Positions 1 to 64,000 of a DNA stretch of 64,000 nucleotides are shown here, in pieces. The notes beneath the pieces are model-generated. The model was not told where the DNA came from. It saw nothing but the letters and a program-made list of their open reading frames with translations, and searched no databases. Source of the DNA: Deltaproteobacteria bacterium (GTDB lineage Bacteria; Desulfobacterota; Desulfobaccia; Desulfobaccales; 0-14-0-80-60-11); NCBI GenBank assembly GCA_030018495.1, contig JASEFS010000002.1, forward strand, positions 75,359-139,358, written 5' to 3'. How positions within the stretch are numbered: position 1 is the first letter of the stretch; the number at the start of each line of letters is the position of its first letter. The position numbers and the translations under genes were made by a program.

Positions 1-1292
1 TGCTGCGGGGGCTTTTCCAACGCCCGCACCCACCCCAGAAGATCAGGCTGATCGGCATGGCTGCTGAAGCCGTTCAAAGTTATCACTTCCGCTTCCAAAT
101 GGTATTCCATCCCGAAGATACGAACCGTGGACGCCCGCTCCACCAGGCGGCGGCCCAAAGTGTTCGGGGCCTGCCAGCCGACGATCAGGATTGTATTGCG
201 GGGGTCTTCAATATTGTTCTTCAGGTGATGCTGGATGCGTCCGGCCTCGGCCATGCCGGAGGCGCTGATGATCACGCAAGGGCCTCGCAGGCCGTGCAGC
301 CTCTTGGACTGTTCCACATCCCGGATGTAGCGCAATTGCTTGAAACCGAAAATATCATTCTCCGGGTCTTCATGGAGGATATAATCCCAGATATCGTCAT
401 CGAAGCATTCAGGATGCTGGCGAAAAATATCGGTCACATTGACCGCCAGGGGACTGTCAACAAAGACGGGGATCTCAGGCAAATCGCCCCGGTGGTAAAG
501 TTTATTCAACAGATAAACCAGAAACTGGGTGCGCTCCACGGCAAAGGCCGGGATGATGACCTTGCCCCCGCGTCGGCTGGTATTTCGGATAATCTGTTCG
601 AGAGCTTCCGCGGATTCCTCCACAGGCGGGTGAGTCCGGCTGCCGTAAGTGCTTTCAATGATGAGGATGTCGGCAGTCCTGAGCAGGGCAGGGTCGCGCA
701 AAAGGGGCAGATGAGGCCGGCCCAAGTCGCCGGTAAAGACCAGGCGCCGGTCGGGCCCGCTTTGCTCGGGCCGCCAATCGAGCGCCACGATGGCCGAGCC
801 CAGCATATGCCCGGCATCATAAAGGGTCACCGTTATCCCCGGCCCTAATTCGTAAGGTTTCTCATAAGCAGCCCTTTCAAAGTATTTAAGCGACTCAGCC
901 GCGTCTTCCTGGGTGTAGATGGGCTCCACCGGAGGTTCGCCGATCTTCTGCCGCTGCCGGTTGACATAGGCCACGTCCTCCTCCTGGATATGGCCGCTGT
1001 CCAGGAGCATGGCGCCGCACAGGTCGACGGTGGCGGTGGTGCAGAGAATCCTGCCCCTGAACCCTTGTTTCACCAGGTTGGGGATATTGCCCGAGTGGTC
1101 GATGTGGGCGTGCGACAGCACCACCGCCTCAATGGACGCGGCATCAAAGGGGAACTCCCGGTTCCGTCTCCGGGCCTCGTCGCGCTTCCCCTGATACAGG
1201 CCGCAGTCGAGCAGAATCTTTTTCCCGTTGACCGTGAGCAAATGCTGGGATCCGGTTACCGTCTGAGCTGCACCATGAAAACTGATTTGCAT
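1..1292 (-). CDS. MBL-fold beta-CASP metallo-hydrolase (RNase J/CPSF-like RNA-metabolising family); C-terminus runs off the window
   Basis: Absent from the ORF track because there is no stop inside the window. My reverse-strand translation from the ATG at ~1292 gives MQISFHGAAQTVTGSQHLLTVNGKKILLDCGLYQGKRDEARRRNREFPFDAASIEAVVLSHAHIDHSGNIP. This carries the HxHxDH metallo-beta-lactamase motif. The + ORFs 57..848 and 990..1298 are antisense shadows. Confidence 0.8.
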   Translation of the reverse strand, partial: MQISFHGAAQTVTGSQHLLTVNGKKILLDCGLYQGKRDEARRRNREFPFDAASIEAVVLSHAHIDHSGNIPNLVKQGFRGRILCTTATVDLCGAMLLDSGHIQEEDVAYVNRQRQKIGEPPVEPIYTQEDAAESLKYFERAAYEKPYELGPGITVTLYDAGHMLGSAIVALDWRPEQSGPDRRLVFTGDLGRPHLPLLRDPALLRTADILIIESTYGSRTHPPVEESAEALEQIIRNTSRRGGKVIIPAFAVERTQFLVYLLNKLYHRGDLPEIPVFVDSPLAVNVTDIFRQHPECFDDDIWDYILHEDPENDIFGFKQLRYIRDVEQSKRLHGLRGPCVIISASGMAEAGRIQHHLKNNIEDPRNTILIVGWQAPNTLGRRLVERASTVRIFGMEYHLEAEVITLNGFSSHADQPDLLGWVRALEKPPQ

Positions 1293-1631
1293 GAATGACC
1301 TCAAATCCTTTCAAACGTCCCGCCGGCGGGACCCCGCGGCTTTACCGCTTTCCCGCCTGTGAATGTGCTTAAAAATATCATTCCAAAGACTGCCTGGCTG
1401 CCATAATAGCTTCGCCGTGCATAACGGACAAGCCGAACAATCATTATAGACCCTTCTGCAGACGCAATCATTCCAAGACAAAAAAAACATAGTAATTTTT
1501 TTGTGCTGCTAGTCCATACTGTTTCACTTATTCCCAAAATCTGATGGTTCTTCGTGATAACATGGGGAAAAAGCTTTTGCGGGGCTGCCGATATGACTAC
1601 CAACTGCGAAATCCGGCCGATATCCCAAAAA

Positions 1632-4600
1632 ATGAAGTTCTGTCTGAGAACAGCCAGCCGTCTCACTATGGGCTTGGCGCTGCTTGGTTTGATTCTGAGC
1701 CTGTCGGGGTCGACCGCCTCCGGTGCCGGCCCGGTCCGGCCGGAAAAGGACGCGGCGGCCTATAATCCTGAAAAGAACTTCACCATCAAAGAAGTCATTC
1801 CCAGCCCTGAAAAGGAAGTGGTTAAGATCATCTTCAGCGCGCCGGTACCCTTGGAGATGATCCGGGGCAACCTGCGCTTCCTGCCGCGCCTGAAGCTGGA
1901 TTGGGACGGTTCCACCATGAGCCCCGAAGGGGTTCTCACCCTCAAAGGCGCGTTTCGCTACGGCTCGCCGCATTATATTGATTTGCCGGAGACTCTGGAG
2001 GTCAAGGGCAAAACTTACTTCCCCACGGTCACCAGGTTCGCCATGCCGGACCGGCTGGCGCGAGTGGAGTTCGTGGAGGGCAAGCGGGTCATTGAGCGGG
2101 ACAGCCGCCAACTCCTGCATGTCCGGACCGTTAATGTAAAGGAAGTGTTTCTGGAGAGTTTGCGGGTGCCGCCGGTGCTCCTGCCCCAAGCCCTGGCCGC
2201 AGCGGGCGCCGGTCAGGACCTGGGACAGACCCTGGAGCAGCTCAAAGCCGCAGTGGTCGAACTGGAACCGCTGATCAAGGGGAACCGGGCTTACAGTCCC
2301 TTTATGGGACAGCCCGGCCAGGAAAACCAGCTCTTCCCGGCCGGAGGAGAAAAAAACCAGCTCAAGGCGGTATCGCTGCCCTTGAGCTTTCGCAGTCACA
2401 AGGAAAAAGGCTCTCTCGAGCTCATCCGGGTCAAGGACAATAGTCCGGGAAGCCTGACAACCACTGAAACCGGCCTCTTTCGGCTTACCGACCTGGGGCT
2501 GACCTATAAGCTCGGCCAACACCAACTGCTGCTTTGGCTGAGTTCTCTCAAAACCGGCACCCCTGTCGGGGGCGCTCAGGTGCTGGCCTTTACCCGGCAA
2601 TCTGAGGTTTTCCCTTTGGGGGTCACGGGCCAGGACGGGGTCCTGCTCATCGATTCCCGAGAGCGGGACGGCCTGTCCCTAAATCAACCGGGCGCCTTCA
2701 AACCGGCGAAACGCCCGGTGGACATTAAGGATATCACCTTCCTCATGGCCGGTGCCGACGGGGACGTATCCTTTATTGAAGTGGAGCCTGAGGGCGGCGT
2801 CAAGCCCCAGGGCATCCGCCAGGTGACCGGCGATTATATCCCCCGGAATCTCAAAGGCCAAGTGTTCACTGAGCGGGGTGTTTACCGCCCCGGTGAAAAG
2901 GTGTTTTTCAAGGGCACGGTGCGGGAATACCGGGAGGGCGCCGTAAAATCGCCCCAGGGGCTCCCGGTCACTTTCAGGGTGACCAATTCCAAGGGGGAAG
3001 AGGTCTTCAAGGTCGCAGACAAGCTCTCTGATTTCGGCACCGCCTCAGGTGAAATGGCCACCGAGCCTCATTGGGCCGTGGGGGCCTATACTCTGACCAT
3101 GAGTTTCGGCGCGGAGACCGAGGCTTCTATCGGCGCGCCCAAGGATGAAGAAGAGGAACCGGAGTATGATGATAACGGCAGAAAAGTAATCAAGCCCAAG
3201 GCCGGCGAAGCCACGATAACTTTTCAGGTGCAGGAATTCAAACCTCCCCGGCATTTTACGGAAATCGCCTTTGAGCGGATCAAGCGGACCGACACGCGCT
3301 ATGTCAACCGGGAGCGCCAAGCCGAGTTCGTCAAAATTGTCATCAGCGGCGGCTATTATGTCGGGGGGGTCGTGAAGCACGGCCAGGTCCGCTGGAAAAT
3401 CCACCAGTCCCGGACCGAATACCAGGTTCCGGGTTACGACGGCTACACCTTCGGCTGCGACGGCAAGGAGCAGGGCGAACTTATCGAGAGCGGCCAGGCC
3501 ATATTGGATGAAAAAGGTCAGGCCGCGGTGGAGTTTCCCCTGGACAAAAACCTGGTTTCCGGCCGCCAGGGTCTGTACGTGGTGGCCACGGTAGTGGACT
3601 TTGACGGCCGCGCCGCCACCGCCGCCAAGCAGTTCCAGGCTGACCCCGAATTTCTGGTGGGTATCAGCCGTCATCCGGAAAAGATTCAGATGGGGGAGCC
3701 CCAGAACCTGAAAATCGTGGTGGTGGACGGGCAGGGCCGCAAGGTCCGGCGCGGCTCGCTGCAAATAGAAGTCCTCCAGGAAAGCTGGACTTATGTGGCC
3801 AAACGCAACGATCAGGGCGACCTGTATTGGGACGACGCGACCATATGGAAAAAAGCTCTGGCCGCAGATGTGCCTCTGAAACGGGGAGAAGGCGTTTTCC
3901 GCTTCGACTGCGCCCAGGGGGGCCGCTACCTCCTGGCCTTTGTTTATAAGGACGACAAGGGCCGCACTTTCACATCCTCCACCCCCTACAAGGTGGCCTG
4001 GGAATACCGGGTGGATGAGAAAAGGAGTCGGCCTTACGAGCTCTTGGGCCTGTGGGCCGACCGGTCCGCGTACAAGCCCGGCGACACTGCGGATATCACC
4101 CTGAGTCCCAAAACCCCCATCTCCTGGTACCTGGTGACTGTGGAGCGCGACGGAATCCTTGATTACCAGGTGGTTCAGGGAGGTCAGGAGTCAAAAACCC
4201 TGCCCCTGGCCATCAAGGGCGATTACCCGCCCAATGTCTATGTGTCTGTTCTGGGTCTGACCCCCAGAGGTGACTTTCCGGTCCACACCGGCCGCTATGA
4301 CAGCGAGGCTCCCGGGTTTGTCTGGGGCACCCTTAATTTGGCCGTGCTTAAGGAACCGGAAGGCCTGGAAGTGAAAATCAGTCTTGCGGCGCCGGAGCTC
4401 AAGGCCGAGCCGGGCGTCCCGGTGTCCGTGGATTTTTTAGTGACCGACCCCCAGGGCAAAGGCGTGGAAGCCGAAATGGCCGTGGCGGTGGTGGACGAAT
4501 CCGTGCTGGCCCTCACCGGCTTCAAGACCCCGGCTCTGGAGCAGTTGACCCGCTTCGACTTGCCGCTAAGGGTGTTCACCGGCGAACTGCGCCAGGCTCT

Positions 4601-6767
4601 CGTCCATCAGACGCCGTTCTATCCTTCGCAGATTGAGCCCCTTACGGGCGGCGGCGGCATGTCCGGGGAGATGCTGTCCAAGCTCCGCAAGCTCTTTAAG
4701 GCGGTGGCGTATTATAACCCTGCGGTGCGCACCGATGCCCGGGGAAAGGCCCGAATCAGCTTCACGCTGCCGGACAATATCGCCAGCTACCGGGTTTATG
4801 CCGTGGCACTGGACCGGGGCAGCCGCTTTGCCAACGCCGAGCGCCGGCTCATTGCGGCCAAGGATTTTTACCTGGAGCCGGGCCTGCCCAACTACTTCAT
4901 CCGGGGGGACAGCTTCCGCTTTCAGGTGGCCGCCTTCAACACCAGCCAGGCCAAAGGGCCGGTGGAATTCAGCGCGGCTGCACAGGGGGGCCTGAAATTG
5001 TCGGCTGACGACAAGGGCCGGCTGGAACCTCAAGGGAGCGCCAAATTGAATGTCAGCGGCACAGCCGAGGCCGCGGGGCCGGCCAAGGTCCGTTTTGCCG
5101 GCCGATTTTGGGATAAGGATGATGAAGTGGAGCTGAACCTGAAGATCAATTCCGGGCTGGTGCGGGATACCTATTCATCGTTCGGCTCCTTTACCGGGTC
5201 CGGCGAGGCCAGGCTGGTTCTGCCCGCCTATCTGACCGGGGCCGGAGCCGATAAGGTCAATCCGGAGGAAGTCCAGGCCGTCCTGACCCTGTCCGGGTCG
5301 CCCTTTGCCAGGCTGGCGCGGCCCCTAGGCTATCTGCTCCACTACCCATACGGCTGCGTGGAGCAGACCAGCTCGGGCGTCCTGGGCCTGGCGGCCCTGC
5401 GGGGGCTTATCCGGGACGGGCACATCAGCGGCGTGGCCCCGGAGGAAGTGGACCGGTTCATCAAGTCAGGCATCGACCGCCTTTTCGCCATGCAAACCAG
5501 GCAGGGAGAATTTGTATATTGGCCGGGACACCGCTATCCCCACCCTTGGGGGACCATCTACGCGGTGGCAGCCCTGAGCGTGGCCAAAACCCAGGGTCTG
5601 GCCGTTTGGGCAGAGGGCCTCAACAAGAGTCTCGAAGCTCTCAGAAGCAAATTCTACGGCGAAGTTTCTTCGACCCAAAAGGCTTTTGCCTGTTACCTCC
5701 TGGCCCTGAACAAGTCTCTGGACCGGGATTCGTATTTGCGGGTCAAGCGCGATGAGGCCAGGATGACAAGGGAGGGGAAGCTTCTCATGCTTTTGGCGGC
5801 CAAGCATGCCGGACTTCAGTCGCCCGATGAGCTGAAAACCGGCTTGAAGGGGGTTTTAAAGGCAAAGGAGGAAATGCCTGCCCAGAGCTGGCAGGAAGAT
5901 TTCGACGCCCACTATCGGGGGCCGGCCCTGGAGCTTTTGGCAACCAGGAGCATCATGCCAGATGACCCCGTGACCGGCAAAGCCGCCCAAAAGCTCTTGG
6001 GCGGACTGGGGAACAACGGGCGCTGGACCTCCACCAGCGACACAGGCTGGGCGCTTCTGGCCCTGGGAGAATATTTTACAGGGGTAACCTTCAGCCAGGA
6101 GGCGGGCGACGTGAGCGTCACCCAGCCCCAGGGCCCCACCCAATCATTGACCCTGGACCCCAAAGGGTCCCGCAGTCTTAATCTGGATGCGCGGGCCTTT
6201 CTGCGAAACCCGGTGATCAAACTAAAGGGACAGCCGGGCCGCACCTGGCTCTATCAGGTGGATTTCACCGCACCGCGGCTGGACCTTGTTGAAAAGGGCG
6301 CCGAGCAGGGCTTCAAGGTGACCAAAAACGTTAAAAATACCGACGGCACGAACACTATTAAGGTGGGGGACCTGGTCAAAGTCTCTTTAATGGTGGATGT
6401 CACCAAAACCCAAAAATATGTGGTGCTGGACGACCCGGTGCCCGCCGGGCTCATGGCGGTGAACACCGCGTTCAAAACCGAAGAGACCATTCCGCCGGAC
6501 CAGGAGCAGGAGCAAGAGGAGGATTTCTTTGATTATTTCGCCCCGGACGGGACCATGCGTTTCCGGCCTAATTTTTTCGAGATCCGGGATGACCGGGTGC
6601 TGGCCTTCCGGGACCTGGTTTTTGCCGGGTCCTACCGCTTCGTTTACTATGCCCGGGCGGTATGCGAAGGCTCCTTCATCATGCCTTCCACCCAGGCCGC
6701 GGCCATGTATGACCCTGAGGCGAAGGGATTTTCGCCTCAGGGGCGGCTCACCGTTCAGGCGCGCTGA
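1632..6767 (+). CDS. bacterial alpha-2-macroglobulin family protein (YfhM-like) with thioester motif
   Basis: ORF 1554..6767. A signal-like N-terminus (MKFCLRTASRLTMGLALLGLILSLSG) starts at the ATG at 1632. It has the CxEQ thioester-type motif YPYGCVEQTSSG. Its size (~1700 aa) and the pbpC gene immediately downstream match the known A2M/PBP1C pairing. Confidence 0.88.
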   Translation: MKFCLRTASRLTMGLALLGLILSLSGSTASGAGPVRPEKDAAAYNPEKNFTIKEVIPSPEKEVVKIIFSAPVPLEMIRGNLRFLPRLKLDWDGSTMSPEGVLTLKGAFRYGSPHYIDLPETLEVKGKTYFPTVTRFAMPDRLARVEFVEGKRVIERDSRQLLHVRTVNVKEVFLESLRVPPVLLPQALAAAGAGQDLGQTLEQLKAAVVELEPLIKGNRAYSPFMGQPGQENQLFPAGGEKNQLKAVSLPLSFRSHKEKGSLELIRVKDNSPGSLTTTETGLFRLTDLGLTYKLGQHQLLLWLSSLKTGTPVGGAQVLAFTRQSEVFPLGVTGQDGVLLIDSRERDGLSLNQPGAFKPAKRPVDIKDITFLMAGADGDVSFIEVEPEGGVKPQGIRQVTGDYIPRNLKGQVFTERGVYRPGEKVFFKGTVREYREGAVKSPQGLPVTFRVTNSKGEEVFKVADKLSDFGTASGEMATEPHWAVGAYTLTMSFGAETEASIGAPKDEEEEPEYDDNGRKVIKPKAGEATITFQVQEFKPPRHFTEIAFERIKRTDTRYVNRERQAEFVKIVISGGYYVGGVVKHGQVRWKIHQSRTEYQVPGYDGYTFGCDGKEQGELIESGQAILDEKGQAAVEFPLDKNLVSGRQGLYVVATVVDFDGRAATAAKQFQADPEFLVGISRHPEKIQMGEPQNLKIVVVDGQGRKVRRGSLQIEVLQESWTYVAKRNDQGDLYWDDATIWKKALAADVPLKRGEGVFRFDCAQGGRYLLAFVYKDDKGRTFTSSTPYKVAWEYRVDEKRSRPYELLGLWADRSAYKPGDTADITLSPKTPISWYLVTVERDGILDYQVVQGGQESKTLPLAIKGDYPPNVYVSVLGLTPRGDFPVHTGRYDSEAPGFVWGTLNLAVLKEPEGLEVKISLAAPELKAEPGVPVSVDFLVTDPQGKGVEAEMAVAVVDESVLALTGFKTPALEQLTRFDLPLRVFTGELRQALVHQTPFYPSQIEPLTGGGGMSGEMLSKLRKLFKAVAYYNPAVRTDARGKARISFTLPDNIASYRVYAVALDRGSRFANAERRLIAAKDFYLEPGLPNYFIRGDSFRFQVAAFNTSQAKGPVEFSAAAQGGLKLSADDKGRLEPQGSAKLNVSGTAEAAGPAKVRFAGRFWDKDDEVELNLKINSGLVRDTYSSFGSFTGSGEARLVLPAYLTGAGADKVNPEEVQAVLTLSGSPFARLARPLGYLLHYPYGCVEQTSSGVLGLAALRGLIRDGHISGVAPEEVDRFIKSGIDRLFAMQTRQGEFVYWPGHRYPHPWGTIYAVAALSVAKTQGLAVWAEGLNKSLEALRSKFYGEVSSTQKAFACYLLALNKSLDRDSYLRVKRDEARMTREGKLLMLLAAKHAGLQSPDELKTGLKGVLKAKEEMPAQSWQEDFDAHYRGPALELLATRSIMPDDPVTGKAAQKLLGGLGNNGRWTSTSDTGWALLALGEYFTGVTFSQEAGDVSVTQPQGPTQSLTLDPKGSRSLNLDARAFLRNPVIKLKGQPGRTWLYQVDFTAPRLDLVEKGAEQGFKVTKNVKNTDGTNTIKVGDLVKVSLMVDVTKTQKYVVLDDPVPAGLMAVNTAFKTEETIPPDQEQEQEEDFFDYFAPDGTMRFRPNFFEIRDDRVLAFRDLVFAGSYRFVYYARAVCEGSFIMPSTQAAAMYDPEAKGFSPQGRLTVQAR

Positions 6768-6769
6768 GG

Positions 6770-9181
6770 TTGAAGTTGAGATTCCCGAAGAAAATCCGGT
6801 GGCTGCTGCTGGCGGCAGTCGTTACCTTAACGGGACTTTACCTGGAGGCAGCCACGCGCTTTGACGCTGCGGCCCTGGCCCCGGTCCCCGGCCCTCTGGT
6901 GCTGGACCGGCATGGTGAAATCCTGCGCCTGGTGCCGGACAGCCAGGGCCGCAAAGCAGTCCGCCTGCCGGGAGGCCCTCTTCCGGCCAACGTGGTGGCG
7001 GCGTTTGTGGCCGCCGAAGACCGGCGTTTTTGGGAGCATCCCGGAGTGGATGTCCTGGCCGTGGTCAGGGCCGCAGGTCAAAACCTGGCGGCCTGGCGCA
7101 TTGTTTCAGGGGCTTCCACCATCACCCAGCAACTGGCCCGCCTCACCTACCCCGGGCCCCGCACCTACCGGCGCAAGCTGGTGGAAATGGTGCGCAGCCT
7201 GAGAATTGAAAGGGCGCTCGGCAAAGAAGAAATTTTGCGCCATTATCTGGACCGGGTGCCGTTGGGCTACAATTTGGCAGGGGTGGAAAGCGCGGCCCTG
7301 GCTTACTTCGGGCAACCCGCGGCCCGCCTGACCGTTTCCCAGGCCGCGCTTTTGGCGGCATTGCCCAAAGCCCCTAGCGCTCTCAGGCCCCATGGCCCCA
7401 GGCATGCCCGCCTGTTGGAACGGCAGCGCTGGATTTTGGGGCGGATGGCTTCTCTGGGGCTGATCGATTCTCAGGAACTGGAGACAGCCCGGGCGGAGCC
7501 CCTGGTGTTTCACGGCGTCGGCGGCGCCAAGCCGGTGTTCCCGTTTGAAGCGCCTCACTTTGTCCAGCAGGCTTTGTCCCGGCCCGGCGCAACAGGTCCC
7601 CGAAGCCTGGTGCGGACCACCCTGGACTTATCTTTACAGCGGCGGGTGGAGGCCGCGGTGCGTTCCCACCGGAACCGGCTTCTCAAAGCCGGGGCTTCAC
7701 AAGCCGCCTGTGTGGTGGTGAACAACCGCACTTTGGAAGTGTCGGCCCTGGTGGGCTCCTATGCCTACGGTCCCCGGCACCAGGGCTTCAACAGCGGGGC
7801 CGCGGCCCTGCGGTCTCCGGGCTCCACCCTGAAGCCCTTCCTCTACGCCCAGGCTCTGGATCAGGGATTTTCTTCGGCCGCGGTTTTGGAGGATGTGGAA
7901 CGGCGCTACCGCACGCCTTGGGGGGAATTTCTGCCGGCCAATTTTGACCGCGCCGCTCACGGTCCGGTGCCCCTGCGGGAGGCCCTGGGCAATTCTCTCA
8001 ACCTGTCCGCGGTGAACTTACTGAATGCGGTAGGTTTCGAGTCCTTTTATGGCACTTTGAAAAACCTGAAGCTCATCAACCACCCGGACCGCAGCAGCGC
8101 CCATTACGGCCTGGGTTTGGTGGTGGGCAATCCCGAAGTGACCTTGATGCAGCTCGCCGCGGCATATGCCTGTCTGGCTAACGGCGGGGTCTTCCATAAT
8201 CTGCGCTGGCGGCTGGATGAGCCTTTAGATACCGGGGTGCGGGTGTTTTCGCCTCAGGCGGCCTTCATCGTCAGCGACATCCTGGCCGATCCCCTGGCCC
8301 GGTGGCGGGTGTTCGGAGGCTCTCTGGCTATGAACGAGCCGTACCGCCTGGCCGCCAAAACCGGCACCAGCACAAAGTACCGGGATTGCTGGTGCGTCGC
8401 CTATTCGCCTGAATACACCATAGCCGTGTGGGTGGGAAATTTCACCGGCCGGCCCACCGCCGATTTGAGCGGCGCCACCGCGGCCGCTCCCATCGCAGCC
8501 GACGTGGGGCGCGAGCTCTTTGGAGGAAGCTCCCCCGCTCCCTTTATCAGACCCGAGGGAGTTGTGAGCGCCTCGGTCTGCGCCTTCTCGGGGCTTTTGC
8601 CGGCGCGAGGCTGCAGCCATCTGCGCCAGGAGTTCTTTCTATCCGGAACCGAGCCCGCCCAATCCTGCACTTATCACCAATCCCGGGAACCCTGGCACCA
8701 CCTGGCCAGCCCTTATGCCGGCTGGCTGGGCCAACGACACCGAGTCGGCGGGGCAGGCAGATTCAGGCTGGCCGGATTCGATGAGAGCCTGGCGCAGCTT
8801 TTCACGGACGGCGAGGAGGATGCGGCCGCACTCCCTCATCCTGTCGGCAAAAGGGTGACTTTGGGCCTTGCCGCGGCGGACCACCGCGCCCAGAGCCGGG
8901 CGCGCTTCCCCGCCCTCGACCAAGGCCCTGCGGCGACTATTCAATATCCGCTCAATGAAGACCGTTTTTTGCTGCAGCCGGCGGAGGAGGAATTGCGCCT
9001 CACCGTCAAAATCGTCTGTCAGGTACCGTTAAAGAAGGTATCGTTGATCATCGATGGTCAAGAGGTGGCATCCGCAGGTCCCCCTTATGAAGTCGCGGTG
9101 GAGCTGGGGCGCGGGCGGCACCGCCTCATGGCCGTAGCCCCGGACGGCATCGGGGACAGCGTGACCGTGGTTGTTCAATAG
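6770..9181 (+). CDS. pbpC: penicillin-binding protein 1C (bifunctional glycosyltransferase/transpeptidase)
   Basis: Glycosyltransferase motifs AAEDRRFWEHPGVD and GASTITQQLAR. Transpeptidase motifs SxxK (GSTLKPF), SxN (NSLN) and KTG (AKTGTS). Starts 3 nt after the A2M stop with a TTG start. Confidence 0.88.
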   Translation: MKLRFPKKIRWLLLAAVVTLTGLYLEAATRFDAAALAPVPGPLVLDRHGEILRLVPDSQGRKAVRLPGGPLPANVVAAFVAAEDRRFWEHPGVDVLAVVRAAGQNLAAWRIVSGASTITQQLARLTYPGPRTYRRKLVEMVRSLRIERALGKEEILRHYLDRVPLGYNLAGVESAALAYFGQPAARLTVSQAALLAALPKAPSALRPHGPRHARLLERQRWILGRMASLGLIDSQELETARAEPLVFHGVGGAKPVFPFEAPHFVQQALSRPGATGPRSLVRTTLDLSLQRRVEAAVRSHRNRLLKAGASQAACVVVNNRTLEVSALVGSYAYGPRHQGFNSGAAALRSPGSTLKPFLYAQALDQGFSSAAVLEDVERRYRTPWGEFLPANFDRAAHGPVPLREALGNSLNLSAVNLLNAVGFESFYGTLKNLKLINHPDRSSAHYGLGLVVGNPEVTLMQLAAAYACLANGGVFHNLRWRLDEPLDTGVRVFSPQAAFIVSDILADPLARWRVFGGSLAMNEPYRLAAKTGTSTKYRDCWCVAYSPEYTIAVWVGNFTGRPTADLSGATAAAPIAADVGRELFGGSSPAPFIRPEGVVSASVCAFSGLLPARGCSHLRQEFFLSGTEPAQSCTYHQSREPWHHLASPYAGWLGQRHRVGGAGRFRLAGFDESLAQLFTDGEEDAAALPHPVGKRVTLGLAAADHRAQSRARFPALDQGPAATIQYPLNEDRFLLQPAEEELRLTVKIVCQVPLKKVSLIIDGQEVASAGPPYEVAVELGRGRHRLMAVAPDGIGDSVTVVVQ

Positions 9182-9344
9182 AATCTGAAAGAAACTGGGA
9201 AGCTTTACCAGGCCGGAAATTATCTCTCAATTATGCCCTTAACTGCTGATATTTGTGCCAAATTCAGTTCAAAAAGAAGGAAGTCAATTTACTTAAAAAA
9301 TTTTGATATGTCGTGGTTATTATCAATTGAGCCGCAGAGGGAGA

Positions 9345-9818
9345 ATGACCATGCTTGGATTTGAGGCGAAGATGGGCAGAATGATTGGCAAAATAGGCCT
9401 GGTGCTGGCCTTAATTTTGTGGAGCGCGTTGCCGTCTTTGGGGCAGGTTCCATGGGCCGCGGTCGCCAGGGCGGCCAAGACGCTGCAATACGATCGCGGC
9501 ACCGTGGAGACCATCAGCGGCACGGTAATCGAGGTTGAGGAGCTCGGACCCAGAAGGTTGGAGCGCCTATCTCAGGTGCACCTGCTGTTGAAAACCGACG
9601 GAGAAACCATCTTTGTCAAGCTGGGTCCGGAGAGCTGGCTGGCCAGGCATAACTTCAGCCTGGCGCCGGGGGACCATTTGACCGTCAAAGGTTCCAGAAT
9701 CCTTCGGCCGCGGCAAACTTTTCTCGTAGCCGGGGAAGTCAGAAAAGACAGCCAGGTTTTACCTCTCCGGGATGAAAACGGGCGGCCTTTGTGGGATCGG
9801 GGCCTGCTCGAACCTTAA
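9345..9818 (+). CDS. small exported protein of unknown function
   Basis: ORF 9303..9818. The ATG at 9345 follows AGAGGGAGA. A hydrophobic signal-like segment (IGKIGLVLALILWSALPSLGQ) is present. I do not recognise the family with confidence. Confidence 0.5.
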   Translation: MTMLGFEAKMGRMIGKIGLVLALILWSALPSLGQVPWAAVARAAKTLQYDRGTVETISGTVIEVEELGPRRLERLSQVHLLLKTDGETIFVKLGPESWLARHNFSLAPGDHLTVKGSRILRPRQTFLVAGEVRKDSQVLPLRDENGRPLWDRGLLEP

Positions 9819-9924
9819 AACGTCTTGGGAGACGCCGGTTTCTCACCGATCAGTTACGCTCGATCTACTTCACGGCTGGGTGCAAAACTCAGTCGGCAGT
9901 AAGGGCCTCCAGCAGAGGTGCTTT

Positions 9925-11988
9925 ATGCCTGACCATGACCTCCAAGTTATTTCCGGCGAAGATGCCTTGCACCTACTGGAACTTGTTGAATCGGCGCTAA
10001 ATTCTAAAGACCTCGCAGCATTGGCACAGGGGGCGCTTCCCATCATAGTAAAATTGATGGCAGTAGATGCCGGCATTCTTTATTTGGAAGAGCCGAAACC
10101 CTCCACTTATTCCTTCAGCCAGGTGGCGATGCAAGGCAATACTCTGCTGGCCATTGAACATATTTGCCTTGAACAATTCCACAAGATGACGATTCAGGCA
10201 GGTCCCCGCCCTTTGATTCTGCCTCTGAGCCCACCGCAAAACTCTCAGGTGGCGTTGTTTCTCCTGCATCGCCAAGAAAATAAAATGGGAATTTTAGGAC
10301 TTTTGGTTTCTGAAAACCGAAAACCTTCTGAACTCAAGATGGCAGAACGGTTTGTTTTTCTGCTTTCCCGATTCATAGCCCAACAGGTTGAACGTTTGGA
10401 ATGCGAAAAAAAAATTGCCAAACTTAACGCCTATTTCACGGTGTGCTCCAAAATCGCCAAGGCTTTGAACCTCCGGGATGTCCTCGAGGCTGTCCTGTAC
10501 TCAAGCATGAAAGCCGTTTCCGCAGAAGCCGCCTCGGTACTGTTGCTTGACGACAAAAAACAGAACTTCCGTTTTTTCGGTTTGGTACCCCCTCAGCCGA
10601 CCATGATGGACGCCAAATTTCCGGCAAACCGGGGGCTGGCCGGGAAGATCCTAAAATTGCAGCAATCAGAGATTATCAACGACGTCCAGAACGACCCCCG
10701 GTTTTATAGAAGGTTTGACAAGGAGACAGGTTTTAAGACCAGAAACATGGTGGCTGTTCCCCTGCTGGCCGGAAAAGAAAAAGTCGGAGTATTGGAAGTT
10801 TTAAATAAGGCTGGCGGTGAACCGTTTCAGGAAGAGGATCGTCTTCTGCTTCAGTCGATTGCCGAGGAAATCGCCTTTGCCATCCATGACGCCAAATTAA
10901 GTGAAGCAAAGCAGGCCTTGACTGCTGAAATCGAGAAGATGCATCAATTTCAGGCAAAATTGATCCAGACCTCCCAAGACGGCATTATGGCCCATGACCC
11001 GCACGGCGAAATCCTCATTTTCAACGAAGGCGCAGAAAGAATTTTGGGTTATCGGAAAGAGGAGGTCATCGGCAAAATCAACGCCGCCCTTCTCTTTCCC
11101 CCCGGGGTGTCTCATGATATCAGGGAGAAAATAACCGGTCCTGAGTTTGGGGGGACGGGTCGCTTAATTAATTACGAGACTTTCACCTTAAGTAAGACAG
11201 GAGAGCAAATCCCTGTCGAACTTTCTGCCATACCTATCTATGAAGATGAGCATGAAATAGCCACGGTGGGATTTTTCCGGGACCTTCGGGAGCGCAGGCA
11301 ACTGCAAGAGAAACTCCTGCAGTCGGAGCGACTGGCAGCTTTGGGCCAGATGGCGGCCCACATCACCCACGAGGTGAAAAATCCCTTGATGGTTGTCGGT
11401 GGGATGGCCCGCCAGGTATTGAAAGGTTTGGCAGATGATCAGCAGAAGAATGCCGCAAAGCTCAAAATCATCATCGAAGAAATCGGGCGGTTGGAGGATT
11501 TTTTGGCTGAGGTAGGGAGCTTTGCCAAGTTATCGGAGACCAGTAAAGGTTTCATTAATCCGAACACCGTGATACAGGACTTGGCCGTTAAATTGGAGCC
11601 GAGTCTTAATGAAAGAAATATTAAGCTTTTGTTGAAGCTGGACACCAAGCTTCCTCAGATCCAATTTGCGCCGCTCCAGTTGAGCCAGGTGCTTTTAAAT
11701 ATCGCCAAGAATGGCATCGAAGCCATGCCGGCCGGAGGCAGTTTGACCTTTGTCAGCGGGTGCCGGAACGACAGGGTGTTTGTGCAGATCAACGATACCG
11801 GTGAGGGAATTCCTTTTGACATCATGGCTAAGATCTTCCAACCCTTTTATTCCACCAAGCCCAAGGGCAGCGGTCTGGGATTGTCCATCTCCAAGACGAT
11901 TATAGAAGCACATCAAGGGGAGATTAAAATAGAGAGCGAAGCTGGCAAAGGCACCAGCGTGACGATCTTTTTAAAGGCGAGACTATAA
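9925..11988 (+). CDS. cytoplasmic GAF/PAS sensor histidine kinase
   Basis: ORF 9772..11988; the likely start is the ATG at 9925 (MPDHDLQV). PAS-like segment QTSQDGIMAHDPHGEILIFNEGAERILGY. H-box AAHITHEVKNPL. ATPase N/G boxes NIAKNGIEAM, DTGEGIP and GSGLGLSI. No obvious TM segment and no adjacent response regulator. Confidence 0.85.
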   Translation: MPDHDLQVISGEDALHLLELVESALNSKDLAALAQGALPIIVKLMAVDAGILYLEEPKPSTYSFSQVAMQGNTLLAIEHICLEQFHKMTIQAGPRPLILPLSPPQNSQVALFLLHRQENKMGILGLLVSENRKPSELKMAERFVFLLSRFIAQQVERLECEKKIAKLNAYFTVCSKIAKALNLRDVLEAVLYSSMKAVSAEAASVLLLDDKKQNFRFFGLVPPQPTMMDAKFPANRGLAGKILKLQQSEIINDVQNDPRFYRRFDKETGFKTRNMVAVPLLAGKEKVGVLEVLNKAGGEPFQEEDRLLLQSIAEEIAFAIHDAKLSEAKQALTAEIEKMHQFQAKLIQTSQDGIMAHDPHGEILIFNEGAERILGYRKEEVIGKINAALLFPPGVSHDIREKITGPEFGGTGRLINYETFTLSKTGEQIPVELSAIPIYEDEHEIATVGFFRDLRERRQLQEKLLQSERLAALGQMAAHITHEVKNPLMVVGGMARQVLKGLADDQQKNAAKLKIIIEEIGRLEDFLAEVGSFAKLSETSKGFINPNTVIQDLAVKLEPSLNERNIKLLLKLDTKLPQIQFAPLQLSQVLLNIAKNGIEAMPAGGSLTFVSGCRNDRVFVQINDTGEGIPFDIMAKIFQPFYSTKPKGSGLGLSISKTIIEAHQGEIKIESEAGKGTSVTIFLKARL

Positions 11989-12028
11989 ACCAAAAAATCT
12001 TGTCAGCGGTTGCTGCTGAGGAAGTCTT

Positions 12029-13360
12029 TCATTTCGATTCTGTCAGGCTCAGTTCCACCAGTTCCGCCAGCGTCATGGAATCCCAGGGGGAGGGCGCGCC
12101 AAGCTCGGCCATTTGGCTCAGCAGGGCGCCGACTTCCGGCTTACCGCCTGCTGCCTGCGCCAGCGCCTCGCGCCGGGCTGCTCTTAAACAGGTCAATACC
12201 TCATTGACGTTCATCTGATCCAGTGGCATGGCCGGCACGAATCTCGACGGCTCTTCATCTGACACCGGCGCCATTTCCAGAATCAAGCGGCACTCCTTCA
12301 GCACGTTGATTATCCGGGCCGCCAGGAAATTATCCTGGGGAAACAAATGATTGAGTTCATTCGGGGTCATGAGGGGCCGGCGTTGGGCAAAGCGGGTGCA
12401 GATGGCCACCAGGGCCGCCAGAGCCAGGTATTCATCCACCGGCTCCTGGTCGAGCCCGGGGCGGGAGTAGGTCAGCCGCAACTGCTCCAAATTCTGGTGG
12501 GCATGGGCCACCTCGGTCCCGAAGAGCACCACCAGCCAGCTCCAGAACATCCAGATGACCAGAAAAAGCAGGTGGTAGAGCGCTCCGTAGATCGCGTTGT
12601 AATACGTGGCGGCGCTCTGGAACATGGCGAAGATGAGGTGGGCCAACTGCCAGAGGCTGCCGCCGATGATGCCTCCCAGGAGAGCGGAAGAGAGCTGCAC
12701 CCTGGTATAAGGCATTACCATATAAATAAAGGTGAAAGCCACCCAGAGAAGTCCCAGGGACAGAAGGCTGGTGGTGGCGAAATACAAGCCCGGCACGAAA
12801 TCGGCAAGAAATCGCCGCAAGTGAGGCTGGCTAAGGATGCCGGAGGACAGGGAAATGGCCACGGCCATCAGAATGGGGAACAGCAGAAAAATGCTGAGAT
12901 AATCGCTGAGCTTGCGGCGCCAGGGGCGGGTTTGGGCCACCTGCCAGGCGGTGTTGAAGGCCTGCTCTACGGTGGTCATGAGGATGACCAAGGCCGCGAG
13001 AAGCCAGATGACCCCGAAAATCCCCAGGGAGGTTACCTTGGTTCCTTCAATGTAATTAATGATCTGGACCGCGAAATCATGGGCTCCCGGGGCCAGCCGG
13101 TCCATGAGGTGGGAGGCCAGGACGCGTTGAATGCCCAGACCTTTAAGGATGGCAAACAGCAACGCCAGGAGAGGAATCAAAGCCAGGATGGTGGCATAAG
13201 ACAGAGACGCAGCCTGCAGCCAGGAGCGGTTTTTGGCCAAGCCGCGGCAGGCCAGGAGAATGATCTGCAGGAGCTCGAGCCAGCGCCTTTTCAGGCCGGT
13301 GGCTTTCTCTGCCACGAGCCGCTGATTGACATAATCCTGGATCTGGCTGGCAAGATTCAA
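12029..13360 (-). CDS. YihY/BrkB family inner-membrane protein with a C-terminal soluble extension
   Basis: 443-aa ORF with several hydrophobic helices and a YihY-like N-terminus (ASLSYATILALIPLLALLFAIL). A ~150-aa non-membrane tail follows. Confidence 0.7.
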   Translation of the reverse strand: MNLASQIQDYVNQRLVAEKATGLKRRWLELLQIILLACRGLAKNRSWLQAASLSYATILALIPLLALLFAILKGLGIQRVLASHLMDRLAPGAHDFAVQIINYIEGTKVTSLGIFGVIWLLAALVILMTTVEQAFNTAWQVAQTRPWRRKLSDYLSIFLLFPILMAVAISLSSGILSQPHLRRFLADFVPGLYFATTSLLSLGLLWVAFTFIYMVMPYTRVQLSSALLGGIIGGSLWQLAHLIFAMFQSAATYYNAIYGALYHLLFLVIWMFWSWLVVLFGTEVAHAHQNLEQLRLTYSRPGLDQEPVDEYLALAALVAICTRFAQRRPLMTPNELNHLFPQDNFLAARIINVLKECRLILEMAPVSDEEPSRFVPAMPLDQMNVNEVLTCLRAARREALAQAAGGKPEVGALLSQMAELGAPSPWDSMTLAELVELSLTESK

Positions 13361-13471
13361 GGTGCGGCAGACCGCCTCAAGGTTTTAGCTTCTCATACCA
13401 CAACGGCAGGCGTTTTTTAAAGCATTTTTCAATGAAATGCAGTGCTTGCGGCGTGAAACCCTTCAGCGCAT

Positions 13472-14149
13472 CTATCGTACCCGCTCCAATTGGCGCATTC
13501 GGGGGTCATCCTTTCTCACATCCACGGTCACCGCTTTGCCGGTGTCCTGTCCGAACTGGGTGAACGCGGCCAGCAGAAGGGGGTTGATCACCTCCCGGAT
13601 GTCAGAGGAAGTGCCGGTGCTGCGGGTTTCTCCCACCCAGACGGTGCGGAATTTGCCGGTGTCCCGATAGTGCTGGCCTTCCACCACATTAATCAGCAGC
13701 CAGCGGTCGTACAGAGGTTCGGCGTAATAGCCGGGATAGTAGGCATAACCGGGCCAAAAAAGGAAATCGTAATGGGGGGAATAATAGCCGTAGCCCAAGC
13801 CGAACCCTATGGAGTAATCGGGCATGGCCACTCGCGCTCCCTGGGAAGAGCCGAGCCCGTAGCTGAAGAAAAGGTAGTATCGGGCCTTTTCAAAAGGGGC
13901 TATGCTAAAGCCGCGCCTTTCCAGCAGAGTGTTGATCTTGGCCTTGATTTCATTGTCCAGGAGAGGGTTTTTGGACTCTTTGTTGTCCATTACGAAGAAG
14001 GTGGCCCCGGGTTCGAAACGCGCCGGCGTGGCCGGGTCGGAGTAGCCGTTCACTTTGACTTGATAAGTGGCTGCGGCGCAGCCGAAACCCGTCGCACCCA
14101 TCAGCGCGGCAAGGATTGCAAACGCAACTCTGGCAGATGATTTTTTCAT
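13472..14149 (-). CDS. lipoprotein (DUF4136-like)
   Basis: N-terminus MKKSSARVAFAILAALMGATGFGC has a lipobox-like Cys. The body is Tyr/Gly-rich. The family assignment is tentative. Confidence 0.55.
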   Translation of the reverse strand: MKKSSARVAFAILAALMGATGFGCAAATYQVKVNGYSDPATPARFEPGATFFVMDNKESKNPLLDNEIKAKINTLLERRGFSIAPFEKARYYLFFSYGLGSSQGARVAMPDYSIGFGLGYGYYSPHYDFLFWPGYAYYPGYYAEPLYDRWLLINVVEGQHYRDTGKFRTVWVGETRSTGTSSDIREVINPLLLAAFTQFGQDTGKAVTVDVRKDDPRMRQLERVR

Positions 14150-14152
14150 GGC

Positions 14153-14836
14153 TTAGGCATAAAACTCTGAAAGCGCCTGGATCATGCGGCTCTTGATCTG
14201 GTTTAAGGGCGGCAGCTCAAGCGGCGGCGGCAATTCTTCCTCCGTCAGTTGCCGGCGCTTGAAGCGCATGCGGGTGGAGAGCTCCTCCCGTTCCTGGCAT
14301 TCCAGCCCTCCGCAAAGAACTTCGCCGCCGCCCTCCATGGCTTCGATTTGGGCGGCGATGAGGCCGAAGTCAAAGGATGAATTGAATTTCTGGATATCTT
14401 CATTGACCAGGCGCAGGTGCGAAGTGATCTTGGCATATTTTTCCTTGAGAACAGCGGTTTGGCGCACCAGGTCCTCATACAGGTCCAAGACCAGATTGCG
14501 GTGCCGGCGCCAGGCGGTGAAGCCCCGAATGCGCCGGCCGGCCAGAAGCCCGCGGCGCTCAACTTCCGGCAGGTTTTGGAACTCCTGGTAAAAAGGCGGC
14601 GCCTTTAACGCCAGGAGGCGCATGACCGCGGCGGCGGCCGCTTCGGAGCCGAGAGCCTGATAAATGGCCCAAACAAGCCGGCGGACCTTGGCATGCTCCT
14701 TCTGGTAATCCTGGACTTCCTCTTCCAGGAGCTGGATGTCTTCTTCCAGGTAGACGCGCTCGGCGAAATAATTGTCAACGATTTCTTTTTTTATCTGAAA
14801 TCGCAGTGAATCTAAGGCCTTCTCAAGATCGTCCAT
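14153..14836 (-). CDS. hypothetical coiled-coil protein
   Basis: ORF 14153..14977; the likely start is MDDLEKALDSLRF at 14836, overlapping the ricT 3' end by 14 nt. Composition is protein-like and charged/helical. Family not recognised. Confidence 0.5.
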   Translation of the reverse strand: MDDLEKALDSLRFQIKKEIVDNYFAERVYLEEDIQLLEEEVQDYQKEHAKVRRLVWAIYQALGSEAAAAAVMRLLALKAPPFYQEFQNLPEVERRGLLAGRRIRGFTAWRRHRNLVLDLYEDLVRQTAVLKEKYAKITSHLRLVNEDIQKFNSSFDFGLIAAQIEAMEGGGEVLCGGLECQEREELSTRMRFKRRQLTEEELPPPLELPPLNQIKSRMIQALSEFYA

Positions 14837-15668
14837 GGCCGCCTGCCTTGGTATCGCCGGGACCTTTGCCCTGGGGAGAAAAAGGCAGTTCAGAGAGCGG
14901 AATTTCCACTTCCTGCCCTTCGTCCAGTTCCAGGGTAACGGTCTGTCGGATAAGGTTATAGCGGATAATTTTGGCATCCCCTTCCGGGAGATTCACCCTT
15001 TTGCCGATCTTCGGCAGGTGTTTTTTGATTTCCTGGTAAGACGCATATTCATACACCAGACAGCACATCAGCCGGCCGCAGACCCCGGATATTTTGCTGG
15101 GATTGAGGCTTAACTGCTGTTCTTTGGCCATACGCACGGACACGGGCTCGAAATTTTTGAGAAAAGAGGCGCAGCAGAGCTTCTGCCCGCAGACGCCCAG
15201 CCCTCCCACCATTTTGGCCCGGTGCCTGACCCCGATCTGACGCAGTTCAATGCGGCAGCGGAATTCCTGCACCAGGTCTTTGACCAAATCCCGAAAATCC
15301 ACCCGTCCTGGGGCTGTAAAATAAAAGATAACCTTGCTGCCGTCGAAAAGACAGGCGGCGCGCACCAAGTGAATGGGCAGTTGCCGGGCCCGGATGCGCT
15401 CCTGACAGTAGGCAAAGGCGCGCCCTTCGAAAGCGCGGTTCTTTTCGTCCTGGGCCAAGTCCTCCGGGGTGGCGGCGCGCACGGCAGGGCTTTCCGGAAT
15501 TTGGTCGTGAGGCAATTCCAGGCCCCGGAAAACAGCTTTTAAGGTGCCCATCTCCACCCCCTCTGAGGTGTTCACCACCACGGGGTCACCGGCCTTGAGG
15601 CCCTCCGGGAGTTGGCCGAACACGCAGCAGTTGCCGCCGCCGGCCAATTGAATTTTGAGAAGATCCAT
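14823..15668 (-). CDS. ricT: PSP1-domain protein (RicT/YaaT-like)
   Basis: Cys-rich PSP1 signature segments GVCGQKLCCASFL and GVCGRLMCCLVYE. Lies immediately downstream of holB, as in the Bacillus holB-yaaT arrangement. Confidence 0.75.
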   Translation of the reverse strand: MDLLKIQLAGGGNCCVFGQLPEGLKAGDPVVVNTSEGVEMGTLKAVFRGLELPHDQIPESPAVRAATPEDLAQDEKNRAFEGRAFAYCQERIRARQLPIHLVRAACLFDGSKVIFYFTAPGRVDFRDLVKDLVQEFRCRIELRQIGVRHRAKMVGGLGVCGQKLCCASFLKNFEPVSVRMAKEQQLSLNPSKISGVCGRLMCCLVYEYASYQEIKKHLPKIGKRVNLPEGDAKIIRYNLIRQTVTLELDEGQEVEIPLSELPFSPQGKGPGDTKAGGHGRS

Positions 15669-15671
15669 AGC

Positions 15672-16703
15672 TTAACTCTGCTGCAAACGCAAACCCAGGA
15701 TGTCCAGGGTCAGTTCGGGATTGAGATTGGCGCCCAAATGGCGCTGGGCCGCCCCCAGCGCGGCAAAACAATCGAAGCAGGCTTCAGGCCCGCTCCGGCG
15801 TGCGGCCGATGTCAGTTCGGCCATCCGGTCCTGATGGGCCAGGAGCGCGGCCGGGCCCCCGGCATGCAGGAGGAGCAAATCCCGGTACCAGAGTTGGGCC
15901 ATCAGGAGAAAATTATCGGCTTCATCAACATTTTTGGCCAGGCGTTGGGCCCAATCCAGGATGGCGCTGAGGCCGTTGCCGGAGATTTGCTGCAAATCCG
16001 CCAGAACCTGGTCCCGCCGGCGGATGAGTTCAGCGGGGTCAAGAGCCAAAGCCCGGCCCAAAGAGCCGCCGCACAGCGCGGCCAACAGCGCGGCCTCCGG
16101 CTGGGGGAGACCCTTTTGCCGCACCAATTCCTGCGCCACCAGGGCCGCGGGCAAAGGGGCGAAGGCCAGCTTCTGGCAGCGGGACACGATGGTGGGGAAG
16201 AGGTCGTCTTCCACCCGGGCGGTGAGCACCAGGAGATGCTGGGGCGGGGGCTCCTCCAGGGTTTTCAGCAAGGCGTTGACCGCCTCGACTTTCATGTCTT
16301 CCGCGGGCTTGATAAGAGTCACCCGCCAGCCCCCGGCCGCGGGGGGATAGGCGGTGAGTTTGCGGAACTCCCGGACCTGGTCGATGACTATCTTGGGTGG
16401 ACGTTCCTTGGAGGTGGGCCGGATTTCCAGGTAATCCGGGTGAGTCCCGGCGGCCAGGCGCACGCAGGACGGACAGACCCCGCAGGCGTCGCCGTCGGCC
16501 TGGGGGGCCTCGCAATTCAAGGCCGCGGCCAGGGCCTTGGCCGTGGTGGCCTTGCCCACGCCTTCGGGGCCCAGGAACAGGTAGGCGTGGGCCAACCGTC
16601 CCGCGTTGAGCGCGGTTTTCAGATAATTTATAGCCCGCTCCTGGCCCAGGATGTGCCGGAGGGCGGGGGCTTTTTGATCCGGTTGCACTTTCTTGGCTGC
16701 CAT
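15672..16703 (-). CDS. holB: DNA polymerase III subunit delta-prime
   Basis: AAA+ Walker A GPEGVGKATTA. Zinc module CGVCPSCVRLAAGTHPDY. SRC-like TIVSRCQ motif. Confidence 0.88.
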   Translation of the reverse strand: MAAKKVQPDQKAPALRHILGQERAINYLKTALNAGRLAHAYLFLGPEGVGKATTAKALAAALNCEAPQADGDACGVCPSCVRLAAGTHPDYLEIRPTSKERPPKIVIDQVREFRKLTAYPPAAGGWRVTLIKPAEDMKVEAVNALLKTLEEPPPQHLLVLTARVEDDLFPTIVSRCQKLAFAPLPAALVAQELVRQKGLPQPEAALLAALCGGSLGRALALDPAELIRRRDQVLADLQQISGNGLSAILDWAQRLAKNVDEADNFLLMAQLWYRDLLLLHAGGPAALLAHQDRMAELTSAARRSGPEACFDCFAALGAAQRHLGANLNPELTLDILGLRLQQS

Positions 16704-16715
16704 TTTCTGTTTGGC

Positions 16716-16750
16716 TTTAAGCTATAAGCTTTAAGCCTTATGCTAAAGCG
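16716..16750. repeat. heptanucleotide tandem array (TTTAAGC-like, ~5 units)
   Basis: tttaagc tataagc tttaagc cttatgc taaagcg, directly upstream of the holB start codon. Confidence 0.8.
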
Positions 16751-16834
16751 ACTTTATTAGCCTTGCCTTGCCTCGTTTTAAGGTCAGTGTCTTTAATAAA
16801 AGCGCAAGCTAAGGCTCCATTTTTTCTGAAAAAA

Positions 16835-16855
16835 CCAAAAACCAAAAACCAAAAA
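16835..16855. repeat. heptanucleotide tandem array (CCAAAAA)x3
   Basis: ccaaaaa ccaaaaa ccaaaaa flanked by ctgaaa on both sides, ~20 nt downstream of the guaA stop. Confidence 0.85.
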
Positions 16856-16875
16856 TCTGAAAGCTGACAGCGTTT

Positions 16876-18426
16876 TCACTCCCATTCAATAGTTGCAGGT
16901 GGCTTGGACGAGATATCCAAAACCACCCGGTTCACCCGCTTCACTTCGTTGATGATGCGGTTGGCCAAGCGACCCAGAAATTCATGGGGCAGCTTGCTCC
17001 AGTCCGCGGTCATGGCGTCGGTGGAGTCCACGATGCGCAGCGCAATGACGTGCTCATAGGTGCGCTCGTCGCCCATGACCCCCACGGTCTTGATTGGCAG
17101 GAGCACTGCAAAGGCCTGCCAGACCTGGCGGTAGTAGCCGGCCCGCTGCATTTCCTCCATGACGATGGCGTCCGCGTCCCGCAAAATCGCCAAGCGCTCC
17201 CGGGTGACTTCGCCCAGGATACGGATGGCCAGGCCCGGTCCGGGAAAGGGGTGCCGCCAGACCAGGCTGTCGGGCAGGCCCAGCTCCCGGCCCACCTCCC
17301 GCACTTCGTCCTTGAAGAGCTCCCGCAGGGGCTCCAGGAGCTTTAAGGGCATGACTTCGGGCAGGCCCCCGACGTTGTGGTGGGTCTTGATGGTGGCCGA
17401 AGGGCCTTTGAAGGACACGCTTTCGATGACGTCAGGGTAGAGCGTCCCTTGGGCCAGGTATTTCACTCCGCCGATCTTTTCGGCGGCCGCCGCGAACTGG
17501 TTGATAAACTCGTGGCCGATGCGTTTGCGCTTCTCCTCCGGGTCTTCCACCCCTTTGAGCAGGTCCAGGAAACTGTCCGTGGCGTCCACGTACACCAGGT
17601 TCAGGTGGGCATGCTCCCGGAACAGGTGCACCACTTCCTCGGCCTCGCCTTTGCGCAGCACGCCGTTGTTCACAAAGATGCAGGTGAGGCGGTCGCCGAT
17701 GGCCCGGTGCACCAGGACCGCGGTCACCGACGAGTCCACTCCGCCGGAGAGGGCGCAGATCACCCGGTCCTCGGGTCCCACCTGCTCCCTGATGCTTTGC
17801 GTGGTGGCCTCGATAAAAGAGCGCATGGTCCACAGCCCCTTGAGGCCGCAAATGCGGAAGAGGAAGTTGCTCAAGACCTCCCGGCCGTGCGGGGTGTGCT
17901 TGACTTCGGGATGAAATTGCACCCCGTAGAAGCGACGCTCCCGGTGCCTGATGGCGCCTACCGGGCAGGCGTCGCTGGAGCCGATAATATCAAAGCCCGG
18001 CGGCGCCTCTTCCACCATATCGCCGTGGCTCATCCACACAGTCTCCTCATTTTTGAGGCCGTGGAAAAGATCGTCAAAATTGTGAATGGTGAAGGTTTTG
18101 CGGCCGTATTCCCGGGACGCGGCCGGCACCACTTTGCCGCCCAAAAGGTGGCTCAGAAGCTGGATGCCGTAACAGATGCCCAGGACCGGTACGCCCAGCT
18201 CCAGGACCGCGGGATCAAGCAAGGGAGCGCCGTCTTCATAAACGCTCCGGGGGCCGCCCGACAGGATTATGCCCTTGGGGGCGAATTCCCGGATTTTGTC
18301 CAGGGGCATGAGAAAGGGATGGATTTCGCAATATACTTTCAGTTCCCGCACCCGGCGGGCGATGAGCTGGGTGTACTGCGATCCGAAGTCAAGGATGAGA
18401 ATTTTTTCCGCGTGAGGGTCGAACAT
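16876..18426 (-). CDS. guaA: GMP synthase (glutamine-hydrolysing)
   Basis: N-terminal GATase ([20 protein letters not shown]), PP-loop SGGVDSSV and a C-terminal ...PPATIEWE. Confidence 0.95.
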
Positions 18427-18788
18427 CAGCCAAGCCCCTGAATTTACAAATTGTTTAATTGCTTTGATTATAGCCGATAGAAGGAGGAAAAAGCAATCGG
18501 CCGGCGGAGAATGATGGCAGGGCTGCTCGCGCCCGTGAGACTGTCCTTTCCAATGGTAATAGAAAGTTTATCAGAACGCACAGGTTTCAAGAAAAAAGGC
18601 TTTTAGCACAGCAGGAGGGCTATGCCATCCGGGGTCTTCTTGTCGCCAGGAGGCCTGTGGTGCGAAATGCTCACCCTGAAGCACAAAAGGGTCAATCGAG
18701 AATAGACTGACGGAGATGCCGCTCAAGGGTCAGGAGCCGAGTTCCATTCCCATAAGAACAAGCCTTGGCCCCTGACCCTGCCCCTGAC

Positions 18789-19802
18789 TCAACCAGGCTG
18801 GGTGATAGCTGAAAGTTTCCAGTCGTTGGTCCCTATGGCGCGGGTGAAAGTCCAATATTCCTCAAATTTGACGGGTTCGGTCTTGCTGCCCGAGATCACT
18901 TCCCCGGTCTTGTCGTTGACCAAGTAGTCCAGCAGGTTGGCGTAAACCCGCACGGTAATGTAGTCCGAGCCCTGTTCCTGCCAGGCTTCGGTGATATCCA
19001 CAGAGCGGACCGCGATATTGTCCATGCGGTTGATCACGCCTTCGGCCCGCAAGCGGTCGGCATCATCCTGCAGAACCTGGAACATATTTTCGGTCAGTTC
19101 TTCTTTCATGGGAGACAGGTCCCGGTTGGCCCAGGCCCCCTGCACCCGGAAAAAGAAGTCCAGCACTTGATCAGGGAACCTGGTTTCATCAAAAGATGGG
19201 TCCATCATCTTGATGTGAGTGAGCCCTTCTGCCAAGTCGTCATGATCGGCTGCAGGCGGTATTTCATAGTAGGGCGGCGCCTGGCGTCCGGGCTGGTAGT
19301 TGACAGGTTCAAGGCTGCTGCTCTCCAGGGAGGGTCCCTCTGCCACCGCCGCTTCCCGCTTCCTTCGGAGGAACGCATAGATCATGTAAGCGATGCCGGC
19401 CAAAAGAAGAATATCCAGAAGGCCGATATTCCATCCCCCTGCGGCGCCCTGGCCGGCATGGGCCGCAGGACCGCCGAACAGGCTCCGGAACAACATGCCG
19501 CCCGCCAGGCCTCCCAACAAACCAGCACCGAAAGTCCGCCACATGCTGCCGCCGGGCTGCCCTGGAGCACCTTGCGCCGCCGCGCCGGGGGCCGGGGAGC
19601 CGGGAGTAACAGCCGGTTTGGTCGGCTGCGTGGGTCTGGGCGCAGAGTATTGTTTGGGCGCGGAAAATGTCCTTGAACCCCGGCTGCCAAAAGACCCCCC
19701 ACGGCCGAGCCTCGCCTCGGCATCCGCGGGAAACCACCATACTCCTAATAAAATGAGACATAAAACAATCAAACCGTTTTTTCGCCATGTATTTCCCAGC
19801 AT
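18789..19802 (-). CDS. Tim44-like domain membrane protein
   Basis: ORF 18789..19883; the likely start is MLGNTWRKNGLIVLCLILLG at 19802. A Gly/Pro-rich linker, a TM helix and a C-terminal Tim44-like domain (FDETRF...WTFTR...WKLSAI). Confidence 0.65.
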   Translation of the reverse strand: MLGNTWRKNGLIVLCLILLGVWWFPADAEARLGRGGSFGSRGSRTFSAPKQYSAPRPTQPTKPAVTPGSPAPGAAAQGAPGQPGGSMWRTFGAGLLGGLAGGMLFRSLFGGPAAHAGQGAAGGWNIGLLDILLLAGIAYMIYAFLRRKREAAVAEGPSLESSSLEPVNYQPGRQAPPYYEIPPAADHDDLAEGLTHIKMMDPSFDETRFPDQVLDFFFRVQGAWANRDLSPMKEELTENMFQVLQDDADRLRAEGVINRMDNIAVRSVDITEAWQEQGSDYITVRVYANLLDYLVNDKTGEVISGSKTEPVKFEEYWTFTRAIGTNDWKLSAITQPG

Positions 19803-19804
19803 TT

Positions 19805-20569
19805 TCACCTCCGCTCCGTTTGAGCCTTTGCCTTCCCGTTCTTCTTTAGTGTACCCTCCAATTGCTCCAATTCCCGGCAGCACAGGGGATGCCCCAACTG
19901 ACAGCCTTTCTTAAAGTCCGCCAGTCCCTTATCCGGCTCATTCAGATGCCTGTAATAAATCTGCCCCCGGGCAAAATAAAACAACGGCCCTTCGGGATTG
20001 AGTTCAATGGCGCGGCTCATATCGCCCACGGCCTCCTGAAAATTCCCCAGGGAGAATTTGACCATGCCGCGCTTGAAGTAGCCCCAGGGGTTTTTGGGCG
20101 CCAGGTTTACGGCCCGATTCAGGTCCTGAAGTGCGTCCTCCAGTCTGCCTTCCTGGGTATAGGCCTCGGCCCGCTCCTGGTAGGCCTCGGCGTTCTTCGG
20201 GTCAGCAGACAATGCCTTGGTGAAGAGCGCGATGGCCTCCTGGTACTTGCCATCTTCGACAAGCAGTTTTCCCTTGGCTTGCAAAAGAGGTGCCTTTCCG
20301 GGGTTGAATTTCAGCCCCTGATCCAACTCTTTTAGAGCCTCATCCCGGCGCTTGAGGGCATTCAGCGAATTTGCCCGTGCCACCCGGGCTTCAGCGCTCG
20401 TTGGGTGCTTCGCCAAATACTCTCCCAACAGCTTTACCGCGTCTTCGTGCTTGCCGGCCCTCTGGGCTTCCAGGCCCTGGGCCATCAGGTCCGCGGCCGC
20501 GGCCAGGACCGGAGCCGCCAAAAGCAATGCCACCGTCAACAGAACTGCGGGCCATTTGTTCGCCCTCAT
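19805..20569 (-). CDS. exported TPR-repeat protein
   Basis: Signal peptide MRANKWPAVLLTVALLLAAPVLAAA followed by repeated 34-aa TPR-like units (A..Y...A/G...P). Confidence 0.75.
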   Translation of the reverse strand: MRANKWPAVLLTVALLLAAPVLAAAADLMAQGLEAQRAGKHEDAVKLLGEYLAKHPTSAEARVARANSLNALKRRDEALKELDQGLKFNPGKAPLLQAKGKLLVEDGKYQEAIALFTKALSADPKNAEAYQERAEAYTQEGRLEDALQDLNRAVNLAPKNPWGYFKRGMVKFSLGNFQEAVGDMSRAIELNPEGPLFYFARGQIYYRHLNEPDKGLADFKKGCQLGHPLCCRELEQLEGTLKKNGKAKAQTERR

Positions 20570-20680
20570 TAACCGCTCCCTGGAAGCCGAAGTTCGTCCG
20601 GCGTGAAGTTTCTTATCCCCTTGCCGTTATTCTTGGGCTTTTTACACTGAAAACGGCCGGCCGGGAACTGAAAATGGAAA

Positions 20681-20707
20681 GGGTCATCCGTCTTGAGCAG
20701 ATGACCC
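20681..20707 (-). terminator. candidate intrinsic terminator after htpX
   Basis: GGGTCATC...GATGACCC inverted repeat about 40 nt past the htpX stop. On the minus strand it is followed by TTTCCATTTT. Confidence 0.45.
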
Positions 20708-20747
20708 TCCGGAAATTATCAGAAGTTATTTTCCTTGAGCCCGAAAT

Positions 20748-21602
20748 TTAATAGCTCCGCATGGCCCTGAGGCGCGCCACCCGCTCCTCGATGGGGGGAT
20801 GAGTGCTGAACCAGCTCATCACGCCGCCGCCCGCGAGCGGGTTGACGATGAACAGGGGCTCCGTGGCCGGGTTGGCCTGCATGGGAGCTTTCTGGACCCC
20901 GTAGGCCAGTTTTTCCAGCGCCCGGGCCAGGGATTCAGGGTTCTGGGCCAGCTTGGCGCCGGTTTCATCCGCGATGTACTCCCGGGACCGGGAAATGGCC
21001 ATCTGGATGAGCATGGCCGCCAACGGCGCCAGAATAGCCAGGGCGATCACCCCGATGATGCCCAAAGCGCCGCCGCCTTCTTCGTCATCCCGGCCGCCGC
21101 CGAGGAAAAGACTCCACTTGGCCATGTCCGCCATGATCATGATGGCCCCGGCCAAAGTGGCGGCCACCGTCTGGATGAGGATGTCCCGGTTCTTGATGTG
21201 CCCCATCTCATGGGCCAGTACGCCCTTCAGTTCCGTGGGCGTCAGCAGGCGCAAAATGCCCGTGGTCACCGCCACCGCCCCGTGTTCGGGGTTGCGCCCG
21301 GTGGCAAAGGCGTTGGGGTTGTCGTTGGGGATGATGTACACCTTGGGCTTGGGGATATTCGCGGCCCGGCTCAACTCCTCCACCATACGGTGCAGGTCCG
21401 GGGCTTCCCCGGGGCTCACCTCCTGGGCACTGTACATCCTAAGCACGATCTTGTCCGAGAACCAGTAGCTGAAGAAATTCATCGCCAGCGCGATGATGAA
21501 CGCGATATACATGCCGGTGCGGCCGCCCAGAAGGTTGCCGATGAATACCAGAAACACCGTCAGTCCTGCCAGGAGCAGGAAGGTTTTGATTTTATTGTTC
21601 AT
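20748..21602 (-). CDS. htpX: zinc metalloprotease HtpX (M48 family)
   Basis: HEMGH zinc motif, multiple TM helices and a typical HtpX N-terminus. Confidence 0.9.
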
Positions 21603-21707
21603 AAGTCAACTCCCTTCAGAGGAAGGAACTCGACCTCCTTTCTCATCTTCTGAGTTTTTCATTAGACGACCTCTCCGCTTAAATAGTAAAGATTAGCGGG
21701 AACTTTG

Positions 21708-22526
21708 TCAACAAAATCCGGTCTTCGCCCCGTCGGGGCCGGGGGCCTTAAGTAAAAGAAAATACTCCTGATTGCCCTTGGGGCCCTGAAGCGGCGAGGG
21801 GAAGGCCGGGCTTGCCTCAAACCCTATATCCATGGCGGCCCGGGCCACTTTTTCCACGGCCTCTCTTTGCAATACCGGGTCCCGCACCACTCCCCCTTTC
21901 CCTACCTTGCCCTTGCCCACTTCGAACTGGGGCTTGACCAGGGCCAGGATGAGGCCGCCGGGAGCCAGAAATTCCATAATCCTGGGGATTACCAAAGTCA
22001 GCGAAATAAAGGATAAATCCAGGGTGGCCAAGTCGATGGGTTCCGTTACCGCCTCTTTGGGGAGCAGGCGGATGTTGGTGCGCTCCAGCACCACCACCCG
22101 TGGGTCCTGACGCAGGCTCTGGTCAAGCTGGCCGTAGCCCACGTCCACGGCGTACACCCTGGCCGCGCCCCGAAGAAGCAGCACCTGGGTAAAGCCGCCG
22201 GTCGAAGCCCCGGCGTCCAGACAGACCTTGCCCTGCACGTCCACCCCGAAGTGGTCCAGCGCGGGAGAGAGCTTCTCGCCCCCCCGGCTGACGAAGGCCT
22301 GGGCCGGCTTGAGGGTGATTTCCGCGTCCGCGGCCACCAGGGCACCCGCCTTGGTCACCGGCAGGCCGTCCACCAGCACCCGCCCGGCCAGAATGAGGGC
22401 CTGGGCCTTGGCGCGGCTGTCGGCCAGGCCGTGGGTAAGCAAAAGCTGATCCAGGCGAGTTTTTTGGGGTTTTTGGTTTTTGGTTTTTGGTTGGTGGTTC
22501 AAAAAATGACAAAAAATAGTCAGCAA
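21708..22526 (-). CDS. tlyA: TlyA-family rRNA 2'-O-methyltransferase
   Basis: S4 domain (RLDQLLLTHGLADSRAKAQALILAGRVLVDG) plus FtsJ-type SAM motif LDAGASTGGFTQVLL. The start is uncertain: only TTG codons at 22526 or 22502. The first ~20 codons are encoded by a heptamer repeat. Confidence 0.85.
   Translation of the reverse strand: MLTIFCHFLNHQPKTKNQKPQKTRLDQLLLTHGLADSRAKAQALILAGRVLVDGLPVTKAGALVAADAEITLKPAQAFVSRGGEKLSPALDHFGVDVQGKVCLDAGASTGGFTQVLLLRGAARVYAVDVGYGQLDQSLRQDPRVVVLERTNIRLLPKEAVTEPIDLATLDLSFISLTLVIPRIMEFLAPGGLILALVKPQFEVGKGKVGKGGVVRDPVLQREAVEKVARAAMDIGFEASPAFPSPLQGPKGNQEYFLLLKAPGPDGAKTGFC
22461..22497. repeat. heptanucleotide tandem array (TTTTTGG, the reverse complement of CCAAAAA; ~5 units)
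   Basis: tttttgg ggtttttgg tttttgg tttttgg ttggtgg. Lies at the tlyA 5' end and the left edge of the R-M cassette. Confidence 0.85.
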
Positions 22527-22550
22527 GTTATTTCCATTTATGTTCTTAAT

Positions 22551-23162
22551 TCAAGGTGCAATGCCAATTAGTACTAAAGGAACCGCCGGAACGCCCCGAC
22601 CTTGTCTGACGACATTGTAAAGCTCCCCCTCGTAATATGCGATGCCAGAGCTCATCTGTGATTGCAGGAATTTGACAGGCAGAATTTCTATACCTACATC
22701 AATATAGTCACCCACAAAAAATGCAAGGTGTTTTACAAAAAGATCATAGGCCACAAAAGAATATTTACCAAATTGTACTTCAACAGCAACACGGTCTTTT
22801 ACAAAGTCTGTTTGGTTATAACTGAAAATTGGCAATTCTCCTGCTTCCTCGATCTCTTTTTTCTGTTCTTCTGCTGACAAAGTGAGCGTTTTCCGAATCA
22901 ATTTTTCGCTTTTTGTAACCCAATATTTAACCCTGCTTTCATGCCAACCATTGGAACGCAATAGCCTTGCAAATGTTTTGTTTAATCCTATTGGGCTATA
23001 AAGTAGTTTACCACTCATTTTTTTTTCTTTAGATACCTTAGTCTTACACACCTCTGCGTCCACCGATGCGACCACTTCTTGAATTTCTTGCCATAAATTT
23101 GGTTTGTGAACTAATAAAAATTCCAAACCGTTTAAATGGGAGTAGGTTTCAACGATCTTCAT
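22551..23162 (-). CDS. type II restriction endonuclease, BglII/BamHI-fold (BglII-like EVQ active site)
   Basis: 203 aa in an AT-rich gene. TDFVKDRVAVEVQFGKYSF aligns, from my memory of R.BglII, with DIDFGKRDTLVEVQFSNYPF (the D, E and Q positions). The C-terminal PLVLIGI resembles BglII PIRLVGLI. Overlaps the upstream methyltransferase by 4 nt. Confidence 0.65.
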   Translation of the reverse strand: MKIVETYSHLNGLEFLLVHKPNLWQEIQEVVASVDAEVCKTKVSKEKKMSGKLLYSPIGLNKTFARLLRSNGWHESRVKYWVTKSEKLIRKTLTLSAEEQKKEIEEAGELPIFSYNQTDFVKDRVAVEVQFGKYSFVAYDLFVKHLAFFVGDYIDVGIEILPVKFLQSQMSSGIAYYEGELYNVVRQGRGVPAVPLVLIGIAP

Positions 23163-24106
23163 TTAGTCTGATGGTCATCAAAATATTCAATTAATTTTAG
23201 CTGCTTATCTTCTTGCGGATTACTCCATGGTGAAATTTTTAAACTATTTCCTGCTTCTTTGGGATCATAGATGGGTTTATCCATTGGGCGGGTTCTTAGC
23301 GTTCCATCAAGCTCTTCCTTAATTCTTTTTCTTGCCAACTCAACATATCTCTCAACAGTCTCTGCGCCAGCTCCACGACGTTTATGACGAATAGCCGCAA
23401 TTATTGATGTACCGGTACCCAAGAATGGATCCAATACCCAATCTCCCTCCTTGGTCATTGAAAGGACAAGGCGCTCAATAAGTTCAACCGGAAACTGGCA
23501 CGGATGATCTGTTTTTTCTACATGGTTGCACTTGACATTAGGAATATTCCACAAATCGCCGGGATTTTTTCCTAAAGGATTGCATGAATACTTTCCTGCA
23601 TTTGGTCCTTTAAAGTATTTTTTTCCTGGATATTTCTGCGGTACTCTGATCGGGTCCAGGTTAAAAAAGTATTCATCCGATTTTGTGAACCAAATTATCG
23701 TCTCATAACGCCCTGAAAAGCGGCGGCTACAATGAAGACCATGTTCGAAATGCCATATTACCCGATTTCGCATCTTAAGGCCAAAATTTGTAAATATTGG
23801 ATATAGCACTGTGTCAAGTGGGATAATCGACCCCTTTTCAACATAGTTTCCCACTTGCCAACATATACTTCCTAGGGGTGATAAGCAACGGACACATTCC
23901 TTTATTACATTATATTGTTGATTAAAATATAATTCTAATTTAAGCCGCTTTTCATATTCCTTACCGATGTTATAAGGAGGTGATGTAACAATTAGTTGTA
24001 TGGAATCGTTGGGTATGGTTCTTAATAGATCAAGGCAGTCACCAAAGTAGACAACAATATGCTCTGATAGAGAGAAATTCTCTACTATTTTTTTGTTAGC
24101 AAACAT
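23159..24106 (-). CDS. beta-class DNA methyltransferase, probably N4-cytosine (SPPY)
   Basis: Motif IV IVTSPPYNIG precedes motif I VLDPFLGTGTS, which is the beta-class order. S-P-P-Y is typical of m4C enzymes such as M.BamHI and M.BglII. AT-rich like the endonuclease gene. Confidence 0.8.
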   Translation of the reverse strand: MFANKKIVENFSLSEHIVVYFGDCLDLLRTIPNDSIQLIVTSPPYNIGKEYEKRLKLELYFNQQYNVIKECVRCLSPLGSICWQVGNYVEKGSIIPLDTVLYPIFTNFGLKMRNRVIWHFEHGLHCSRRFSGRYETIIWFTKSDEYFFNLDPIRVPQKYPGKKYFKGPNAGKYSCNPLGKNPGDLWNIPNVKCNHVEKTDHPCQFPVELIERLVLSMTKEGDWVLDPFLGTGTSIIAAIRHKRRGAGAETVERYVELARKRIKEELDGTLRTRPMDKPIYDPKEAGNSLKISPWSNPQEDKQLKLIEYFDDHQTK

Positions 24107-24206
24107 TTAAAACCTTACCTTTTAATCCACCTTAGCACTTTCTACTCCCATACCATATGTTCCCAACCACATCAATGGTGGGAAATGCCCACCCTACATT
24201 TTCTCT

Positions 24207-24264
24207 GGCCACTGGCCACTGGCCACTGACCACTGGCCACTGGTCACTAATCCCTGATCCCTGA
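24207..24264. repeat. heptanucleotide tandem arrays (GGCCACT)x6 followed by (TCCCTGA)x2
   Basis: ggccact ggccact ggccact gaccact ggccact ggtcact aa tccctga tccctga. Lies immediately downstream of the dxs stop and at the right edge of the R-M cassette. Confidence 0.9.
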
Positions 24265-24267
24265 CCC

Positions 24268-26238
24268 CTATCCCTTAAAGCTTCCCCAAATAACCTTCTG
24301 CTCCCGGGCAGGCTGCTCCAGGATTTCCAAGGCGCCTTTCAGGATGCCCTTGGCGTCCAGGCCGTATTTTTTCCGGAGGAGGTCCGGGGCGCCGTGCTCC
24401 ACGAATTGGTCGGGGACGGCCAGGCGTTTCACCGGCACCAGGAGCCCGTGGTCGGCCAATAGCTCCAGCACCGCGCTGCCGAAGCCCCCCTGGGCCACGT
24501 TTTCCTCCACCGTGAGAACCCGGCCCCGCTTGGCGGCCAGGTTCAAAATCAGGCCCTCATCCAGAGGTTTGATAAAGCGGGCGTTCACCACCGTGGCCTG
24601 GAAGCCCTGGTTTTCCAGTTCCCTGGCGGCCTCCAGGGAGGGATACACCGAGGCCCCGACGGCCAGAATCAGCAGGTCCTCCCCCTCCCGGAGCACTTCG
24701 GCCCGGCCGATGGGAATCTTGTGCAGCACGGGGCTGAAATTGACGCCCACTCCCCGGCCCCGGGGGTAGCGCAAGGCAATGGGTCCGGGATAATCCACCG
24801 CGGTGTAGAGCATGTGCCTCAGCTCGTCCTCGTCCTTGGGAGCCATGAGCACCATGTTGGGCAAGTGTCTGAGGTAGGAGAGGTCGAACAGGCCCTGGTG
24901 GGTTTCGCCGTCTTCGCCCACCATGCCGCCCCGGTCCAGGGCCAGCACCACCGGCAGGTTCTGGAGGCAGACGTCGTGGAGCACCTGGTCGTAGGCCCGC
25001 TGGAGGAAGGTGGAATAAATGGCGGCCACCGGCCGCATGCCCTCCAGGGCCAGGCCCGCCGCAAAGGTGACCGCGTGCTGCTCGCAGATGCCCACGTCAT
25101 AAAAGCGGTCCGGGAACTTGGCCCGGAAGTCCACGAGCCCCGTGCCGTCGGGCATGGCCGCGGTGATGGCCACGATTTTGCGGTTTTCCTGGGCCAGCTC
25201 CACCAGGGTGTCGCCGAATACCGCGGTATAGGACGGCACCTCGCTGACGCTCTTTTGGGCCACGCCGGTGTCCGGGTCGAATTTCCCCAGACCGTGGAAG
25301 CTGGTGGGGTCGGTTTCCGCGGGCCGGTAGCCTTTGCCCTTGGTGGTGATGACGTGCACCAAAACCGGGCCGGTCAAATTTTTGATGTTGGTGAAGGTCT
25401 CCAGCAGGTGGTCGAAGCGGTGGCCGTTCAAGGGACCGACGTAGTTGAATTTCAGCGCCTCAAAGAGCATGCCGGGCGTGAAAAAGGCCTTGAGGGACTC
25501 CTCGCTTTTTTTGGCCAGAGCCAGGAGGTCCTCGCCGATGCCCGGAAAGGACTTGAGCAGATATTCCACCTGCTTTTTGAGATACACCATGGTGCGGCCG
25601 GTGAGCTTGCGGCTCAGAAACGACGACATGGCCCCCACGTTGGGGGCGATGGACATGCCGTTGTCATTCAAGACGACGATGAGGTCCTTGTGCAGGTCGC
25701 CGGCGTTGTTCAGGGCCTCCAGGGCGATGCCCGCGGTGAGCGCGCCGTCGCCGATGACCGCGATAACCCGGCCCCGCTCCCGCTTCAGGCAGCGGCCGCA
25801 GGCCATGCCTAAGGCCGCGGAAATGGAAGTGGAGCTGTGGCCGGTGTCGAACGCGTCGTAGGGGCTTTCGGCCCGTTTGGGGAAGCCGCTGATGCCGCCG
25901 TACTGGCGCAGGGTGTGAAAGCGCTCCTGGCGGCCGGTGAGGAGCTTGTGGGCGTAAGCCTGGTGGCCGACGTCCCAGACGATCTTGTCTCTGGGGGAGT
26001 CAAAAATATAGTGCAGGGCGATGGTAAGCTCCACCACGCCCAGGCTGGGGGCCAGATGCCCGCCGGTCTTGGCCACCGTGGCGATGATTTTTTCGCGAAT
26101 TTCCTGGGCCACCTGGGGCAGGAACTCCGGCGGCAGCTTTTTCAGGTCCGCGGGGTTGCCGATCTTGGCCAGCAAGCCGCGACGTTCCGGCTCGGTTCGA
26201 GTAGTTTGGCGGTCGTCCATGTCTCTCCTCCCCCTCAT
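24268..26238 (-). CDS. dxs: 1-deoxy-D-xylulose-5-phosphate synthase
   Basis: [38 protein letters not shown] and the TPP motif IGDGALTAG...NDN. The start is either the ATG at 26238 (TAATG overlap with the ispA stop) or the ATG at 26220. Confidence 0.95.
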
Positions 26239-27128
26239 TAACTGCGTCTTGTCAACAGATAGCGCCCTATTTCCCGGAGCGGCTCGGCCCGCTCCCCCAG
26301 CGGTGCCAAACCGTTGATGGCCTCATCCATCAGGCGCCGGGCCCATTCCCTGGCCTTGTCCACGCCCAGCAGGGCGGGATAGGTGGCCTTGCCTTTTTTC
26401 ACGTCCATGCCCGGAGATTTGCCCATCTCCGCGGCTTCGCCTTCAACGTCTAGTAAATCATCGGTTATTTGAAAAACCAAGCCAAATTTTTCGCCGAACG
26501 CGGTGAGCGCGGTGACTTCGGCCCGGCTGCCGCCGCCCACCAGGCCCCCGGCCCGGACCGCGGCCGTGAGCAGCGCCCCGGTTTTCAGGCGGTGGATGGT
26601 TTCAAGCTCCTTTAAGGTGACCTGCCGGCCCTCGGCCTCCAGGTCCAGCATCTGGCCTCCCACCATGCCCTGGTAGCCCGCGGCCTGGGCGATGAGCTGG
26701 ATGACTTCCAGGAGCAGGGCTTCGCGGCCCTCGAACTTGGGCGCGGCGTCGGCCATAAGGCGAAAGGCCTCGGTGAGCAGGCCGTCCCCTGCCAGGATGG
26801 CGGTGGCTTCGTCAAACTGCCTGTGGCAGGTGGGGTGGCCCCTCCTCAAGTCGTCATCGTCCATGGCCGGCAAATCATCGTGAATCAGGGAGTAGGTGTG
26901 GATCATCTCCAGAGCGCAGGCCACGGGCAGGGCTTCGCCGGTGTCGCCGCCCACGGCCTCCGCGCCGGCCAGGCACAGGATGGGGCGCAGGCGCTTGCCC
27001 CCGGCAAACAGGCTGTAGCGCATGGCCTCCACCACCCTGAAGGCCGGCCCCCGGCCCTGGGGAAGGTAGGCTTCCAGGGCGCGGTTCACCAGGCCCCGGC
27101 GGTCTTGTAAGTAGGCTTTGAGGTCCAA
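26238..27128 (-). CDS. ispA: farnesyl-diphosphate synthase
   Basis: Two Asp-rich motifs, [17 protein letters not shown] and [12 protein letters not shown] start. Confidence 0.9.
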
Positions 27129-27157
27129 ATCCTGCCTCGTGAGATTTTTAATATATT

Positions 27158-27255
27158 AACCACAAAGACCCAAAGGACACCAAGAGGCGTTAAGAATCCT
27201 TTTCTCTTTTTGGCATGCCAAAAAGAGAACTTTGTGATCTTTGTGTCTTTGTGGT
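27158..27255. repeat. nested palindrome (12-bp outer arms around a perfect 28-bp palindrome)
   Basis: Outer arm aaccacaaagac (27158-27169) pairs with gtctttgtggtt (27244-27255). The centre ttctctttttggca|tgccaaaaagagaa (27202-27229) is a perfect palindrome. Lies in the xseB-ispA spacer. Confidence 0.85.
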
Positions 27256-27276
27256 TCAATCTTATGCCCCGCACCC

Positions 27277-27328
27277 GGCAGTCAGCAGTCAGCAAATATC
27301 TGGCCACTGGCCACTGACCACTGGCCAC
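27277..27328. repeat. heptanucleotide tandem arrays (GCAGTCA)x2 then (GGCCACT)x4
   Basis: gcagtca gcagtca gca aatatct ggccact ggccact gaccact ggccact. Abuts the xseB stop codon. Confidence 0.9.
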
Positions 27329-27330
27329 TA

Positions 27331-27582
27331 CTACCCCTCCCCTTCCTCTTCCGGGAAAGGCTTGGTAAAAAACCTGCCGGCATTGTCCTTGAGCAAGAGC
27401 TCCACCCGGCGCTCCACTTCGTCTAGCTTGCCGTGGCAAAAGCGCACCAGGCCCACACCTTCCTCAAAGGCCTTGAGGGCTTCCTCCAGGTTCAGGTTGC
27501 CGTGCTCCAGGGCCTCCAGCACCTCTTCCAGGCGCTTTAGGGCATCTTCAAATTTTTGTTCTGGCTGTTCGTTTTTTGTCAT
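27331..27582 (-). CDS. xseB: exodeoxyribonuclease VII small subunit
   Basis: 83 aa with FEDALKRLEEVLEALEHGNLNLEEALKAFEEG, typical of XseB. Lies in the xseA-xseB-ispA-dxs context. Confidence 0.9.
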   Translation of the reverse strand: MTKNEQPEQKFEDALKRLEEVLEALEHGNLNLEEALKAFEEGVGLVRFCHGKLDEVERRVELLLKDNAGRFFTKPFPEEEGEG

Positions 27583-27690
27583 GAGTAATGCCGGGTTTCA
27601 AATAGGGCGCGCCGTGCACGCCGCTTTGAGGCGGCCAAGAGGCGCGCTATATTATTACTTTAATAATCGAATCTTAAATTACTCTTAAAC

Positions 27691-27718
27691 GAAAACCGAA
27701 AACTGAAAACCGAAAACC
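27691..27718. repeat. heptanucleotide tandem array (GAAAACC/GAAAACT)x4
   Basis: gaaaacc gaaaact gaaaacc gaaaacc, ending 4 nt from the xseA stop. Confidence 0.9.
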
Positions 27719-27722
27719 GTCT

Positions 27723-29060
27723 TTATTCCCCTGCCTCCAGCACCCGGCAATCCATCCGCCCCTTCGCCACCTGCACCCGGACCTCGGCGCCGGGAGGGAT
27801 GGCCAGGGCGTCCCGGATGATGGTGCCCTCCGGCAGTTTCGTGGCCACGGCGTAGCCCCGCTGCAGGATGGACATGGGGTCAAGCTTGGCCAGGTGGCTG
27901 GCGCAATAGTCCAGGTGGCGGCGGCGCTGGCCGAGATTCTGCTGCCAGGAGCGCAGCAGCCGCTGGCCGGACTGGTCCAGGCGCTGGCGGGCCGGGATGA
28001 CATTTCTGCCCGGGCTCAGCAAAAACAACCGGGAGCCGGCCAGACGCACCTCCCGGCGCCGCTCCGCCAGGCAGCGCCTGACGCGGCGGGCCAGGGTCTC
28101 GCCCCGCTCATCCACTCGCAGGCGCAAATCCACCACCTGCCGCCGCATGTCCGGCAGCCGGCGGGCCACCTGGGCCAGATGGCGGCGCTCGCCCTCCAGG
28201 TGCCGGGTCCAACCCCGGTACAGCGACGCGGCCAAGCGGTACAGGCGCCTGGTCAATTCAGCCTTGTCGGGCGCCACCAATTCCACGGCATGGCTGGGGG
28301 TGGCCGCCCGCACGTCCGCCACAAAATCCGCGATGGTGTAATCCACCTCGTGGCCCACCGCGGAGACCACCGGCAGGTTCGAGCGGTAAATGGCCCGGGC
28401 GACGATTTCCTCGTTGAATGGCCACAAGTCTTCCAGCGACCCGCCGCCCCGGGCTAATACTATGACCTCGATGCCCGGATAAGCGTTAAGCTCGTCCAGG
28501 GCCCGGGCGATTTCCCCCCCGGCCTCCGCGCCCTGCACCTTGACCGGATAAATCAGCACTTCAATGTTGGAGTGGCGCTGCTTGAGCAAGCGCAAAAAAT
28601 CCCGCACCACCGCGCCGGTGGGCGAAGTGACCAGGGCCAGGCGCCGGGGCAGGTAAGGCAGGGGCTTTTTATGGGCCGGGTCGAAAAGGCCCTCCGCGGC
28701 CAGCCGCGTCTTCAAAGCCTCGAAGGCCTGGGCCAGCGCGCCCAACCCCAGAGGCTCCAGATAATCCACGATTAACTGATATTCGCCCCTGAGCTCCCAC
28801 ACCGTGAGGCGCCCCCGGCAGAGCACCTTGTTGCCGTCCTGGGGCTTGTGCCGCATATACTGGTGGTTGCCTTTAAAGAGCACGGCCCGCAGCTGCGCGC
28901 CTTCATCCTTCAAGGTGAAATAGATGTGGCCGGAGGCGGCCTGACGCAGGTTGGACACCTCGCCGCTGACCCAAACAATGGCGAACTGGGTCTCGAGGCG
29001 CTCCCGGATTTCCCGGGTGAGACTCGTAACCGTATAGATGTGGGGTAAATCGTTGGCCAT
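27723..29060 (-). CDS. xseA: exodeoxyribonuclease VII large subunit
   Basis: ORF 27723..29138; the likely start is MANDLPHIYTVTSLTREIRERLE at 29060. OB-fold N-terminus plus a catalytic core (GGGSLEDLWPFNEE). Confidence 0.9.
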   Translation of the reverse strand: MANDLPHIYTVTSLTREIRERLETQFAIVWVSGEVSNLRQAASGHIYFTLKDEGAQLRAVLFKGNHQYMRHKPQDGNKVLCRGRLTVWELRGEYQLIVDYLEPLGLGALAQAFEALKTRLAAEGLFDPAHKKPLPYLPRRLALVTSPTGAVVRDFLRLLKQRHSNIEVLIYPVKVQGAEAGGEIARALDELNAYPGIEVIVLARGGGSLEDLWPFNEEIVARAIYRSNLPVVSAVGHEVDYTIADFVADVRAATPSHAVELVAPDKAELTRRLYRLAASLYRGWTRHLEGERRHLAQVARRLPDMRRQVVDLRLRVDERGETLARRVRRCLAERRREVRLAGSRLFLLSPGRNVIPARQRLDQSGQRLLRSWQQNLGQRRRHLDYCASHLAKLDPMSILQRGYAVATKLPEGTIIRDALAIPPGAEVRVQVAKGRMDCRVLEAGE

Positions 29061-29286
29061 GCTGAATAATTTAACTGCAACTATAACACAACTCCGATGG
29101 CAATCTAAGGAAATTCTTCGGGAATTGCTCCGGGACACCTTGGACCTATATACTTGATTCCTATATATTTCATACTTAACGTGTAGTTTAAAGTAACTCC
29201 TGCCGCAAGAGGCCGGCCTGACATCGCCGTTTTTACTTCAATGTATTTAAAACTCATCCATGCCGAATATTAGATAGGAGTTGAAA

Positions 29287-30717
29287 ATGAACCCGATAAA
29301 GCGGAAGCTGAGGCCCGGAGCTTTGGTGGTTCTGCTCTTGCAGACAATTCTGGTGGTGGCGCTGACCAACAGGGCGCAAGCGGCGCGCGAGGACGTGGCC
29401 ATGTTCTACGAAGAACTGGCCCCTTACGGCAATTGGGTGGACTACGGCAAATACGGCCCGGTGTGGTATCCAACCAAAGGGGTGTCGGAAAACTGGCGGC
29501 CTTATCTGGACGGCCGCTGGCAGCCCTCTGACGCCGGCTGGGTGTTCGAAACCACGGAACCCTGGGGCTGGGCCACCTACCACTACGGCAACTGGATGCC
29601 CACCGAAGATTACGGCTGGGTGTGGGCGCCGGGCAGCACCTGGTACCCAAGCACGGCAGCCTGGCGCACCAGCGATGATTATATCGGCTGGGCCCCCATC
29701 CCGCCGCCCAATTATGAGCCCCCGCCGGCCTACTATCCTGCGGGCGGGTATTATCCAGGCGCCCCGGTCCTGAGCCTCATAACCGCGCCCTTCTGGATCT
29801 TTGCCAGGGCTGCGAGCTTTCTGTTGGGATTCGGGCAGCCCTATGCCCCCGGCTATTCCTATTACAACTGCGGCTGTCTGGCGCCCTTCGGCACCATTCC
29901 CACGATATATCCCCGCACCGCTCTCTTAACCAACTATTACTATCCCAGTTACGCCCCTTACGCTTATTATGTTTACGGGCCGTCGTATCCTTTTATTTCC
30001 CGGGTCTGCAGAGTCCCCATTGTTCGCATCCATAACTTTGTCAGACGGAAAAAATTCAGGGATTTCCGTTATGTGGTCCCGCCCCACTACGTTCTGAATC
30101 GGCGGCCCTACCTGAGGCGGGCGATTCCGGACGCGGTGCTGGAAGGCCGTGACTTCACGGTTCGCCGGGTGCGGGATGTGCGGGTGGTCGAACCGCGTCT
30201 GGTGCGGCCCGATGTGGTTCGGCCGCCACGGGACCTGCCCGAGGTGCCGCGGATCGAGGGGGCCAGGCCGGAGCGCCTGAGACCTGCGGTCCGCCCGGAA
30301 GCTTTACGTCCGGGTACGGCTGAGCGGCGAGCCCCGGAGCGGGCCGCTCCGGAAAGGGTGCTGCCGCAGCGGCTAAGGCCCGCAAGGCCGGAGGCGGAAG
30401 CCAGGCGGGGCGTGCTGCTTCCGCCCCAGGCAGTGCCGGATTCCCGGGATATGCAGGACCAATTGCGCCGGGAACGCCGGATAGAAAGGCGGCAAGTCCC
30501 GCAAGTTCAGCAGCGCCGCTTTCAGCGGGAGGAACGGCAGCTCCGTCAACAGGAAATTTTCCGTACGCCCAGGGCCAGGCAGCCCGAAGCTGTGCGCCCC
30601 AGGATTCAGCGGCAGCCCCAGCCCCGCCGGGCTCCACAAATCCGCCAGCCGCGCCCTGCGCCTTCCCGGACGCCTGGACGCTCCTTTCAAGGGCTGCAAC
30701 CCCAGCGGGGACGATAA
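29287..30717 (+). CDS. exported protein with a Trp/Tyr/Gly-rich N-terminal repeat domain and an Arg/Pro-rich tail
   Basis: AGGAG at ~29275 precedes the ATG at 29287. Signal peptide MNPIKRKLRPGALVVLLLQTILVVALTNRAQA. Repeats of the YGxW/GWxW type (PYGNWVDYGKYGPVWYP, EPWGWATYHYGNWMPTEDYGWVWAPGSTWYP). The last ~200 aa are low-complexity R/P/E/Q. Confidence 0.6.
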   Translation: MNPIKRKLRPGALVVLLLQTILVVALTNRAQAAREDVAMFYEELAPYGNWVDYGKYGPVWYPTKGVSENWRPYLDGRWQPSDAGWVFETTEPWGWATYHYGNWMPTEDYGWVWAPGSTWYPSTAAWRTSDDYIGWAPIPPPNYEPPPAYYPAGGYYPGAPVLSLITAPFWIFARAASFLLGFGQPYAPGYSYYNCGCLAPFGTIPTIYPRTALLTNYYYPSYAPYAYYVYGPSYPFISRVCRVPIVRIHNFVRRKKFRDFRYVVPPHYVLNRRPYLRRAIPDAVLEGRDFTVRRVRDVRVVEPRLVRPDVVRPPRDLPEVPRIEGARPERLRPAVRPEALRPGTAERRAPERAAPERVLPQRLRPARPEAEARRGVLLPPQAVPDSRDMQDQLRRERRIERRQVPQVQQRRFQREERQLRQQEIFRTPRARQPEAVRPRIQRQPQPRRAPQIRQPRPAPSRTPGRSFQGLQPQRGR

Positions 30718-30822
30718 TGGCAGGCGGGAGGTCGGCTCCTAACCTAAGTGCCGCGCTTTATAAACTGTAGCGTATTCATTAAACCGGCTTGGGCAAAACG
30801 GGTTTATTCCCCCTCACCCTGC

Positions 30823-30849
30823 CCCTCTCCCCCGAAATGGGGGAGAGGG
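30823..30849. repeat. GC-rich hairpin CCCTCTCCCCC-GAAAT-GGGGGAGAGGG
   Basis: Perfect 11-bp inverted repeat in the repeat-dense spacer 30718-31098. Confidence 0.8.
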
Positions 30850-30883
30850 AAAAGAAAAAAATTCGGCATGAAGCCGTTGCGAT

Positions 30884-30918
30884 TGCCACTGGCCACTGAC
30901 CACTGCCCACTGACCACT
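30884..30918. repeat. heptanucleotide tandem array (GSCCACT)x5
   Basis: tgccact ggccact gaccact gcccact gaccact. Confidence 0.9.
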
Positions 30919-31098
30919 GTGTTTATGGTGATCTACCTTTCTCCCCTTTGCTGGCAGGGAGGATCTCGAAGCCGCATTGCTTAAGCCTGCATCCCCCTTT
31001 CACATCGCTTGCGGGGGGAGAGGGCTGGGGTGAGGGGGGCCGACAAGAAACACTACCATGTTTAAGAAATTGCTGCCGAGGCAGTCGGCCCGCGGCAT

Positions 31099-32292
31099 TT
31101 AAAAAACTTTCACCCGGCCGGCATAAAGGGCGAGGCCGAACCAGGCCCAGTTGTTGGCATAATAGTTGTCCGGGCTGACGAAGTACGCCTCGCCGGGTTT
31201 ATCGGTGTAGAAAGAAAGAATTTTCTGCGCCAATCGGTCGGCAAATTGGCGGTCGCCGGCGGCCAAAGCCGCGGCCAGGACTCCGGCATAGATAACCGGG
31301 CTCTCGTAATCCGCCAGGGGCCGGCCCTCATAGCTGTAAACCGCGGCCAGCCTGCCCTTTGTCTGCCATTCCCTCTTAAAGAATGGGAGAAAGCTTTGGC
31401 TCAGCAGCCGGCCCGCCTGTTCGTCTCCGAACCACAAGCGGTCCAGGGCCACGCGCCAGGGCAGGCGCACCGCCTCCCAGCCGAAAGCGGTATCCCGGTC
31501 CGGCGCCGGGTAAAAATTGCCGAAGGCATCCACCCGCACCCAGTCGGGGAAAAGGCCGACCCCTGTCATGCTGCCCACGCTTTGGGCAAGGCGTTCCAGG
31601 AAAGGATAAGCTGCGGTATGGAGGTCTTGCCAGCGCCCGTTCAGCCCTGCGGCGGCAAAAAGCCGATAAGCCGGGGGAAAGAAATAAGATGAGTTGATTA
31701 AAAAAGGCGGAGCGGATTCATGCCAGTTGCCCGGAGCCAAAAGCAGCCCGCGGTCCGGCAGCCTCACGACTTCTTTGTTCAGGATGTCTTGGGCCGCGGC
31801 ACGGGCTTCGGAGGCGTAATCGGGGCAGGAAGGCGGCGGCCGCCAGCCCCGCCGGGAAGCCAGCCAGAGGGCCAGGGCATAGTCCAGGTCCGCGTCGGAT
31901 GCGGTGTTCCAATCCAGCACTCCCCAGGTTCCGTCGGGTTTCCGGCCCCAATGCCAAGCCAGCAGGTGGTCCCCCCGGCTTTCCAGGCGGCAGAGGTTGG
32001 CCCGGGTCCAGGCATAAACTTTGGCGAAGCGGGCCTCATCTCCGGCCCATAAGGCCCTCATCAGGGCGTAGGCCTGGGCTTCCGAAATGCTCTCCCCGCC
32101 GCGCTCGGCCAGAATCACCCGCCCCTCGGGGGAGATGTAGCGCCGGGCATAGTTTTCCCAGGAGGCCTGCAAAATGCGGTCAAGGTCGCCGACATCGCCC
32201 GAACCGCAGGCCGGCAGCCCCAGCCACAGACAAAGCCATACCCCCGCCAGCCGGCAAAGGCTGCCAACAAATTCCGGCTTCAGCCGTTCCAT
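31099..32292 (-). CDS. glycoside hydrolase family 8 endoglucanase-like lipoprotein
   Basis: ORF 31099..32454; the likely start is MERLKPEFVGSLCRLAGVWLCLWLGLPACG at 32292, which has a lipobox. GH8-like motifs SEAQAYALMRAL and ASDADLDYALALWLA. Confidence 0.7.
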   Translation of the reverse strand: MERLKPEFVGSLCRLAGVWLCLWLGLPACGSGDVGDLDRILQASWENYARRYISPEGRVILAERGGESISEAQAYALMRALWAGDEARFAKVYAWTRANLCRLESRGDHLLAWHWGRKPDGTWGVLDWNTASDADLDYALALWLASRRGWRPPPSCPDYASEARAAAQDILNKEVVRLPDRGLLLAPGNWHESAPPFLINSSYFFPPAYRLFAAAGLNGRWQDLHTAAYPFLERLAQSVGSMTGVGLFPDWVRVDAFGNFYPAPDRDTAFGWEAVRLPWRVALDRLWFGDEQAGRLLSQSFLPFFKREWQTKGRLAAVYSYEGRPLADYESPVIYAGVLAAALAAGDRQFADRLAQKILSFYTDKPGEAYFVSPDNYYANNWAWFGLALYAGRVKVF

Positions 32293-32547
32293 TCTGCCAC
32301 CTTGTGCCTGTCCGTCCCGGCGAATTTGAAGCTCTGACGGAGAAGGGATTGTATCATGATATTTTGGCGGAGGTGAATACCAGAAATCTGCGAAAACCCC
32401 ATAAGCATCGCATTTCACCCGCAAAAAATCTTGACATTTGCCGGTATTAGTCATAAATATTTAGCTAATCAAACAAGTGCGGGCAGAGAGTTCTTGGCAA
32501 TAATCAACACGATCCGTGATTTTTAATTATTACCGTCTATCTTATGT

Positions 32548-32590
32548 GGCATCTGGGCGCTCCGTCGTGACCACCAAGATGCCTTTTTTA
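32548..32590 (+). promoter_or_regulatory. hairpin plus T-run in the thrS leader (candidate attenuator/operator)
   Basis: GGCATCT...AGATGCC stem followed by TTTTTTA, ending ~10 nt before the thrS ATG. No clear Shine-Dalgarno lies between them. Confidence 0.35.
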
Positions 32591-32600
32591 TTGAAACGTC

Positions 32601-34514
32601 ATGATTAACATTAACCTGGAAAACGGCCCCTCCGCGGAAGTGGAAGAGGGCCGCACTGTGGCCGAAATCCTCAAAGACCTGGGCGTGGGTACCGACCGCC
32701 AGATAGTGGCTGCCAAAGCGAACGGAGACCTGCTGGACCTGTCCGCTTCCCTTACGCGGGACTGCACCATCACTCCCATCGGGCTGGATACGCCTGAAGG
32801 CCTTGATATCCTGCGCCACAGCACCTCTCACGTCATGGCCGAAGCCGTGCGCACCCTTTTCCCGGGCGTCAAAATCGCCATCGGCCCGGCTATTGAAGCG
32901 GGCTTTTATTACGACTTCGACACCAAGGAACCCTTCACTCCGGAAGACCTGGCCCGCATCGAAGCCAAAATGGCGGAGCTGGTGGCCCGGGACCTGCCTT
33001 TCGTGCGGCAGGAGGTCCCCAAGGACGAGGCCCTGCGGCTTTTTAAGGAGGAAGGTGAGGATTATAAAGTAGAGCTGCTACAGGAAATCCCGCAGGACCG
33101 GGTCAGCCTTTACCGGCAGGGGGATTTCGTTGATCTGTGCCGGGGGCCGCATGTGCCTTCCACCGGCTGGCTCAAGGCCTTCAAGCTCACCGGCATTTCC
33201 GGGGCCTACTGGCGGGGCGACGAACGCAACGCCATGCTCCAGCGCATTTACGGCACCGCTTTCCCCACCAGGGAAGAGCTCGAAAGACACCTGGAGCTTA
33301 TCGAAGAGGCCAAGCGTCGGGACCACCGCAAGCTGGGCCGGGAGCTGGGCCTCTTCAGCATCGAGGATGAAGCCGGGGCGGGGCTGGTCATCTACCACCC
33401 CAAAGGGGCGCTGCTGCGCACTTTCATTGAAGATTTCGAGCGCCGGCAGCATTTGAAGCGGGGCTACCAGATAGTCATGGGTCCGCAGATGCTCAAGGCC
33501 GACTTGTGGGAACGCTCCGGCCACATGGAAAATTACCGGGAGCACATGTACTTCACCGAGGTCGAAGGCCAGATGTACGGCATCAAGCCCATGAACTGCG
33601 TGGCCCACATGCTCATCTACAAATCCCGGGTGCGGAGCTACCGGGAATTGCCCCTGCGCTTTTTTGAACTGGGCACGGTCCTGCGCCACGAGCGCTCCGG
33701 AGTGCTCCACGGCCTGACCAGGGTCCGGCAGTTCACCCAGGATGACGCCCACATCATTTGCACCCCCGAGCAGGTTGAAAGCGAAATCCTGGGCGTGCTG
33801 GACTTCGTCGCCGAAGTCATGGCCATCTTCGGATTTGAATACGAAGTGGAGCTCTCCACCCGGCCGGAGAAATCCATCGGCTCGGACGCGGATTGGGATT
33901 TGGCCACCAACGCCCTGATCGGCGCCCTGAATACCAAGGGCCTGCCGTACCACATTTGCGAGGGCGAAGGCGCGTTTTACGGGCCGAAAATCGATATCAA
34001 ACTCAAAGACGCGCTCCAGCGGCGCTGGCAGTGCGCCACCATTCAATGCGACTTCACTTTGCCCGAGCGCTTTGACCTGACCTATGTGGGCGCGGACGGC
34101 AACCGCCACCGTCCGGTGATGCTCCACCGGGTCATCCTGGGCTCCCTGGAACGCTTTCTAGGAGTCCTCATTGAACATTACGCCGGCGCTTTTCCCGTCT
34201 GGCTGGCCCCGGTCCAGGTCATACTTTTGCCCATCACCGACCGGGTGCATGCTTACGCCCAGGAAGTGGCGGATATGCTTATTGCTGAAGATTTGCGGGT
34301 GGAAGCCGACTTCCGTCCGGAAACCTTGCGGTATAAAATAAGAGAAGCGCAATTACAAAAAATTCCTTATATGGTTGTTATCGGGGATCGGGAGGCCGAG
34401 TCGCGCACCCTTTCACCCCGTTTGCGTGACGGCACGGAATTGAAAGGCCTGGCTATCGACGCCTTTGTGGCCCGGCTGCGTGAGGAAAGCCAGGTTCCAA
34501 CCCCCAAATCATAA
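32601..34514 (+). CDS. thrS: threonine--tRNA ligase
   Basis: TGS N-terminus, editing motif [11 protein letters not shown], class II core and anticodon-binding domain. 637 aa. Confidence 0.95.
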
Positions 34515-34540
34515 TTAAAATCCGCAGGAGGTAAACTGCC

Positions 34541-35050
34541 ATACAGAAACAGCGCGTGAGGGTCAATCAGCAGATCAGGGCCCCGGAAGTTCTGCTCATC
34601 GGGGCCGACGGCAAGAATGAGGGCGTAAAATCCATCAAAGAGGCCCTGGAATATGCGGCCGAAGCCAATATGGATCTGGTGGAGGTAGCCCCCCAGGCCA
34701 ATCCGCCGGTGTGCCGGATCATGGATTACGGCAAGTTCAAATATGAGCAGGCGAAAAAACAGCAGGAGGCCCGGCGCCGCCAAACCACCATCCAGGTGAA
34801 GGAAGTCAAATTCCGGCCCAAAATCGAACAGCACGACATGGAATTCAAGCTGAAAAATGTCCGCCGTTTTTTGGCCGACAACGACAAGGCCAAAATCACC
34901 ATGATCTTTCGCGGCCGGGAAATGGCGCACCAGGACCGGGGCTATGCCATCCTCCAGAGAATCGCGGAGGAGCTCGCCGACGTGGCCGTGGTGGAGCAGC
35001 CCCCCAAGCAGGAAGGCCGGACCCTTTCCATGATCGTGGCGCCCAAATGA
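34541..35050 (+). CDS. infC: translation initiation factor IF-3, probable non-canonical ATA start
   Basis: The track ORF starts at GTG 34556 (MRVNQQIRAPEVLLIGADG). The frame is open back to 34535, and an in-frame ATA at 34541 lies ~9 nt after AGGAGG (34526-34531). infC classically uses AUU/AUA-type starts. Confidence 0.85.
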   Translation: MQKQRVRVNQQIRAPEVLLIGADGKNEGVKSIKEALEYAAEANMDLVEVAPQANPPVCRIMDYGKFKYEQAKKQQEARRRQTTIQVKEVKFRPKIEQHDMEFKLKNVRRFLADNDKAKITMIFRGREMAHQDRGYAILQRIAEELADVAVVEQPPKQEGRTLSMIVAPK

Positions 35051-35156
35051 CAGTTTTCTGTTTACAGTTTTTAGTTTTCGGTTAAATTAATTAGATTGAT
35101 AGGAATCGGGAGCAGGAATTATTTTTTTTTGGCGCCACCGAAAACTGAAAACCGAG
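35051..35156. repeat. inverted pair of GAAAACY-family heptamer arrays in the infC-rpmI spacer
   Basis: cagtttt ctgttta cagtttt tagtttt cggtt (35051-35083) starts 1 nt after the infC stop. ccgaaaactgaaaaccgag (35138-35156) is its near-perfect reverse complement (16 of 17 over gttttYagttttcggt). Confidence 0.85.
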
Positions 35157-35163
35157 GTTAACC

Positions 35164-35361
35164 ATGCCGAAGCTTAAGACCCATCGGGGCGCGGCCAAGC
35201 GCTTTCGCATCACTGGCACAGGGAAATTAAAAAGGAAGAAGCCTGGTCACAGTCATCTGCTGACCGGCAAATCCCGCCAGCTCAAGCGCCAGCAGCGCCG
35301 TCCTGATTATGCGCACCCTGCGGATGAGAAAAATTTGAAGCAGCTTTTGCCTTATTTCTGA
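35164..35361 (+). CDS. rpmI: 50S ribosomal protein L35
   Basis: MPKLKTHRGAAKRFRITGTGKLKRKK; 65 aa. Confidence 0.95.
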   Translation: MPKLKTHRGAAKRFRITGTGKLKRKKPGHSHLLTGKSRQLKRQQRRPDYAHPADEKNLKQLLPYF

Positions 35362-35376
35362 GATCGGGAGCAACTC

Positions 35377-36827
<1,451 letters not shown>

Positions 36828-36988
36828 CAATCTCCGAAAAATACTTATGGTTTGAAAACGCATCTTTTATGCGGGGCGAACCATTGATTTCCAAACCTTC
36901 CCCCATCCCGGCCATAAATCAGTAAACCCGGAGTAACTCAAGCCGTTGTTTGGCATGTTGTCGAGAACCTGCCGACAAGGAGGAGCTC

Positions 36989-38113
36989 ATGAAAACCAAT
37001 GCACGCGTGGACAGTCTGCCGGCCAGCTTTATTGCTAATCCGAATGAGGCCTCCATCGAAGAGTACGCCGAGGCCATCGGCAATATCTGGCCCCTGCACC
37101 AAGACCGTCCCATCTGGCTGCTGTGGATTCACGTCCTGTCCCATGCCACCCTGGTGTGCGAAGAGGTCCGGAAAAACCGCTGGCACAAGGTGGCCAAGGA
37201 GCTGGCCGAGGTGCTGGTCTGGTGGCTGACTTTCGTCCGGCGGGTCACCCAGCCGCCCACCAGGAAGACCAGTGAAGCGGACAAGCTGGTGCCCTATATC
37301 GGCATCACGCCTTCGGACATCGTCTGGTTCAAGTACCCTTCCGTCTGCCCGGTATGCTTCGGCCGCTGGCTCTCGGAAAACTGCAAGGATGCCTCCGAGG
37401 CGTCCTCTCTGGTGTCTCAAAACATCAAGAAAATAAAAATGTTCTTCAAGGAGAATCCGAACTGCACCTGCCTGGCCGCCAAACAGGGGGTGGAAGAGCG
37501 GGATGAAGCTTTCAAACGGTTCACCAAGCAGTGCCTCCAGGAATACGCCCGGCGGACGCGCAAGCTGAAACGCCCTCATTCCCTGAAGGGCATGGCCGAA
37601 ATGCTGAATGTAATCTTCGCCAATAACATCGAGGTGCTCTCGGTGGAGGAAATCGCCTTTCACCTCTTGGAAGAGGTGGGGGAGGTGTCCAAGTCCCTGA
37701 GCCTTCTCTACATGCAGGATATAAAAGATGTCGAGGCGGACAGCTTTTTGCAGGACCGGCGGGACAGGGTGGTGGATTTCGCCGAAGAGCTGGCGGACGT
37801 CTTCTCCTGGTCGGTGGCCCTGCTGGCCAAGATTTACCGCTTCCTGGAGTGCGCCGCGCAATTCGCCGCGGAATATAAAACCGTGGAGGGCATGCCGGAA
37901 CTGGTCCGGGGAAACCTGGAGCGCACCCGCAATATCGTTGATCTCATCTGGACCATTTACGGCAAGGGCAGCATCCTGGTCTGCGAACAGTGCCGGGAGT
38001 TTCCCTGCAATCCCGCGCACCCGGCACACGAAGGCAAGCGGGGACAGTTGGCGGGCAAGAAGCTGGCGCCGGAGATCTGCGACCTCCTGCGCGCCGGCTC
38101 GGCTATTTCCTGA
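36989..38113 (+). CDS. Cys-rich protein with two MazG-like (all-alpha NTP pyrophosphohydrolase) modules
   Basis: AAGGAGG precedes the ATG at 36989. The C-terminal module has the MazG-type acidic pattern HLLEEVGEVSKSL ... FAEELADVFSWSVALLAKI. The N-terminal module is degenerate (LVCEEVRKNRWHKVAKELAEVLVWWLTFV). Cys clusters: CPVCFGRWLSENC, NPNCTC and CEQCREFPCNPAHPAH. The 427-aa minus-strand ORF opposite has antisense-type composition. Confidence 0.6.
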   Translation: MKTNARVDSLPASFIANPNEASIEEYAEAIGNIWPLHQDRPIWLLWIHVLSHATLVCEEVRKNRWHKVAKELAEVLVWWLTFVRRVTQPPTRKTSEADKLVPYIGITPSDIVWFKYPSVCPVCFGRWLSENCKDASEASSLVSQNIKKIKMFFKENPNCTCLAAKQGVEERDEAFKRFTKQCLQEYARRTRKLKRPHSLKGMAEMLNVIFANNIEVLSVEEIAFHLLEEVGEVSKSLSLLYMQDIKDVEADSFLQDRRDRVVDFAEELADVFSWSVALLAKIYRFLECAAQFAAEYKTVEGMPELVRGNLERTRNIVDLIWTIYGKGSILVCEQCREFPCNPAHPAHEGKRGQLAGKKLAPEICDLLRAGSAIS

Positions 38114-38351
38114 TTGCTTGCTTCTATCCCTTAATTCTATATAGGGCGGGCACCGCCCGCCATTGATTCTCTCGATAAGCCAATGGGGCAGGCCTCCGTG
38201 CCTGCCTGCTATTTTGGACATCTCATGTTTTTCAAACTAATGTGAGCATTACCCCCCATTGTTTTTCATTCTTCCGGCAGGGGCGAAAAATATATTGCGG
38301 ACTCTTGAAATTTACGATTGCAATAAATACCATTAATTGGTATATTTAACC

Positions 38352-38645
38352 ATGGCTTGGGAGGTTCGGCTAACGCGAGGGACGGTCAAAAATCTTCGAA
38401 GGTTGCCGAAAATGATCATTGAAAGCCTTCAAATGCTTCTTGCAGAAATGGAATTATCCGGACCCATCAGGAGCAAATGGCCCCATTTTGGAAGGCTTGC
38501 TCAACAGAATTGCTACCATTGCCACTTGCATCGAGGGCGGCCCACCTATGTAGCCGTCTGGAAGGTTTTTAATAAGAAAGATAAAGTTATCGAGGTGATT
38601 TATGTTGGAACCCACGAAGGAGTCCATTACGATCGACTTTGTTGA
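38352..38645 (+). CDS. RelE/ParE-superfamily toxin (HigB/RelE-like mRNA interferase)
   Basis: MAWEVRLTRGTVKNLRRLPKMIIESLQMLLAEM...YHCHLHRGRPTYVAVWKVFNKKDKVIEVIYVGTHE follows the typical RelE-family layout. Located upstream of an XRE antitoxin. Confidence 0.7.
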   Translation: MAWEVRLTRGTVKNLRRLPKMIIESLQMLLAEMELSGPIRSKWPHFGRLAQQNCYHCHLHRGRPTYVAVWKVFNKKDKVIEVIYVGTHEGVHYDRLC

Positions 38646-38946
38646 GATCCGGTTCCGCATTCCCAAAAATCATTTAGAGGAGGCCAAAAAGGCTATGGCC
38701 GGTTTGGGCGCCCAAGAAGCTGCAGAATCGGTTCCTTGGCGGGCGGTTTTCCCTCATTTTGACGCCGGCGTAGCTTTGCGGGGAGCCAGGAAGAGGGAAG
38801 GTTTAACCCAGAAGCAGTTGGCGGGCCTGATAGGCATCAGCCAAGCGCATATCTCCGAGATGGAACATGGCAAGCGGCCCATCGGCAAGGAAATGGCCAA
38901 ACGTTTGGCCAAGGTGTTGCAGGTGGATTATCGGGTTTTTCTTTAA
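38602..38946 (+). CDS. XRE-family HTH antitoxin (HigA-like)
   Basis: C-terminal HTH REGLTQKQLAGLIGISQAHISEMEHGKRPIG. Overlaps the toxin 3' end by 44 nt. Confidence 0.7.
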   Translation: MLEPTKESITIDFVEIRFRIPKNHLEEAKKAMAGLGAQEAAESVPWRAVFPHFDAGVALRGARKREGLTQKQLAGLIGISQAHISEMEHGKRPIGKEMAKRLAKVLQVDYRVFL

Positions 38947-38956
38947 TTGCAATTGA

Positions 38957-38982
38957 AAGGGGTGGGCCAAGCCCACCCCTTT
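38957..38982 (+). terminator. candidate intrinsic terminator after the toxin-antitoxin pair
   Basis: AAGGGGTGGGC-CAA-GCCCACCCCTT perfect hairpin about 10 nt after the stop, followed by TGCGTTT. Confidence 0.55.
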
Positions 38983-39039
38983 GCGTTTCCGGCCAAATTT
39001 TCCTAAAACTTTCTTCGCCTTTTTCCCTTCTCGCCCTTC

Positions 39040-39444
39040 TTACTCAATCCCCAGATTCTTCATCACCAGCCGATGAAAATAGGCCGACTGGTCTTTATTG
39101 CCCATGATGCCGAAGCGTACCTTGACGGTGGTTATGTTGTTGGGCCGTTCCACCAACTGGATCTTGACATTGGTGTCCGGCGGTTGCACCGCTTCGATGC
39201 GGGATTCCGTCTGGCCGTAATGCTGCTGGGCCACCCTAAGCCCCATGGTGTTGGCCGCGGCGAGGCAGGCCTGGTAGGTGGGCTGCATGGGCCGCGGGTA
39301 GTCCCTCTCCGCGGTGCCTTCCACGTATTTGTAGGCTCCGACTCCGGCCGCCGCCCCCGCGCTCAACAGCATGACCGCACAGCCGGACAGCAGCATCAGA
39401 CAAAGCGCCAGACCCCCTAAAGCAAACTGCCATTTTTTCAGCAT
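39040..39444 (-). CDS. small lipoprotein (DUF3568-like)
   Basis: ORF 39040..39507; the likely start is MLKKWQFALGGLALCLMLLSGC at 39444, which has a lipobox and follows GGGGAGGA. Confidence 0.6.
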   Translation of the reverse strand: MLKKWQFALGGLALCLMLLSGCAVMLLSAGAAAGVGAYKYVEGTAERDYPRPMQPTYQACLAAANTMGLRVAQQHYGQTESRIEAVQPPDTNVKIQLVERPNNITTVKVRFGIMGNKDQSAYFHRLVMKNLGIE

Positions 39445-39613
39445 GGATTGTCCTCCCCCGTTCACGAGTGCTTCCCGTCTTATGCCACTAATTTGTTTCC
39501 TTGTCAATCCGCCAAAAAGCTTAAATAGCTTAACTCAAGGGGAGAGCCGGATGACCGCAGGCCCCCCGCCCTCCTCTCTACTCCCCTCTTAACCTCGCAT
39601 CCAGATTCGGGAA

Positions 39614-39655
39614 CACAGGCATCTTGCCTGTGAAGCACAGGCTTCCAGCCTGTGC
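39614..39655. repeat. two tandem CACAGGC...GCCTGTG hairpins
   Basis: cacaggc-atctt-gcctgtg then gcacaggc-ttcca-gcctgtgc. Confidence 0.8.
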
Positions 39656-39730
39656 TCCCAATATGGGGTTGGGGGTGAGGGTTTGGGGGAGGGGGCAGGG
39701 GCCGTCGGCCCCTGGCACCTTCCCCAAGAA

Positions 39731-40387
39731 TCACCTCTTACTTTTTTTGGCCCCCATGACTGTTTGACCGTAATCGCAGTAAGGCAGGAGCGGGCATTTG
39801 GGGCATTTGGGGTTCCTGGAAGTGCAGATCTCCCGGCCGTGCCAGATCATCTGGTGGGAGAATTTGGTCCATTTTTCTTTGGGCACCAGCTCCATAAGTT
39901 CGAATTCGATCTTCACCGGGTCGGTTTGCTTGGTGAGCCCCAGGCGCTGGGCCACCCGGCCGCAGTGGGTATCCACTACGACGCCCGGGATGCCGAAGGC
40001 GTTTCCCAAGACGACGTTGGCGGTCTTTCGCCCCACTCCCGGCAGCTTCACCAGCGCCTCCAGGGAATCCGGCACCTGGCCGCCGTAGTTCTCCACCAGA
40101 GCCTGACAGAAGCCTTTGATGCTCTTGGCCTTGTTATGAAAAAAACCGGTGGGCCGAATGTCCTCTTCCAGTTCCTCCAGAGGCGCGTCGGCATATGCTT
40201 GGGCGTTAGGATATTTTTTGAACAACGTGGGCGTCACCTGATTGACGCGCACATCGGTGCATTGCGCCGACAGCACCGTGGCCACCACCAGTTCCAGGGG
40301 ATTGGTGAAATCCAGGGTGACATGGGCGTCGGCATAGTGCTTATCCAGAAGTTCAAGGATAGGCTTGATTTTTTCTTTCGGCTGCAT
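39731..40387 (-). CDS. nth: endonuclease III
   Basis: HhH motif LPGVGRKTANVVL and the 4Fe-4S cluster C-x6-C-x2-C-x5-C (CTSRNPKCPKCPLLPYC). Confidence 0.93.
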   Translation of the reverse strand: MQPKEKIKPILELLDKHYADAHVTLDFTNPLELVVATVLSAQCTDVRVNQVTPTLFKKYPNAQAYADAPLEELEEDIRPTGFFHNKAKSIKGFCQALVENYGGQVPDSLEALVKLPGVGRKTANVVLGNAFGIPGVVVDTHCGRVAQRLGLTKQTDPVKIEFELMELVPKEKWTKFSHQMIWHGREICTSRNPKCPKCPLLPYCDYGQTVMGAKKSKR

Positions 40388-40585
40388 GGAACCTCCATCA
40401 ATATAACCGCAGGCTCAGCCCGCACTGAATAGCTTTTTAAACGGGCGGGCCTCCGCGGCCATGAAACTTCCGTCCCGGGTAAGCATCCAGAATGGGGCGC
40501 GGGGCGGGCCCTACATTTGATTTGCATGTTTTCCCGGTGCGCCGCTGGCCTGGAATTATGCTTTCTCAGTTCACTACCTGAAATA

Positions 40586-42178
40586 TCACCGGCCCAGGCG
40601 GGCTTTTAATTCCTTCAGCAAGTCGCGCACTTCGGAAATTCTCAGCATCGGCACCAGCGCCATATAGAGAGCCGCACCCAGGACGATATTTCCTAACAGC
40701 AAGAAAATCTGAGTGAGCAGACCGCCCGGCCACCAGGCGATGGCCCGGCTGTAGCCGAAGTGCACCGCCATGGCCATGATCCCCGCGGCTGAAGTCACTT
40801 TCAGCATATTGACGGCCAAGCGCCTCACCCGAAAGCCGCCTACCTCCCGGTACAGCATGGCCCCCAAAAACAGCAGGTTCACCATCATGCTGAGGGAGGT
40901 GGACAGCGCGATGGCCCGATGCTGCAAGGCGGACAGGGTGAGGTTGATAAACAAAAGATTGGCCCCCACGGTGAGAAAGCTGCCCGCCACCGGGATGCGG
41001 GTATTGTTTAAGGCATAAAAGACCGGCACCAGGATTTTGACTCCCGCGAAGGCGAAGATGCCGATACTGTAAAGCATCAGGGCCGCGGCGGTCTGCCGGG
41101 TGTCCCAGGCGGTAAAACGGCCGTGCTGGAATATCACTGCGCTGATGGGTTCCGCCAGCACCATAAGGCCCAAGGCTGCAGGAATTTCCACCAGCAGGGC
41201 CAGGGACAGAGACGATTCGAAGGCCCGCTTAAGACTCGGGAAATCCCGCTGGGCCGCAAAGCGGGAGACCACCGGCAGGGTGGCCACGGACAAGGCCACC
41301 CCGAAAAGGCCCTGGGGCAGATGCACCAGGCGATAGGCGTAGTTCAGCCAGGAGACGCTGCCCTCCATGCAGCTCGAGGCATAAAAAGTGTTGATGAAGA
41401 CGTTGATCTGGGAGGCCGACAAGCCCACCACCGCGGGCAGCATGAGTTTTATGATTTGGCGCAGGCCTTCGTCTTTGAAGTCCAGCACGGGGGCCGCGCG
41501 GTATCCCACTTTGCGCAGCAGGGGAAACTGCACCGCCAACTGCAGCAGACCGCCTATGAGGGTTCCCCAGGCCATGCCCACAATGGCCGGCACTCCGAAA
41601 GCAGGCATCACCAGGCTCAGGGTCACGCCCGCCACGATGGAGCCCATATTAAAAAAGCTGGAGGCCAGGGCCGGGACGAAAAACTTGCCGCGGGCGTTCA
41701 AAATGCCCATGGCCAGAGCGGCCAGGGAGATGAGCAGCAAAAAGGGGAACATGATGCGGGTCATGAGGGTGGTAAGACCCAGCTTGCCCGAAACCAGACC
41801 GAAATCCGGGGCCATGAGCTCCACCAGGAAAGGCGAGGCCGCAATGCCCATAAGGGTTATGGCTCCCACCACCAGGAGGATGCAGGCCGCCACGTTGTTG
41901 GCCAGGCGCCAGGTCTGCGCCGGCCCCCGCTGGGTCTCATATCTGGTAAAAACTGTGACAAAAGCGGTGCTCAGCGCGCCTTCGGCAAACAGGTCCCGGA
42001 GCAGGTTGGGAATGCGAAAGGCCACCACAAAGGCGTCAATGGCATAGCCCGCGCCGAACAGACCGGCGAAGACCTGCTCCCGCACCAACCCTAGAACGCG
42101 GCTGGCAAGGACCGCCACGCTCATACTGCCCGCGGCCCGGGCGATGGTGCCGGTTTGCTGCTGGGAAGACTGGCTCAA
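40586..42178 (-). CDS. murJ: lipid II flippase MurJ
   Basis: 530 aa, polytopic, with an MviN/MurJ-type N-terminus (VLASRVLGLVREQVFAGLFGAGYAIDAFVVAFRIPNLLRDLFAEGALS). Confidence 0.9.
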   Translation of the reverse strand: MSQSSQQQTGTIARAAGSMSVAVLASRVLGLVREQVFAGLFGAGYAIDAFVVAFRIPNLLRDLFAEGALSTAFVTVFTRYETQRGPAQTWRLANNVAACILLVVGAITLMGIAASPFLVELMAPDFGLVSGKLGLTTLMTRIMFPFLLLISLAALAMGILNARGKFFVPALASSFFNMGSIVAGVTLSLVMPAFGVPAIVGMAWGTLIGGLLQLAVQFPLLRKVGYRAAPVLDFKDEGLRQIIKLMLPAVVGLSASQINVFINTFYASSCMEGSVSWLNYAYRLVHLPQGLFGVALSVATLPVVSRFAAQRDFPSLKRAFESSLSLALLVEIPAALGLMVLAEPISAVIFQHGRFTAWDTRQTAAALMLYSIGIFAFAGVKILVPVFYALNNTRIPVAGSFLTVGANLLFINLTLSALQHRAIALSTSLSMMVNLLFLGAMLYREVGGFRVRRLAVNMLKVTSAAGIMAMAVHFGYSRAIAWWPGGLLTQIFLLLGNIVLGAALYMALVPMLRISEVRDLLKELKARLGR

Positions 42179-42352
42179 GGGCTAAACCTGAGGGGGGATG
42201 ACCGGAATCGGAGAGCTCTTACGCCGGCGGACCGCATTGTTTGGATGCTTTTGGCTGAAGCAAAGGCGCTTTTCTCTCCATGAATAATCATAAAAAAAAC
42301 GACGAAGGGGCACTCGCCTGCAAGCTCTGCCCAAGAGGGCAGAGAGCAAATC

Positions 42353-42991
42353 CTAACGGAGGCTGTCTTGCCGTATAAGAGAGGAATACGTGCGTCGTAC
42401 CAGAATTGACTCGTTGGCGCTATCAGACTTATTTTTCTTAATCTGAAAATTATTGGCAGGCTTTTCTCTTTTCGCAGACTTGCTGGCTGTCTGGCGCTTT
42501 GGCATCCCGCTCTTTACCGGCCGCTTGATTTTGGGCCTTCTGGACGGGCTGACGGAAGAAGCGGGTTTTGCCGGCTCCAGCATGGGCGGGGTCTCCGGAT
42601 GAAGCAGGGCGTACGCCGGGTGTTCGCCTTGCCCCCCGTTGACAGGCGGCAGATTCTCCGCCGCAAGTTCGGCTTTAGCCGTCTTTAATTCCAGTTCAAA
42701 CCCTCCCAAGACTCCGGCTAGTCGCGGCGTCTGGTGAGGAGCAGGCGGAGAAAAGCCGAATACCAACAAAATCAGGCAGCCCAGAACCGCCGCGCCGCCG
42801 CTTAAAACCAGCCGGGGCGATTTGGCCCCATACCTTTCCCCTCTGAAATCTATCCTCCGATAGCGGGACCACAAGGTAAACAGGGCGTAGAGGCTGTATG
42901 CTCCAAAGACAAATAGCAGGGTAGGCAACAAGGGCATCCCTTCTATCGAGGCTGCCCCAAAATAACAGGTAAGAGTGGCAAAGTCAATCAT
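42353..42991 (-). CDS. hypothetical membrane protein with a basic C-terminal tail
   Basis: Two hydrophobic helices followed by a Lys/Arg/Ser-rich tail. No family recognised and the start is uncertain. Confidence 0.4.
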   Translation of the reverse strand: MIDFATLTCYFGAASIEGMPLLPTLLFVFGAYSLYALFTLWSRYRRIDFRGERYGAKSPRLVLSGGAAVLGCLILLVFGFSPPAPHQTPRLAGVLGGFELELKTAKAELAAENLPPVNGGQGEHPAYALLHPETPPMLEPAKPASSVSPSRRPKIKRPVKSGMPKRQTASKSAKREKPANNFQIKKNKSDSANESILVRRTYSSLIRQDSLR

Positions 42992-43054
42992 CTCTGTCTT
43001 AAAAAACTTTTCGGTGCAAGCTCACAAAGTCTTAAATTGTTTTGTGTCATATTA

Positions 43055-43082
43055 TTGACAGAGCCGATGCAATTAATATACC
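43055..43082 (+). promoter_or_regulatory. candidate sigma-70 promoter for the NtrC-type regulator
   Basis: TTGACA (43055-43060), a 16-nt spacer, then TATACC (43077-43082), just upstream of the ATG at 43095. Confidence 0.4.
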
Positions 43083-43094
43083 GTGAGGCCTGAT

Positions 43095-44513
43095 ATGGCC
43101 ACAATTTTAATTATCGAGGATGAGCGCGCCCAACGGGAAGCCCTGAAAGAAATACTGGCTGGCGAAGGCTATGAGGTGGAGACCGCGCCGGACGGCGAAA
43201 CCGGCTTGGCCAGGCTCCAGGAAACCGGGTTCGAGATAGTCTTGACCGACATGGCTTTGCCCGGCCTGGGAGGCATGGAAATCCTCAGGTACCTGGTGCG
43301 CCACCGGCCCGAAAGTCTGTGCATCATTGTCACCGGCTACGCCACCATCAAGAATTCGGTGGCCGCCATGCGCCTGGGAGCTTACGATTATCTGGCCAAA
43401 CCCGTGGACCCTCAGGAGCTCAAACTGGTGGTCAAACGGGCTTTGGAACGCAAACAATTGGAACAAGAAAACCTCCGTCTCAAAAAAAATCTGTACCGGC
43501 GGTTCGGCTTCGCCAATATCATCGGAACCAGTGAAGCCATCACCCAGGTCTTCGACCTTGTCAAAAAGGTGGCCGACACCGACGCCACCGTCCTGCTTCT
43601 GGGCGAATCCGGCACCGGCAAGGAGCTCATCGCCAAGGCCATCCACTATAACAGCCACAGGCGTCAAGGGCCGCTCATACCGGTGAACTGCGCCGCCATC
43701 CCCGAGGAACTGCTGGAAAGCGAACTCTTCGGCCACGAACGGGGGGCCTTCACCCACGCGGTGCGCACCCGCGTCGGCCGCTTTGAACAGGCCAACGGCG
43801 GCACCATCTTTCTCGATGAAATCGCTGATATGAGTCCGAGCCTGCAGGTCAAAATCCTGCGCGTCCTCCAGGACCGCGCCTTCGAGCGCATCGGCGGCGT
43901 CAAAACCATCAAGGTGGACATTCGGGTGATCGCGGCCACTAACCAGGATTTGGAGGACATGGTCGCCCAAGGCCGCTTCCGGGAAGACCTCTTTTACCGG
44001 CTCAATGTCATCCCCATCCGCATTCCCCCTCTCAGGGAGCGCACCTCGGACATTCCTCTCCTGACCTCCCATTTTCTCCAGGAATTCAGCCGCAAAAAAA
44101 AGAAGGCGCCAAAACGCCTGAGCCCCGGCGCCATGGACCTGCTTCTCCGCTACCCCTGGCCCGGCAATGTGCGGGAGTTGGAAAACCTGATGGAGCGCCT
44201 GGTCATCCTGTGCGAAGGCGAAGTCATCGAAGCCGTCGATTTGCCGGAGCGCTTCCGACCCGGGGCGCCGGCCGCGGCGATGCCAAAAACCATTGACTTT
44301 CCGGAGCAAGGCATCAACCTGGTCAGCGCGGTCCAGGAATTCGAGCGTTCCCTTATCCTCCGGGCCCTGGAAAATTGCCAGTGGGTCAAGAGCCGTGCCG
44401 CCCAGCTCCTGCATCTTAACCGCACCACTCTGATAGAGAAGATGAAGAAACAAAAGATTCAGCCGACCCCGGAACTTCACTCCCTGCCCAAGAGATTCCT
44501 CTATCGTCAATAA
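43095..44513 (+). CDS. sigma-54-dependent response regulator (NtrC family; canonical receiver)
   Basis: Receiver with DE (IIEDE), the phospho-Asp context IVLTDMALPG and DYLAKP. AAA+ Walker A GESGTGKE. The sigma-54 contact loop reads GAFTHA. C-terminal Fis-type HTH. Confidence 0.9.
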   Translation: MATILIIEDERAQREALKEILAGEGYEVETAPDGETGLARLQETGFEIVLTDMALPGLGGMEILRYLVRHRPESLCIIVTGYATIKNSVAAMRLGAYDYLAKPVDPQELKLVVKRALERKQLEQENLRLKKNLYRRFGFANIIGTSEAITQVFDLVKKVADTDATVLLLGESGTGKELIAKAIHYNSHRRQGPLIPVNCAAIPEELLESELFGHERGAFTHAVRTRVGRFEQANGGTIFLDEIADMSPSLQVKILRVLQDRAFERIGGVKTIKVDIRVIAATNQDLEDMVAQGRFREDLFYRLNVIPIRIPPLRERTSDIPLLTSHFLQEFSRKKKKAPKRLSPGAMDLLLRYPWPGNVRELENLMERLVILCEGEVIEAVDLPERFRPGAPAAAMPKTIDFPEQGINLVSAVQEFERSLILRALENCQWVKSRAAQLLHLNRTTLIEKMKKQKIQPTPELHSLPKRFLYRQ

Positions 44514-44564
44514 TCTGACAGTATCCCTCTTTTTGACGCGTCTTCCGCCTGGGTTCGCGGCCGC

Positions 44565-44592
44565 TGAATCGCAGGCCGGCAGCTTGAATCGC
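44565..44592 (+). promoter_or_regulatory. direct repeat TGAATCGC-N12-TGAATCGC, candidate activator binding site (UAS)
   Basis: Two identical octamers at 44565-44572 and 44585-44592, 20 bp apart, lying 25-55 bp upstream of the -24 element at 44618. Confidence 0.3.
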
Positions 44593-44617
44593 GGCTATTC
44601 CCCATCTGCCCTCCTCC

Positions 44618-44633
44618 TGGTACGAGTCTTGCT
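44618..44633 (+). promoter_or_regulatory. sigma-54 (-24/-12) promoter
   Basis: TGGTAC-GAGTC-TTGCT against the consensus TGGCAC-N5-TTGCW: one mismatch and correct spacing. Lies 24 nt upstream of the ATG at 44657, which follows CAGGAG. Confidence 0.7.
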
Positions 44634-44656
44634 CTCCCCAGGCTCAGGAGCATGCC

Positions 44657-44995
44657 ATGGGGATCAAAACACCGAGGCGCAATTGGTTGGGAGCCGGATT
44701 TTGGCTGGTCGCCGCGGTCTGCCTGGGACTTCTGATTCGCCCCTGCCCCACCCAGACTGCCGAGAAGCCGGAGCCGGGTTCTTATGTCATCCTTTCCGGG
44801 GAATTCTTCAACGCCATGCAGAAACTGGCCGCCTCCGGCGCCACCTATGGGGACCGCCAGGAGCCTCTGTTGGAGCAGATCGCGTTGTCCGGCCGATACA
44901 TGGTCAAGACAAATCTTACGCTCATCCACCAGAATGAAAAAATAATACAGCTTCTCGAAGAGCTCAACCGCAAACGGCTGACCATGGAACGTTGA
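44657..44995 (+). CDS. small exported/membrane-anchored protein, unknown function
   Basis: 112 aa. The N-terminal hydrophobic segment WLGAGFWLVAAVCLGLLI is followed by a helical region. It is the first gene behind the sigma-54 promoter. Confidence 0.55.
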   Translation: MGIKTPRRNWLGAGFWLVAAVCLGLLIRPCPTQTAEKPEPGSYVILSGEFFNAMQKLAASGATYGDRQEPLLEQIALSGRYMVKTNLTLIHQNEKIIQLLEELNRKRLTMER

Positions 44996-44996
44996 G

Positions 44997-46286
44997 ATGT
45001 CGGCGCTTCGTTTTGTTTGGTTTTTGCTGGTGTGTGTTCTGTTGATCGCCCTTGCTTGGGCCGACTGCGCCTGGGGGCGCGCCAGCCAGGGGCCTTCACC
45101 GAAACCCCGCGTCCATGCCGCCGATAAGAGCTATTCAGATACCGCCTCATACCGGTCATTTTTGGGTCTGCTGAAGATTGCCAATGTTTCCCCCAACAAG
45201 GGCGAGCGTCTCGCCGCTCTCCTGCGGCTGGGCGGCCGGGCTGAGACCCAGGGTCGCATCGACTTGGCCGTGAAAGTCTATACTTTGGCCACCCTTCTCC
45301 ACCCCGACAGCCATGAAGTCGGCCAGGCCGGCTGCCGCCGCCTTGTCCTGCAATTTTATCTGGACCTGGGCGGCGCTGAACCTTATCAGGCCTTCAAGAA
45401 TTTTTTGGCAAAAATTTCCGCGTTGTCCGAACAACCTGCCCGGGAACAGCTTCAGATGCCATTTTTGGCCGGTTGGCATGCCGTGGAGCAGTCTATCCAC
45501 AACGGCAATTTTGCTGATTCCGTTTGGTTGGAAAGAGCATTAGTTCTGTGGGAAATGCACCCGCCGGGGACCCAGCCGCCGCAAGCCGCGCTTTTAGTGG
45601 GCCGGCTCCTGGGAAAACAGGGCCTTTTCACTGAGGCGGGCAAGTTCCTGGCCATAGCTCTCGATAAAGGCGACAGCCGCATCCGCTCCCGGACCATTAT
45701 GGAATATTTGCAAATGGCCTGGGCCGCTGATGGCATTTCTGGGTTTATGGAGGCTCTGGCACGATGGCGGCAGGATTCCCGTCACCTGGTTCAGGCCCTC
45801 CAAACCTGGCCGCTGCGCCTCTGTTCCCCGGACGGCGCCGAGTCGAAGCTGAGCCCTGATTATGTCAATAATTTGACAGAACTGCTTCCCCAGTGCCCTT
45901 CTCCTCCCGAACCGCAATCTCTTCTCACCATCGGTGATGAGCCCTTGTGGATGGCTCTCCTCAGCCAACCTTTGCCGGCCCTGCTTGAGGAGTACCTTGT
46001 CCAAAGCCTGGCCCGACGATTTTGCTCCCAGGCGAACTTCTCCCAGGCTTCCCGGCTCTACCGAACTCTTCTGGCGGACGCGGCCGATAAAGAGACTTCA
46101 TGTTTCTATTGGGACCGCCTGGGGCAATTGCATATCAAGGAACAACAGCCCGCTTTGGCCCGGGATATTTTTCGAACCCTGGCGGGCGAGCCGACTAAAC
46201 TCTGGCAGCTCCTGGCCCAAACCAGGCAGCTTGACGTGGAACTTAACCGGCTCAGGGCGGAGCCGGCCTTTATGACGGAAGGATGA
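44997..46286 (+). CDS. exported helical-repeat (TPR-like) protein, unknown function
   Basis: 429 aa. Signal/anchor MSALRFVWFLLVCVLLIALAWA. The body is Leu/Ala-rich and helical. Its ATG lies 1 nt after the upstream stop. Confidence 0.55.
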   Translation: MSALRFVWFLLVCVLLIALAWADCAWGRASQGPSPKPRVHAADKSYSDTASYRSFLGLLKIANVSPNKGERLAALLRLGGRAETQGRIDLAVKVYTLATLLHPDSHEVGQAGCRRLVLQFYLDLGGAEPYQAFKNFLAKISALSEQPAREQLQMPFLAGWHAVEQSIHNGNFADSVWLERALVLWEMHPPGTQPPQAALLVGRLLGKQGLFTEAGKFLAIALDKGDSRIRSRTIMEYLQMAWAADGISGFMEALARWRQDSRHLVQALQTWPLRLCSPDGAESKLSPDYVNNLTELLPQCPSPPEPQSLLTIGDEPLWMALLSQPLPALLEEYLVQSLARRFCSQANFSQASRLYRTLLADAADKETSCFYWDRLGQLHIKEQQPALARDIFRTLAGEPTKLWQLLAQTRQLDVELNRLRAEPAFMTEG

Positions 46287-46290
46287 TTGA

Positions 46291-47667
46291 ATGGGAAGCA
46301 AGGCCATCTTGGTGATCGACCCTCACCCTTTTTGGCGGGAAGTTAAGCCCAGGCTGGAAAAAACCCTTCAACTTGAACTGGTTCATGAGGATGCCGCGGT
46401 CTGCCTGGAGGAGGTTATGGCCAGCAAATTCTTCGCCATGGCTTTTATTTCCGAGTCATTGGCAGACCGAGCCTTGGGGGCCATCAAGCTGAAATTTCCG
46501 CTGCTTCCGGTGCTGGTGGTGACCTCCCGCCCCAGCGTCCAAGGCGCGGTGGCCGCCATGCGGGAGGGGGCCCAGGATTATCTGGCCCTGCCCCTGGCCT
46601 TCGAAAAACTCCGGGAGGTCATCCAGCCTGCACTCATCGGCGGGGACAACCACTGCTCTTCATGTAAAAATAAAACCGCGGACAACGGCCGGGTCCGTCC
46701 CGTCATCACCCGCAATCCTGCCATGCTGCACATTCTGCGACTGGCCGAAGCCGTGGCCCCGACCCGGGCCACCGTCCTCATCCAGGGGGAATCGGGCACG
46801 GGCAAGGAAATCCTGGCCCGTTACATCCACAGCAAAAGCGACCGCGCTGCCGGACCCTTTGTCGCGGTAAATTGCGCCGCGTTGCCGGAGGGGCTCCTGG
46901 AAAGCGAACTCTTCGGGCATGAAAAGGGCGCCTTCACCGGCGCCATCATGCGCAAACTGGGGAAGTTCGAACTGGCCCAAAACGGCACGCTGCTCTTGGA
47001 TGAAATCAGCGAAATGCATCCACACTTGCAGGCCAAGCTTTTGCGGGTCCTCCAGGAAAACGAAATCGACCGGGTGGGCGGCCGCCACGCCATACCCATT
47101 AATGTCCGGGTAATGGCCACCACCAACCAAAACCTTCCTGAAGTAATCCAGAAAGGCGGCTTCCGGGAGGATTTGTATTATCGCCTGCAAGTCATTTCTT
47201 TTGAGTTGCCGCCTCTCAGGGCCCGCCGGGATGACATCCCGCTTTTGGCCCGGCATTTCCTGCAGCACTTCTGCCGCCTGTTTGAGAAAGGCGCTCTAAA
47301 CTTCACCGCCGCCGCGCTGAGCGCCCTGGAAACGGCCCCCTGGCCGGGCAATGTCAGACAGTTGGAAAACGCCGTCGCCCGAGGGGTGCTCCTGGCCCAG
47401 AGTCCCAATCTTCATCCCCGGGATCTTTTCGGCGCCCTTCCGCCGGAAGCCGCAACCGCTTTGACTCCGGCCCTGCCGAACGGCAAACCGGTCACCTTAA
47501 GAGAGATGGAGCAGCAGATGATATTTACCACCTTGAATGAAACTTCGGGAAACCGCACCCACGCGGCCCGGCTTCTGGGCATCAGCGTGCGCACCTTGCG
47601 AAACAAGCTGCACGAGTACCGCCAGGAAGCCCTGGCCCAGACCTGCCGCCGTTCCCAGGTGGCCTGA
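46291..47667 (+). CDS. sigma-54-dependent activator with a degenerate receiver (FleQ/FlrA/FgrM-like flagellar regulator)
   Basis: The N-terminal receiver-like fold lacks the phospho-acceptor context (AMAFISESL instead of xxxxxD) and the conserved Lys (DYLALP). AAA+ GESGTGKE, canonical GAFTGA and a C-terminal HTH. Sits directly upstream of flgB. Confidence 0.8.
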   Translation: MGSKAILVIDPHPFWREVKPRLEKTLQLELVHEDAAVCLEEVMASKFFAMAFISESLADRALGAIKLKFPLLPVLVVTSRPSVQGAVAAMREGAQDYLALPLAFEKLREVIQPALIGGDNHCSSCKNKTADNGRVRPVITRNPAMLHILRLAEAVAPTRATVLIQGESGTGKEILARYIHSKSDRAAGPFVAVNCAALPEGLLESELFGHEKGAFTGAIMRKLGKFELAQNGTLLLDEISEMHPHLQAKLLRVLQENEIDRVGGRHAIPINVRVMATTNQNLPEVIQKGGFREDLYYRLQVISFELPPLRARRDDIPLLARHFLQHFCRLFEKGALNFTAAALSALETAPWPGNVRQLENAVARGVLLAQSPNLHPRDLFGALPPEAATALTPALPNGKPVTLREMEQQMIFTTLNETSGNRTHAARLLGISVRTLRNKLHEYRQEALAQTCRRSQVA

Positions 47668-47675
47668 TATTTGCT
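47660..47675 (+). promoter_or_regulatory. sigma-54 (-24/-12) promoter overlapping the activator stop codon
   Basis: TGGCCT-GATAT-TTGCT: GG and GC at the correct spacing and a full TTGCT -12 box. The TGA stop of the upstream gene is inside it. flgB starts ~220 nt downstream. Confidence 0.55.
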
Positions 47676-47896
47676 TTCCAAGTGCTGGTGGCCGGCAGAA
47701 ATGCGCCGCAAAAACAGGAGGGTTCTTATGCTTTTAAAAAATTCTTTCATTCAAATCGCCGTATTGGACAGGCTGACCGGCAGCTGCGGCGCTGCCGCCA
47801 GGTTCTGCCTGCAAGCCCCGCTCAGGGTCCTTATCCAAAACTTTAACGGCAGCTAGGCAAAATCTTCCTGTTTACCTTTTTACCCGGGAGTAAAAG

Positions 47897-48283
47897 ATGC
47901 CCTGGAACCCTTTCCAAGACAATCTGATTGACATCCTGGAGCATTCCCTCACCTGGCAAAGTCGCCGCCATGAGATCATTGCCGGGAACGTCGCCAACCT
48001 GGATACGCCTAATTACACCGGCAAGGAATTGGATTTTAAAGCTTTACTGGCAGGTTATGCAAACGGCGGCCCCCGGGTGCGCCTGACTGCCACCCATCCC
48101 GGCCATATTCAAGGCGAGCTCAGCACTCCGGCAGGATTTGTTCAAGACACGGGTAAAGCCGTGGACATTGATCGGGAAATGGTGGCAATGGCCGAAAACC
48201 AGCTTTCCTTTCAGGCCTCCGCACAGATGCTCGGCAAGAAACTGGAGGGTCTGAGAACCGTAATCGAAGGAGATCGGCGATGA
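47897..48283 (+). CDS. flgB: flagellar basal-body rod protein FlgB
   Basis: 128 aa with the rod-protein N-terminal motif (IIAGNVANLDTPNY). First gene of a flgBC-fliE block. Confidence 0.88.
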   Translation: MPWNPFQDNLIDILEHSLTWQSRRHEIIAGNVANLDTPNYTGKELDFKALLAGYANGGPRVRLTATHPGHIQGELSTPAGFVQDTGKAVDIDREMVAMAENQLSFQASAQMLGKKLEGLRTVIEGDRR

Positions 48284-48702
48284 ATATTTTCACCACTATG
48301 GAAATCAGCGCCTCAGGCCTGACGGCCCAGCGCCAGCGGTTAAACGTGATCGCCGAAAATCTGGCCAATGCCCACACCACGCGTACGCCCCGAGGGGGTC
48401 CCTATTTGCGCAAACACGTGGTTCTGGAGACGCGCCCGGCCGTGGAATTTGCCAGCTTTTTGGAAACTGCGGATAAAGTGGCCGTGGCCGACATTGTGGA
48501 AAGCCGGGAAGGCTTGCGCCCGGAATATGATCCGAACCATCCCGATGCCGATGAACAGGGTATGGTACTCTGGCCCAATGTCAATCCGGTGGTCGAAATG
48601 GTCAGTCTTACCCTGGCCAGCCGGGGCTTTGAGGCCAATGTCGCCGTCTTTCAGGCGGCCCGGGCCATGGCCTTGAAGGCCTTGGAAATCGGACGCGGCT
48701 AA
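48280..48702 (+). CDS. flgC: flagellar basal-body rod protein FlgC
   Basis: MEISASGLTAQRQRLNVIAENLANAHTTRT. Overlaps flgB by 4 nt. Confidence 0.92.
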   Translation: MNIFTTMEISASGLTAQRQRLNVIAENLANAHTTRTPRGGPYLRKHVVLETRPAVEFASFLETADKVAVADIVESREGLRPEYDPNHPDADEQGMVLWPNVNPVVEMVSLTLASRGFEANVAVFQAARAMALKALEIGRG

Positions 48703-48740
48703 TCCCAAGAGCGGGAATACCCTCTTAAAAGGTGCCCCCT

Positions 48741-49022
48741 ATGAAAGTTTCAGCGCCTGATATCCTCGCCCTATTTCCCTTGCCCGGTTTTGAGCCTGAC
48801 CGGGCCTCCTCCGGATCGGGCCTCTTTTCAAAGGTATTGGCGGAAGTCAACGACTTGCAGCACCGGGCCGACGCCAAAATCAAGGACTCCCTTTTGGGTC
48901 GAGCCGACCTTCATGAAACCATGCTTGCCATGGAAAGGGCCAGTCTGGGGCTAAAGGTCCTGGTCCAGGCCCGCAATAAGTTGGTCCAGGCCTATGAGGA
49001 ACTGAGCCGCATGAACATGTAA
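48741..49022 (+). CDS. fliE: flagellar hook-basal body complex protein FliE
   Basis: C-terminal VQARNKLVQAYEELSRMNM is the FliE signature. The likely start is the ATG at 48741. Confidence 0.88.
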   Translation: MKVSAPDILALFPLPGFEPDRASSGSGLFSKVLAEVNDLQHRADAKIKDSLLGRADLHETMLAMERASLGLKVLVQARNKLVQAYEELSRMNM

Positions 49023-49040
49023 TTATCAGCCCGGGTGAAT

Positions 49041-50702
49041 ATGGTGGATTCCCTGAAAAAAATCTGGATCGATCTGCAGCAGCGCTTCCTGGGCCTGCCC
49101 CCGGCCCAGCGCTTTTTGATTGCAGGTCTGGCCGGGGCTGCCTTGTTGGCCCTTGTGTTATTCGGCGTTCTCCGCACGGGTGGCGATTACGCCGCGCTCT
49201 TCACCAATCTTTCCCAGGACGATGCCGCCGGCATTGTCGCCAAACTGAAAGGGAAAAAAATCCCCTACCGCCTGGAGGCCGGGGGCACCGCCATCCTGGT
49301 GCCCCGCAGCGAAGTTTACGAAACCCGCCTCCTTCTGGCCAGCGAGGGCATGCCCCGGGGCGGCGGTGTGGGTTTCGAGATTTTCGACCGGCAAAACCTC
49401 GGGGTTACGGATTTTGTCCAGCGCCTGAATTATCAGCGGGCCTTGCAGGGGGAGCTGGCCCGCACCATCATCGGCATCCCCGAAATATCCGAAGCCCGGG
49501 TCCATATCGTCACGCCCAAGGAATCGCTGTTCATCGAGGACCAGCAAAAAGCCACCGCCTCGGTCGCGGTCAAGCTGCGCCCCGGTCGCATCTTGAGCCG
49601 CGCCCAGATTGACGGCATCGTGCATCTCGTCGCCAGCGCCGTCCCCGGTCTGCACCCCGGCCAGGTGACGGTGGTGGACTTGGACGGGCGTATTTTGAGC
49701 CGTTCCGAGGACAGCTTGACCCCTGGCGGCCTGAGTGCCGGGCAATTGACCATTCAACGCCAGGTGGAGGAAAGCTATGAGCACAAGCTGCAGTCGCTTT
49801 TCGATAGTATGCTGGGGGCAAGAAAATCCTTTGTTAGAGTTTCAGCGGACCTGGATTTTCAGAAAATCGACATCCGGGAAGAAACCTTTACCCCCAACCA
49901 GGACCTGATACGCAGCGAGCAAAAGACCTTGGAACGCACCACCCGGGCTCATGAGGGGTTTGGCAACCCGGAGGCCCGTTTTGACCTGAGTCAGGGAACC
50001 ATTACGCCCCCACCCCCCGGCAAGGGGCCACCGCCGCTGACTCCCCCGGCTCCTGTAAAACCTCCTGCGGCCAGCGGCACCGAGCGGCAAAGCGAATTGC
50101 GCAATTATGAAATAAACCGGGTCTTGCGCCAGGTAGTGGAGCAGCCCGGCAAGATCAAACGGCTGTCCATCGCCGTGGTGGTGGACGGCACTTATAAAGG
50201 CAAAGCTGACGCTTTCACCCCAAGAACTCCTGAAGAAATGCGGCAGTTCGCCAATTTGGCGAAGAAAGCCGTGGGCTTCAGCGTCGATCGGGGAGACCAA
50301 TTGGAGATTTCCTGCGCCCCGCTGGCCTTGCAGGCGCCTGACGGAGTGGTTGCCACCAGCACCATGGGCTGGCAGGAAGGCCTGTTTTCCACCTTGAAAA
50401 TCGGCTTGCTGATATTGGCCGTCCTGCTGGGCTTGATGTTCTTTCTCAAAAGGAAGCCCCTGCGAACCAGGCCCACCCTGTTGGAAGGTCCGCCTGCGTC
50501 CGTTCTCCCACCCCGGCCTAAACCGATGGCTTCCTTGCCCGAGGAGATGAACAGGACCCCTGGCTTGCCCGGCGGGGAACCCCAGGTGGCTTTGCCGGAT
50601 GCCGTGGCCGGGCAGGAACTTATCGGACAATTGATTACCTCCTATCCGGAGCGGACCATCGAGGTTCTGCGGCTCTGGCTCAACGATAAAGAAACCCGAT
50701 GA
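49041..50702 (+). CDS. fliF: flagellar M-S ring protein FliF
   Basis: ~550 aa with an N-terminal TM, YscJ/FliF domain (KIPYRLEAGGTAILVP, NYQRALQGELARTI) and a C-terminal TM. Confidence 0.92.
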   Translation: MVDSLKKIWIDLQQRFLGLPPAQRFLIAGLAGAALLALVLFGVLRTGGDYAALFTNLSQDDAAGIVAKLKGKKIPYRLEAGGTAILVPRSEVYETRLLLASEGMPRGGGVGFEIFDRQNLGVTDFVQRLNYQRALQGELARTIIGIPEISEARVHIVTPKESLFIEDQQKATASVAVKLRPGRILSRAQIDGIVHLVASAVPGLHPGQVTVVDLDGRILSRSEDSLTPGGLSAGQLTIQRQVEESYEHKLQSLFDSMLGARKSFVRVSADLDFQKIDIREETFTPNQDLIRSEQKTLERTTRAHEGFGNPEARFDLSQGTITPPPPGKGPPPLTPPAPVKPPAASGTERQSELRNYEINRVLRQVVEQPGKIKRLSIAVVVDGTYKGKADAFTPRTPEEMRQFANLAKKAVGFSVDRGDQLEISCAPLALQAPDGVVATSTMGWQEGLFSTLKIGLLILAVLLGLMFFLKRKPLRTRPTLLEGPPASVLPPRPKPMASLPEEMNRTPGLPGGEPQVALPDAVAGQELIGQLITSYPERTIEVLRLWLNDKETR

Positions 50703-50738
50703 TTCTCACTTTTTGACCGGAAAGGACCCGGGAAAATT

Positions 50739-51755
50739 GTGGCAGCCAAAACCGACAAGCTGAGCGGGTTGGACAAAGCGGCGCTCTTGCTTCTGAGTTT
50801 GGGAGAAGGCCAGGCCGGAGAAATTCTCAAGCGTCTGGATGACAAGGAAGTGCAGCTTCTGGGCCAGCGCATCTCCAAAATGGAAATAGTATCAACCAAG
50901 CAGATGGCCGCTATTCTTCAGGAATTCCGGCAAATGATGGAATCTCCTGAAGCCATTGTGGTCAAAGGAGACCAGTTTTTTAAGAACACCATCTCCCGCA
51001 CCATGGACGCCAATCGCCAGGAAAAGCTCATGGACAAGTTGGACTTGGAACAAAGCCCTGAATTTTTTCAGAAAATCAAAAAGTTGGATTCCCGCACCCT
51101 GGCGTCTTTTCTAGGCAATGAACATCCGCAGACCATCGCCCTGGTGCTGGCGCATTTGGACAGAAATCAGGCCGGCGGCGTTTTGGCGCAATTCTCCGAA
51201 AATATGCAACTGGAAGTAGTGCGGCGCATCGCCAGCCTGGACCAGGTATCCCCGGCCATAATTGAAGAAATCGACGCGGCCTTGAGAAACGAAATTACCC
51301 TGGTGGAAGAAGTGGGAGGCCGTCTGGTGGGGGGACCGCAATCCGTGGCGGAAATATTGAACCAGATGGAGCGCACCCAGGAAACCAGCATTTTGAAACG
51401 TCTCGAAGAAGAGGGTCAGGAGGATCTGGCCGAGGAAATCCGCCGCTACCTGTTCACTTTCGAGGACCTCCTGGGGGTGGAAGATCGGGGCATCATGGCG
51501 CTGCTTAAGGAAACCAACACACAGGATTTGGCTTTGGCCCTCAAAGCTGCCTCGGACGAACTGAAGGCAAAATTCTTCAGAAACATGTCCAGCCGCGCCG
51601 GGGAGATGCTGCAGGAGGAGCTGGACCTCATGGGACCGGTTAGACTCCGGGATGTGGAGGCGGTCCAGCAAAAGATCATCCAGATCGCCAAGCGCCTGGA
51701 AACCGAAGGACAGTTGGTGCTGGCCGGCAAGAGCGTTGAAGATATCTTTATCTAA
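50739..51755 (+). CDS. fliG: flagellar motor switch protein FliG
   Basis: LSGLDKAALLLLSLGE N-terminus and the MSSRAGEMLQEEL motif. 338 aa. Confidence 0.93.
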   Translation: MAAKTDKLSGLDKAALLLLSLGEGQAGEILKRLDDKEVQLLGQRISKMEIVSTKQMAAILQEFRQMMESPEAIVVKGDQFFKNTISRTMDANRQEKLMDKLDLEQSPEFFQKIKKLDSRTLASFLGNEHPQTIALVLAHLDRNQAGGVLAQFSENMQLEVVRRIASLDQVSPAIIEEIDAALRNEITLVEEVGGRLVGGPQSVAEILNQMERTQETSILKRLEEEGQEDLAEEIRRYLFTFEDLLGVEDRGIMALLKETNTQDLALALKAASDELKAKFFRNMSSRAGEMLQEELDLMGPVRLRDVEAVQQKIIQIAKRLETEGQLVLAGKSVEDIFI

Positions 51756-51769
51756 AGGTGTTCCCAACT

Positions 51770-52471
51770 ATGGTAAGCGGAAACATCGAAGCCTTCAGGT
51801 TCCCGGTTATCGAGGGAGATACGGGCTTGTCGCGGCCTGATGCCGACGGTTTCATTTTGCAAGCCTTCGACGGCAATGTCCCCTCCCGCACATTTCTTTC
51901 GGAAAAAGAGCTTATCAGCATGAGCGAACGCATTCTGGCGGAGGCTGAGGAAAAGCGTCAGCACATCGAACAGACGGCTTACGAGGAGGGTTTCCGCCAG
52001 GGTCAGAAAGACGGCCAGGAAGTGGGCCGTCGCGGACTGGAGGAAGTAATTCAGCGTTTTGAGACCCTGTTGGACGCCCTGGTAAGGGAAAAGGAGGTTT
52101 TATATCATCAGCGGGAACATGATTTGGTGGAATTGGTCCGGCTGATCGCCCGGAAAGTCGTCGGGCGGGAACTGACCCTTCATCCCGAGGCCATTCGCGA
52201 TCTGGTGGCGTGCGGCTTTGAGACCCTGTTCCAAGCCGAGCAGATTACGCTCCTGGTTCATCCTCAGGATTATGAACTTTTGATTCATGATTCTAAAGAG
52301 TCCTGGCCTCCAGGTCTGTCACTGGTTTCGGACAGCTCGGTCTGCCCCGGCGGTTTCAGATTGGAAACCGAACAGGGGGGCCTGGACGGCACCCTGGAAG
52401 GACGTTGGGCACGGGTAGACCAGGCGATTGACGAGATCTTGGGAAAAGCAGATGCAGACGGGGCCGCTTAA
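51770..52471 (+). CDS. fliH: flagellar assembly protein FliH
   Basis: Position between fliG and fliI. Charged coiled-coil followed by a FliH/YscL-type C-terminal domain. Start is 51758 (GTG) or 51770 (ATG). Confidence 0.75.
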   Translation: MVSGNIEAFRFPVIEGDTGLSRPDADGFILQAFDGNVPSRTFLSEKELISMSERILAEAEEKRQHIEQTAYEEGFRQGQKDGQEVGRRGLEEVIQRFETLLDALVREKEVLYHQREHDLVELVRLIARKVVGRELTLHPEAIRDLVACGFETLFQAEQITLLVHPQDYELLIHDSKESWPPGLSLVSDSSVCPGGFRLETEQGGLDGTLEGRWARVDQAIDEILGKADADGAA

Positions 52472-53777
52472 CTGGCAGGATTTGCACCGGTCGGTGGAGG
52501 AAATCGAAACCATCGCCTTCACCGGGCTGGTCGAGGAGATGGTCGGCCTGGTCATCAAGAGCAAGGGGCCTCATGCCCCGGTGGGCGCGGTCTGCCGCGT
52601 GGAGCTGCGGTCCTCTTCGACGGCCGTGCCTGCAGAAATTGTGGGATTCCGCCAGGACCAGGTTCTGCTTATGCCTTATGGCGAGGTGCGCGGCATTAAA
52701 CCGCAAACGCGCCTGATTCTTACGGCCCGTCAATCCAGAGCCCCTGTGGGAGAAGGATTGCTGGGCCGGGTCATCGATGGTCTGGGCAGACCATTGGACG
52801 GCAAAGGACCTCTGAAATTGACGGAGAACCGACTGCTGCACGCTCCTCCTCTGAATCCCTGCAGCCGCCGGAATATCGACCAGCCGGTGGACGTGGGCAT
52901 ACGCGCCATTAACGCTCTGCTCACTTTGGGGAAGGGGCAGCGCATCGGCATCTTTGCCGGCTCCGGGGTGGGCAAAAGCACCCTGATGGGCATGATGGCC
53001 CGCTACACCCACTCGGACGTGAACGTCATCGGCCTTATCGGGGAACGGGGTCGGGAAGTCAAGGAATTCATTGACCGGGATTTGGGACCCGCCGGGCTGG
53101 CCCGCTCCTGTGTGGTGGCATCCACTTCCGACACCCCGCCTCTGGTGCGTCTGCGCGGGGCTTATCTGGCCACAACCATTGCCGAATATTTCCGCGACCA
53201 GGGCAAAGACGTCATCCTGATGCTCGATTCCCTCACCAGGTTTGCCATGGCTTCCCGGGAGATCGGCTTGGCCATCGGCGAACCTCCCACGGCCCGGGGC
53301 TACACTCCTTCGGTCTTCAACCAGTTGCCCAAACTTCTGGAACGGGCCGGGGCCTGTCAGGAAACAGGAAGCATAACCGGCATTTACACGGTCCTGGTGG
53401 AAGGCGATGATCTTTTGGAACCCATTGCCGACGCCAGCCGCGCCATTCTGGACGGGCACATCGTGCTGAGCCGGGAGCTGGCCGACCAGGGTCACTATCC
53501 CGCCATTGATATTTTGGGCAGCATAAGCCGCCTTATGCCCCAAGTTTCGCCGCCTGAGCAACTTAAACTCCGGGAGGAGCTTGTCAAAGTGATGGCCGCC
53601 TACCGCCGGGCCGAAGACCTGGTCAACATCAACGCTTATGTGCAGGGCTCCAATCCGGAGATTGATTACGCCCTGGAAAAAATCGGTTCAGTCCGGGAAT
53701 TCCTCCGTCAGGGAATGACTGAGAGCGTTTCCCTGTCACAAGCCAGAAAAGAACTTGAGGATCTGTTCAGGCCATGA
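52452..53777 (+). CDS. fliI: flagellum-specific ATP synthase FliI
   Basis: Walker A GSGVGKST and Walker B ILMLDSLTRFA. F1-ATPase beta-like. Confidence 0.93.
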   Translation: MQTGPLNWQDLHRSVEEIETIAFTGLVEEMVGLVIKSKGPHAPVGAVCRVELRSSSTAVPAEIVGFRQDQVLLMPYGEVRGIKPQTRLILTARQSRAPVGEGLLGRVIDGLGRPLDGKGPLKLTENRLLHAPPLNPCSRRNIDQPVDVGIRAINALLTLGKGQRIGIFAGSGVGKSTLMGMMARYTHSDVNVIGLIGERGREVKEFIDRDLGPAGLARSCVVASTSDTPPLVRLRGAYLATTIAEYFRDQGKDVILMLDSLTRFAMASREIGLAIGEPPTARGYTPSVFNQLPKLLERAGACQETGSITGIYTVLVEGDDLLEPIADASRAILDGHIVLSRELADQGHYPAIDILGSISRLMPQVSPPEQLKLREELVKVMAAYRRAEDLVNINAYVQGSNPEIDYALEKIGSVREFLRQGMTESVSLSQARKELEDLFRP

Positions 53778-54232
53778 TTACCCGCGGCCGGTTTCGCTTT
53801 TCCCTGGAAACAGTGCTTCGCGTTCGGATATTGCGGGAAGAACAAGCGCGCCTGGAACTGGTCCAGGCCTTGGCACTCCTTGAGCGGCACCGCTTGTCTC
53901 TAAAAGAAACCGAGCGGCTTTTGGCCGAGGAGATGCACGCCTGGCGCAGCGCCATGCCCCGCGCCGTCACGATTCAGGATTACCGGATCCGGGCCGGCTA
54001 TCTGGAGCACCTGAAAGGCGCCATACAGGACTGGCAACTCCGGATCAACCGGCAAAAAGCGGAAGTAGAGGCAAAACAGCGGCGGGTGCAGCATCTTTAT
54101 CGAGAGCGGCGCCTGCTTGCCAATCTCAGGGATAAGCAATACCTGCGCTTCAAACGGGAGCTGGCCAGGGGCTTGGAAAAAGAAGCGGAAGCCGCGGTAC
54201 TGTCGCGTTGGCCCGGAAACGCAATATTTTGA
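53774..54232 (+). CDS. fliJ: flagellar export chaperone FliJ
   Basis: 152-aa coiled-coil protein overlapping the fliI stop by 4 nt. The position is conserved. Confidence 0.7.
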   Translation: MITRGRFRFSLETVLRVRILREEQARLELVQALALLERHRLSLKETERLLAEEMHAWRSAMPRAVTIQDYRIRAGYLEHLKGAIQDWQLRINRQKAEVEAKQRRVQHLYRERRLLANLRDKQYLRFKRELARGLEKEAEAAVLSRWPGNAIF

Positions 54233-54299
54233 AGCATGGAGCGGCCTTAGAAAAAGAATCAGGGTCCCTGAAAAATCAGGCTTCAAGGCTGGAGGAAGT

Positions 54300-54866
54300 A
54301 TGCAAAGCGCTCATGGAATTCCGTGGCCGGGTTGGCATCTCATGCAAGCCCTGCTGGTGGGAGGATTGGTGCTCAAGTTGGCGGTTTCAGGGCTTTGCCT
54401 GGCTCCGACAGCCTTGTGGGACTGGGCCGGACCCAAGGTGAGCGAAGCCGCCACCCATGCCGCCGGCCCGGCGGACAGCCCCCCGTCTTTGCCCCGCCTG
54501 TTCAGCCTGATGCACCAGGAACGCTCAGCCCTCCAGGCCAGGGCCTCGGCTGTGGCGGTGAAGGAGGAACAACTGCGCATTCTCCAGAAGGAGGTGGAGG
54601 ATCGGCTTCAGGAGCTCAAGGGACTACAACTTAAAATTTTGGACTTGATGGAGGAGGAAAAGCGCATCAAACACGAACACAACCGCCATCTGGTTTCAAC
54701 CCTGACGGCCATGCCCGCGGACAGGGCCGCCAGGCTGCTGGAAAAAATGGAGGAAGAGACGGCGGTAATGCTGCTCCGAAATCTCAAGGGCAAAGAGGCG
54801 GGCGCCATCCTGGCGGTGCTCTCTCCGGACAAAGCCGCCCGGTTAAGTCAGCGGCTCCTGCAATAG
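54300..54866 (+). CDS. MotE/YlxF-like flagellar protein (MgtE-N-type domain)
   Basis: GGAGGAAGT precedes the ATG at 54300. N-terminal TM, coiled-coil, then C-terminal PADRAARLLEKMEEETAVMLLRNLKGKEAGAILAVLSPDKAARL. Confidence 0.6.
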   Translation: MQSAHGIPWPGWHLMQALLVGGLVLKLAVSGLCLAPTALWDWAGPKVSEAATHAAGPADSPPSLPRLFSLMHQERSALQARASAVAVKEEQLRILQKEVEDRLQELKGLQLKILDLMEEEKRIKHEHNRHLVSTLTAMPADRAARLLEKMEEETAVMLLRNLKGKEAGAILAVLSPDKAARLSQRLLQ

Positions 54867-54912
54867 TCAAACCGGGGCCGGTCCGATGTTCATTGAGCCG
54901 GACAGGAGATTA

Positions 54913-54928
54913 TGGTAAGCTTGGGGCT
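54913..54928 (+). promoter_or_regulatory. weak sigma-54-like -24/-12 element
   Basis: TGGTAA-GCTTG-GGGCT. The invariant GG and GC are at the correct spacing, but the TT of the -12 box is missing. Lies 24 nt before the ATG at 54952. Confidence 0.25.
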
Positions 54929-54951
54929 ATAAATATGAAGAGAGGTGCCTC

Positions 54952-55326
54952 ATGCCGGAAGCTTACCCCGCCTCGCCCAGAGAGGCCATCCTGGTTTTTC
55001 ATCTGGCCGACCGGTTGAAGTCCGAGCTCTTGATAGCCTCGAGCCTCCTCAGCGCCGTACTCCAGCTCAAAGATGCCGAGCAGGAAGGGGGGCGCAAGGT
55101 CCTGCTGGAATTCTTCCGGGCCCTGGAGCGGGAGATGTCTCTTGGTCAGATCACTTTCAAAGACCCTGAGATGGTGCGGGTTCAAACCGTGATGACCGGT
55201 TTGGTGGGCATGGTGAACGCCGGCCCCTTGCACGAAGTCCAGGGTCATTTGACCTGGGTGATCAGCAACATGACCACCCACGCGCAGCGGGCTATGCAAT
55301 ATCTCCTGGATCAGAAGATGCTCTAG
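54952..55326 (+). CDS. hypothetical helical protein (124 aa)
   Basis: Protein-like composition, with GAGAGG upstream. It is the last + strand gene after the flagellar block. Family not recognised. Confidence 0.45.
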   Translation: MPEAYPASPREAILVFHLADRLKSELLIASSLLSAVLQLKDAEQEGGRKVLLEFFRALEREMSLGQITFKDPEMVRVQTVMTGLVGMVNAGPLHEVQGHLTWVISNMTTHAQRAMQYLLDQKML

Positions 55327-55368
55327 CCGAGAGAATCGGGTGATGGTCTACATTTGCCGCGTTCCCGG

Positions 55369-56547
55369 CTAGTCCTTGGGAATCAGACGGTAGACTTCCA
55401 CCAGCGGCAAACCGTGTTCTTCAGCCAGACGGCGGCAGTCTTCGTATTCCGGCAGCCGGCGGCGGCGCCCGGCGTATTCCATCACTTTCACCCGCAGAGG
55501 TCCATAAGGCGTATCGATGGTTTCGTGCCAGCGGCGGGCCGCCACCCGTTCCACCTCCATGAGCCTAACTCCCAAGGTGGTGGAGTGGCTGAATAGGTTT
55601 TCCAGGAGGTTTTCCCGGGCGGCGGGGGGGCCGATGAAGGTCAGGCGCACCCCGGGGCGGTTTTTTTTCATCTGGATGGGCGCCAAAGCCACGTCCAACG
55701 CTCCGGCCGCGAACAGTTTCGCCATCAAGGGCTCATAAAGCTCGGGATTCATGTCATCGATATGGGTTTCGCCCACCAGGACGCGCTCCTGCACTCCCGG
55801 CCGGGCGGCCAGAGGTTCCCCCAAAAACAGGCGCAGAAGGTTGGGGTGATCGGGCAACTCCCGCGTCCCGGCGCCGTAGCCCACCTGCTGAAGCTTCATG
55901 GGCGGACAGAGATCCCCTGCCGCTTCCATCACCCGGAGGATGGCCGCGCCCGTGGGGGTTACCAGTTCGCCGGGCAAATCGGTGCCATACACCGGCAGGC
56001 CCTTGAGCAGCTCTACGGCAGCCGGCGCAGGGTTGGGGAGCCGGCCGTGCGCCCCGCTGATCATGCCCCAGCCTTGAGGAATGGGACTGGTGAAAGCCTT
56101 GGCAATCGCAAGCTTCTCCACGCCAAAAGCAACTCCCACTACATCCAGGATGGTGTCCGCAGCCCCCAGTTCGTGGAAATGAACGTCTTCTAAATTCTGC
56201 CCGTGGATTTTTGCTTCAGCTTGGGCCAGCAGGCGGAACATGGCAAGACTCAGTTGCCGGGTGCGATCAGGCAAAGGCGCCTTTTCCATTAGAGTTTTTA
56301 TATGCGCGTAAGACCGCGAGGGCGATTCCCCTTTCACCAGGAAATCTACTTTTATCCCGCGGAGATGTTCCCTGGCGACCTGTTGGACCTCGAGCCGCAC
56401 TTGCCCTATATTCAGGGAATTCAAAATATTCTCCAGTTCAGCCTTATCGAGCCCCAGGTCAATTAGAGCCCCCAGGGTCATATCGCCGCTGATCCCCGAG
56501 AAGCAATCAAAATAAACCCACTGTTCAGTCTGGTTCAGGTTGGACAA
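55369..56547 (-). CDS. larC: nickel-pincer cofactor biosynthesis protein LarC (DUF111)
   Basis: WVYFDCFSGISGDMTLGALIDLG N-terminal signature. The track ORF extends to 56814, but family N-termini begin just before YFDCFSG. The nearest in-frame start is TTG at ~56547, overlapping the upstream gene by ~23 nt. Confidence 0.8.
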   Translation of the reverse strand: MSNLNQTEQWVYFDCFSGISGDMTLGALIDLGLDKAELENILNSLNIGQVRLEVQQVAREHLRGIKVDFLVKGESPSRSYAHIKTLMEKAPLPDRTRQLSLAMFRLLAQAEAKIHGQNLEDVHFHELGAADTILDVVGVAFGVEKLAIAKAFTSPIPQGWGMISGAHGRLPNPAPAAVELLKGLPVYGTDLPGELVTPTGAAILRVMEAAGDLCPPMKLQQVGYGAGTRELPDHPNLLRLFLGEPLAARPGVQERVLVGETHIDDMNPELYEPLMAKLFAAGALDVALAPIQMKKNRPGVRLTFIGPPAARENLLENLFSHSTTLGVRLMEVERVAARRWHETIDTPYGPLRVKVMEYAGRRRRLPEYEDCRRLAEEHGLPLVEVYRLIPKD

Positions 56548-57769
56548 AGAGTTCCACCTCCTTGATGGACCGCGCGTCGGCTTGGCGGACAACAAAGCGC
56601 AGGTTGCCGAATTGCAGATGCTCCCCAGGCCGGGGCAGGTCTCCCAATTGGTCGATAAGAAAGCCTGCCAGGGTCTCGTAGTCACCCCTGGGAAGATCCA
56701 GGTGCAGAGTTTCATTGAGATAGCCGATTTCCATGCGGGCGTCGATAAGATAGTGCCCTTCAGCCAATTCCAGGAAGGGGCTGACTTCCTGATCGAATTC
56801 GTCGGCGATTTCACCTACTATCTCTTCCAAAAGGTCTTCAATGGTGACAATGCCGGTGGCGCCGCCGAATTCATCCACCACGACTGCCAGGTGCGTGCCG
56901 GAGCGCTGCATTTCAGTGAGCAGCCGGTCAATCTTTTTAATTTCAGGGACAAATTTCACCGGCCGGATAAAAGGCTTGATGGGCCGGTCGTTGGGCGTCT
57001 CTCCCAGCAGATCAAAGCCGTGCACCACGCCGATGAGGTTGTCGATACGCCGATGGTAGACCGGCAGGCGAGCATAAGGCGTGGCCCGAAATTCTTCCAA
57101 CGCTTGGGCTACGGTCATGGTGTCGGGAATAGCCGCCACCTTTATCAAGGGCACCATAACCTCCTCAACGGTGCGGAGGCTGAAGCGCAAAATGCGGTTT
57201 ATTATCCGCCTTTCATCACTTTCCAACTCCACTTCCGGGCCGCTTTTCCGCACCACCAGACTCAAATCCTCCCGGGTGATAAAAGGCATCTGGCTCATCT
57301 GGCGGGCGCCGGTGACAAAGAGGACGGCCCGGCTCAAGGCTGCAAAAATCAGGGTCAAAGGATACATGACCCAGGAAATGACCCAAAGTATCGGCGCCAG
57401 CCGCTGGGCCAGCCGGTTGGGATACTGTCGGGCGATGGACTTGGGGGTGATTTCCGCCAGCAGCAGAATTAGCGGGGGCAGGGCCAGCATGGCGATTATT
57501 TCGCCGGTGGAGCCAAGCCATTGCAGCAAAACCGCGGTCACCAGGATGGTGTTGGAGATTTCCGCCAAATTTGAGCCGAGCAGGCAGGTGGCCACCAGCC
57601 GCTCCGGGCGGTCCAGAAGCTTCAGGGCGAATTTGGCTCCTGGCTGCCCTGTGTCCGCTCGATGCCGCAGGCGGCGATAACTCGCGGAAATCAGTGAAAT
57701 TTCCGCAGAGGAAAAAAAGGCCTCCGCCAGCAGGAGCGGCACGAAAACCATCAATAACGCTATTATCAT
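56525..57769 (-). CDS. CNNM/CorC-HlyC family transporter (DUF21-CBS pair-CorC_HlyC)
   Basis: N-terminal DUF21 TM domain (AEAFFSSAEISLIS), a CBS pair and a C-terminal CorC/HlyC domain (FGNLRFVVRQADARSIKEVEL). Confidence 0.85.
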   Translation of the reverse strand: MIIALLMVFVPLLLAEAFFSSAEISLISASYRRLRHRADTGQPGAKFALKLLDRPERLVATCLLGSNLAEISNTILVTAVLLQWLGSTGEIIAMLALPPLILLLAEITPKSIARQYPNRLAQRLAPILWVISWVMYPLTLIFAALSRAVLFVTGARQMSQMPFITREDLSLVVRKSGPEVELESDERRIINRILRFSLRTVEEVMVPLIKVAAIPDTMTVAQALEEFRATPYARLPVYHRRIDNLIGVVHGFDLLGETPNDRPIKPFIRPVKFVPEIKKIDRLLTEMQRSGTHLAVVVDEFGGATGIVTIEDLLEEIVGEIADEFDQEVSPFLELAEGHYLIDARMEIGYLNETLHLDLPRGDYETLAGFLIDQLGDLPRPGEHLQFGNLRFVVRQADARSIKEVELFVQPEPD

Positions 57770-59148
57770 GGCTGAATCTGGCGGACCTCCAGTTCCATGA
57801 TGCGGGTACCTTTCATCTTGGTAACCCGAAAGTTCATGGAATCGTACTGGAGCATATCCCCTTCCCGAGGCAATTCACCGAAGAGATTAAGGACCAGACC
57901 CCCGATAGTGCCAAAATCTTCTGAAACAAGTTCGGTGCCCAACGCCTCATTGAATTCTTCCAGGGACAACGAGGCGTTCACCCGCCAAAGCCCCGGGGCT
58001 TTCTGCTCCAATAATTTTTCTTCCACCTTGAATTCTTGGGGTATATCGCCGCAGAGTTCCTCCAGCAAATCCTCTACCGACACCAGACCCACCAGGGCGC
58101 CGTACTCATCCACCACCAGCGCCAGGCGCAGCCGCTGGGATTGGAGCTCGGTCAACAAGTCAAAAGCCTTCTTGCTTTCAGGCACGTAGTGCGCCGGCCT
58201 CAGAAGATTGCGAATCAAACCGGCATCGGAGATTTCCTTGCCTGAAATGGTTAACAAAGTTTTGGCGTGCAAAATACCCAGGATATTTCCCGGTTGGTCT
58301 TCGTAGATGGGCACCCGGGAATATCGCGACCGTTTCACCGCCTGAATCAATTGAGGCACCGGCATATCGATGGGCAGAGAAAAGATGTCCGGCCGCGGCA
58401 CCATGATCTCGCCGACCGTCACTTCGCCAAAATCCAACAGGTTCTGAATGAAATCTTTCTCCAGCGCCGCGATCATGCCGCCCCGATGGCTTTCTTCCAC
58501 CATGCGCACAAAATCCTCCTGCTGCACCGCGGGCACCTGGAGATCCGGACGAAATCCCAACAAAACCAGTAATCCCCGGCTGATATGGAGCAGGAAAACC
58601 CTAAACGGGGTAAGAATCACCATAGCCCAATTCACCAGGGGCGCTACTAAAGGCGCCAAGCGGGCGGGATAGGTCAAAGCAAGGGATTTGGGGATTATTT
58701 CGCCCAGCAGGAGCAGCAAGGGAGACATGACCAGCAGCGCCACCCACTTGCCCATGTCTCCCCACAGGCTCAAAGACAAGGAGGTGGCCAGCACCGAGGC
58801 CAGAATGGTAATCACTTCCAGGCCCACGACCAGCGTGACCAGAAGGCGATTGGACTGGCCCAGAAGCGACTCCACCAGTTCACCCCGCCGGGGTTGTTTT
58901 TCCTTGAGGCGCAGGCGGTCCAGAGGAGTCAGGGCAAAAAGCGAGGTTTCAGCCGCGGCAAAAAAGATATAGAGGAATAAAAGCCCGCCCAGGGCGAGCC
59001 ACCTTATTATCTGCTCCGAGGACAGCAAGGATTCCAAGTTGGTGGGCAAAGACGCGGAATAAAACTCCGATAATCTTGTTTTGACCTTTTCCAGCTTGCC
59101 ATGTTTCAGGCCGGGCCAGGGGTTATCATTTCCCTGGCCCGGGCGCAT
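57766..59148 (-). CDS. CNNM/CorC-HlyC family transporter, tandem paralog
   Basis: Same architecture (AAAETSLFAL...CBS...YDSMNFRVTKMKGTRIMELEV). Overlaps its paralog by 4 nt and abuts the lon stop. Confidence 0.85.
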   Translation of the reverse strand: MRPGQGNDNPWPGLKHGKLEKVKTRLSEFYSASLPTNLESLLSSEQIIRWLALGGLLFLYIFFAAAETSLFALTPLDRLRLKEKQPRRGELVESLLGQSNRLLVTLVVGLEVITILASVLATSLSLSLWGDMGKWVALLVMSPLLLLLGEIIPKSLALTYPARLAPLVAPLVNWAMVILTPFRVFLLHISRGLLVLLGFRPDLQVPAVQQEDFVRMVEESHRGGMIAALEKDFIQNLLDFGEVTVGEIMVPRPDIFSLPIDMPVPQLIQAVKRSRYSRVPIYEDQPGNILGILHAKTLLTISGKEISDAGLIRNLLRPAHYVPESKKAFDLLTELQSQRLRLALVVDEYGALVGLVSVEDLLEELCGDIPQEFKVEEKLLEQKAPGLWRVNASLSLEEFNEALGTELVSEDFGTIGGLVLNLFGELPREGDMLQYDSMNFRVTKMKGTRIMELEVRQIQP

Positions 59149-61581
<2,433 letters not shown>

Positions 61582-61911
61582 ATCTCCTTGAAATATATCG
61601 GGAAGAAGCCCGCGATATTAAACCCGCAAAAGCTCTGCGGTGAGAAACCCTTGCGTCGGACAAATCACCGGCTTTTCAAACCCTTAACATCAACACATAT
61701 AAATTTTAAATTAATGCTCTTTTCCTCATTAGCAAGGGCAGCCAGGAAAAGAAGAGTGCAAAGTTCACGGTCGCAACCTCCCCAAATCCTGCCATTTTTC
61801 CGGATTATTATCCAGAAGAAAATTATGGTAAACATTTATTGAGATAACATTCAAGACAAAGAGGAAACCCTGCGGATCATTCAAAAGATGAGCATTAAAT
61901 GGGGAATTTAT

Positions 61912-61939
61912 TTGGCACACTCTCAACGAATGATATAAT
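61912..61939 (+). promoter_or_regulatory. candidate sigma-70 promoter for shc
   Basis: TTGGCA (61912-61917), a 16-nt spacer, then TATAAT (61934-61939), ~40 nt upstream of the GTG at 61977 that follows GAGGGAG. Confidence 0.5.
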
Positions 61940-61976
61940 AAAAATCTTTAAATTTCAACCGGTGAGGGAGTGAACC

Positions 61977-63923
61977 GTGCGGGGGAGATCGCGAACTGGC
62001 CTTCATCCTCTTCCGGCCAGGCAGACCGGCACGCCGACTGTGGATGACGCAGTCAAACGTGCCACCACAGCGCTACGCCAGCTCCAAAATCCCGAAGGTT
62101 TCTGGTGGGCGGAACTGGAGGCCAATGTCACCATTACCGCGGAATACCTCATGCTGCATCGCATGTTGTCCCTGCCCGAGCAGGAGTTTCCGCGGCTGGC
62201 GGCTTATATCCTGGACCAGCAACTCGACAACGGCGGCTGGTCCGTGTGGTACGGCGACGGCGGCGAAATCAGCACCAGCGTCGAGGCTTACCTGGCCCTG
62301 AAGATTGCCGGCCTGCCCCGCCAGGACCCGAGAATGGTGCGGGCCCGGGATTTCATCTTATCGCGGGGCGGAGCTCTCAAGACCAGGGTGTTTACGCGCA
62401 TCTTTTTGGCCCTTTTCGGGCAGGCGAGCTGGGAGGGCATCCCCCTCCTGCCGGTGGAACTGATGCTGCTGCCACCTCGGGCGGGGTTCAGCATTTACGA
62501 TTTTTCCAGTTGGACCAGGGCCACAATCGTGCCGCTGATGATCATCATGGCCCGGCGCCCGGTTTTTCCCCTGCCGCAAGAGATGGGAGTTGCTGAACTT
62601 TTTCTTGCTCCTGACGAACCTTTTGAAAAACACCGGGTGGCCTTTAAATTTCCAGGTTCGGCGGTAGAAAACTTCTTCGTAGGCTTGGACCGGGTGCTGA
62701 AATTTTGCTACCGCCAGCCGCGGAAGTGGCCGCATCAACTCGCTATCAGGAAGGCGGAGCGCTGGATTCTGGAGCACCAGGAACAGACCGGCGACTGGGC
62801 CGGCATCCAACCCGCCATGCTCAATTCCATACTGGCGTTATTTGTGCTGGGGTACGACACCGATCATGACGTCATCCGGCGGGGACTGGAAGCCCTGAGG
62901 TTTTTCACCCTGCGGGAAGGCGACCGCCTCTGGCTCCAGTCCTGCATTTCGCCGGTTTGGGACACAGCCCTGGCGCTTCGCGCCTTGGCGGCCGCAGGCG
63001 TTTCGCCTCAAGACCCGGCCATGATCAAAGGGGCGGAGTGGCTCATCAGCCGGCAGATTCTCACCAAGGGTGACTGGAGCATCAAAACCCCGGACCTGGC
63101 GCCCGGGGGCTGGGCCTTTGAATTTGTCAACAACTGGTATCCCGACATAGACGACAGTTCCATGGTCCTGGTGGCCCTGAAAGAGGCTCTGGCCGAACCT
63201 GACAAACACCGCGAGGCTCTGAACCGCGGCGTCAACTGGTGCCTGGGCATGCAGTCCAAAAACGGCGGCTTTGCCGCGTTCGATGTGGACAACACCAAGG
63301 AATGGCTCAACGCCATCCCCTTCGGCGACCTCAAGGCCCTGGTGGACCCGCCCACCGAAGACGTCACCGGGCGGGCTCTGGAAATGATGGGAGCTTTCGG
63401 CATGGGCCCCGAACATCCTGTTGCGCAGCGGGCCCTGGATTTCATCAAGGCCAAGCAGCATCCGGACGGCCCCTGGTGGGGGCGCTGGGGCGTCAATTTC
63501 ATTTACGGCACCTGGTCGGTGCTCCTGGGTCTTAAAGGCCTGGGGGAGGATATGAGCCAATCCTACATCCGGCGCGCCGTCACCTGGCTCAAGTCCCGCC
63601 AAAACCCGGACGGCGGCTGGGGGGAGTGCATCGAGTCCTACCGGCAGCCCGAACTTAAAGGCCAGGGCCCCAGCACCGCCTCACAAACGGCCTGGGCCGT
63701 CATGAGCCTGATCGCGGCGGGTGAGGCCAAATCTCCCGAAGTATTAAAGGCCGTTGACTTCCTGGTCAGAACCCAGAACCCGGACGGGCGCTGGGATGAA
63801 CCCTACTTCACCGGCACCGGATTCCCCGCGCATTTCATGATCCGTTACCACCTGTACCGTGATTGCTTCCCCCTTATGGCCCTGGGGCAGTATCTCAGAG
63901 CTATGCAGGACGAGGGAACATAA
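61977..63923 (+). CDS. shc: squalene-hopene cyclase
   Basis: DxDD protonation motif (WYPDIDDSSMV) and multiple QW repeats (e.g. RQNPDGGWGE, TQNPDGRWDE). 648 aa. Confidence 0.93.
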   Translation: MRGRSRTGLHPLPARQTGTPTVDDAVKRATTALRQLQNPEGFWWAELEANVTITAEYLMLHRMLSLPEQEFPRLAAYILDQQLDNGGWSVWYGDGGEISTSVEAYLALKIAGLPRQDPRMVRARDFILSRGGALKTRVFTRIFLALFGQASWEGIPLLPVELMLLPPRAGFSIYDFSSWTRATIVPLMIIMARRPVFPLPQEMGVAELFLAPDEPFEKHRVAFKFPGSAVENFFVGLDRVLKFCYRQPRKWPHQLAIRKAERWILEHQEQTGDWAGIQPAMLNSILALFVLGYDTDHDVIRRGLEALRFFTLREGDRLWLQSCISPVWDTALALRALAAAGVSPQDPAMIKGAEWLISRQILTKGDWSIKTPDLAPGGWAFEFVNNWYPDIDDSSMVLVALKEALAEPDKHREALNRGVNWCLGMQSKNGGFAAFDVDNTKEWLNAIPFGDLKALVDPPTEDVTGRALEMMGAFGMGPEHPVAQRALDFIKAKQHPDGPWWGRWGVNFIYGTWSVLLGLKGLGEDMSQSYIRRAVTWLKSRQNPDGGWGECIESYRQPELKGQGPSTASQTAWAVMSLIAAGEAKSPEVLKAVDFLVRTQNPDGRWDEPYFTGTGFPAHFMIRYHLYRDCFPLMALGQYLRAMQDEGT

Positions 63924-64000
63924 TCAACCCGGACAACAGCCGCGCGAAACACCGGCGGAAAAGGCGAAAAGTTGGAAAGCCGTTCAACGTCCGCCATTTT

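Follow-up and report, generated by a model that had tools for sequence, protein, structure and literature searches.

Heptanucleotide tandem arrays of fixed polarity at stop and start codons in a Desulfobaccales-related genome

In the 64,000-nt stretch of DNA analysed here (the window), eleven tandem arrays of period 7 are spread over seven spacers from 16.7 to 35.2 kb, and the polarity of such arrays relative to the neighbouring genes is fixed. A G/U-rich array, often of the form (CAG-N4)n on the coding strand, begins 0-6 nt past the upstream stop codon, and a complementary array (N4-CTG or GAAAACY) terminates 0-14 nt upstream of the next start codon. The arrays are members of a bacterial intergenic heptanucleotide tandem-repeat class that comprises the STRR, GGGAATC and TAACTGA types; heptamer repeats have already been published in other phyla, and those of the window are not unprecedented. 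The host is an uncultured Desulfobaccales-related MAG, a relative of sulfate reducers, in keeping with an earlier reading of the letters alone (the sequence-only reading), which had judged the gene content not to be cyanobacterial. That reading had counted at least eight spacers with arrays, where we count seven, and it had named the genes correctly: the names at the array loci agree with Pfam, and the flanking genes are housekeeping genes.

Arrays in the intercistronic spacers of the window

Arrays were called with Tandem Repeats Finder (TRF), which returned a period-7 match at every locus that the sequence-only reading had listed. At a threshold of about 2.4 copies or more, the window contains five exact arrays of period 7, versus 0.1 expected from dinucleotide shuffles, and zero at periods 6 and 8-15. 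Period 7 is also the commonest across 81 sources, where arrays of at least three copies number 105 at period 7, 28 at period 6 and 23 each at periods 8 and 9. The same heptad units are found at several window loci and in an Acidobacteriota locus (L052). The arrays occupy intercistronic spacers of conserved operons, namely guaA-holB, xseA-xseB-ispA-dxs and infC-rpmI-rplT.

At the dxs stop two contiguous arrays lie on the minus strand. The first, (GGGATCA / CAGGGAT)3.9 (24250-24275; TRF ATCCCTG x3.9), has the stop codon TAG (24268-24270) inside its first, degenerate unit, and the second, (TGGCCAG / CAGTGGC)6.3 (24205-24248; TRF CTGGCCA x6.3), self-folds via its TGGCCA palindromes; jointly they present ten consecutive YAG triplets with period 7 past the stop. 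At the orthologous stop of the relative L082, GGATAG is followed by (TGGYCAG)3 and (GGRTCAG)2. Directly 3' of the dxs arrays is a REP-like hairpin, GTAGGGTGGGCATTTCCCACC (24176-24197, minus strand), which is not a heptad array and which L082 keeps past its own dxs arrays, with three GTAGGGYGGGC copies.

The xseB array, (AGTGGCC)4.3 (27300-27330, minus strand; TRF CTGGCCA x4.3), begins 1 nt past the xseB TAG (27331-27333). In L083 the run CAGTAGC CAGTGGC CAGTGAC CAGTTAA spans this stop, with the TAG inside the first unit. The xseB-ispA spacer carries a second array in CTG phase, (TGCTGAC)2.4 (27278-27294, minus strand; TRF GCAGTCA x2.4), with related TGCTGAC/ACTGCTG heptads in the corresponding spacer of both L082 and L001. 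Before the start of ispA, octamer arrays in inverted orientation, (CACAAAGA)n and (TCTTTGTG)n (27158-27256, minus strand), which do not have period 7, flank a perfect 28-nt palindrome (27202-27229); L083 has TAACTGG/TTACTGA x5 upstream of ispA. The xseA array, (CGGTTTT)4.3 (27690-27719, minus strand; TRF CGAAAAC x4.3), begins 3 nt past the xseA TAA (27723-27725) and is found in the window lineage only, being absent in L082, L083, L084 and L001.

On the plus strand, the infC array (35051-35085) reads CAGTTTT CTGTTTA CAGTTTT TAGTTTT CGGTTAA, begins 0-1 nt past the infC TGA and is reported by TRF as period 14 (35050-35077). It is near-identical in L082, L083 and L084. The pre-start array of rpmI on the same strand, ACC(GAAAACY)2GA (GAAAACY x2.5; 35137-35155), stops 1 nt short of the Shine-Dalgarno sequence GAGG, leaving 8-9 nt to the rpmI ATG (35164). 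Positions 27695, in the xseA array, and 35137, in the rpmI arm, share an identical 19-nt stretch, one of the cases that bear out the recurrence of unit families at distant loci; the AT-rich flank that the GAAAACY arrays had been said to share was not significant (local alignment, P = 0.12).

In the guaA-holB spacer both arrays are on the minus strand. The guaA array (16830-16870) reads CTGTCAG CTTTCAG ATTTTTG (GTTTTTG)3 on the transcript strand, TRF calling AAAAACC x3.7 at 16830-16855, and lies 6 nt past the guaA TGA (16876-16878) if its two degenerate units are counted and 21 nt past it if only the perfect array is. The stop in L088 is accompanied by CAGAGAT CAGGCGT CAGGGGC CAGGTAA and that in L090 by CAGGAGC CAGGTTC CAGGTGT; across lineages the guaA array keeps its position, while its unit differs. 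The (AGCTTAW)n array before holB (16714-16744; TRF GCTTTAA x4.4) ends 10 nt upstream of the holB ATG (16703). An imperfect AGCTT-rich array occupies the orthologous position in L088/L089, at 83% holB identity (TRF consensus TAGCTTA, 81% matches), and a weak one does so in L090.

Two further arrays, also on the minus strand, stand apart. The convergent DUF6600/GH8 spacer contains (CAGTGGN)5 (30886-30919; TRF CCACTGA x4.9), which is sense relative to GH8, lies 180 nt past the GH8 stop and is bracketed by a 25-nt inverted repeat (30809-30833 and 31014-31038). The other, (AAAAACC)3.6 (22468-22492; TRF GGTTTTT x3.6), which the sequence-only reading had placed after the stop of an endonuclease gene, is coding sequence, the sole coding array of the window: it lies in frame (21 nt) in the N-terminal tail of tlyA and encodes QPKTKNQKPQK, the start TTG-AAC-CAY is kept in the window and L001, and homology to all relatives begins at residue 24. 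Reverse-complemented, its unit is that of the guaA post-stop array. The argument that a period of 7 nt cannot be coding thus fails once, because this array is in frame. The arrays are, as had been proposed, not decayed coding sequence.

Polarity and conservation of the arrays

The sequence-only reading had placed most arrays just past stop codons, which describes half of the pattern. Five arrays (dxs, xseB, xseA, infC and guaA) do begin 0-21 nt past a stop, more tightly than proposed, whereas those of holB and rpmI adjoin starts, ending about 8-10 nt upstream of the ATG, so that complementary arrays sit directly upstream of starts. Post-stop and pre-start arrays can pair with each other; the xseA and dxs arrays of the window are without an inverted partner within 200 nt. 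Ordinary terminators had been considered insufficient, and the arrays indeed lack the T-runs of canonical terminators.

Relatives with 80-88% protein identity have arrays at the same stops with altered copy number, order or unit, and the position at stops is maintained across lineages with just 67-70% identity at 4-fold degenerate sites. Gain and loss are also seen among close lineages: besides the window-only xseA array, L082 and L083 have the rpmI arm, L084 lacks it, and L001 has neither the infC nor the rpmI arm.

A census of metagenomes yielded at least 120 contigs with (CAGTGGC)3, which together with the relatives establishes that the units recur elsewhere, and it revealed the expected bias toward gene 3' ends. 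The stop of a long ORF lies 0-3 nt upstream of (CAGTGGC)n in 18 sense versus 0 antisense cases, and between -12 and +10 nt in 34 versus 7 (P = 2.5e-5); in a set of 80 independent genomes, a stop abuts the G-rich strand in sense orientation in 22 cases versus 7 (P = 0.008). An inverted partner within 200 nt was found downstream for 29 of 97 arrays and upstream for none of the 97, about 70% having no partner inside that distance. The downstream partner often terminates at the next start codon: of the 16 pairs in which one arm adjoins a stop, roughly 10 have the start of a long ORF no more than 18 nt from the other arm, three of these with a '...CCACTG ATG' junction, and a start codon lies no more than 14 nt downstream of 16 arrays in C-rich versus 4 in G-rich orientation. 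With all units and taxa pooled, pair polarity is only about 2:1 (25 versus 12), and adjacency to starts has no strand bias (8 versus 9).

The strict, strand-symmetric polarity of the pairs (29 versus 0) is what the ends of a mobile element should show, and the inverted arrays could be terminal inverted repeats of a miniature, non-autonomous element landing between stop and start, with solo arrays as decayed halves. Entire spacers consist of arm, loop and arm, the taxon distribution is patchy, an infC-type module with the 19-nt identity to the rpmI arm was gained past xseA in one lineage, and one assembly (Logan contig L081) breaks within the xseA array. We nevertheless regard this origin, which the sequence-only reading had listed among four possible roles, none of them singled out, as quite unlikely. 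A search for mobile-element machinery found none, nor were there target-site duplications, conserved internal sequence or significant similarity of flanks; the ends of the IS elements that adjoin arrays in L082 are ordinary and non-heptad, no arrays flank the foreign cassettes that have entered the same spacers, and orthologous arrays are maintained over long divergence.

In the clade, no triplet is phased at period 7 as specifically as CAG/CTG, with 12 phased runs versus none at period 5 and one each at periods 8 and 10; there are 9 YAG runs of at least four at period 7 versus 0-1 at periods 5, 6, 8, 9 and 10. Within the YAG-phased arrays the remaining four unit positions vary. Such phasing would suit reiterated sites for an oligomeric protein that binds RNA (or single-stranded DNA) and contacts one YAG per protomer every 7 nt, much as HutP reads UAG-N4 repeats and TRAP reads GAG/UAG repeats. 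The ten YAG-N4 units past dxs and the strand specificity relative to ORFs, which suits an RNA ligand, point the same way, and the candidate readers, ribosomal protein S1, Csp or CsrA, are those suggested by MacGregor for TAACTGA repeats (PMC4679880). Several window units contain no YAG, however (GGTTTTC, TTTTTGG and AGCTTAA); the many different units that coexist in one genome would call for many readers or one very loose reader; no candidate protein was identified, and protein binding would not need strict inverted pairing. We consider it unlikely.

Comparison with known heptamer repeats

STRR heptanucleotide repeats were reportedly described in heterocystous cyanobacteria by Mazel et al. in 1990, with units CCCCAGT, TTGGTCA and CAACAGT. 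Like the window arrays they are tandem heptamers in non-coding DNA, with several unit families per genome and different arrays often adjacent; the window units differ from these three, and their host lies outside the cyanobacteria. STRR had been taken as the only parallel, yet heptamers are published for Xanthomonas and Nostoc (PMC4692102), Beggiatoaceae (PMC4679880) and Geobacter (PMC2700814).

Rehm et al. (2015) described GGGAATC / GGGGA(C/T)T repeats in Xanthomonas and Nostoc, mostly of about four units, about 90% intergenic and far nearer to the upstream ORF end (mean 28 nt) than to the ORF that follows; in Xanthomonas, most of the repeats are transcribed (PMC4692102). The window shares the tandem heptamers, the near-stop position, the frequent convergent inverted pairs and a G-rich strand that is coding downstream of genes and non-coding upstream (PMC4692102). 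It differs in host phylum, in a tighter stop adjacency (0-6 nt versus the mean of 28 nt), in having one coding array and in its several unrelated unit families, most of them unable to form G-quadruplexes. This last difference makes it very improbable that the arrays serve as non-B structures (G-quadruplex or i-motif) of the G-rich strand: most units have GG at best or no G-run (CAGTGGC, GGTTTTC, AGCTTAA, TGCTGAC), even though GGGAATC repeats form such structures in vitro, the strand rule agrees with that of Rehm et al. (PMC4692102) and GGGATCA, a unit found at the dxs stop, is similar to GGGAATC. The same low estimate covers phase-variable contingency loci, since the flanking genes are housekeeping genes and three 99.99%-identical strains show no change in copy number, which also argues against the suggestion that the arrays are slippage-prone, hypervariable spacers.

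The TAACTGA direct repeats that MacGregor (2015) reported from marine Beggiatoaceae, cyanobacteria and Bacteroidetes resemble the window arrays as intergenic arrays of 2-6 heptamers in housekeeping operons, including ribosomal-protein operons, with an orientation fixed toward the adjacent ORF and pre-start arrays that end a few nucleotides before the start, often without a ribosome-binding site (PMC4679880). The TAACTGA unit itself is absent from the window. Beggiatoaceae have one dominant, mostly pre-start unit (PMC4679880), whereas the window arrays are mostly post-stop and of the complementary (CAG-phase) type. Geobacter metallireducens, like the window host from the former Deltaproteobacteria, has multicopy four- and five-heptamer elements (GGACCGG at 49 loci, MTYCTGA at 16), the class-3 MTYCTGA sites being drawn as strand-switching pairs; Aklujkar et al. 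(2009) annotated them as putative sites of global regulators and gave no positional analysis (PMC2700814). Their units differ from those of the window, and GGACCGG elements also occur inside genes (PMC2700814).

Predicted pairing and a possible intercistronic role

Structure prediction gives the infC and rpmI arrays as the 5' and 3' arms of a long-range stem of 16 bp (-32.1 kcal/mol, z = -2.3), retained in the window, L082 and L083 although the loops range from 56 to 130 nt; only one compensatory pair is seen. The whole xseB-ispA spacer is predicted to fold at -85.9 kcal/mol (z = -5.0), and in L083 the predicted stem between sense and antisense arrays measures about 25 bp, beginning just upstream of the stop codon and including it (z = -3.9). 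The xseA-xseB (z = -0.5) and guaA-holB (z = -1.3) spacers fold no better than shuffles, and several units, such as GGTTTTC and TTTTTGG, are unable to self-pair. Stem stability is equal on the two strands (8 versus 8), and there is therefore no G-U signature of RNA-level selection.

The lack of an RNA strand signature is compatible with arrays that do nothing: a polymerase slipping preferentially by about 7 nt would keep generating them in unconstrained spacer, deletion bias would trim non-functional DNA until they touch a stop or start, and purifying selection would purge harmful orientations. Heptamer excess occurs in many unrelated taxa, and Mrazek (2007), according to the accounts in PMC4679880 and PMC4692102, found it among bacterial long simple repeats and proposed slippage of about 7 nt. 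Close lineages differ in array presence, units turn over at a fixed site (TTTTTGG at the guaA stop in one lineage, CAGRNNN in others), and Rehm et al. found no regulatory role for the Xanthomonas repeats (PMC4692102). The 0-3 nt peak (18 versus 0) and the pair polarity would, however, require additional ad hoc filters; the same units recur across several loci, distant phyla and at least 120 contigs, and near-identical strains do not vary in copy number. The infC element, moreover, is alignable over its first ~45 nt, variant units included, in four lineages. A neutral by-product is on this evidence somewhat unlikely, with more in its favour than protein binding.

The reading that we favour, tentatively, is that the arrays are REP-like intercistronic RNA elements, built by 7-nt slippage, in which complementary arms made of heptads would span the distance from stop to start. 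In its favour are the specificity for period 7, the adjacency to stops with its strand rule, the pair polarity in (CAGTGGC)n, the predicted stems, the persistence of arrays at the same stops and the matching rules of the Xanthomonas repeats. Against it speak the many arrays that lack a partner, the units unable to self-pair and the spacers that fold no better than shuffles, the equal stability of stems on both strands, the single compensatory pair, gain and loss among close lineages, the pooled 2:1 polarity without strand bias at starts, and the negative result on regulation in Xanthomonas. Enterobacterial REP/BIME sequences are multicopy, stable stem-loops in operon spacers, many within ~15 nt of a stop codon, that stabilise upstream mRNA and can affect translation termination. 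A REP is a single imperfect palindrome headed by GTAG, and REPs are tied to RAYT transposases; unlike the window arrays they are not tandem heptads, and the REP-like hairpin that adjoins the dxs arrays is separate from them. In such a scheme, 7-nt replication slippage would create and resize the arrays, hairpin-templated correction would keep the two arms matched, and solo arrays would be either half-elements or units that pair with themselves (through TGGCCA and AAGCTT cores). Transcribed within the operon mRNA and acting at the RNA level, the arrays would serve as register-tolerant stem arms, looping out the spacer and bringing stop and start side by side in the manner of REP/BIME. A ribosome terminating at the upstream stop would have to melt the first heptads, which would open the start region of the following cistron to translational coupling or re-initiation, and the stem, once re-formed, may shield the mRNA segment upstream of it or attenuate read-through.

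Heptamer arrays in a housekeeping region

Tandem Repeats Finder returned a period-7 array wherever the sequence-only reading had placed one, and the periodicity is visible in the sequence itself. That reading had counted at least eight array-bearing spacers; the arrays are real, but the true tally is 11 arrays in seven spacers, 10 of the 11 being intergenic and one coding. The excess of period 7 over other periods is clear: exact arrays of at least ~2.4 copies number five at period 7 in the window versus 0.1 in dinucleotide shuffles, with none at period 6 or at periods 8–15, and a multi-source comparison gave 105 arrays at period 7 versus 23–28 at periods 6, 8 and 9. The array finding is real and statistically solid, and it was rightly singled out as unusual, although it has precedents. 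Recurrence of the same units at separate loci, also proposed from the sequence alone, was borne out for three families within the window: CCACTGR at 24205, 27300 and 30886; GAAAACY at 27690 and 35137, which share a 19-nt identity, with an inverted array at 35051; and CCAAAAA at 16830 with an inverted copy at 22468. The AT-rich flank thought to be common to the GAAAACY arrays turned out not to be significant (P = 0.12). A universal CTGA/TCAG core across phyla found no support, the top 4-mers being heterogeneous in 104 arrays.

The genes flanking the arrays are housekeeping genes, and Pfam agrees with the names first given to them. The minus-strand order is holB, guaA, a Tim44-like gene, a TPR gene, an M48 peptidase, tlyA, a low-GC BglII-type R-M pair, dxs, ispA, xseB and xseA; beyond xseA lie a DUF6600 gene (plus strand), a GH8 gene (minus strand) and thrS-infC-rpmI-rplT (plus strand). 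The host belongs to the former Deltaproteobacteria and is uncultured; its xseA and holB products match proteins of an NCBI 'Deltaproteobacteria bacterium' MAG at 100% identity. Its nearest named relatives are Desulfobaccales and Desulfobacca, the best species-representative genome being L001 (80% Dxs identity). Exact-protein look-ups with dxs and xseB gave no match, and that with rplT led to the same genome in SRR23186779, from which a Logan contig (L081) is 100% identical to window 27695–39637, with identical arrays.

Most window arrays follow stop codons. On the transcript strand, GGATAG GGGTCAG GGATCAG GGATTAG (TGRYCAG)6 has the dxs TAG within its first unit; (AGTGGCC)4 follows the xseB TAG at 1 nt, (CGGTTTT)4 the xseA TAA at 3 nt, CAGTTTT CTGTTTA CAGTTTT TAGTTTT CGGTTAA the infC TGA directly, and CTGTCAG CTTTCAG ATTTTTG (GTTTTTG)3 the guaA TGA at 5 nt. 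Among window gene 3′ ends with a spacer of at least 35 nt, four have a period-7 score of at least 0.66 over the 42 nt that follow the stop, and the infC 3′ end scores 0.54 over the same length. The rpmI, holB and tlyA arrays are in forward orientation and end a few nt from the start codon: (AGCTTAW)n stops 10 nt before the holB ATG, and (GAAAACY)2 stops 1 nt before the rpmI Shine-Dalgarno sequence. The tlyA array at 22468 is the coding one, its three heptads (21 nt, in frame) forming part of a Lys/Pro/Gln linker; tlyA starts with TTG-AAC-CAY in both the window and L001, and its homology to all relatives starts at residue 24. The post-stop units are free of stop codons in every frame, which led us to reject an all-frame backstop for read-through ribosomes.

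No Rfam family matched anywhere in the window at gathering thresholds. A promoter/terminator scan gave no excess of terminator-like sites and no T-runs after the arrays; the single terminator-like match within an array, at 27301–27320, has only a weak T-rich tail.

The spacers hold further repeats. After the Tim44-like gene stop, GTCAGGGGCAGGGTCAGGGGCC (18760–18788) is a quasi-periodic CAGGG repeat with 6–7 nt spacing, assigned period 6 by Tandem Repeats Finder. Just upstream of ispA (27158–27256), inverted arrays of an 8-nt unit (CACAAAGA) surround a perfect 28-nt palindrome, so that repeat arms are not all heptamers. A 25-nt inverted repeat of the CCCCTCACCC..GGGGAGAGGG type (30809–30833 and 31014–31038; 88% complementary, 180 nt apart) brackets the CCACTGR array of the convergent DUF6600/GH8 spacer. 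A GTAG-headed, REP-like hairpin (GTAGGGYGGGC....GCCCRCC) adjoins the dxs arrays at window 24176–24197 and, in the syntenic relative L082, at 12633, 15592 and 15637, and similar GC-rich hairpins follow the window genes ending at 38113 and 38946. REP/BIME elements are single imperfect palindromes with a GTAG/GTGG head, linked to the RAYT transposase, unlike the window arrays, which are tandem heptads.

Strand polarity and pairing potential

An exact (CAGTGGC)3 search returned six contigs from IMG/VR and at least 120 from metagenomes, with GC contents of 0.39–0.76 among the matches listed. Together with the arrays found in relatives, these contigs bear out the expected recurrence of units beyond the window. 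Stops and starts were counted on 124 arrays among the matches listed, a long ORF for stops being one of at least 100 codons. In this set a long-ORF stop lies −12 to +10 nt upstream of (CAGTGGC)n in 34 sense versus 7 antisense cases (P = 2.5e-5), and 0–3 nt upstream in 18 versus 0 (P = 7.6e-6), which upholds, among the matches listed, the bias to gene 3′ ends first suspected. Judged by eye, heptads are in phase with the stop codon at ~7 of 34 junctions, which is near chance. At the other end of spacers, a long-ORF start within 14 nt after an array is found 16 times as (GCCACTG)n versus 4 times as (CAGTGGC)n, again among the matches listed. Inverted partners show the same order: among the matches listed, 29 of 97 (CAGTGGC)n arrays have one within 200 nt downstream and 0 of 97 upstream; where one arm of a pair has a stop (16 pairs), a long-ORF start lies no more than 18 nt from the other arm in about 10, and three junctions read '...CCACTG ATG'. 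For period-7 arrays at 80 unrelated genome loci, a sense G-rich strand abutting a stop is seen in 22 cases versus 7; with all units of this mixed set pooled, pair polarity is just 25 versus 12, and pre-start adjacency has no strand bias (8 versus 9).

This polarity follows the strand rule of the Xanthomonas and Nostoc repeats, in which the G-rich strand is coding just downstream of an ORF and non-coding upstream, and the convergent inverted pairs of those genomes likewise have counterparts here, at infC-rpmI as well as in the CAGTGGC and all-unit sets. Xanthomonas genomes each carry ~185 GGGAATC repeats, 89–93% of them intergenic, at a mean of 28 nt from the upstream ORF versus 160 nt from the next, with 70–75 convergent pairs per genome; the majority are transcribed, with no regulatory role found (Rehm et al. 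2015, PMC4692102). The units differ, in that only the dxs array (GGGATCA) fits the G-quadruplex-capable (GGGANTN)n by sequence, the others having GG or no G-run. Our literature search found no paper containing a CAGTGGC array.

The same unit families occur in varied settings. (CAGTGGC)3 is present in six IMG/VR viral contigs (L092–L097), and several metagenome contigs (e.g. L100, L136, L147) start or end at (CAGTGGC)n arrays, just as the end of the short-read contig L081 falls inside a GAAAACY array; arrays appear to break assemblies. An acidobacterial Pyrinomonadaceae locus (L052) has three sites with the CCACTGA/AGTGGTC unit within 22 kb (5127, 18429 and 18631), and the unit family is therefore common to different phyla; CTACTGA arrays are present there too. 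Desulfobacterota/Geomonas loci (L004 17786–18010, L018 5252–5560, L019 5212–5650) hold higher-order repeats in which heptad arrays alternate, AGGATTA/AGGCGTC at 138-nt intervals and CGTTCAA/GAACGTT at intervals of 80–115 nt.

Where two complementary arrays share a spacer, they are predicted to pair. The infC-rpmI arms give a predicted 16-bp stem (−32.1 kcal/mol, z = −2.3) that is kept in the window, L082 and L083 with loops of 56–130 nt and one compensatory pair; the xseB-ispA spacer of the window is strongly structured in prediction (z = −5.0); and the sense and antisense arrays of L083 form a predicted ~25-bp stem that begins shortly before the stop codon and takes it in (z = −3.9). Two units are self-complementary, via TGGCCA and AAGCTT cores. 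Predicted folding of the guaA-holB and xseA-xseB spacers is not significant. A stem-loop close to a stop within an operon, as known for REP/BIME, is thus predicted for the paired arrays, not for the solo GGTTTTC or TTTTTGG arrays. The stems show no G-U strand asymmetry of the kind specific to RNA, folding being equal on either strand (8 versus 8).

In operators of the HutP/TRAP type, a conserved NAG triplet recurs at a fixed distance, separated by variable spacers, and is bound by a cognate oligomeric RNA-binding protein. No triplet in the clade is phased at 7 nt as specifically as CAG/CTG, which makes 12 runs at that period versus 0, 1 and 1 at periods 5, 8 and 10; runs of at least four YAG number nine at period 7 versus 0–1 at periods 5, 6, 8, 9 and 10, and the four spacer positions around the triplet are variable. 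This YAG phasing is restricted to CAG-type arrays, the other families lacking YAG, and we consider it improbable that the arrays are reiterated sites for an oligomeric RNA-binding protein.

Persistence and turnover among relatives

In syntenic loci at 80–88% protein identity (L082, L083, L084–86, L087–91) and in the more distant L001, the same junctions bear arrays. Four lineages share an infC post-stop element that aligns over ~45 nt; three have the rpmI arm, and three have TGCTGAC-type heptads ahead of ispA. This persistence is notable because four-fold degenerate sites of the flanking genes are just 67–70% identical. Units change in the process: L082 has the window's two units at its dxs stop in altered order and number, the L083 xseB stop is followed by CAGTAGC CAGTGGC CAGTGAC CAGTTAA and then inverted (TAACTGG)n, and L088 and L090 have CAG-N4 heptads with different spacers at the guaA stop, L088 also having a similar AGCTT-rich array before holB. 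Arrays are also lost or gained, the xseA array being found in the window only (L082 has CACCGAAAACCGAAAACC just before xseB in its place), while L084 is without the rpmI arm and L001 without the infC arrays.

Three samples of one strain (L084, L085 and L086), 99.99% identical, show no copy-number change, and the arrays are therefore not hypervariable, phase-variable contingency repeats; repeats of that type go with surface or virulence genes, and the flanking genes here are housekeeping ones. We hold a reading as non-B DNA or phase variation to be highly improbable.

That the arrays are miniature mobile elements we think distinctly doubtful: junctions lack the target-site duplications of MITE or transposon ends, loops differ between lineages with no conserved interior, IS copies in L082 have non-heptad ends, and foreign cassettes in the same spacers (the NYN gene of L083, the R-M system of L087) are not bounded by arrays.

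The guaA-holB, xseA-xseB and dxs-tlyA spacers look like cassette-insertion hot spots. In relatives they hold small foreign cassettes comprising an XhoI-type R-M pair, an NYN-domain gene and AT-rich ORFs (L087 2311–3989; L083 7032–7628; L082 11400–12268; L001 8170–8730 and 11960–13290). Most relatives (L002–L008) have dxs and tlyA side by side or nearly so; in the window, a low-GC island (22551–24106, GC3 ~0.33) has been inserted between these two genes. The island codes for an N6/N4 DNA methylase and a BglII-type endonuclease, and heptad arrays lie on either side of it.

Known heptamer repeats and a possible role in mRNA

The window arrays are a further case of an already described kind of repeat, not a kind of their own. 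Heptamer repeats in bacterial spacers have been known since 1990 and their excess since 2007; we know of no established function or generating mechanism. The STRR units of heterocystous cyanobacteria are reportedly CCCCAGT, TTGGTCA and CAACAGT; the window units differ, and their host is a Desulfobaccales-related MAG. STRR had been taken for the only parallel, a view overturned by published precedents (Mrazek 2007; PMC2700814; PMC4679880; PMC4692102). In Geobacter metallireducens, four-unit GGACCGG elements are annotated at 49 loci and five-unit MTYCTGA elements at 16 (PMC2700814). MacGregor (2015) described 169 TAACTGA repeat sets, mostly ending 1 or a few nt before start codons, at which ribosome-binding sites are rare (PMC4679880); the window has no such array, and the relative L083 has TAACTGG/TTACTGA x5. 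As relayed in PMC4679880, Mrazek (2007) reported that heptamers outnumber every other class of long simple repeat in many prokaryotes and put forward slippage of the polymerase, the class being outlined as tandem units of 5–11 nt, longer than chance, with non-multiples of 3 mostly outside coding sequence. The window shares this heptamer excess and coding exclusion, its lone coding array being three units in frame.

That the arrays are a neutral by-product of slippage, shaped by deletion bias and purifying filters, is an unlikely though serious alternative. Going beyond the position, polarity, pairing potential and persistence of the arrays, which the comparisons establish, we tentatively favour a role at the RNA level, because stop and start adjacency combined with strand specificity is hard for a DNA-level process, blind as it is to reading frames, to produce. 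Counted against an RNA-level role are the solo state of most arrays, the inability of some units to pair, the lack of a G-U signature and frequent turnover between lineages. Rho-loading sites in the C-rich complement were rejected as a general explanation because cyanobacteria, though rich in heptamer repeats, are not known to have Rho.

If the RNA-level role holds, the two arrays would act as complementary arms of a stem with the spacer looped out. The first heptads would lie inside the footprint of the terminating ribosome, so termination may open the stem base beside the next start codon; the re-formed stem could then have a REP-like effect on mRNA stability or read-through. The arms may be built and resized by 7-nt slippage with hairpin-templated correction. 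It is a long shot that inverted heptad arrays are a widespread, unrecognised device for Shine-Dalgarno-independent re-initiation, in which a stem running from the stop codon to the next start ('...CCACTG ATG') would hand the terminating ribosome directly across the looped-out spacer, the heptad arms re-forming in several registers. If true, the re-initiation stem would be a prokaryotic counterpart of ribosome shunting.

In practical terms, short-read assemblies appear to break at the arrays, which can also lead gene-start calls astray. The findings extend the heptamer phenomenon to Desulfobaccales and, via (CAGTGGC)n, to many soil and sediment genomes. Their value lies in a cross-phylum unit family; in a sharpened polarity rule, by which the G-rich array lies 0–3 nt after the stop and its complement at the next start, the reverse order never being seen for the CAGTGGC unit among the matches listed; and in conserved essential operon junctions (infC-rpmI, xseB-ispA-dxs) that are open to direct tests of coupling, mRNA stability and protein binding.

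Follow-up and report, generated by a model that had tools for sequence, protein, structure and literature searches.

Genes and elements upstream of flgB

We analyzed a 64-kb window of DNA from an uncultured sulfate-reducer relative (Deltaproteobacteria bacterium, Desulfobaccales) in which two sigma-54 activators, EBP1 and EBP2, appear to be genuinely arranged in series 5' of the early flagellar genes. The genes, their domain states, the motifs, and the conservation and geometry of those motifs are read directly from the DNA. All genes, promoters and repeats listed in a first-pass annotation were found again at the same coordinates. Two further elements had been overlooked: a putative autoregulatory palindrome at the EBP1 promoter and a conserved site 41 nt before flgB.

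43045..43060, unstranded: palA, TGTCATATTATTGACA, palindrome of the FleQ/DVU2894 type that overlaps the EBP1 promoter at its -35 hexamer
43055..43084, + strand: sigma-70-like EBP1 promoter read from the sequence, TTGACA, 18-nt spacer, TACCGT (TAnnnT)
43095..44513, + strand: EBP1 (regulator 1), Pfam REC, Sigma54_activat and HTH_8
44505..44520, unstranded: palB, CGTCAATAATCTGACA, overlapping the EBP1 stop codon (44511-44513); putative upstream activating sequence of P1
44530..44539, + strand: third half-site, TTTTTGACGC, 17-21 bp past the second half-site of palB
44565..44572 and 44585..44592, + strand: direct repeat TGAATCGC, two copies 20 bp apart
44618..44633, + strand: P1, TGGTACGAGTCTTGCT, TGGTAC-N5-TTGCT, predicted start near 44644
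44657..44995, + strand: ORF of a 112-aa protein with one N-terminal hydrophobic segment (residues 9-27)
44997..46286, + strand: ORF of a 429-aa protein with one N-terminal hydrophobic segment, a predicted exported TPR-like solenoid
45863..45878, unstranded: TGTCAATAATTTGACA within the TPR gene, the top FleQ/DVU2894-type match of the window (22.4 bits)
46291..47667, + strand: EBP2 (regulator 2), Pfam Sigma54_activat and HTH_8
47660..47675, + strand: P2, TGGCCTGATATTTGCT, TGGCCT-N5-TTGCT, predicted start near 47686
47856..47868, unstranded: GGCAAAATCTTCC, an FlbD (ftr)/DVU1063-type GGCA-N5-TkCC site, 41 nt before the flgB ATG
47897..54232, + strand: flgB, flgC, fliE, fliF, fliG, fliH, fliI and fliJ (Pfam; rod, MS ring, rotor, export ATPase)
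54117..54866, + strand: ORF with a Pfam MgtE_N domain, the final gene of the cluster

The hydrophobic segment of the 112-aa protein is predicted to be a signal peptide or signal anchor. The protein had no match in Pfam or NCBIfam, and its gene is syntenic in 11 loci and absent from a distant locus, L015. The AlphaFold model of the 429-aa protein is all-helical (pLDDT 79), its PDB matches are to generic TPR only, and all eleven of its protein clusters occur in the same synteny. At the far end of the cluster, the MgtE_N ORF has a weak NCBIfam match to FlbB and orthologues of 187-188 aa, and the gene probably begins downstream of 54117.

The two activators

Judged from its sequence, EBP1 is an orphan response regulator whose receiver is canonical and phosphorylatable, and a sigma-54 activator of the FleQ/FlrA/DVU2894 type. 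The receiver residues E8-D9, D52, T80 and K102 are all kept and are invariant among aligned orthologues (10/10), which bears out the earlier description of regulator 1 as phospho-accepting. That no histidine kinase is adjacent was also right, the nearest being a GAF-PAS kinase (9772-11988) ~31 kb off. P. aeruginosa FleQ is the top PDB match of the EBP1 AAA+ domain (315 bits) and, through FleQ 429-480, of its helix-turn-helix, where the helix NRTTLIEKMKK compares with RRTTLVEKMRK in P. aeruginosa FleQ and also matches KRTTLIEKLKK of D. vulgaris DVU2894 (PMC4641369 supplement). The loop GAFTHA is present in 119 of 120 EBP1 homologues and likewise in DVU2894 (PMC4641369). GAFTHA is a non-consensus sigma-54 contact loop of putative activity. 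FleQ binds c-di-GMP through R144, R185, R334 and E330 (PMC10723142) and works with FleN; the EBP1 residues aligned with FleQ 144, 185 and 186 are A, K and A.

EBP2 is classed by homology as an FlbD-type sigma-54 activator with a dead receiver, having neither the phospho-acceptor Asp nor the Lys. Pfam REC did not match it, and in all eight clade orthologues aligned the phospho-acceptor position is S, A or G and the lysine position L, A, V or P. The best NCBIfam model for EBP2 is FlbD (413 bits, under the 750 cutoff), and EBP2 shares 47% identity and 21 of 24 helix-turn-helix residues with Caulobacter FlbD. The Caulobacter sequence compared is one that we take to be FlbD, and it scores 829 bits on the NCBI FlbD model. 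The EBP2 loop is GAFTGA, as opposed to the GAFTHA of EBP1, and a PDB-wide search with the EBP2 helix-turn-helix returned no FleQ. The dead receiver reported for regulator 2 therefore stands, but the FleQ-like label belongs to regulator 1: with a helix-turn-helix that matches Caulobacter FlbD and not a single FleQ match in the PDB, we rejected EBP2 as FleQ-like.

Promoters and upstream binding sites

Using a sigma-54 weight matrix built from 87 published D. vulgaris promoters, P2 (16.9 bits) and P1 (16.0 bits) ranked first and second of ~128,000 positions in the window; a score of at least 16.0 was reached in 3 of 20 shuffled windows. P1 was found in 12 of 12 related loci, with TGGTA and TTGCT invariant in all of them and 24-27 nt between the -12 GC and the start codon. 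P2, which overlaps the last codons of EBP2 and its TGA (47665-47667), occurs in 9 of 9 Desulfobaccales-clade loci extending that far and is absent from L015; in the 9 loci the non-coding TTGCT is conserved, as are third-codon positions within ...GTG GCC TGA. Both motifs are conserved out to Desulfobacca acetoxidans and are the sole invariant non-coding blocks besides the binding sites and ribosome-binding sites. Top-scoring and conserved in relatives, the near-consensus sigma-54 promoters first noted at 44618 and 47660 are well supported as promoter motifs. Matches to a loose sigma-54 consensus show no enrichment across the window (11 observed vs 6.8 expected), as would be expected if the motifs were non-functional look-alikes and transcription of the genes relied on sigma-70 promoters or on read-through from EBP1. 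This seems extremely improbable, however, given the two top ranks, the nucleotide conservation at fixed geometry within otherwise diverged spacers (9-12 loci), and the two sigma-54 activators encoded at the locus itself.

Three sites in the window, palA (20.1 bits), palB (20.4 bits) and the intragenic TGTCAATAATTTGACA, reach 20-22 bits with a matrix of published DVU2894 sites, the following site scoring 14. The published FleQ consensus, GTCaNTAAAtTGAC (PMC6120874), matches palA and palB. DVU2894 has a predicted motif yGTCA-N6-TGACr located upstream of its own gene, and its orthologues carry TGTCA-N6-TGACA at -46 to -116 of theirs (PMC4641369 and supplement). All 12 loci have palB, and in each the EBP1 gene stays in strict synteny with the palindromes. 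From the palB centre to the -24 GG of P1 there are 107 bp in the window, 115-120 bp in nine loci (L004 and L006 measured on alignment A3) and 142 bp in L015, and the TTGAC of the third half-site is invariant in 12 of 12 loci (alignment A3). The GTCA-N6-TGAC palindrome thus reads as a conserved enhancer of P1, a FleQ/FlrA/DVU2894 box. In 10 of 11 loci, palA precedes the EBP1 start by 45-49 nt; it is presumed to be an autoregulatory site. The EBP1 promoter that it overlaps has an 18-nt spacer in the window and 17 nt in most relatives, the spacing of its TAnnnT element being kept across loci; a consensus scan did not list it because its -10 is weak. The end of this promoter is 10 nt from the ATG, which makes a leaderless mRNA, or one with a very short leader, probable. 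No sigma-54 match was found upstream of EBP1. The TGTCAATAATTTGACA site is confined to the window, L001 and L011, and a search between it and EBP2 gave no sigma-54 match.

The first-pass annotation had instead taken the TGAATCGC repeat as the site of regulator 1, below which a FleQ-like master, regulator 2, would give a hierarchy inverted relative to Vibrio and Pseudomonas. The repeat is indeed present, its only two copies in the window lying 20 bp apart between palB and P1, and the regulator 2 receiver is dead, as in FleQ. However, the TGAATCGC stretch is lost beyond the closest relatives while the flanking elements are invariant; it lies only ~25-55 bp from the -24 element, and by our estimate some 8-mer repeat is expected ~0.17 times by chance in a 150-bp spacer. 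The repeat is therefore probably not the regulator 1 enhancer. Since AAA+ domain, helix-turn-helix and motif make regulator 1 FleQ-like and regulator 2 FlbD-like, we give this version very little credence. By homology the order is not inverted, because the FleQ-type regulator occupies the top tier as in Pseudomonas and Vibrio; the receiver states alone are swapped, so that it is the phosphorylatable tier that differs.

Autoregulation is common among master regulators and palB is located 5' of the EBP2 operon, so EBP2 might itself act at palB to activate P1, leaving EBP1 an unrelated neighbor or only a repressor target of EBP2 at palA. It would seem most unlikely that this is the case, as a PDB-wide search showed no similarity of the EBP2 helix-turn-helix to FleQ whereas FleQ is the top match of EBP1, the motif belongs to the class predicted for DVU2894, which has GAFTHA like EBP1 and unlike EBP2 (GAFTGA), and the EBP1 gene keeps strict synteny with the palindromes. 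The two site types do not mix: FleQ-type sites lie by EBP1 and P1 and the ftr-type site by flgB, and no ftr-type site was found in the intergenic regions around EBP1 (10 loci).

A proposed cascade and its relation to known flagellar systems

We consider it fairly probable that the early flagellar genes are controlled by a two-tier cascade with FleQ-type EBP1 above FlbD-type EBP2. Two sigma-54 promoters in series, leading from regulator 1 to the operon of regulator 2 and on to flgBC-fliEFGHIJ, had been proposed before, and the conservation of both promoters and the separate site types support that proposal. EBP1 would be transcribed from its own sigma-70-type promoter, with probable autoregulation via palA over the -35 box, and phosphorylated at D52 by an unlinked kinase. 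Phospho-EBP1 would bind at palB and its neighboring half-site, a position centred ~130 bp 5' of where P1 is predicted to start, and from there activate sigma-54 RNA polymerase at P1. The P1 transcript would cover the 112-aa protein, the TPR protein and EBP2, and probably reads on into flgB because there is no convincing terminator between. EBP2, which is not phosphorylatable, would then bind the GGCA-N5-TkCC site before flgB and activate P2 within its own stop codon, boosting flgBC-fliEFGHIJ in a coherent feed-forward loop. The protein-to-site pairing, the activator or repressor sign, the phosphorylation step and the read-through are the parts of this scheme that we infer.

The GGCAAAATCTTCC site, presumed to be that of EBP2, scored 18.0 bits (rank 3 of ~64,000) with a matrix from 85 published DVU1063 sites and lies ~170 nt downstream of the predicted P2 start; the FlbD ftr site is CCCGGCA-N5-TGCCGGG (PMC3333781). 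Of the 9 clade loci, 8 have their best flgB-leader site between -30 and -41; the right half of the site is degenerate in L001, L003 and L014, and its distance from P2 varies from ~35 nt in Desulfobacca to ~180 nt in the window. Being fixed relative to the start codon and not to P2, the site is as compatible with repression or action at the RNA level as with enhancer function. Helix-turn-helix likeness is an imperfect predictor of motif, since D. vulgaris DVU1156 has an EBP2-like helix and a different predicted motif, and the DVU1063 helix itself differs from that of EBP2.

The position of this site is one reason to weigh a scheme in which EBP1 is the single activator, driving P1 with read-through and, from a remote site (45863 for instance), possibly also P2. 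EBP2 at flgB -41 would then repress or roadblock the early operon, as FlbD does at ftr4, and its activation would be limited to later flagellar genes at other places in the genome. In Caulobacter, ftr4 is the site by which FlbD represses the early fliF operon (PMC3930126), and a strong FleQ-type site does lie inside the TPR gene. In L015, P2 is absent and flgB lies 45 bp past EBP2, and thus P1 alone serves flgB there. The fliE-J class is FleQ/FlrA-dependent in Pseudomonas and Vibrio, which also counts for this scheme. Nevertheless, 8 loci searched within 400 bp of P2 and through flgB had no FleQ-type box (up to 1 mismatch), and only three close relatives share the 45863 site. Some activator must act at a conserved sigma-54 promoter, and near P2 only EBP2 has a site. 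Further, the D. vulgaris flgB-fliI operon has the same layout, with a sigma-54 promoter at -91 and GGCAACGTCTGCC at -41, and is assigned to the activator DVU1063. The single-activator scheme is therefore rather unlikely.

The cascade of EBP1 above EBP2 would be a conserved circuit that joins known parts, a FleQ-type top and an FlbD-type second tier, in a new combination. In Pseudomonas (FleQ to FleSR) and Vibrio (FlrA to FlrBC), as here, a FleQ-type top activates the gene of a second sigma-54 activator via a sigma-54 promoter. However, the FleQ and FlrA receivers are phosphorylation-incompetent whereas that of EBP1 is live, and their second tier is a kinase with a phosphorylatable regulator rather than, as here, a dead-receiver regulator that has no kinase. 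Early genes of the fliE-J class are targets of the first tier in those systems and apparently of the second at this locus. In Geobacter, FgrM is reportedly controlled by a His-Asp phosphorelay, which would parallel the live receiver of EBP1, FgrM being compared by description only; fgrM is presumably not adjacent to flgB in G. sulfurreducens, and we know of no FlbD-type second tier described for it.

Caulobacter crescentus resembles the locus in having a phosphorylated response regulator, CtrA, on top that controls expression of FlbD (CtrA to FlbD/FliX). FlbD is a phosphorylation-independent sigma-54 activator with GGCA-N5-TGCC (ftr) sites, some downstream of promoters, and its helix-turn-helix is nearly identical to that of EBP2. 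CtrA, however, is OmpR-type and acts at sigma-70 promoters, unlike the sigma-54 activator EBP1, and FlbD acts as a repressor of the early fliF operon and an activator of late genes, whereas EBP2 is proposed to activate early genes. No homologue of the FlbD partner FliX was detectable here.

D. vulgaris Hildenborough has two sigma-54 flagellar activators, DVU2894 and DVU1063, as here (Rajeev 2011, PMC3333781; Kazakov 2015, PMC4641369). DVU2894 is like EBP1 in being FleQ/FlrA-like, with the helix RTTLIEK, the loop GAFTHA and, before its own gene, a yGTCA-N6-TGACr box, but at the N terminus, where EBP1 has its complete canonical receiver, DVU2894 has no domain. DVU1063 is like EBP2 in its atypical receiver and GGmA-N5-TkCC sites, often downstream of sigma-54 promoters, and unlike it in its helix-turn-helix. 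In D. vulgaris the genes for these activators are not linked, with DVU1063 outside the predicted DVU2894 regulon, whereas here a FleQ-type box and a sigma-54 promoter directly precede the second-activator operon, beside flgB. P2 inside the activator stop codon is likewise a feature of this locus and not of D. vulgaris. In D. vulgaris too, a TPR protein, DVU0318, is encoded beside the flgB operon.

Gene order and sigma-54 promoters ahead of flgB

The window belongs to a metagenome-assembled 'Deltaproteobacteria bacterium', and within its 64 kb we found no flagellar genes besides one cluster that runs from EBP1, the first of two sigma-54 activators lying in series before flgB, to position 54866. 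EBP2, the second activator, is separated from EBP1 by two ORFs.

Genes at the flagellar locus and immediately before it, in window order
40586-42178, minus strand: MurJ
42353-42991, minus strand: 212-aa hypothetical protein without a family match, divergent from EBP1
43095-44513, plus strand: EBP1
44657-44995, plus strand: 112-aa ORF
44997-46286, plus strand: 429-aa ORF (TPR protein, NCBI locus tag QME75_01650)
46291-47667, plus strand: EBP2
to 54866, plus strand: flgB, flgC, fliE, fliF, fliG, fliH, fliI, fliJ and an MgtE_N/FlbB-like ORF

The first-pass annotation had placed two sigma-54 promoters among tightly spaced genes here, and both the motifs and the spacing are found where it put them. 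P1 (TGGTACGAGTCTTGCT, 44618-44633) precedes the 112-aa ORF and P2 (TGGCCTGATATTTGCT, 47660-47675) lies over the EBP2 stop codon, each with GG and GC 10 nt apart in a TGGCAC-N5-TTGCW context. A weight matrix built from 87 D. vulgaris promoters (PMC4641369 supplement) gives 16.9 bits for P2 and 16.0 bits for P1 (training median 16.7), the two highest values among about 128,000 window positions; scores of at least 16.0 were reached in 3 of 20 shuffled windows. The loose pattern TGG-N8-TTGCW is not enriched in the window (11 observed versus 6.8 expected), so that the motif by itself proves little.

P1 is kept in all 12 related loci, its -12 GC lying 24-27 nt before the start codon, and P2 in all nine clade loci that reach that point, being absent from the distant locus L015. 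When the spacer between EBP1 and the 112-aa ORF is aligned across 12 loci, invariance is confined to GTCAA...TGAC, an additional TTGAC, TGGTA...TTGCT, and the ATG together with its ribosome-binding site. The direct repeat TGAATCGC, which had been offered as the binding site of regulator 1, is present as described but falls in an unconserved stretch of this alignment, which argues against a role as enhancer. At P2 (GTGGCCTGA-N-TTGCT), conservation among the nine clade loci extends to third-codon positions of the last EBP2 codons and to the non-coding TTGCT. A codon-level alignment of the EBP2 3' end revealed no conserved synonymous positions that could mark a P2 enhancer, except for those last codons forming the -24 element.

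No further sigma-54 promoter was found nearer flgB, upstream of EBP1, or downstream of an intragenic palindrome at 45863. A minus-strand match at 43067 (11.7 bits), directed toward the divergent gene, was rejected because its -12 element is missing in L004, L006 and L009. The 210-nt P2 leader is about 150 nt longer than that of Desulfobacca, where 61 nt separate the -12 element from the ATG. Within it, an AGGAGG ribosome-binding site precedes a 42-aa ORF (47729-47857), which we rejected as a gene because the ORFs of relatives lie in other frames and are unrelated in sequence. A search of 42300-48400 for Rfam families returned nothing credible.

The first regulator and its predicted palindromic sites

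Both activators are bacterial enhancer-binding proteins of the NtrC family, with Sigma54_activat matches (E = 1e-74 for EBP1 and 8e-69 for EBP2), HTH_8 domains and readable GESGTGKE and DE motifs. For the AAA+ domain of EBP1 alone, FleQ chains were the best PDB matches (314-317 bits; FlrA 298), and the full-length protein as query matched the FlrC AAA+ domain at 254 bits. The C-terminal 80 aa have FleQ residues 429-480 as their top PDB match, with NRTTLIEKMKK in EBP1 aligned to RRTTLVEKMRK in FleQ. EBP1 has the FleQ-type recognition helix RTTL[IV]EK together with GTCA-N6-TGAC boxes at its presumed targets (palA and palB, below) that score above 20 bits, and a GAFTHA loop found also in 119 of its best 120 homologues. 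By sequence, it matches the FleQ/FlrA/DVU2894 type.

In D. vulgaris, two flagellar activators have been predicted, DVU2894 and DVU1063, of which DVU2894 is FleQ/FlrA-like, with a GAFTHA loop and without an N-terminal domain (PMC4641369). Its helix, KRTTLIEKLKK, resembles that of EBP1, and the loop is common to both. EBP1 differs from both FleQ and DVU2894 in its complete, canonical receiver (Pfam PF00072, E = 1e-27; E8-D9, D52, T80 and K102 invariant), which stands in place of a phosphorylation-incompetent N-terminal domain of the FleQ type. The c-di-GMP-binding residues of FleQ are R144, R185 and N186 (and E330, R334) (PMC10723142). Unlike FleQ, EBP1 has A, K and A opposite the c-di-GMP/ATP contacts at 144, 185 and 186, and the FleQ 330-334 stretch aligns, less reliably, to S..K. 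No gene for the antiactivator partner FleN/FlhG (fleN/flhG) was found within the window.

The P. aeruginosa FleQ consensus is GTCaNTAAAtTGAC (PMC6120874), and yGTCA-N6-TGACr lies upstream of the regulator's own gene in all DVU2894 orthologues (PMC4641369). The window has five copies of the core GTCA-N6-TGAC, where 0.7 would be expected. Using a DVU2894-type matrix built from 20 published sites, the top three window matches were at 45863 (22.4 bits), 44505 (20.4) and 43045 (20.1), with the next at 14.0. The site at 44505-44520, palB (CGTCAATAATCTGACA), lies across the EBP1 stop codon, and that at 43045-43060, palA (TGTCATATTATTGACA), is of the same palindrome class and lies upstream of EBP1. 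With this matrix the two are the top two matches, or two of the top three, in 10 of 11 related loci scanned. L015 has palB without palA, and L003 ends before palA and has a palB of only 11.4 bits.

The predicted conserved enhancer of P1 is palB, whose centre lies upstream of the -24 GG by 107 bp in the window and by 142 bp in L015. In nine other loci the distance is 115-120 bp; among these are L004 and L006, for which P1 was taken from the spacer alignment. In 10 of 11 loci palA is found 45-49 nt ahead of the start of EBP1 and overlaps a TTGACA -35 box, with a TAnnnT element 17-18 nt further on. In every locus this sigma-70-like promoter (within 43055-43097 of the window) stops 6-11 nt short of the ATG, and several loci lack a Shine-Dalgarno sequence; the EBP1 mRNA probably has no leader or almost none. 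Near P2 we detected no FleQ-type box, and around EBP1 or P1 no site of the ftr type, recognized by FlbD-like regulators; the two kinds of predicted site do not mix.

The strongest FleQ/DVU2894-type match of the window, TGTCAATAATTTGACA (45863-45878), lies within the TPR gene and occurs only in the three closest genomes. It encodes the peptide VNNLT, with no sigma-54 promoter between it and EBP2, and may represent either an additional enhancer of recent origin or a chance product of the coding sequence. Another palindrome fitting GTCA-N6-TGAC, CGTCACCTGATTGACG in the endonuclease III gene (40232-40247), is also present in L004 and L006, but its score is just 12.5 bits and its coding function probably explains the conservation. 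The 212-aa hypothetical gene is syntenic with EBP1 in every locus that reaches it, shares the palA-containing spacer with it and has a conserved CTTTTCGG block directly before its start; it might be co-regulated with EBP1.

The second regulator and the flgB -41 site

The first-pass annotation took regulator 2 to be FleQ-like and the hierarchy to be inverted relative to Vibrio and Pseudomonas. The helix-turn-helix of EBP2 has no FleQ match and is FlbD-like, and by homology a FleQ-type regulator here sits above a FlbD-type one; the order appeared inverted because the FleQ label had been put on the wrong protein. The dead receiver assigned to regulator 2 stands, since S/A/G replace the acceptor Asp and L/A/V/P the Lys in eight clade orthologues, and we infer that this receiver is truly inactive. 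Also upheld was the lack of an adjacent histidine kinase: the only one in the window, a GAF-PAS kinase at 9772-11988, is about 31 kb from the locus. The two-tier cascade itself appears real as far as sequence can tell, and is conserved across an order-level group. Compared with Pseudomonas and Vibrio, the receiver states are swapped between the tiers.

The best NCBIfam model for EBP2 is FlbD (NF050807), at 413 bits versus a cutoff of 750, which is short of an equivalog assignment. Its loop is GAFTGA, and 21 of the 24 residues of its helix-turn-helix are identical to those of what we take to be the Caulobacter FlbD sequence, which itself scores 829 bits against the NCBI FlbD model (cutoff 750). 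EBP2 thus matches the FlbD/DVU1063 type by sequence. In D. vulgaris, DVU1156 has an EBP2-like helix yet a different predicted motif, and the helix of DVU1063 is unlike that of EBP2 (PMC4641369), so helix-turn-helix similarity is an imperfect predictor.

DVU1063 is FlbD-like with an atypical receiver. Its 13-bp GGmA-N5-TkCC sites are often found 40-70 bp past a sigma-54 promoter, and flgB-fliI, an operon of its predicted regulon, has the promoter at -91 and GGCAACGTCTGCC at -41 (PMC4641369). With a DVU1063-type matrix built from 85 published sites, GGCAAAATCTTCC at 47856-47868 scores 18.0 bits, ranks third of about 64,000 positions and is placed exactly 41 nt ahead of the ATG of flgB. The best leader site falls at -30 to -41 in eight of nine clade loci. 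The FlbD-type helix-turn-helix of EBP2 is accompanied by a site of the GGCA-N5-TGCC (ftr) type at the one flagellar promoter examined. Two other 18-bit matches occur in the window, at 14432 (GGCATATTTTTCC) and at 45407 (GGCAAAAATTTCC); the latter, within the TPR gene, was rejected as it shows no conservation at the nucleotide level. Among the proteins scanned in and around the locus, none matched the FliX family in Pfam or NCBIfam.

At this -41 site EBP2 may either activate or repress: the spacing of the site is constant to flgB and not to P2, and the early fliF operon is repressed by FlbD (PMC3930126). The circuit that we propose has EBP2 as an activator. EBP1 would be made from an autoregulated sigma-70-type promoter, probably on a leaderless mRNA. 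Once activated by a kinase, it would bind palB and a third half-site and fire P1, yielding two exported proteins and EBP2. The P1 transcript probably runs on into flgB, as we found only weak consensus matches to intrinsic terminators between the units. EBP2 would then activate P2 from the downstream site.

Related loci and the exported proteins

The TPR protein falls into only 11 protein clusters among 5.8 billion, and the synteny is the same on every contig carrying one. EBP2 homologues led to the same layout in three more places: L013, where EBP2 has the same sequence as a protein that UniRef assigns to Desulfobacca acetoxidans; L014, a second lineage; and the distant relative L015 (NCBI GCA_964428565.1; L015:5745-10416), whose EBP2 is 54% identical. 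L015 keeps the synteny but lacks the 112-aa gene, palA and P2. Its flgB begins 45 bp past EBP2, and its EBP2 retains both the acceptor Asp and the Lys. These features suggest a single P1 operon as the ancestral unit, and the L015 arrangement is likely the ancestral state; the comparison suggests that the stop-codon promoter and the decay of the EBP2 receiver arose together in the Desulfobaccales clade.

A GTDB genome scan for further loci returned one species, the same as that of L008. In L008 (JRI59 / Meg22_1214_Bin_315), EBP2 (L008:9364-10698) carries a deletion and a frameshift and has lost the start of its helix-turn-helix, reflecting either an assembly error or a pseudogene. At 72% identity or above, EBP1 has over 120 homologue clusters, and the locus is found widely among Desulfobaccales and related Thermodesulfobacteriota.

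Only a few Proteobacteria and Campylobacterota have a flagellar sigma-54 hierarchy that has been resolved, and the closest counterpart to this one is the conjectured Desulfovibrio pair DVU2894/DVU1063. The locus suggests that known modules can be recombined, with a FleQ-type DNA-binding and ATPase core, lacking c-di-GMP-binding residues, placed under classical phosphorylation control and wired directly to a FlbD-type regulator whose phosphorylation site has been lost. This one 5-kb stretch holds unusually explicit cis-evidence for a link only conjectured in Desulfovibrio. The model is testable because Desulfobacca acetoxidans, with the same layout, is cultured. The biological stake is a modest one: how the decision to make a flagellum is taken in anaerobic sulfate reducers and syntrophs, and which kinase signals to an orphan master regulator.

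Neither the 112-aa nor the 429-aa protein has a family match in Pfam or NCBIfam. The 429-aa protein is modelled as a confident but generic TPR solenoid, and a fold search for a specific flagellar homologue returned generic TPR solenoids only, with a Campylobacter motor scaffold chain at rank 29 (TM-score 0.17). In D. vulgaris the TPR protein DVU0318 is also encoded beside the flgB operon, under DVU1063 (PMC4641369). As a speculation to which we give little credence, the two exported proteins would be not flagellar parts but the input to EBP2, an envelope or assembly checkpoint acting from the periplasmic side in the role of FliX. Made from an EBP1-dependent operon, they would let a phosphorylation-gated FleQ-type switch feed a FlbD-type checkpoint module, with the stop-codon promoter closing a feed-forward loop. 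If true, such logic would be undescribed for any flagellar hierarchy.

Elsewhere in the window, a BglII-family restriction endonuclease and an N6/N4 DNA methylase lie side by side (22551-24106, minus strand) as a type II restriction-modification pair. The interval 1554-9181 holds a bacterial alpha-2-macroglobulin of 1737 aa and, after it, a penicillin-binding protein of the PBP1C type; this combination has been described before. After fliJ, the MgtE_N-domain ORF at 54117-54866 bears a weak likeness (NCBIfam E = 0.005) to FlbB, a collar protein of spirochaetes; its TTG start, overlapping fliJ, is probably too early, because the orthologues are 187-188 aa long.
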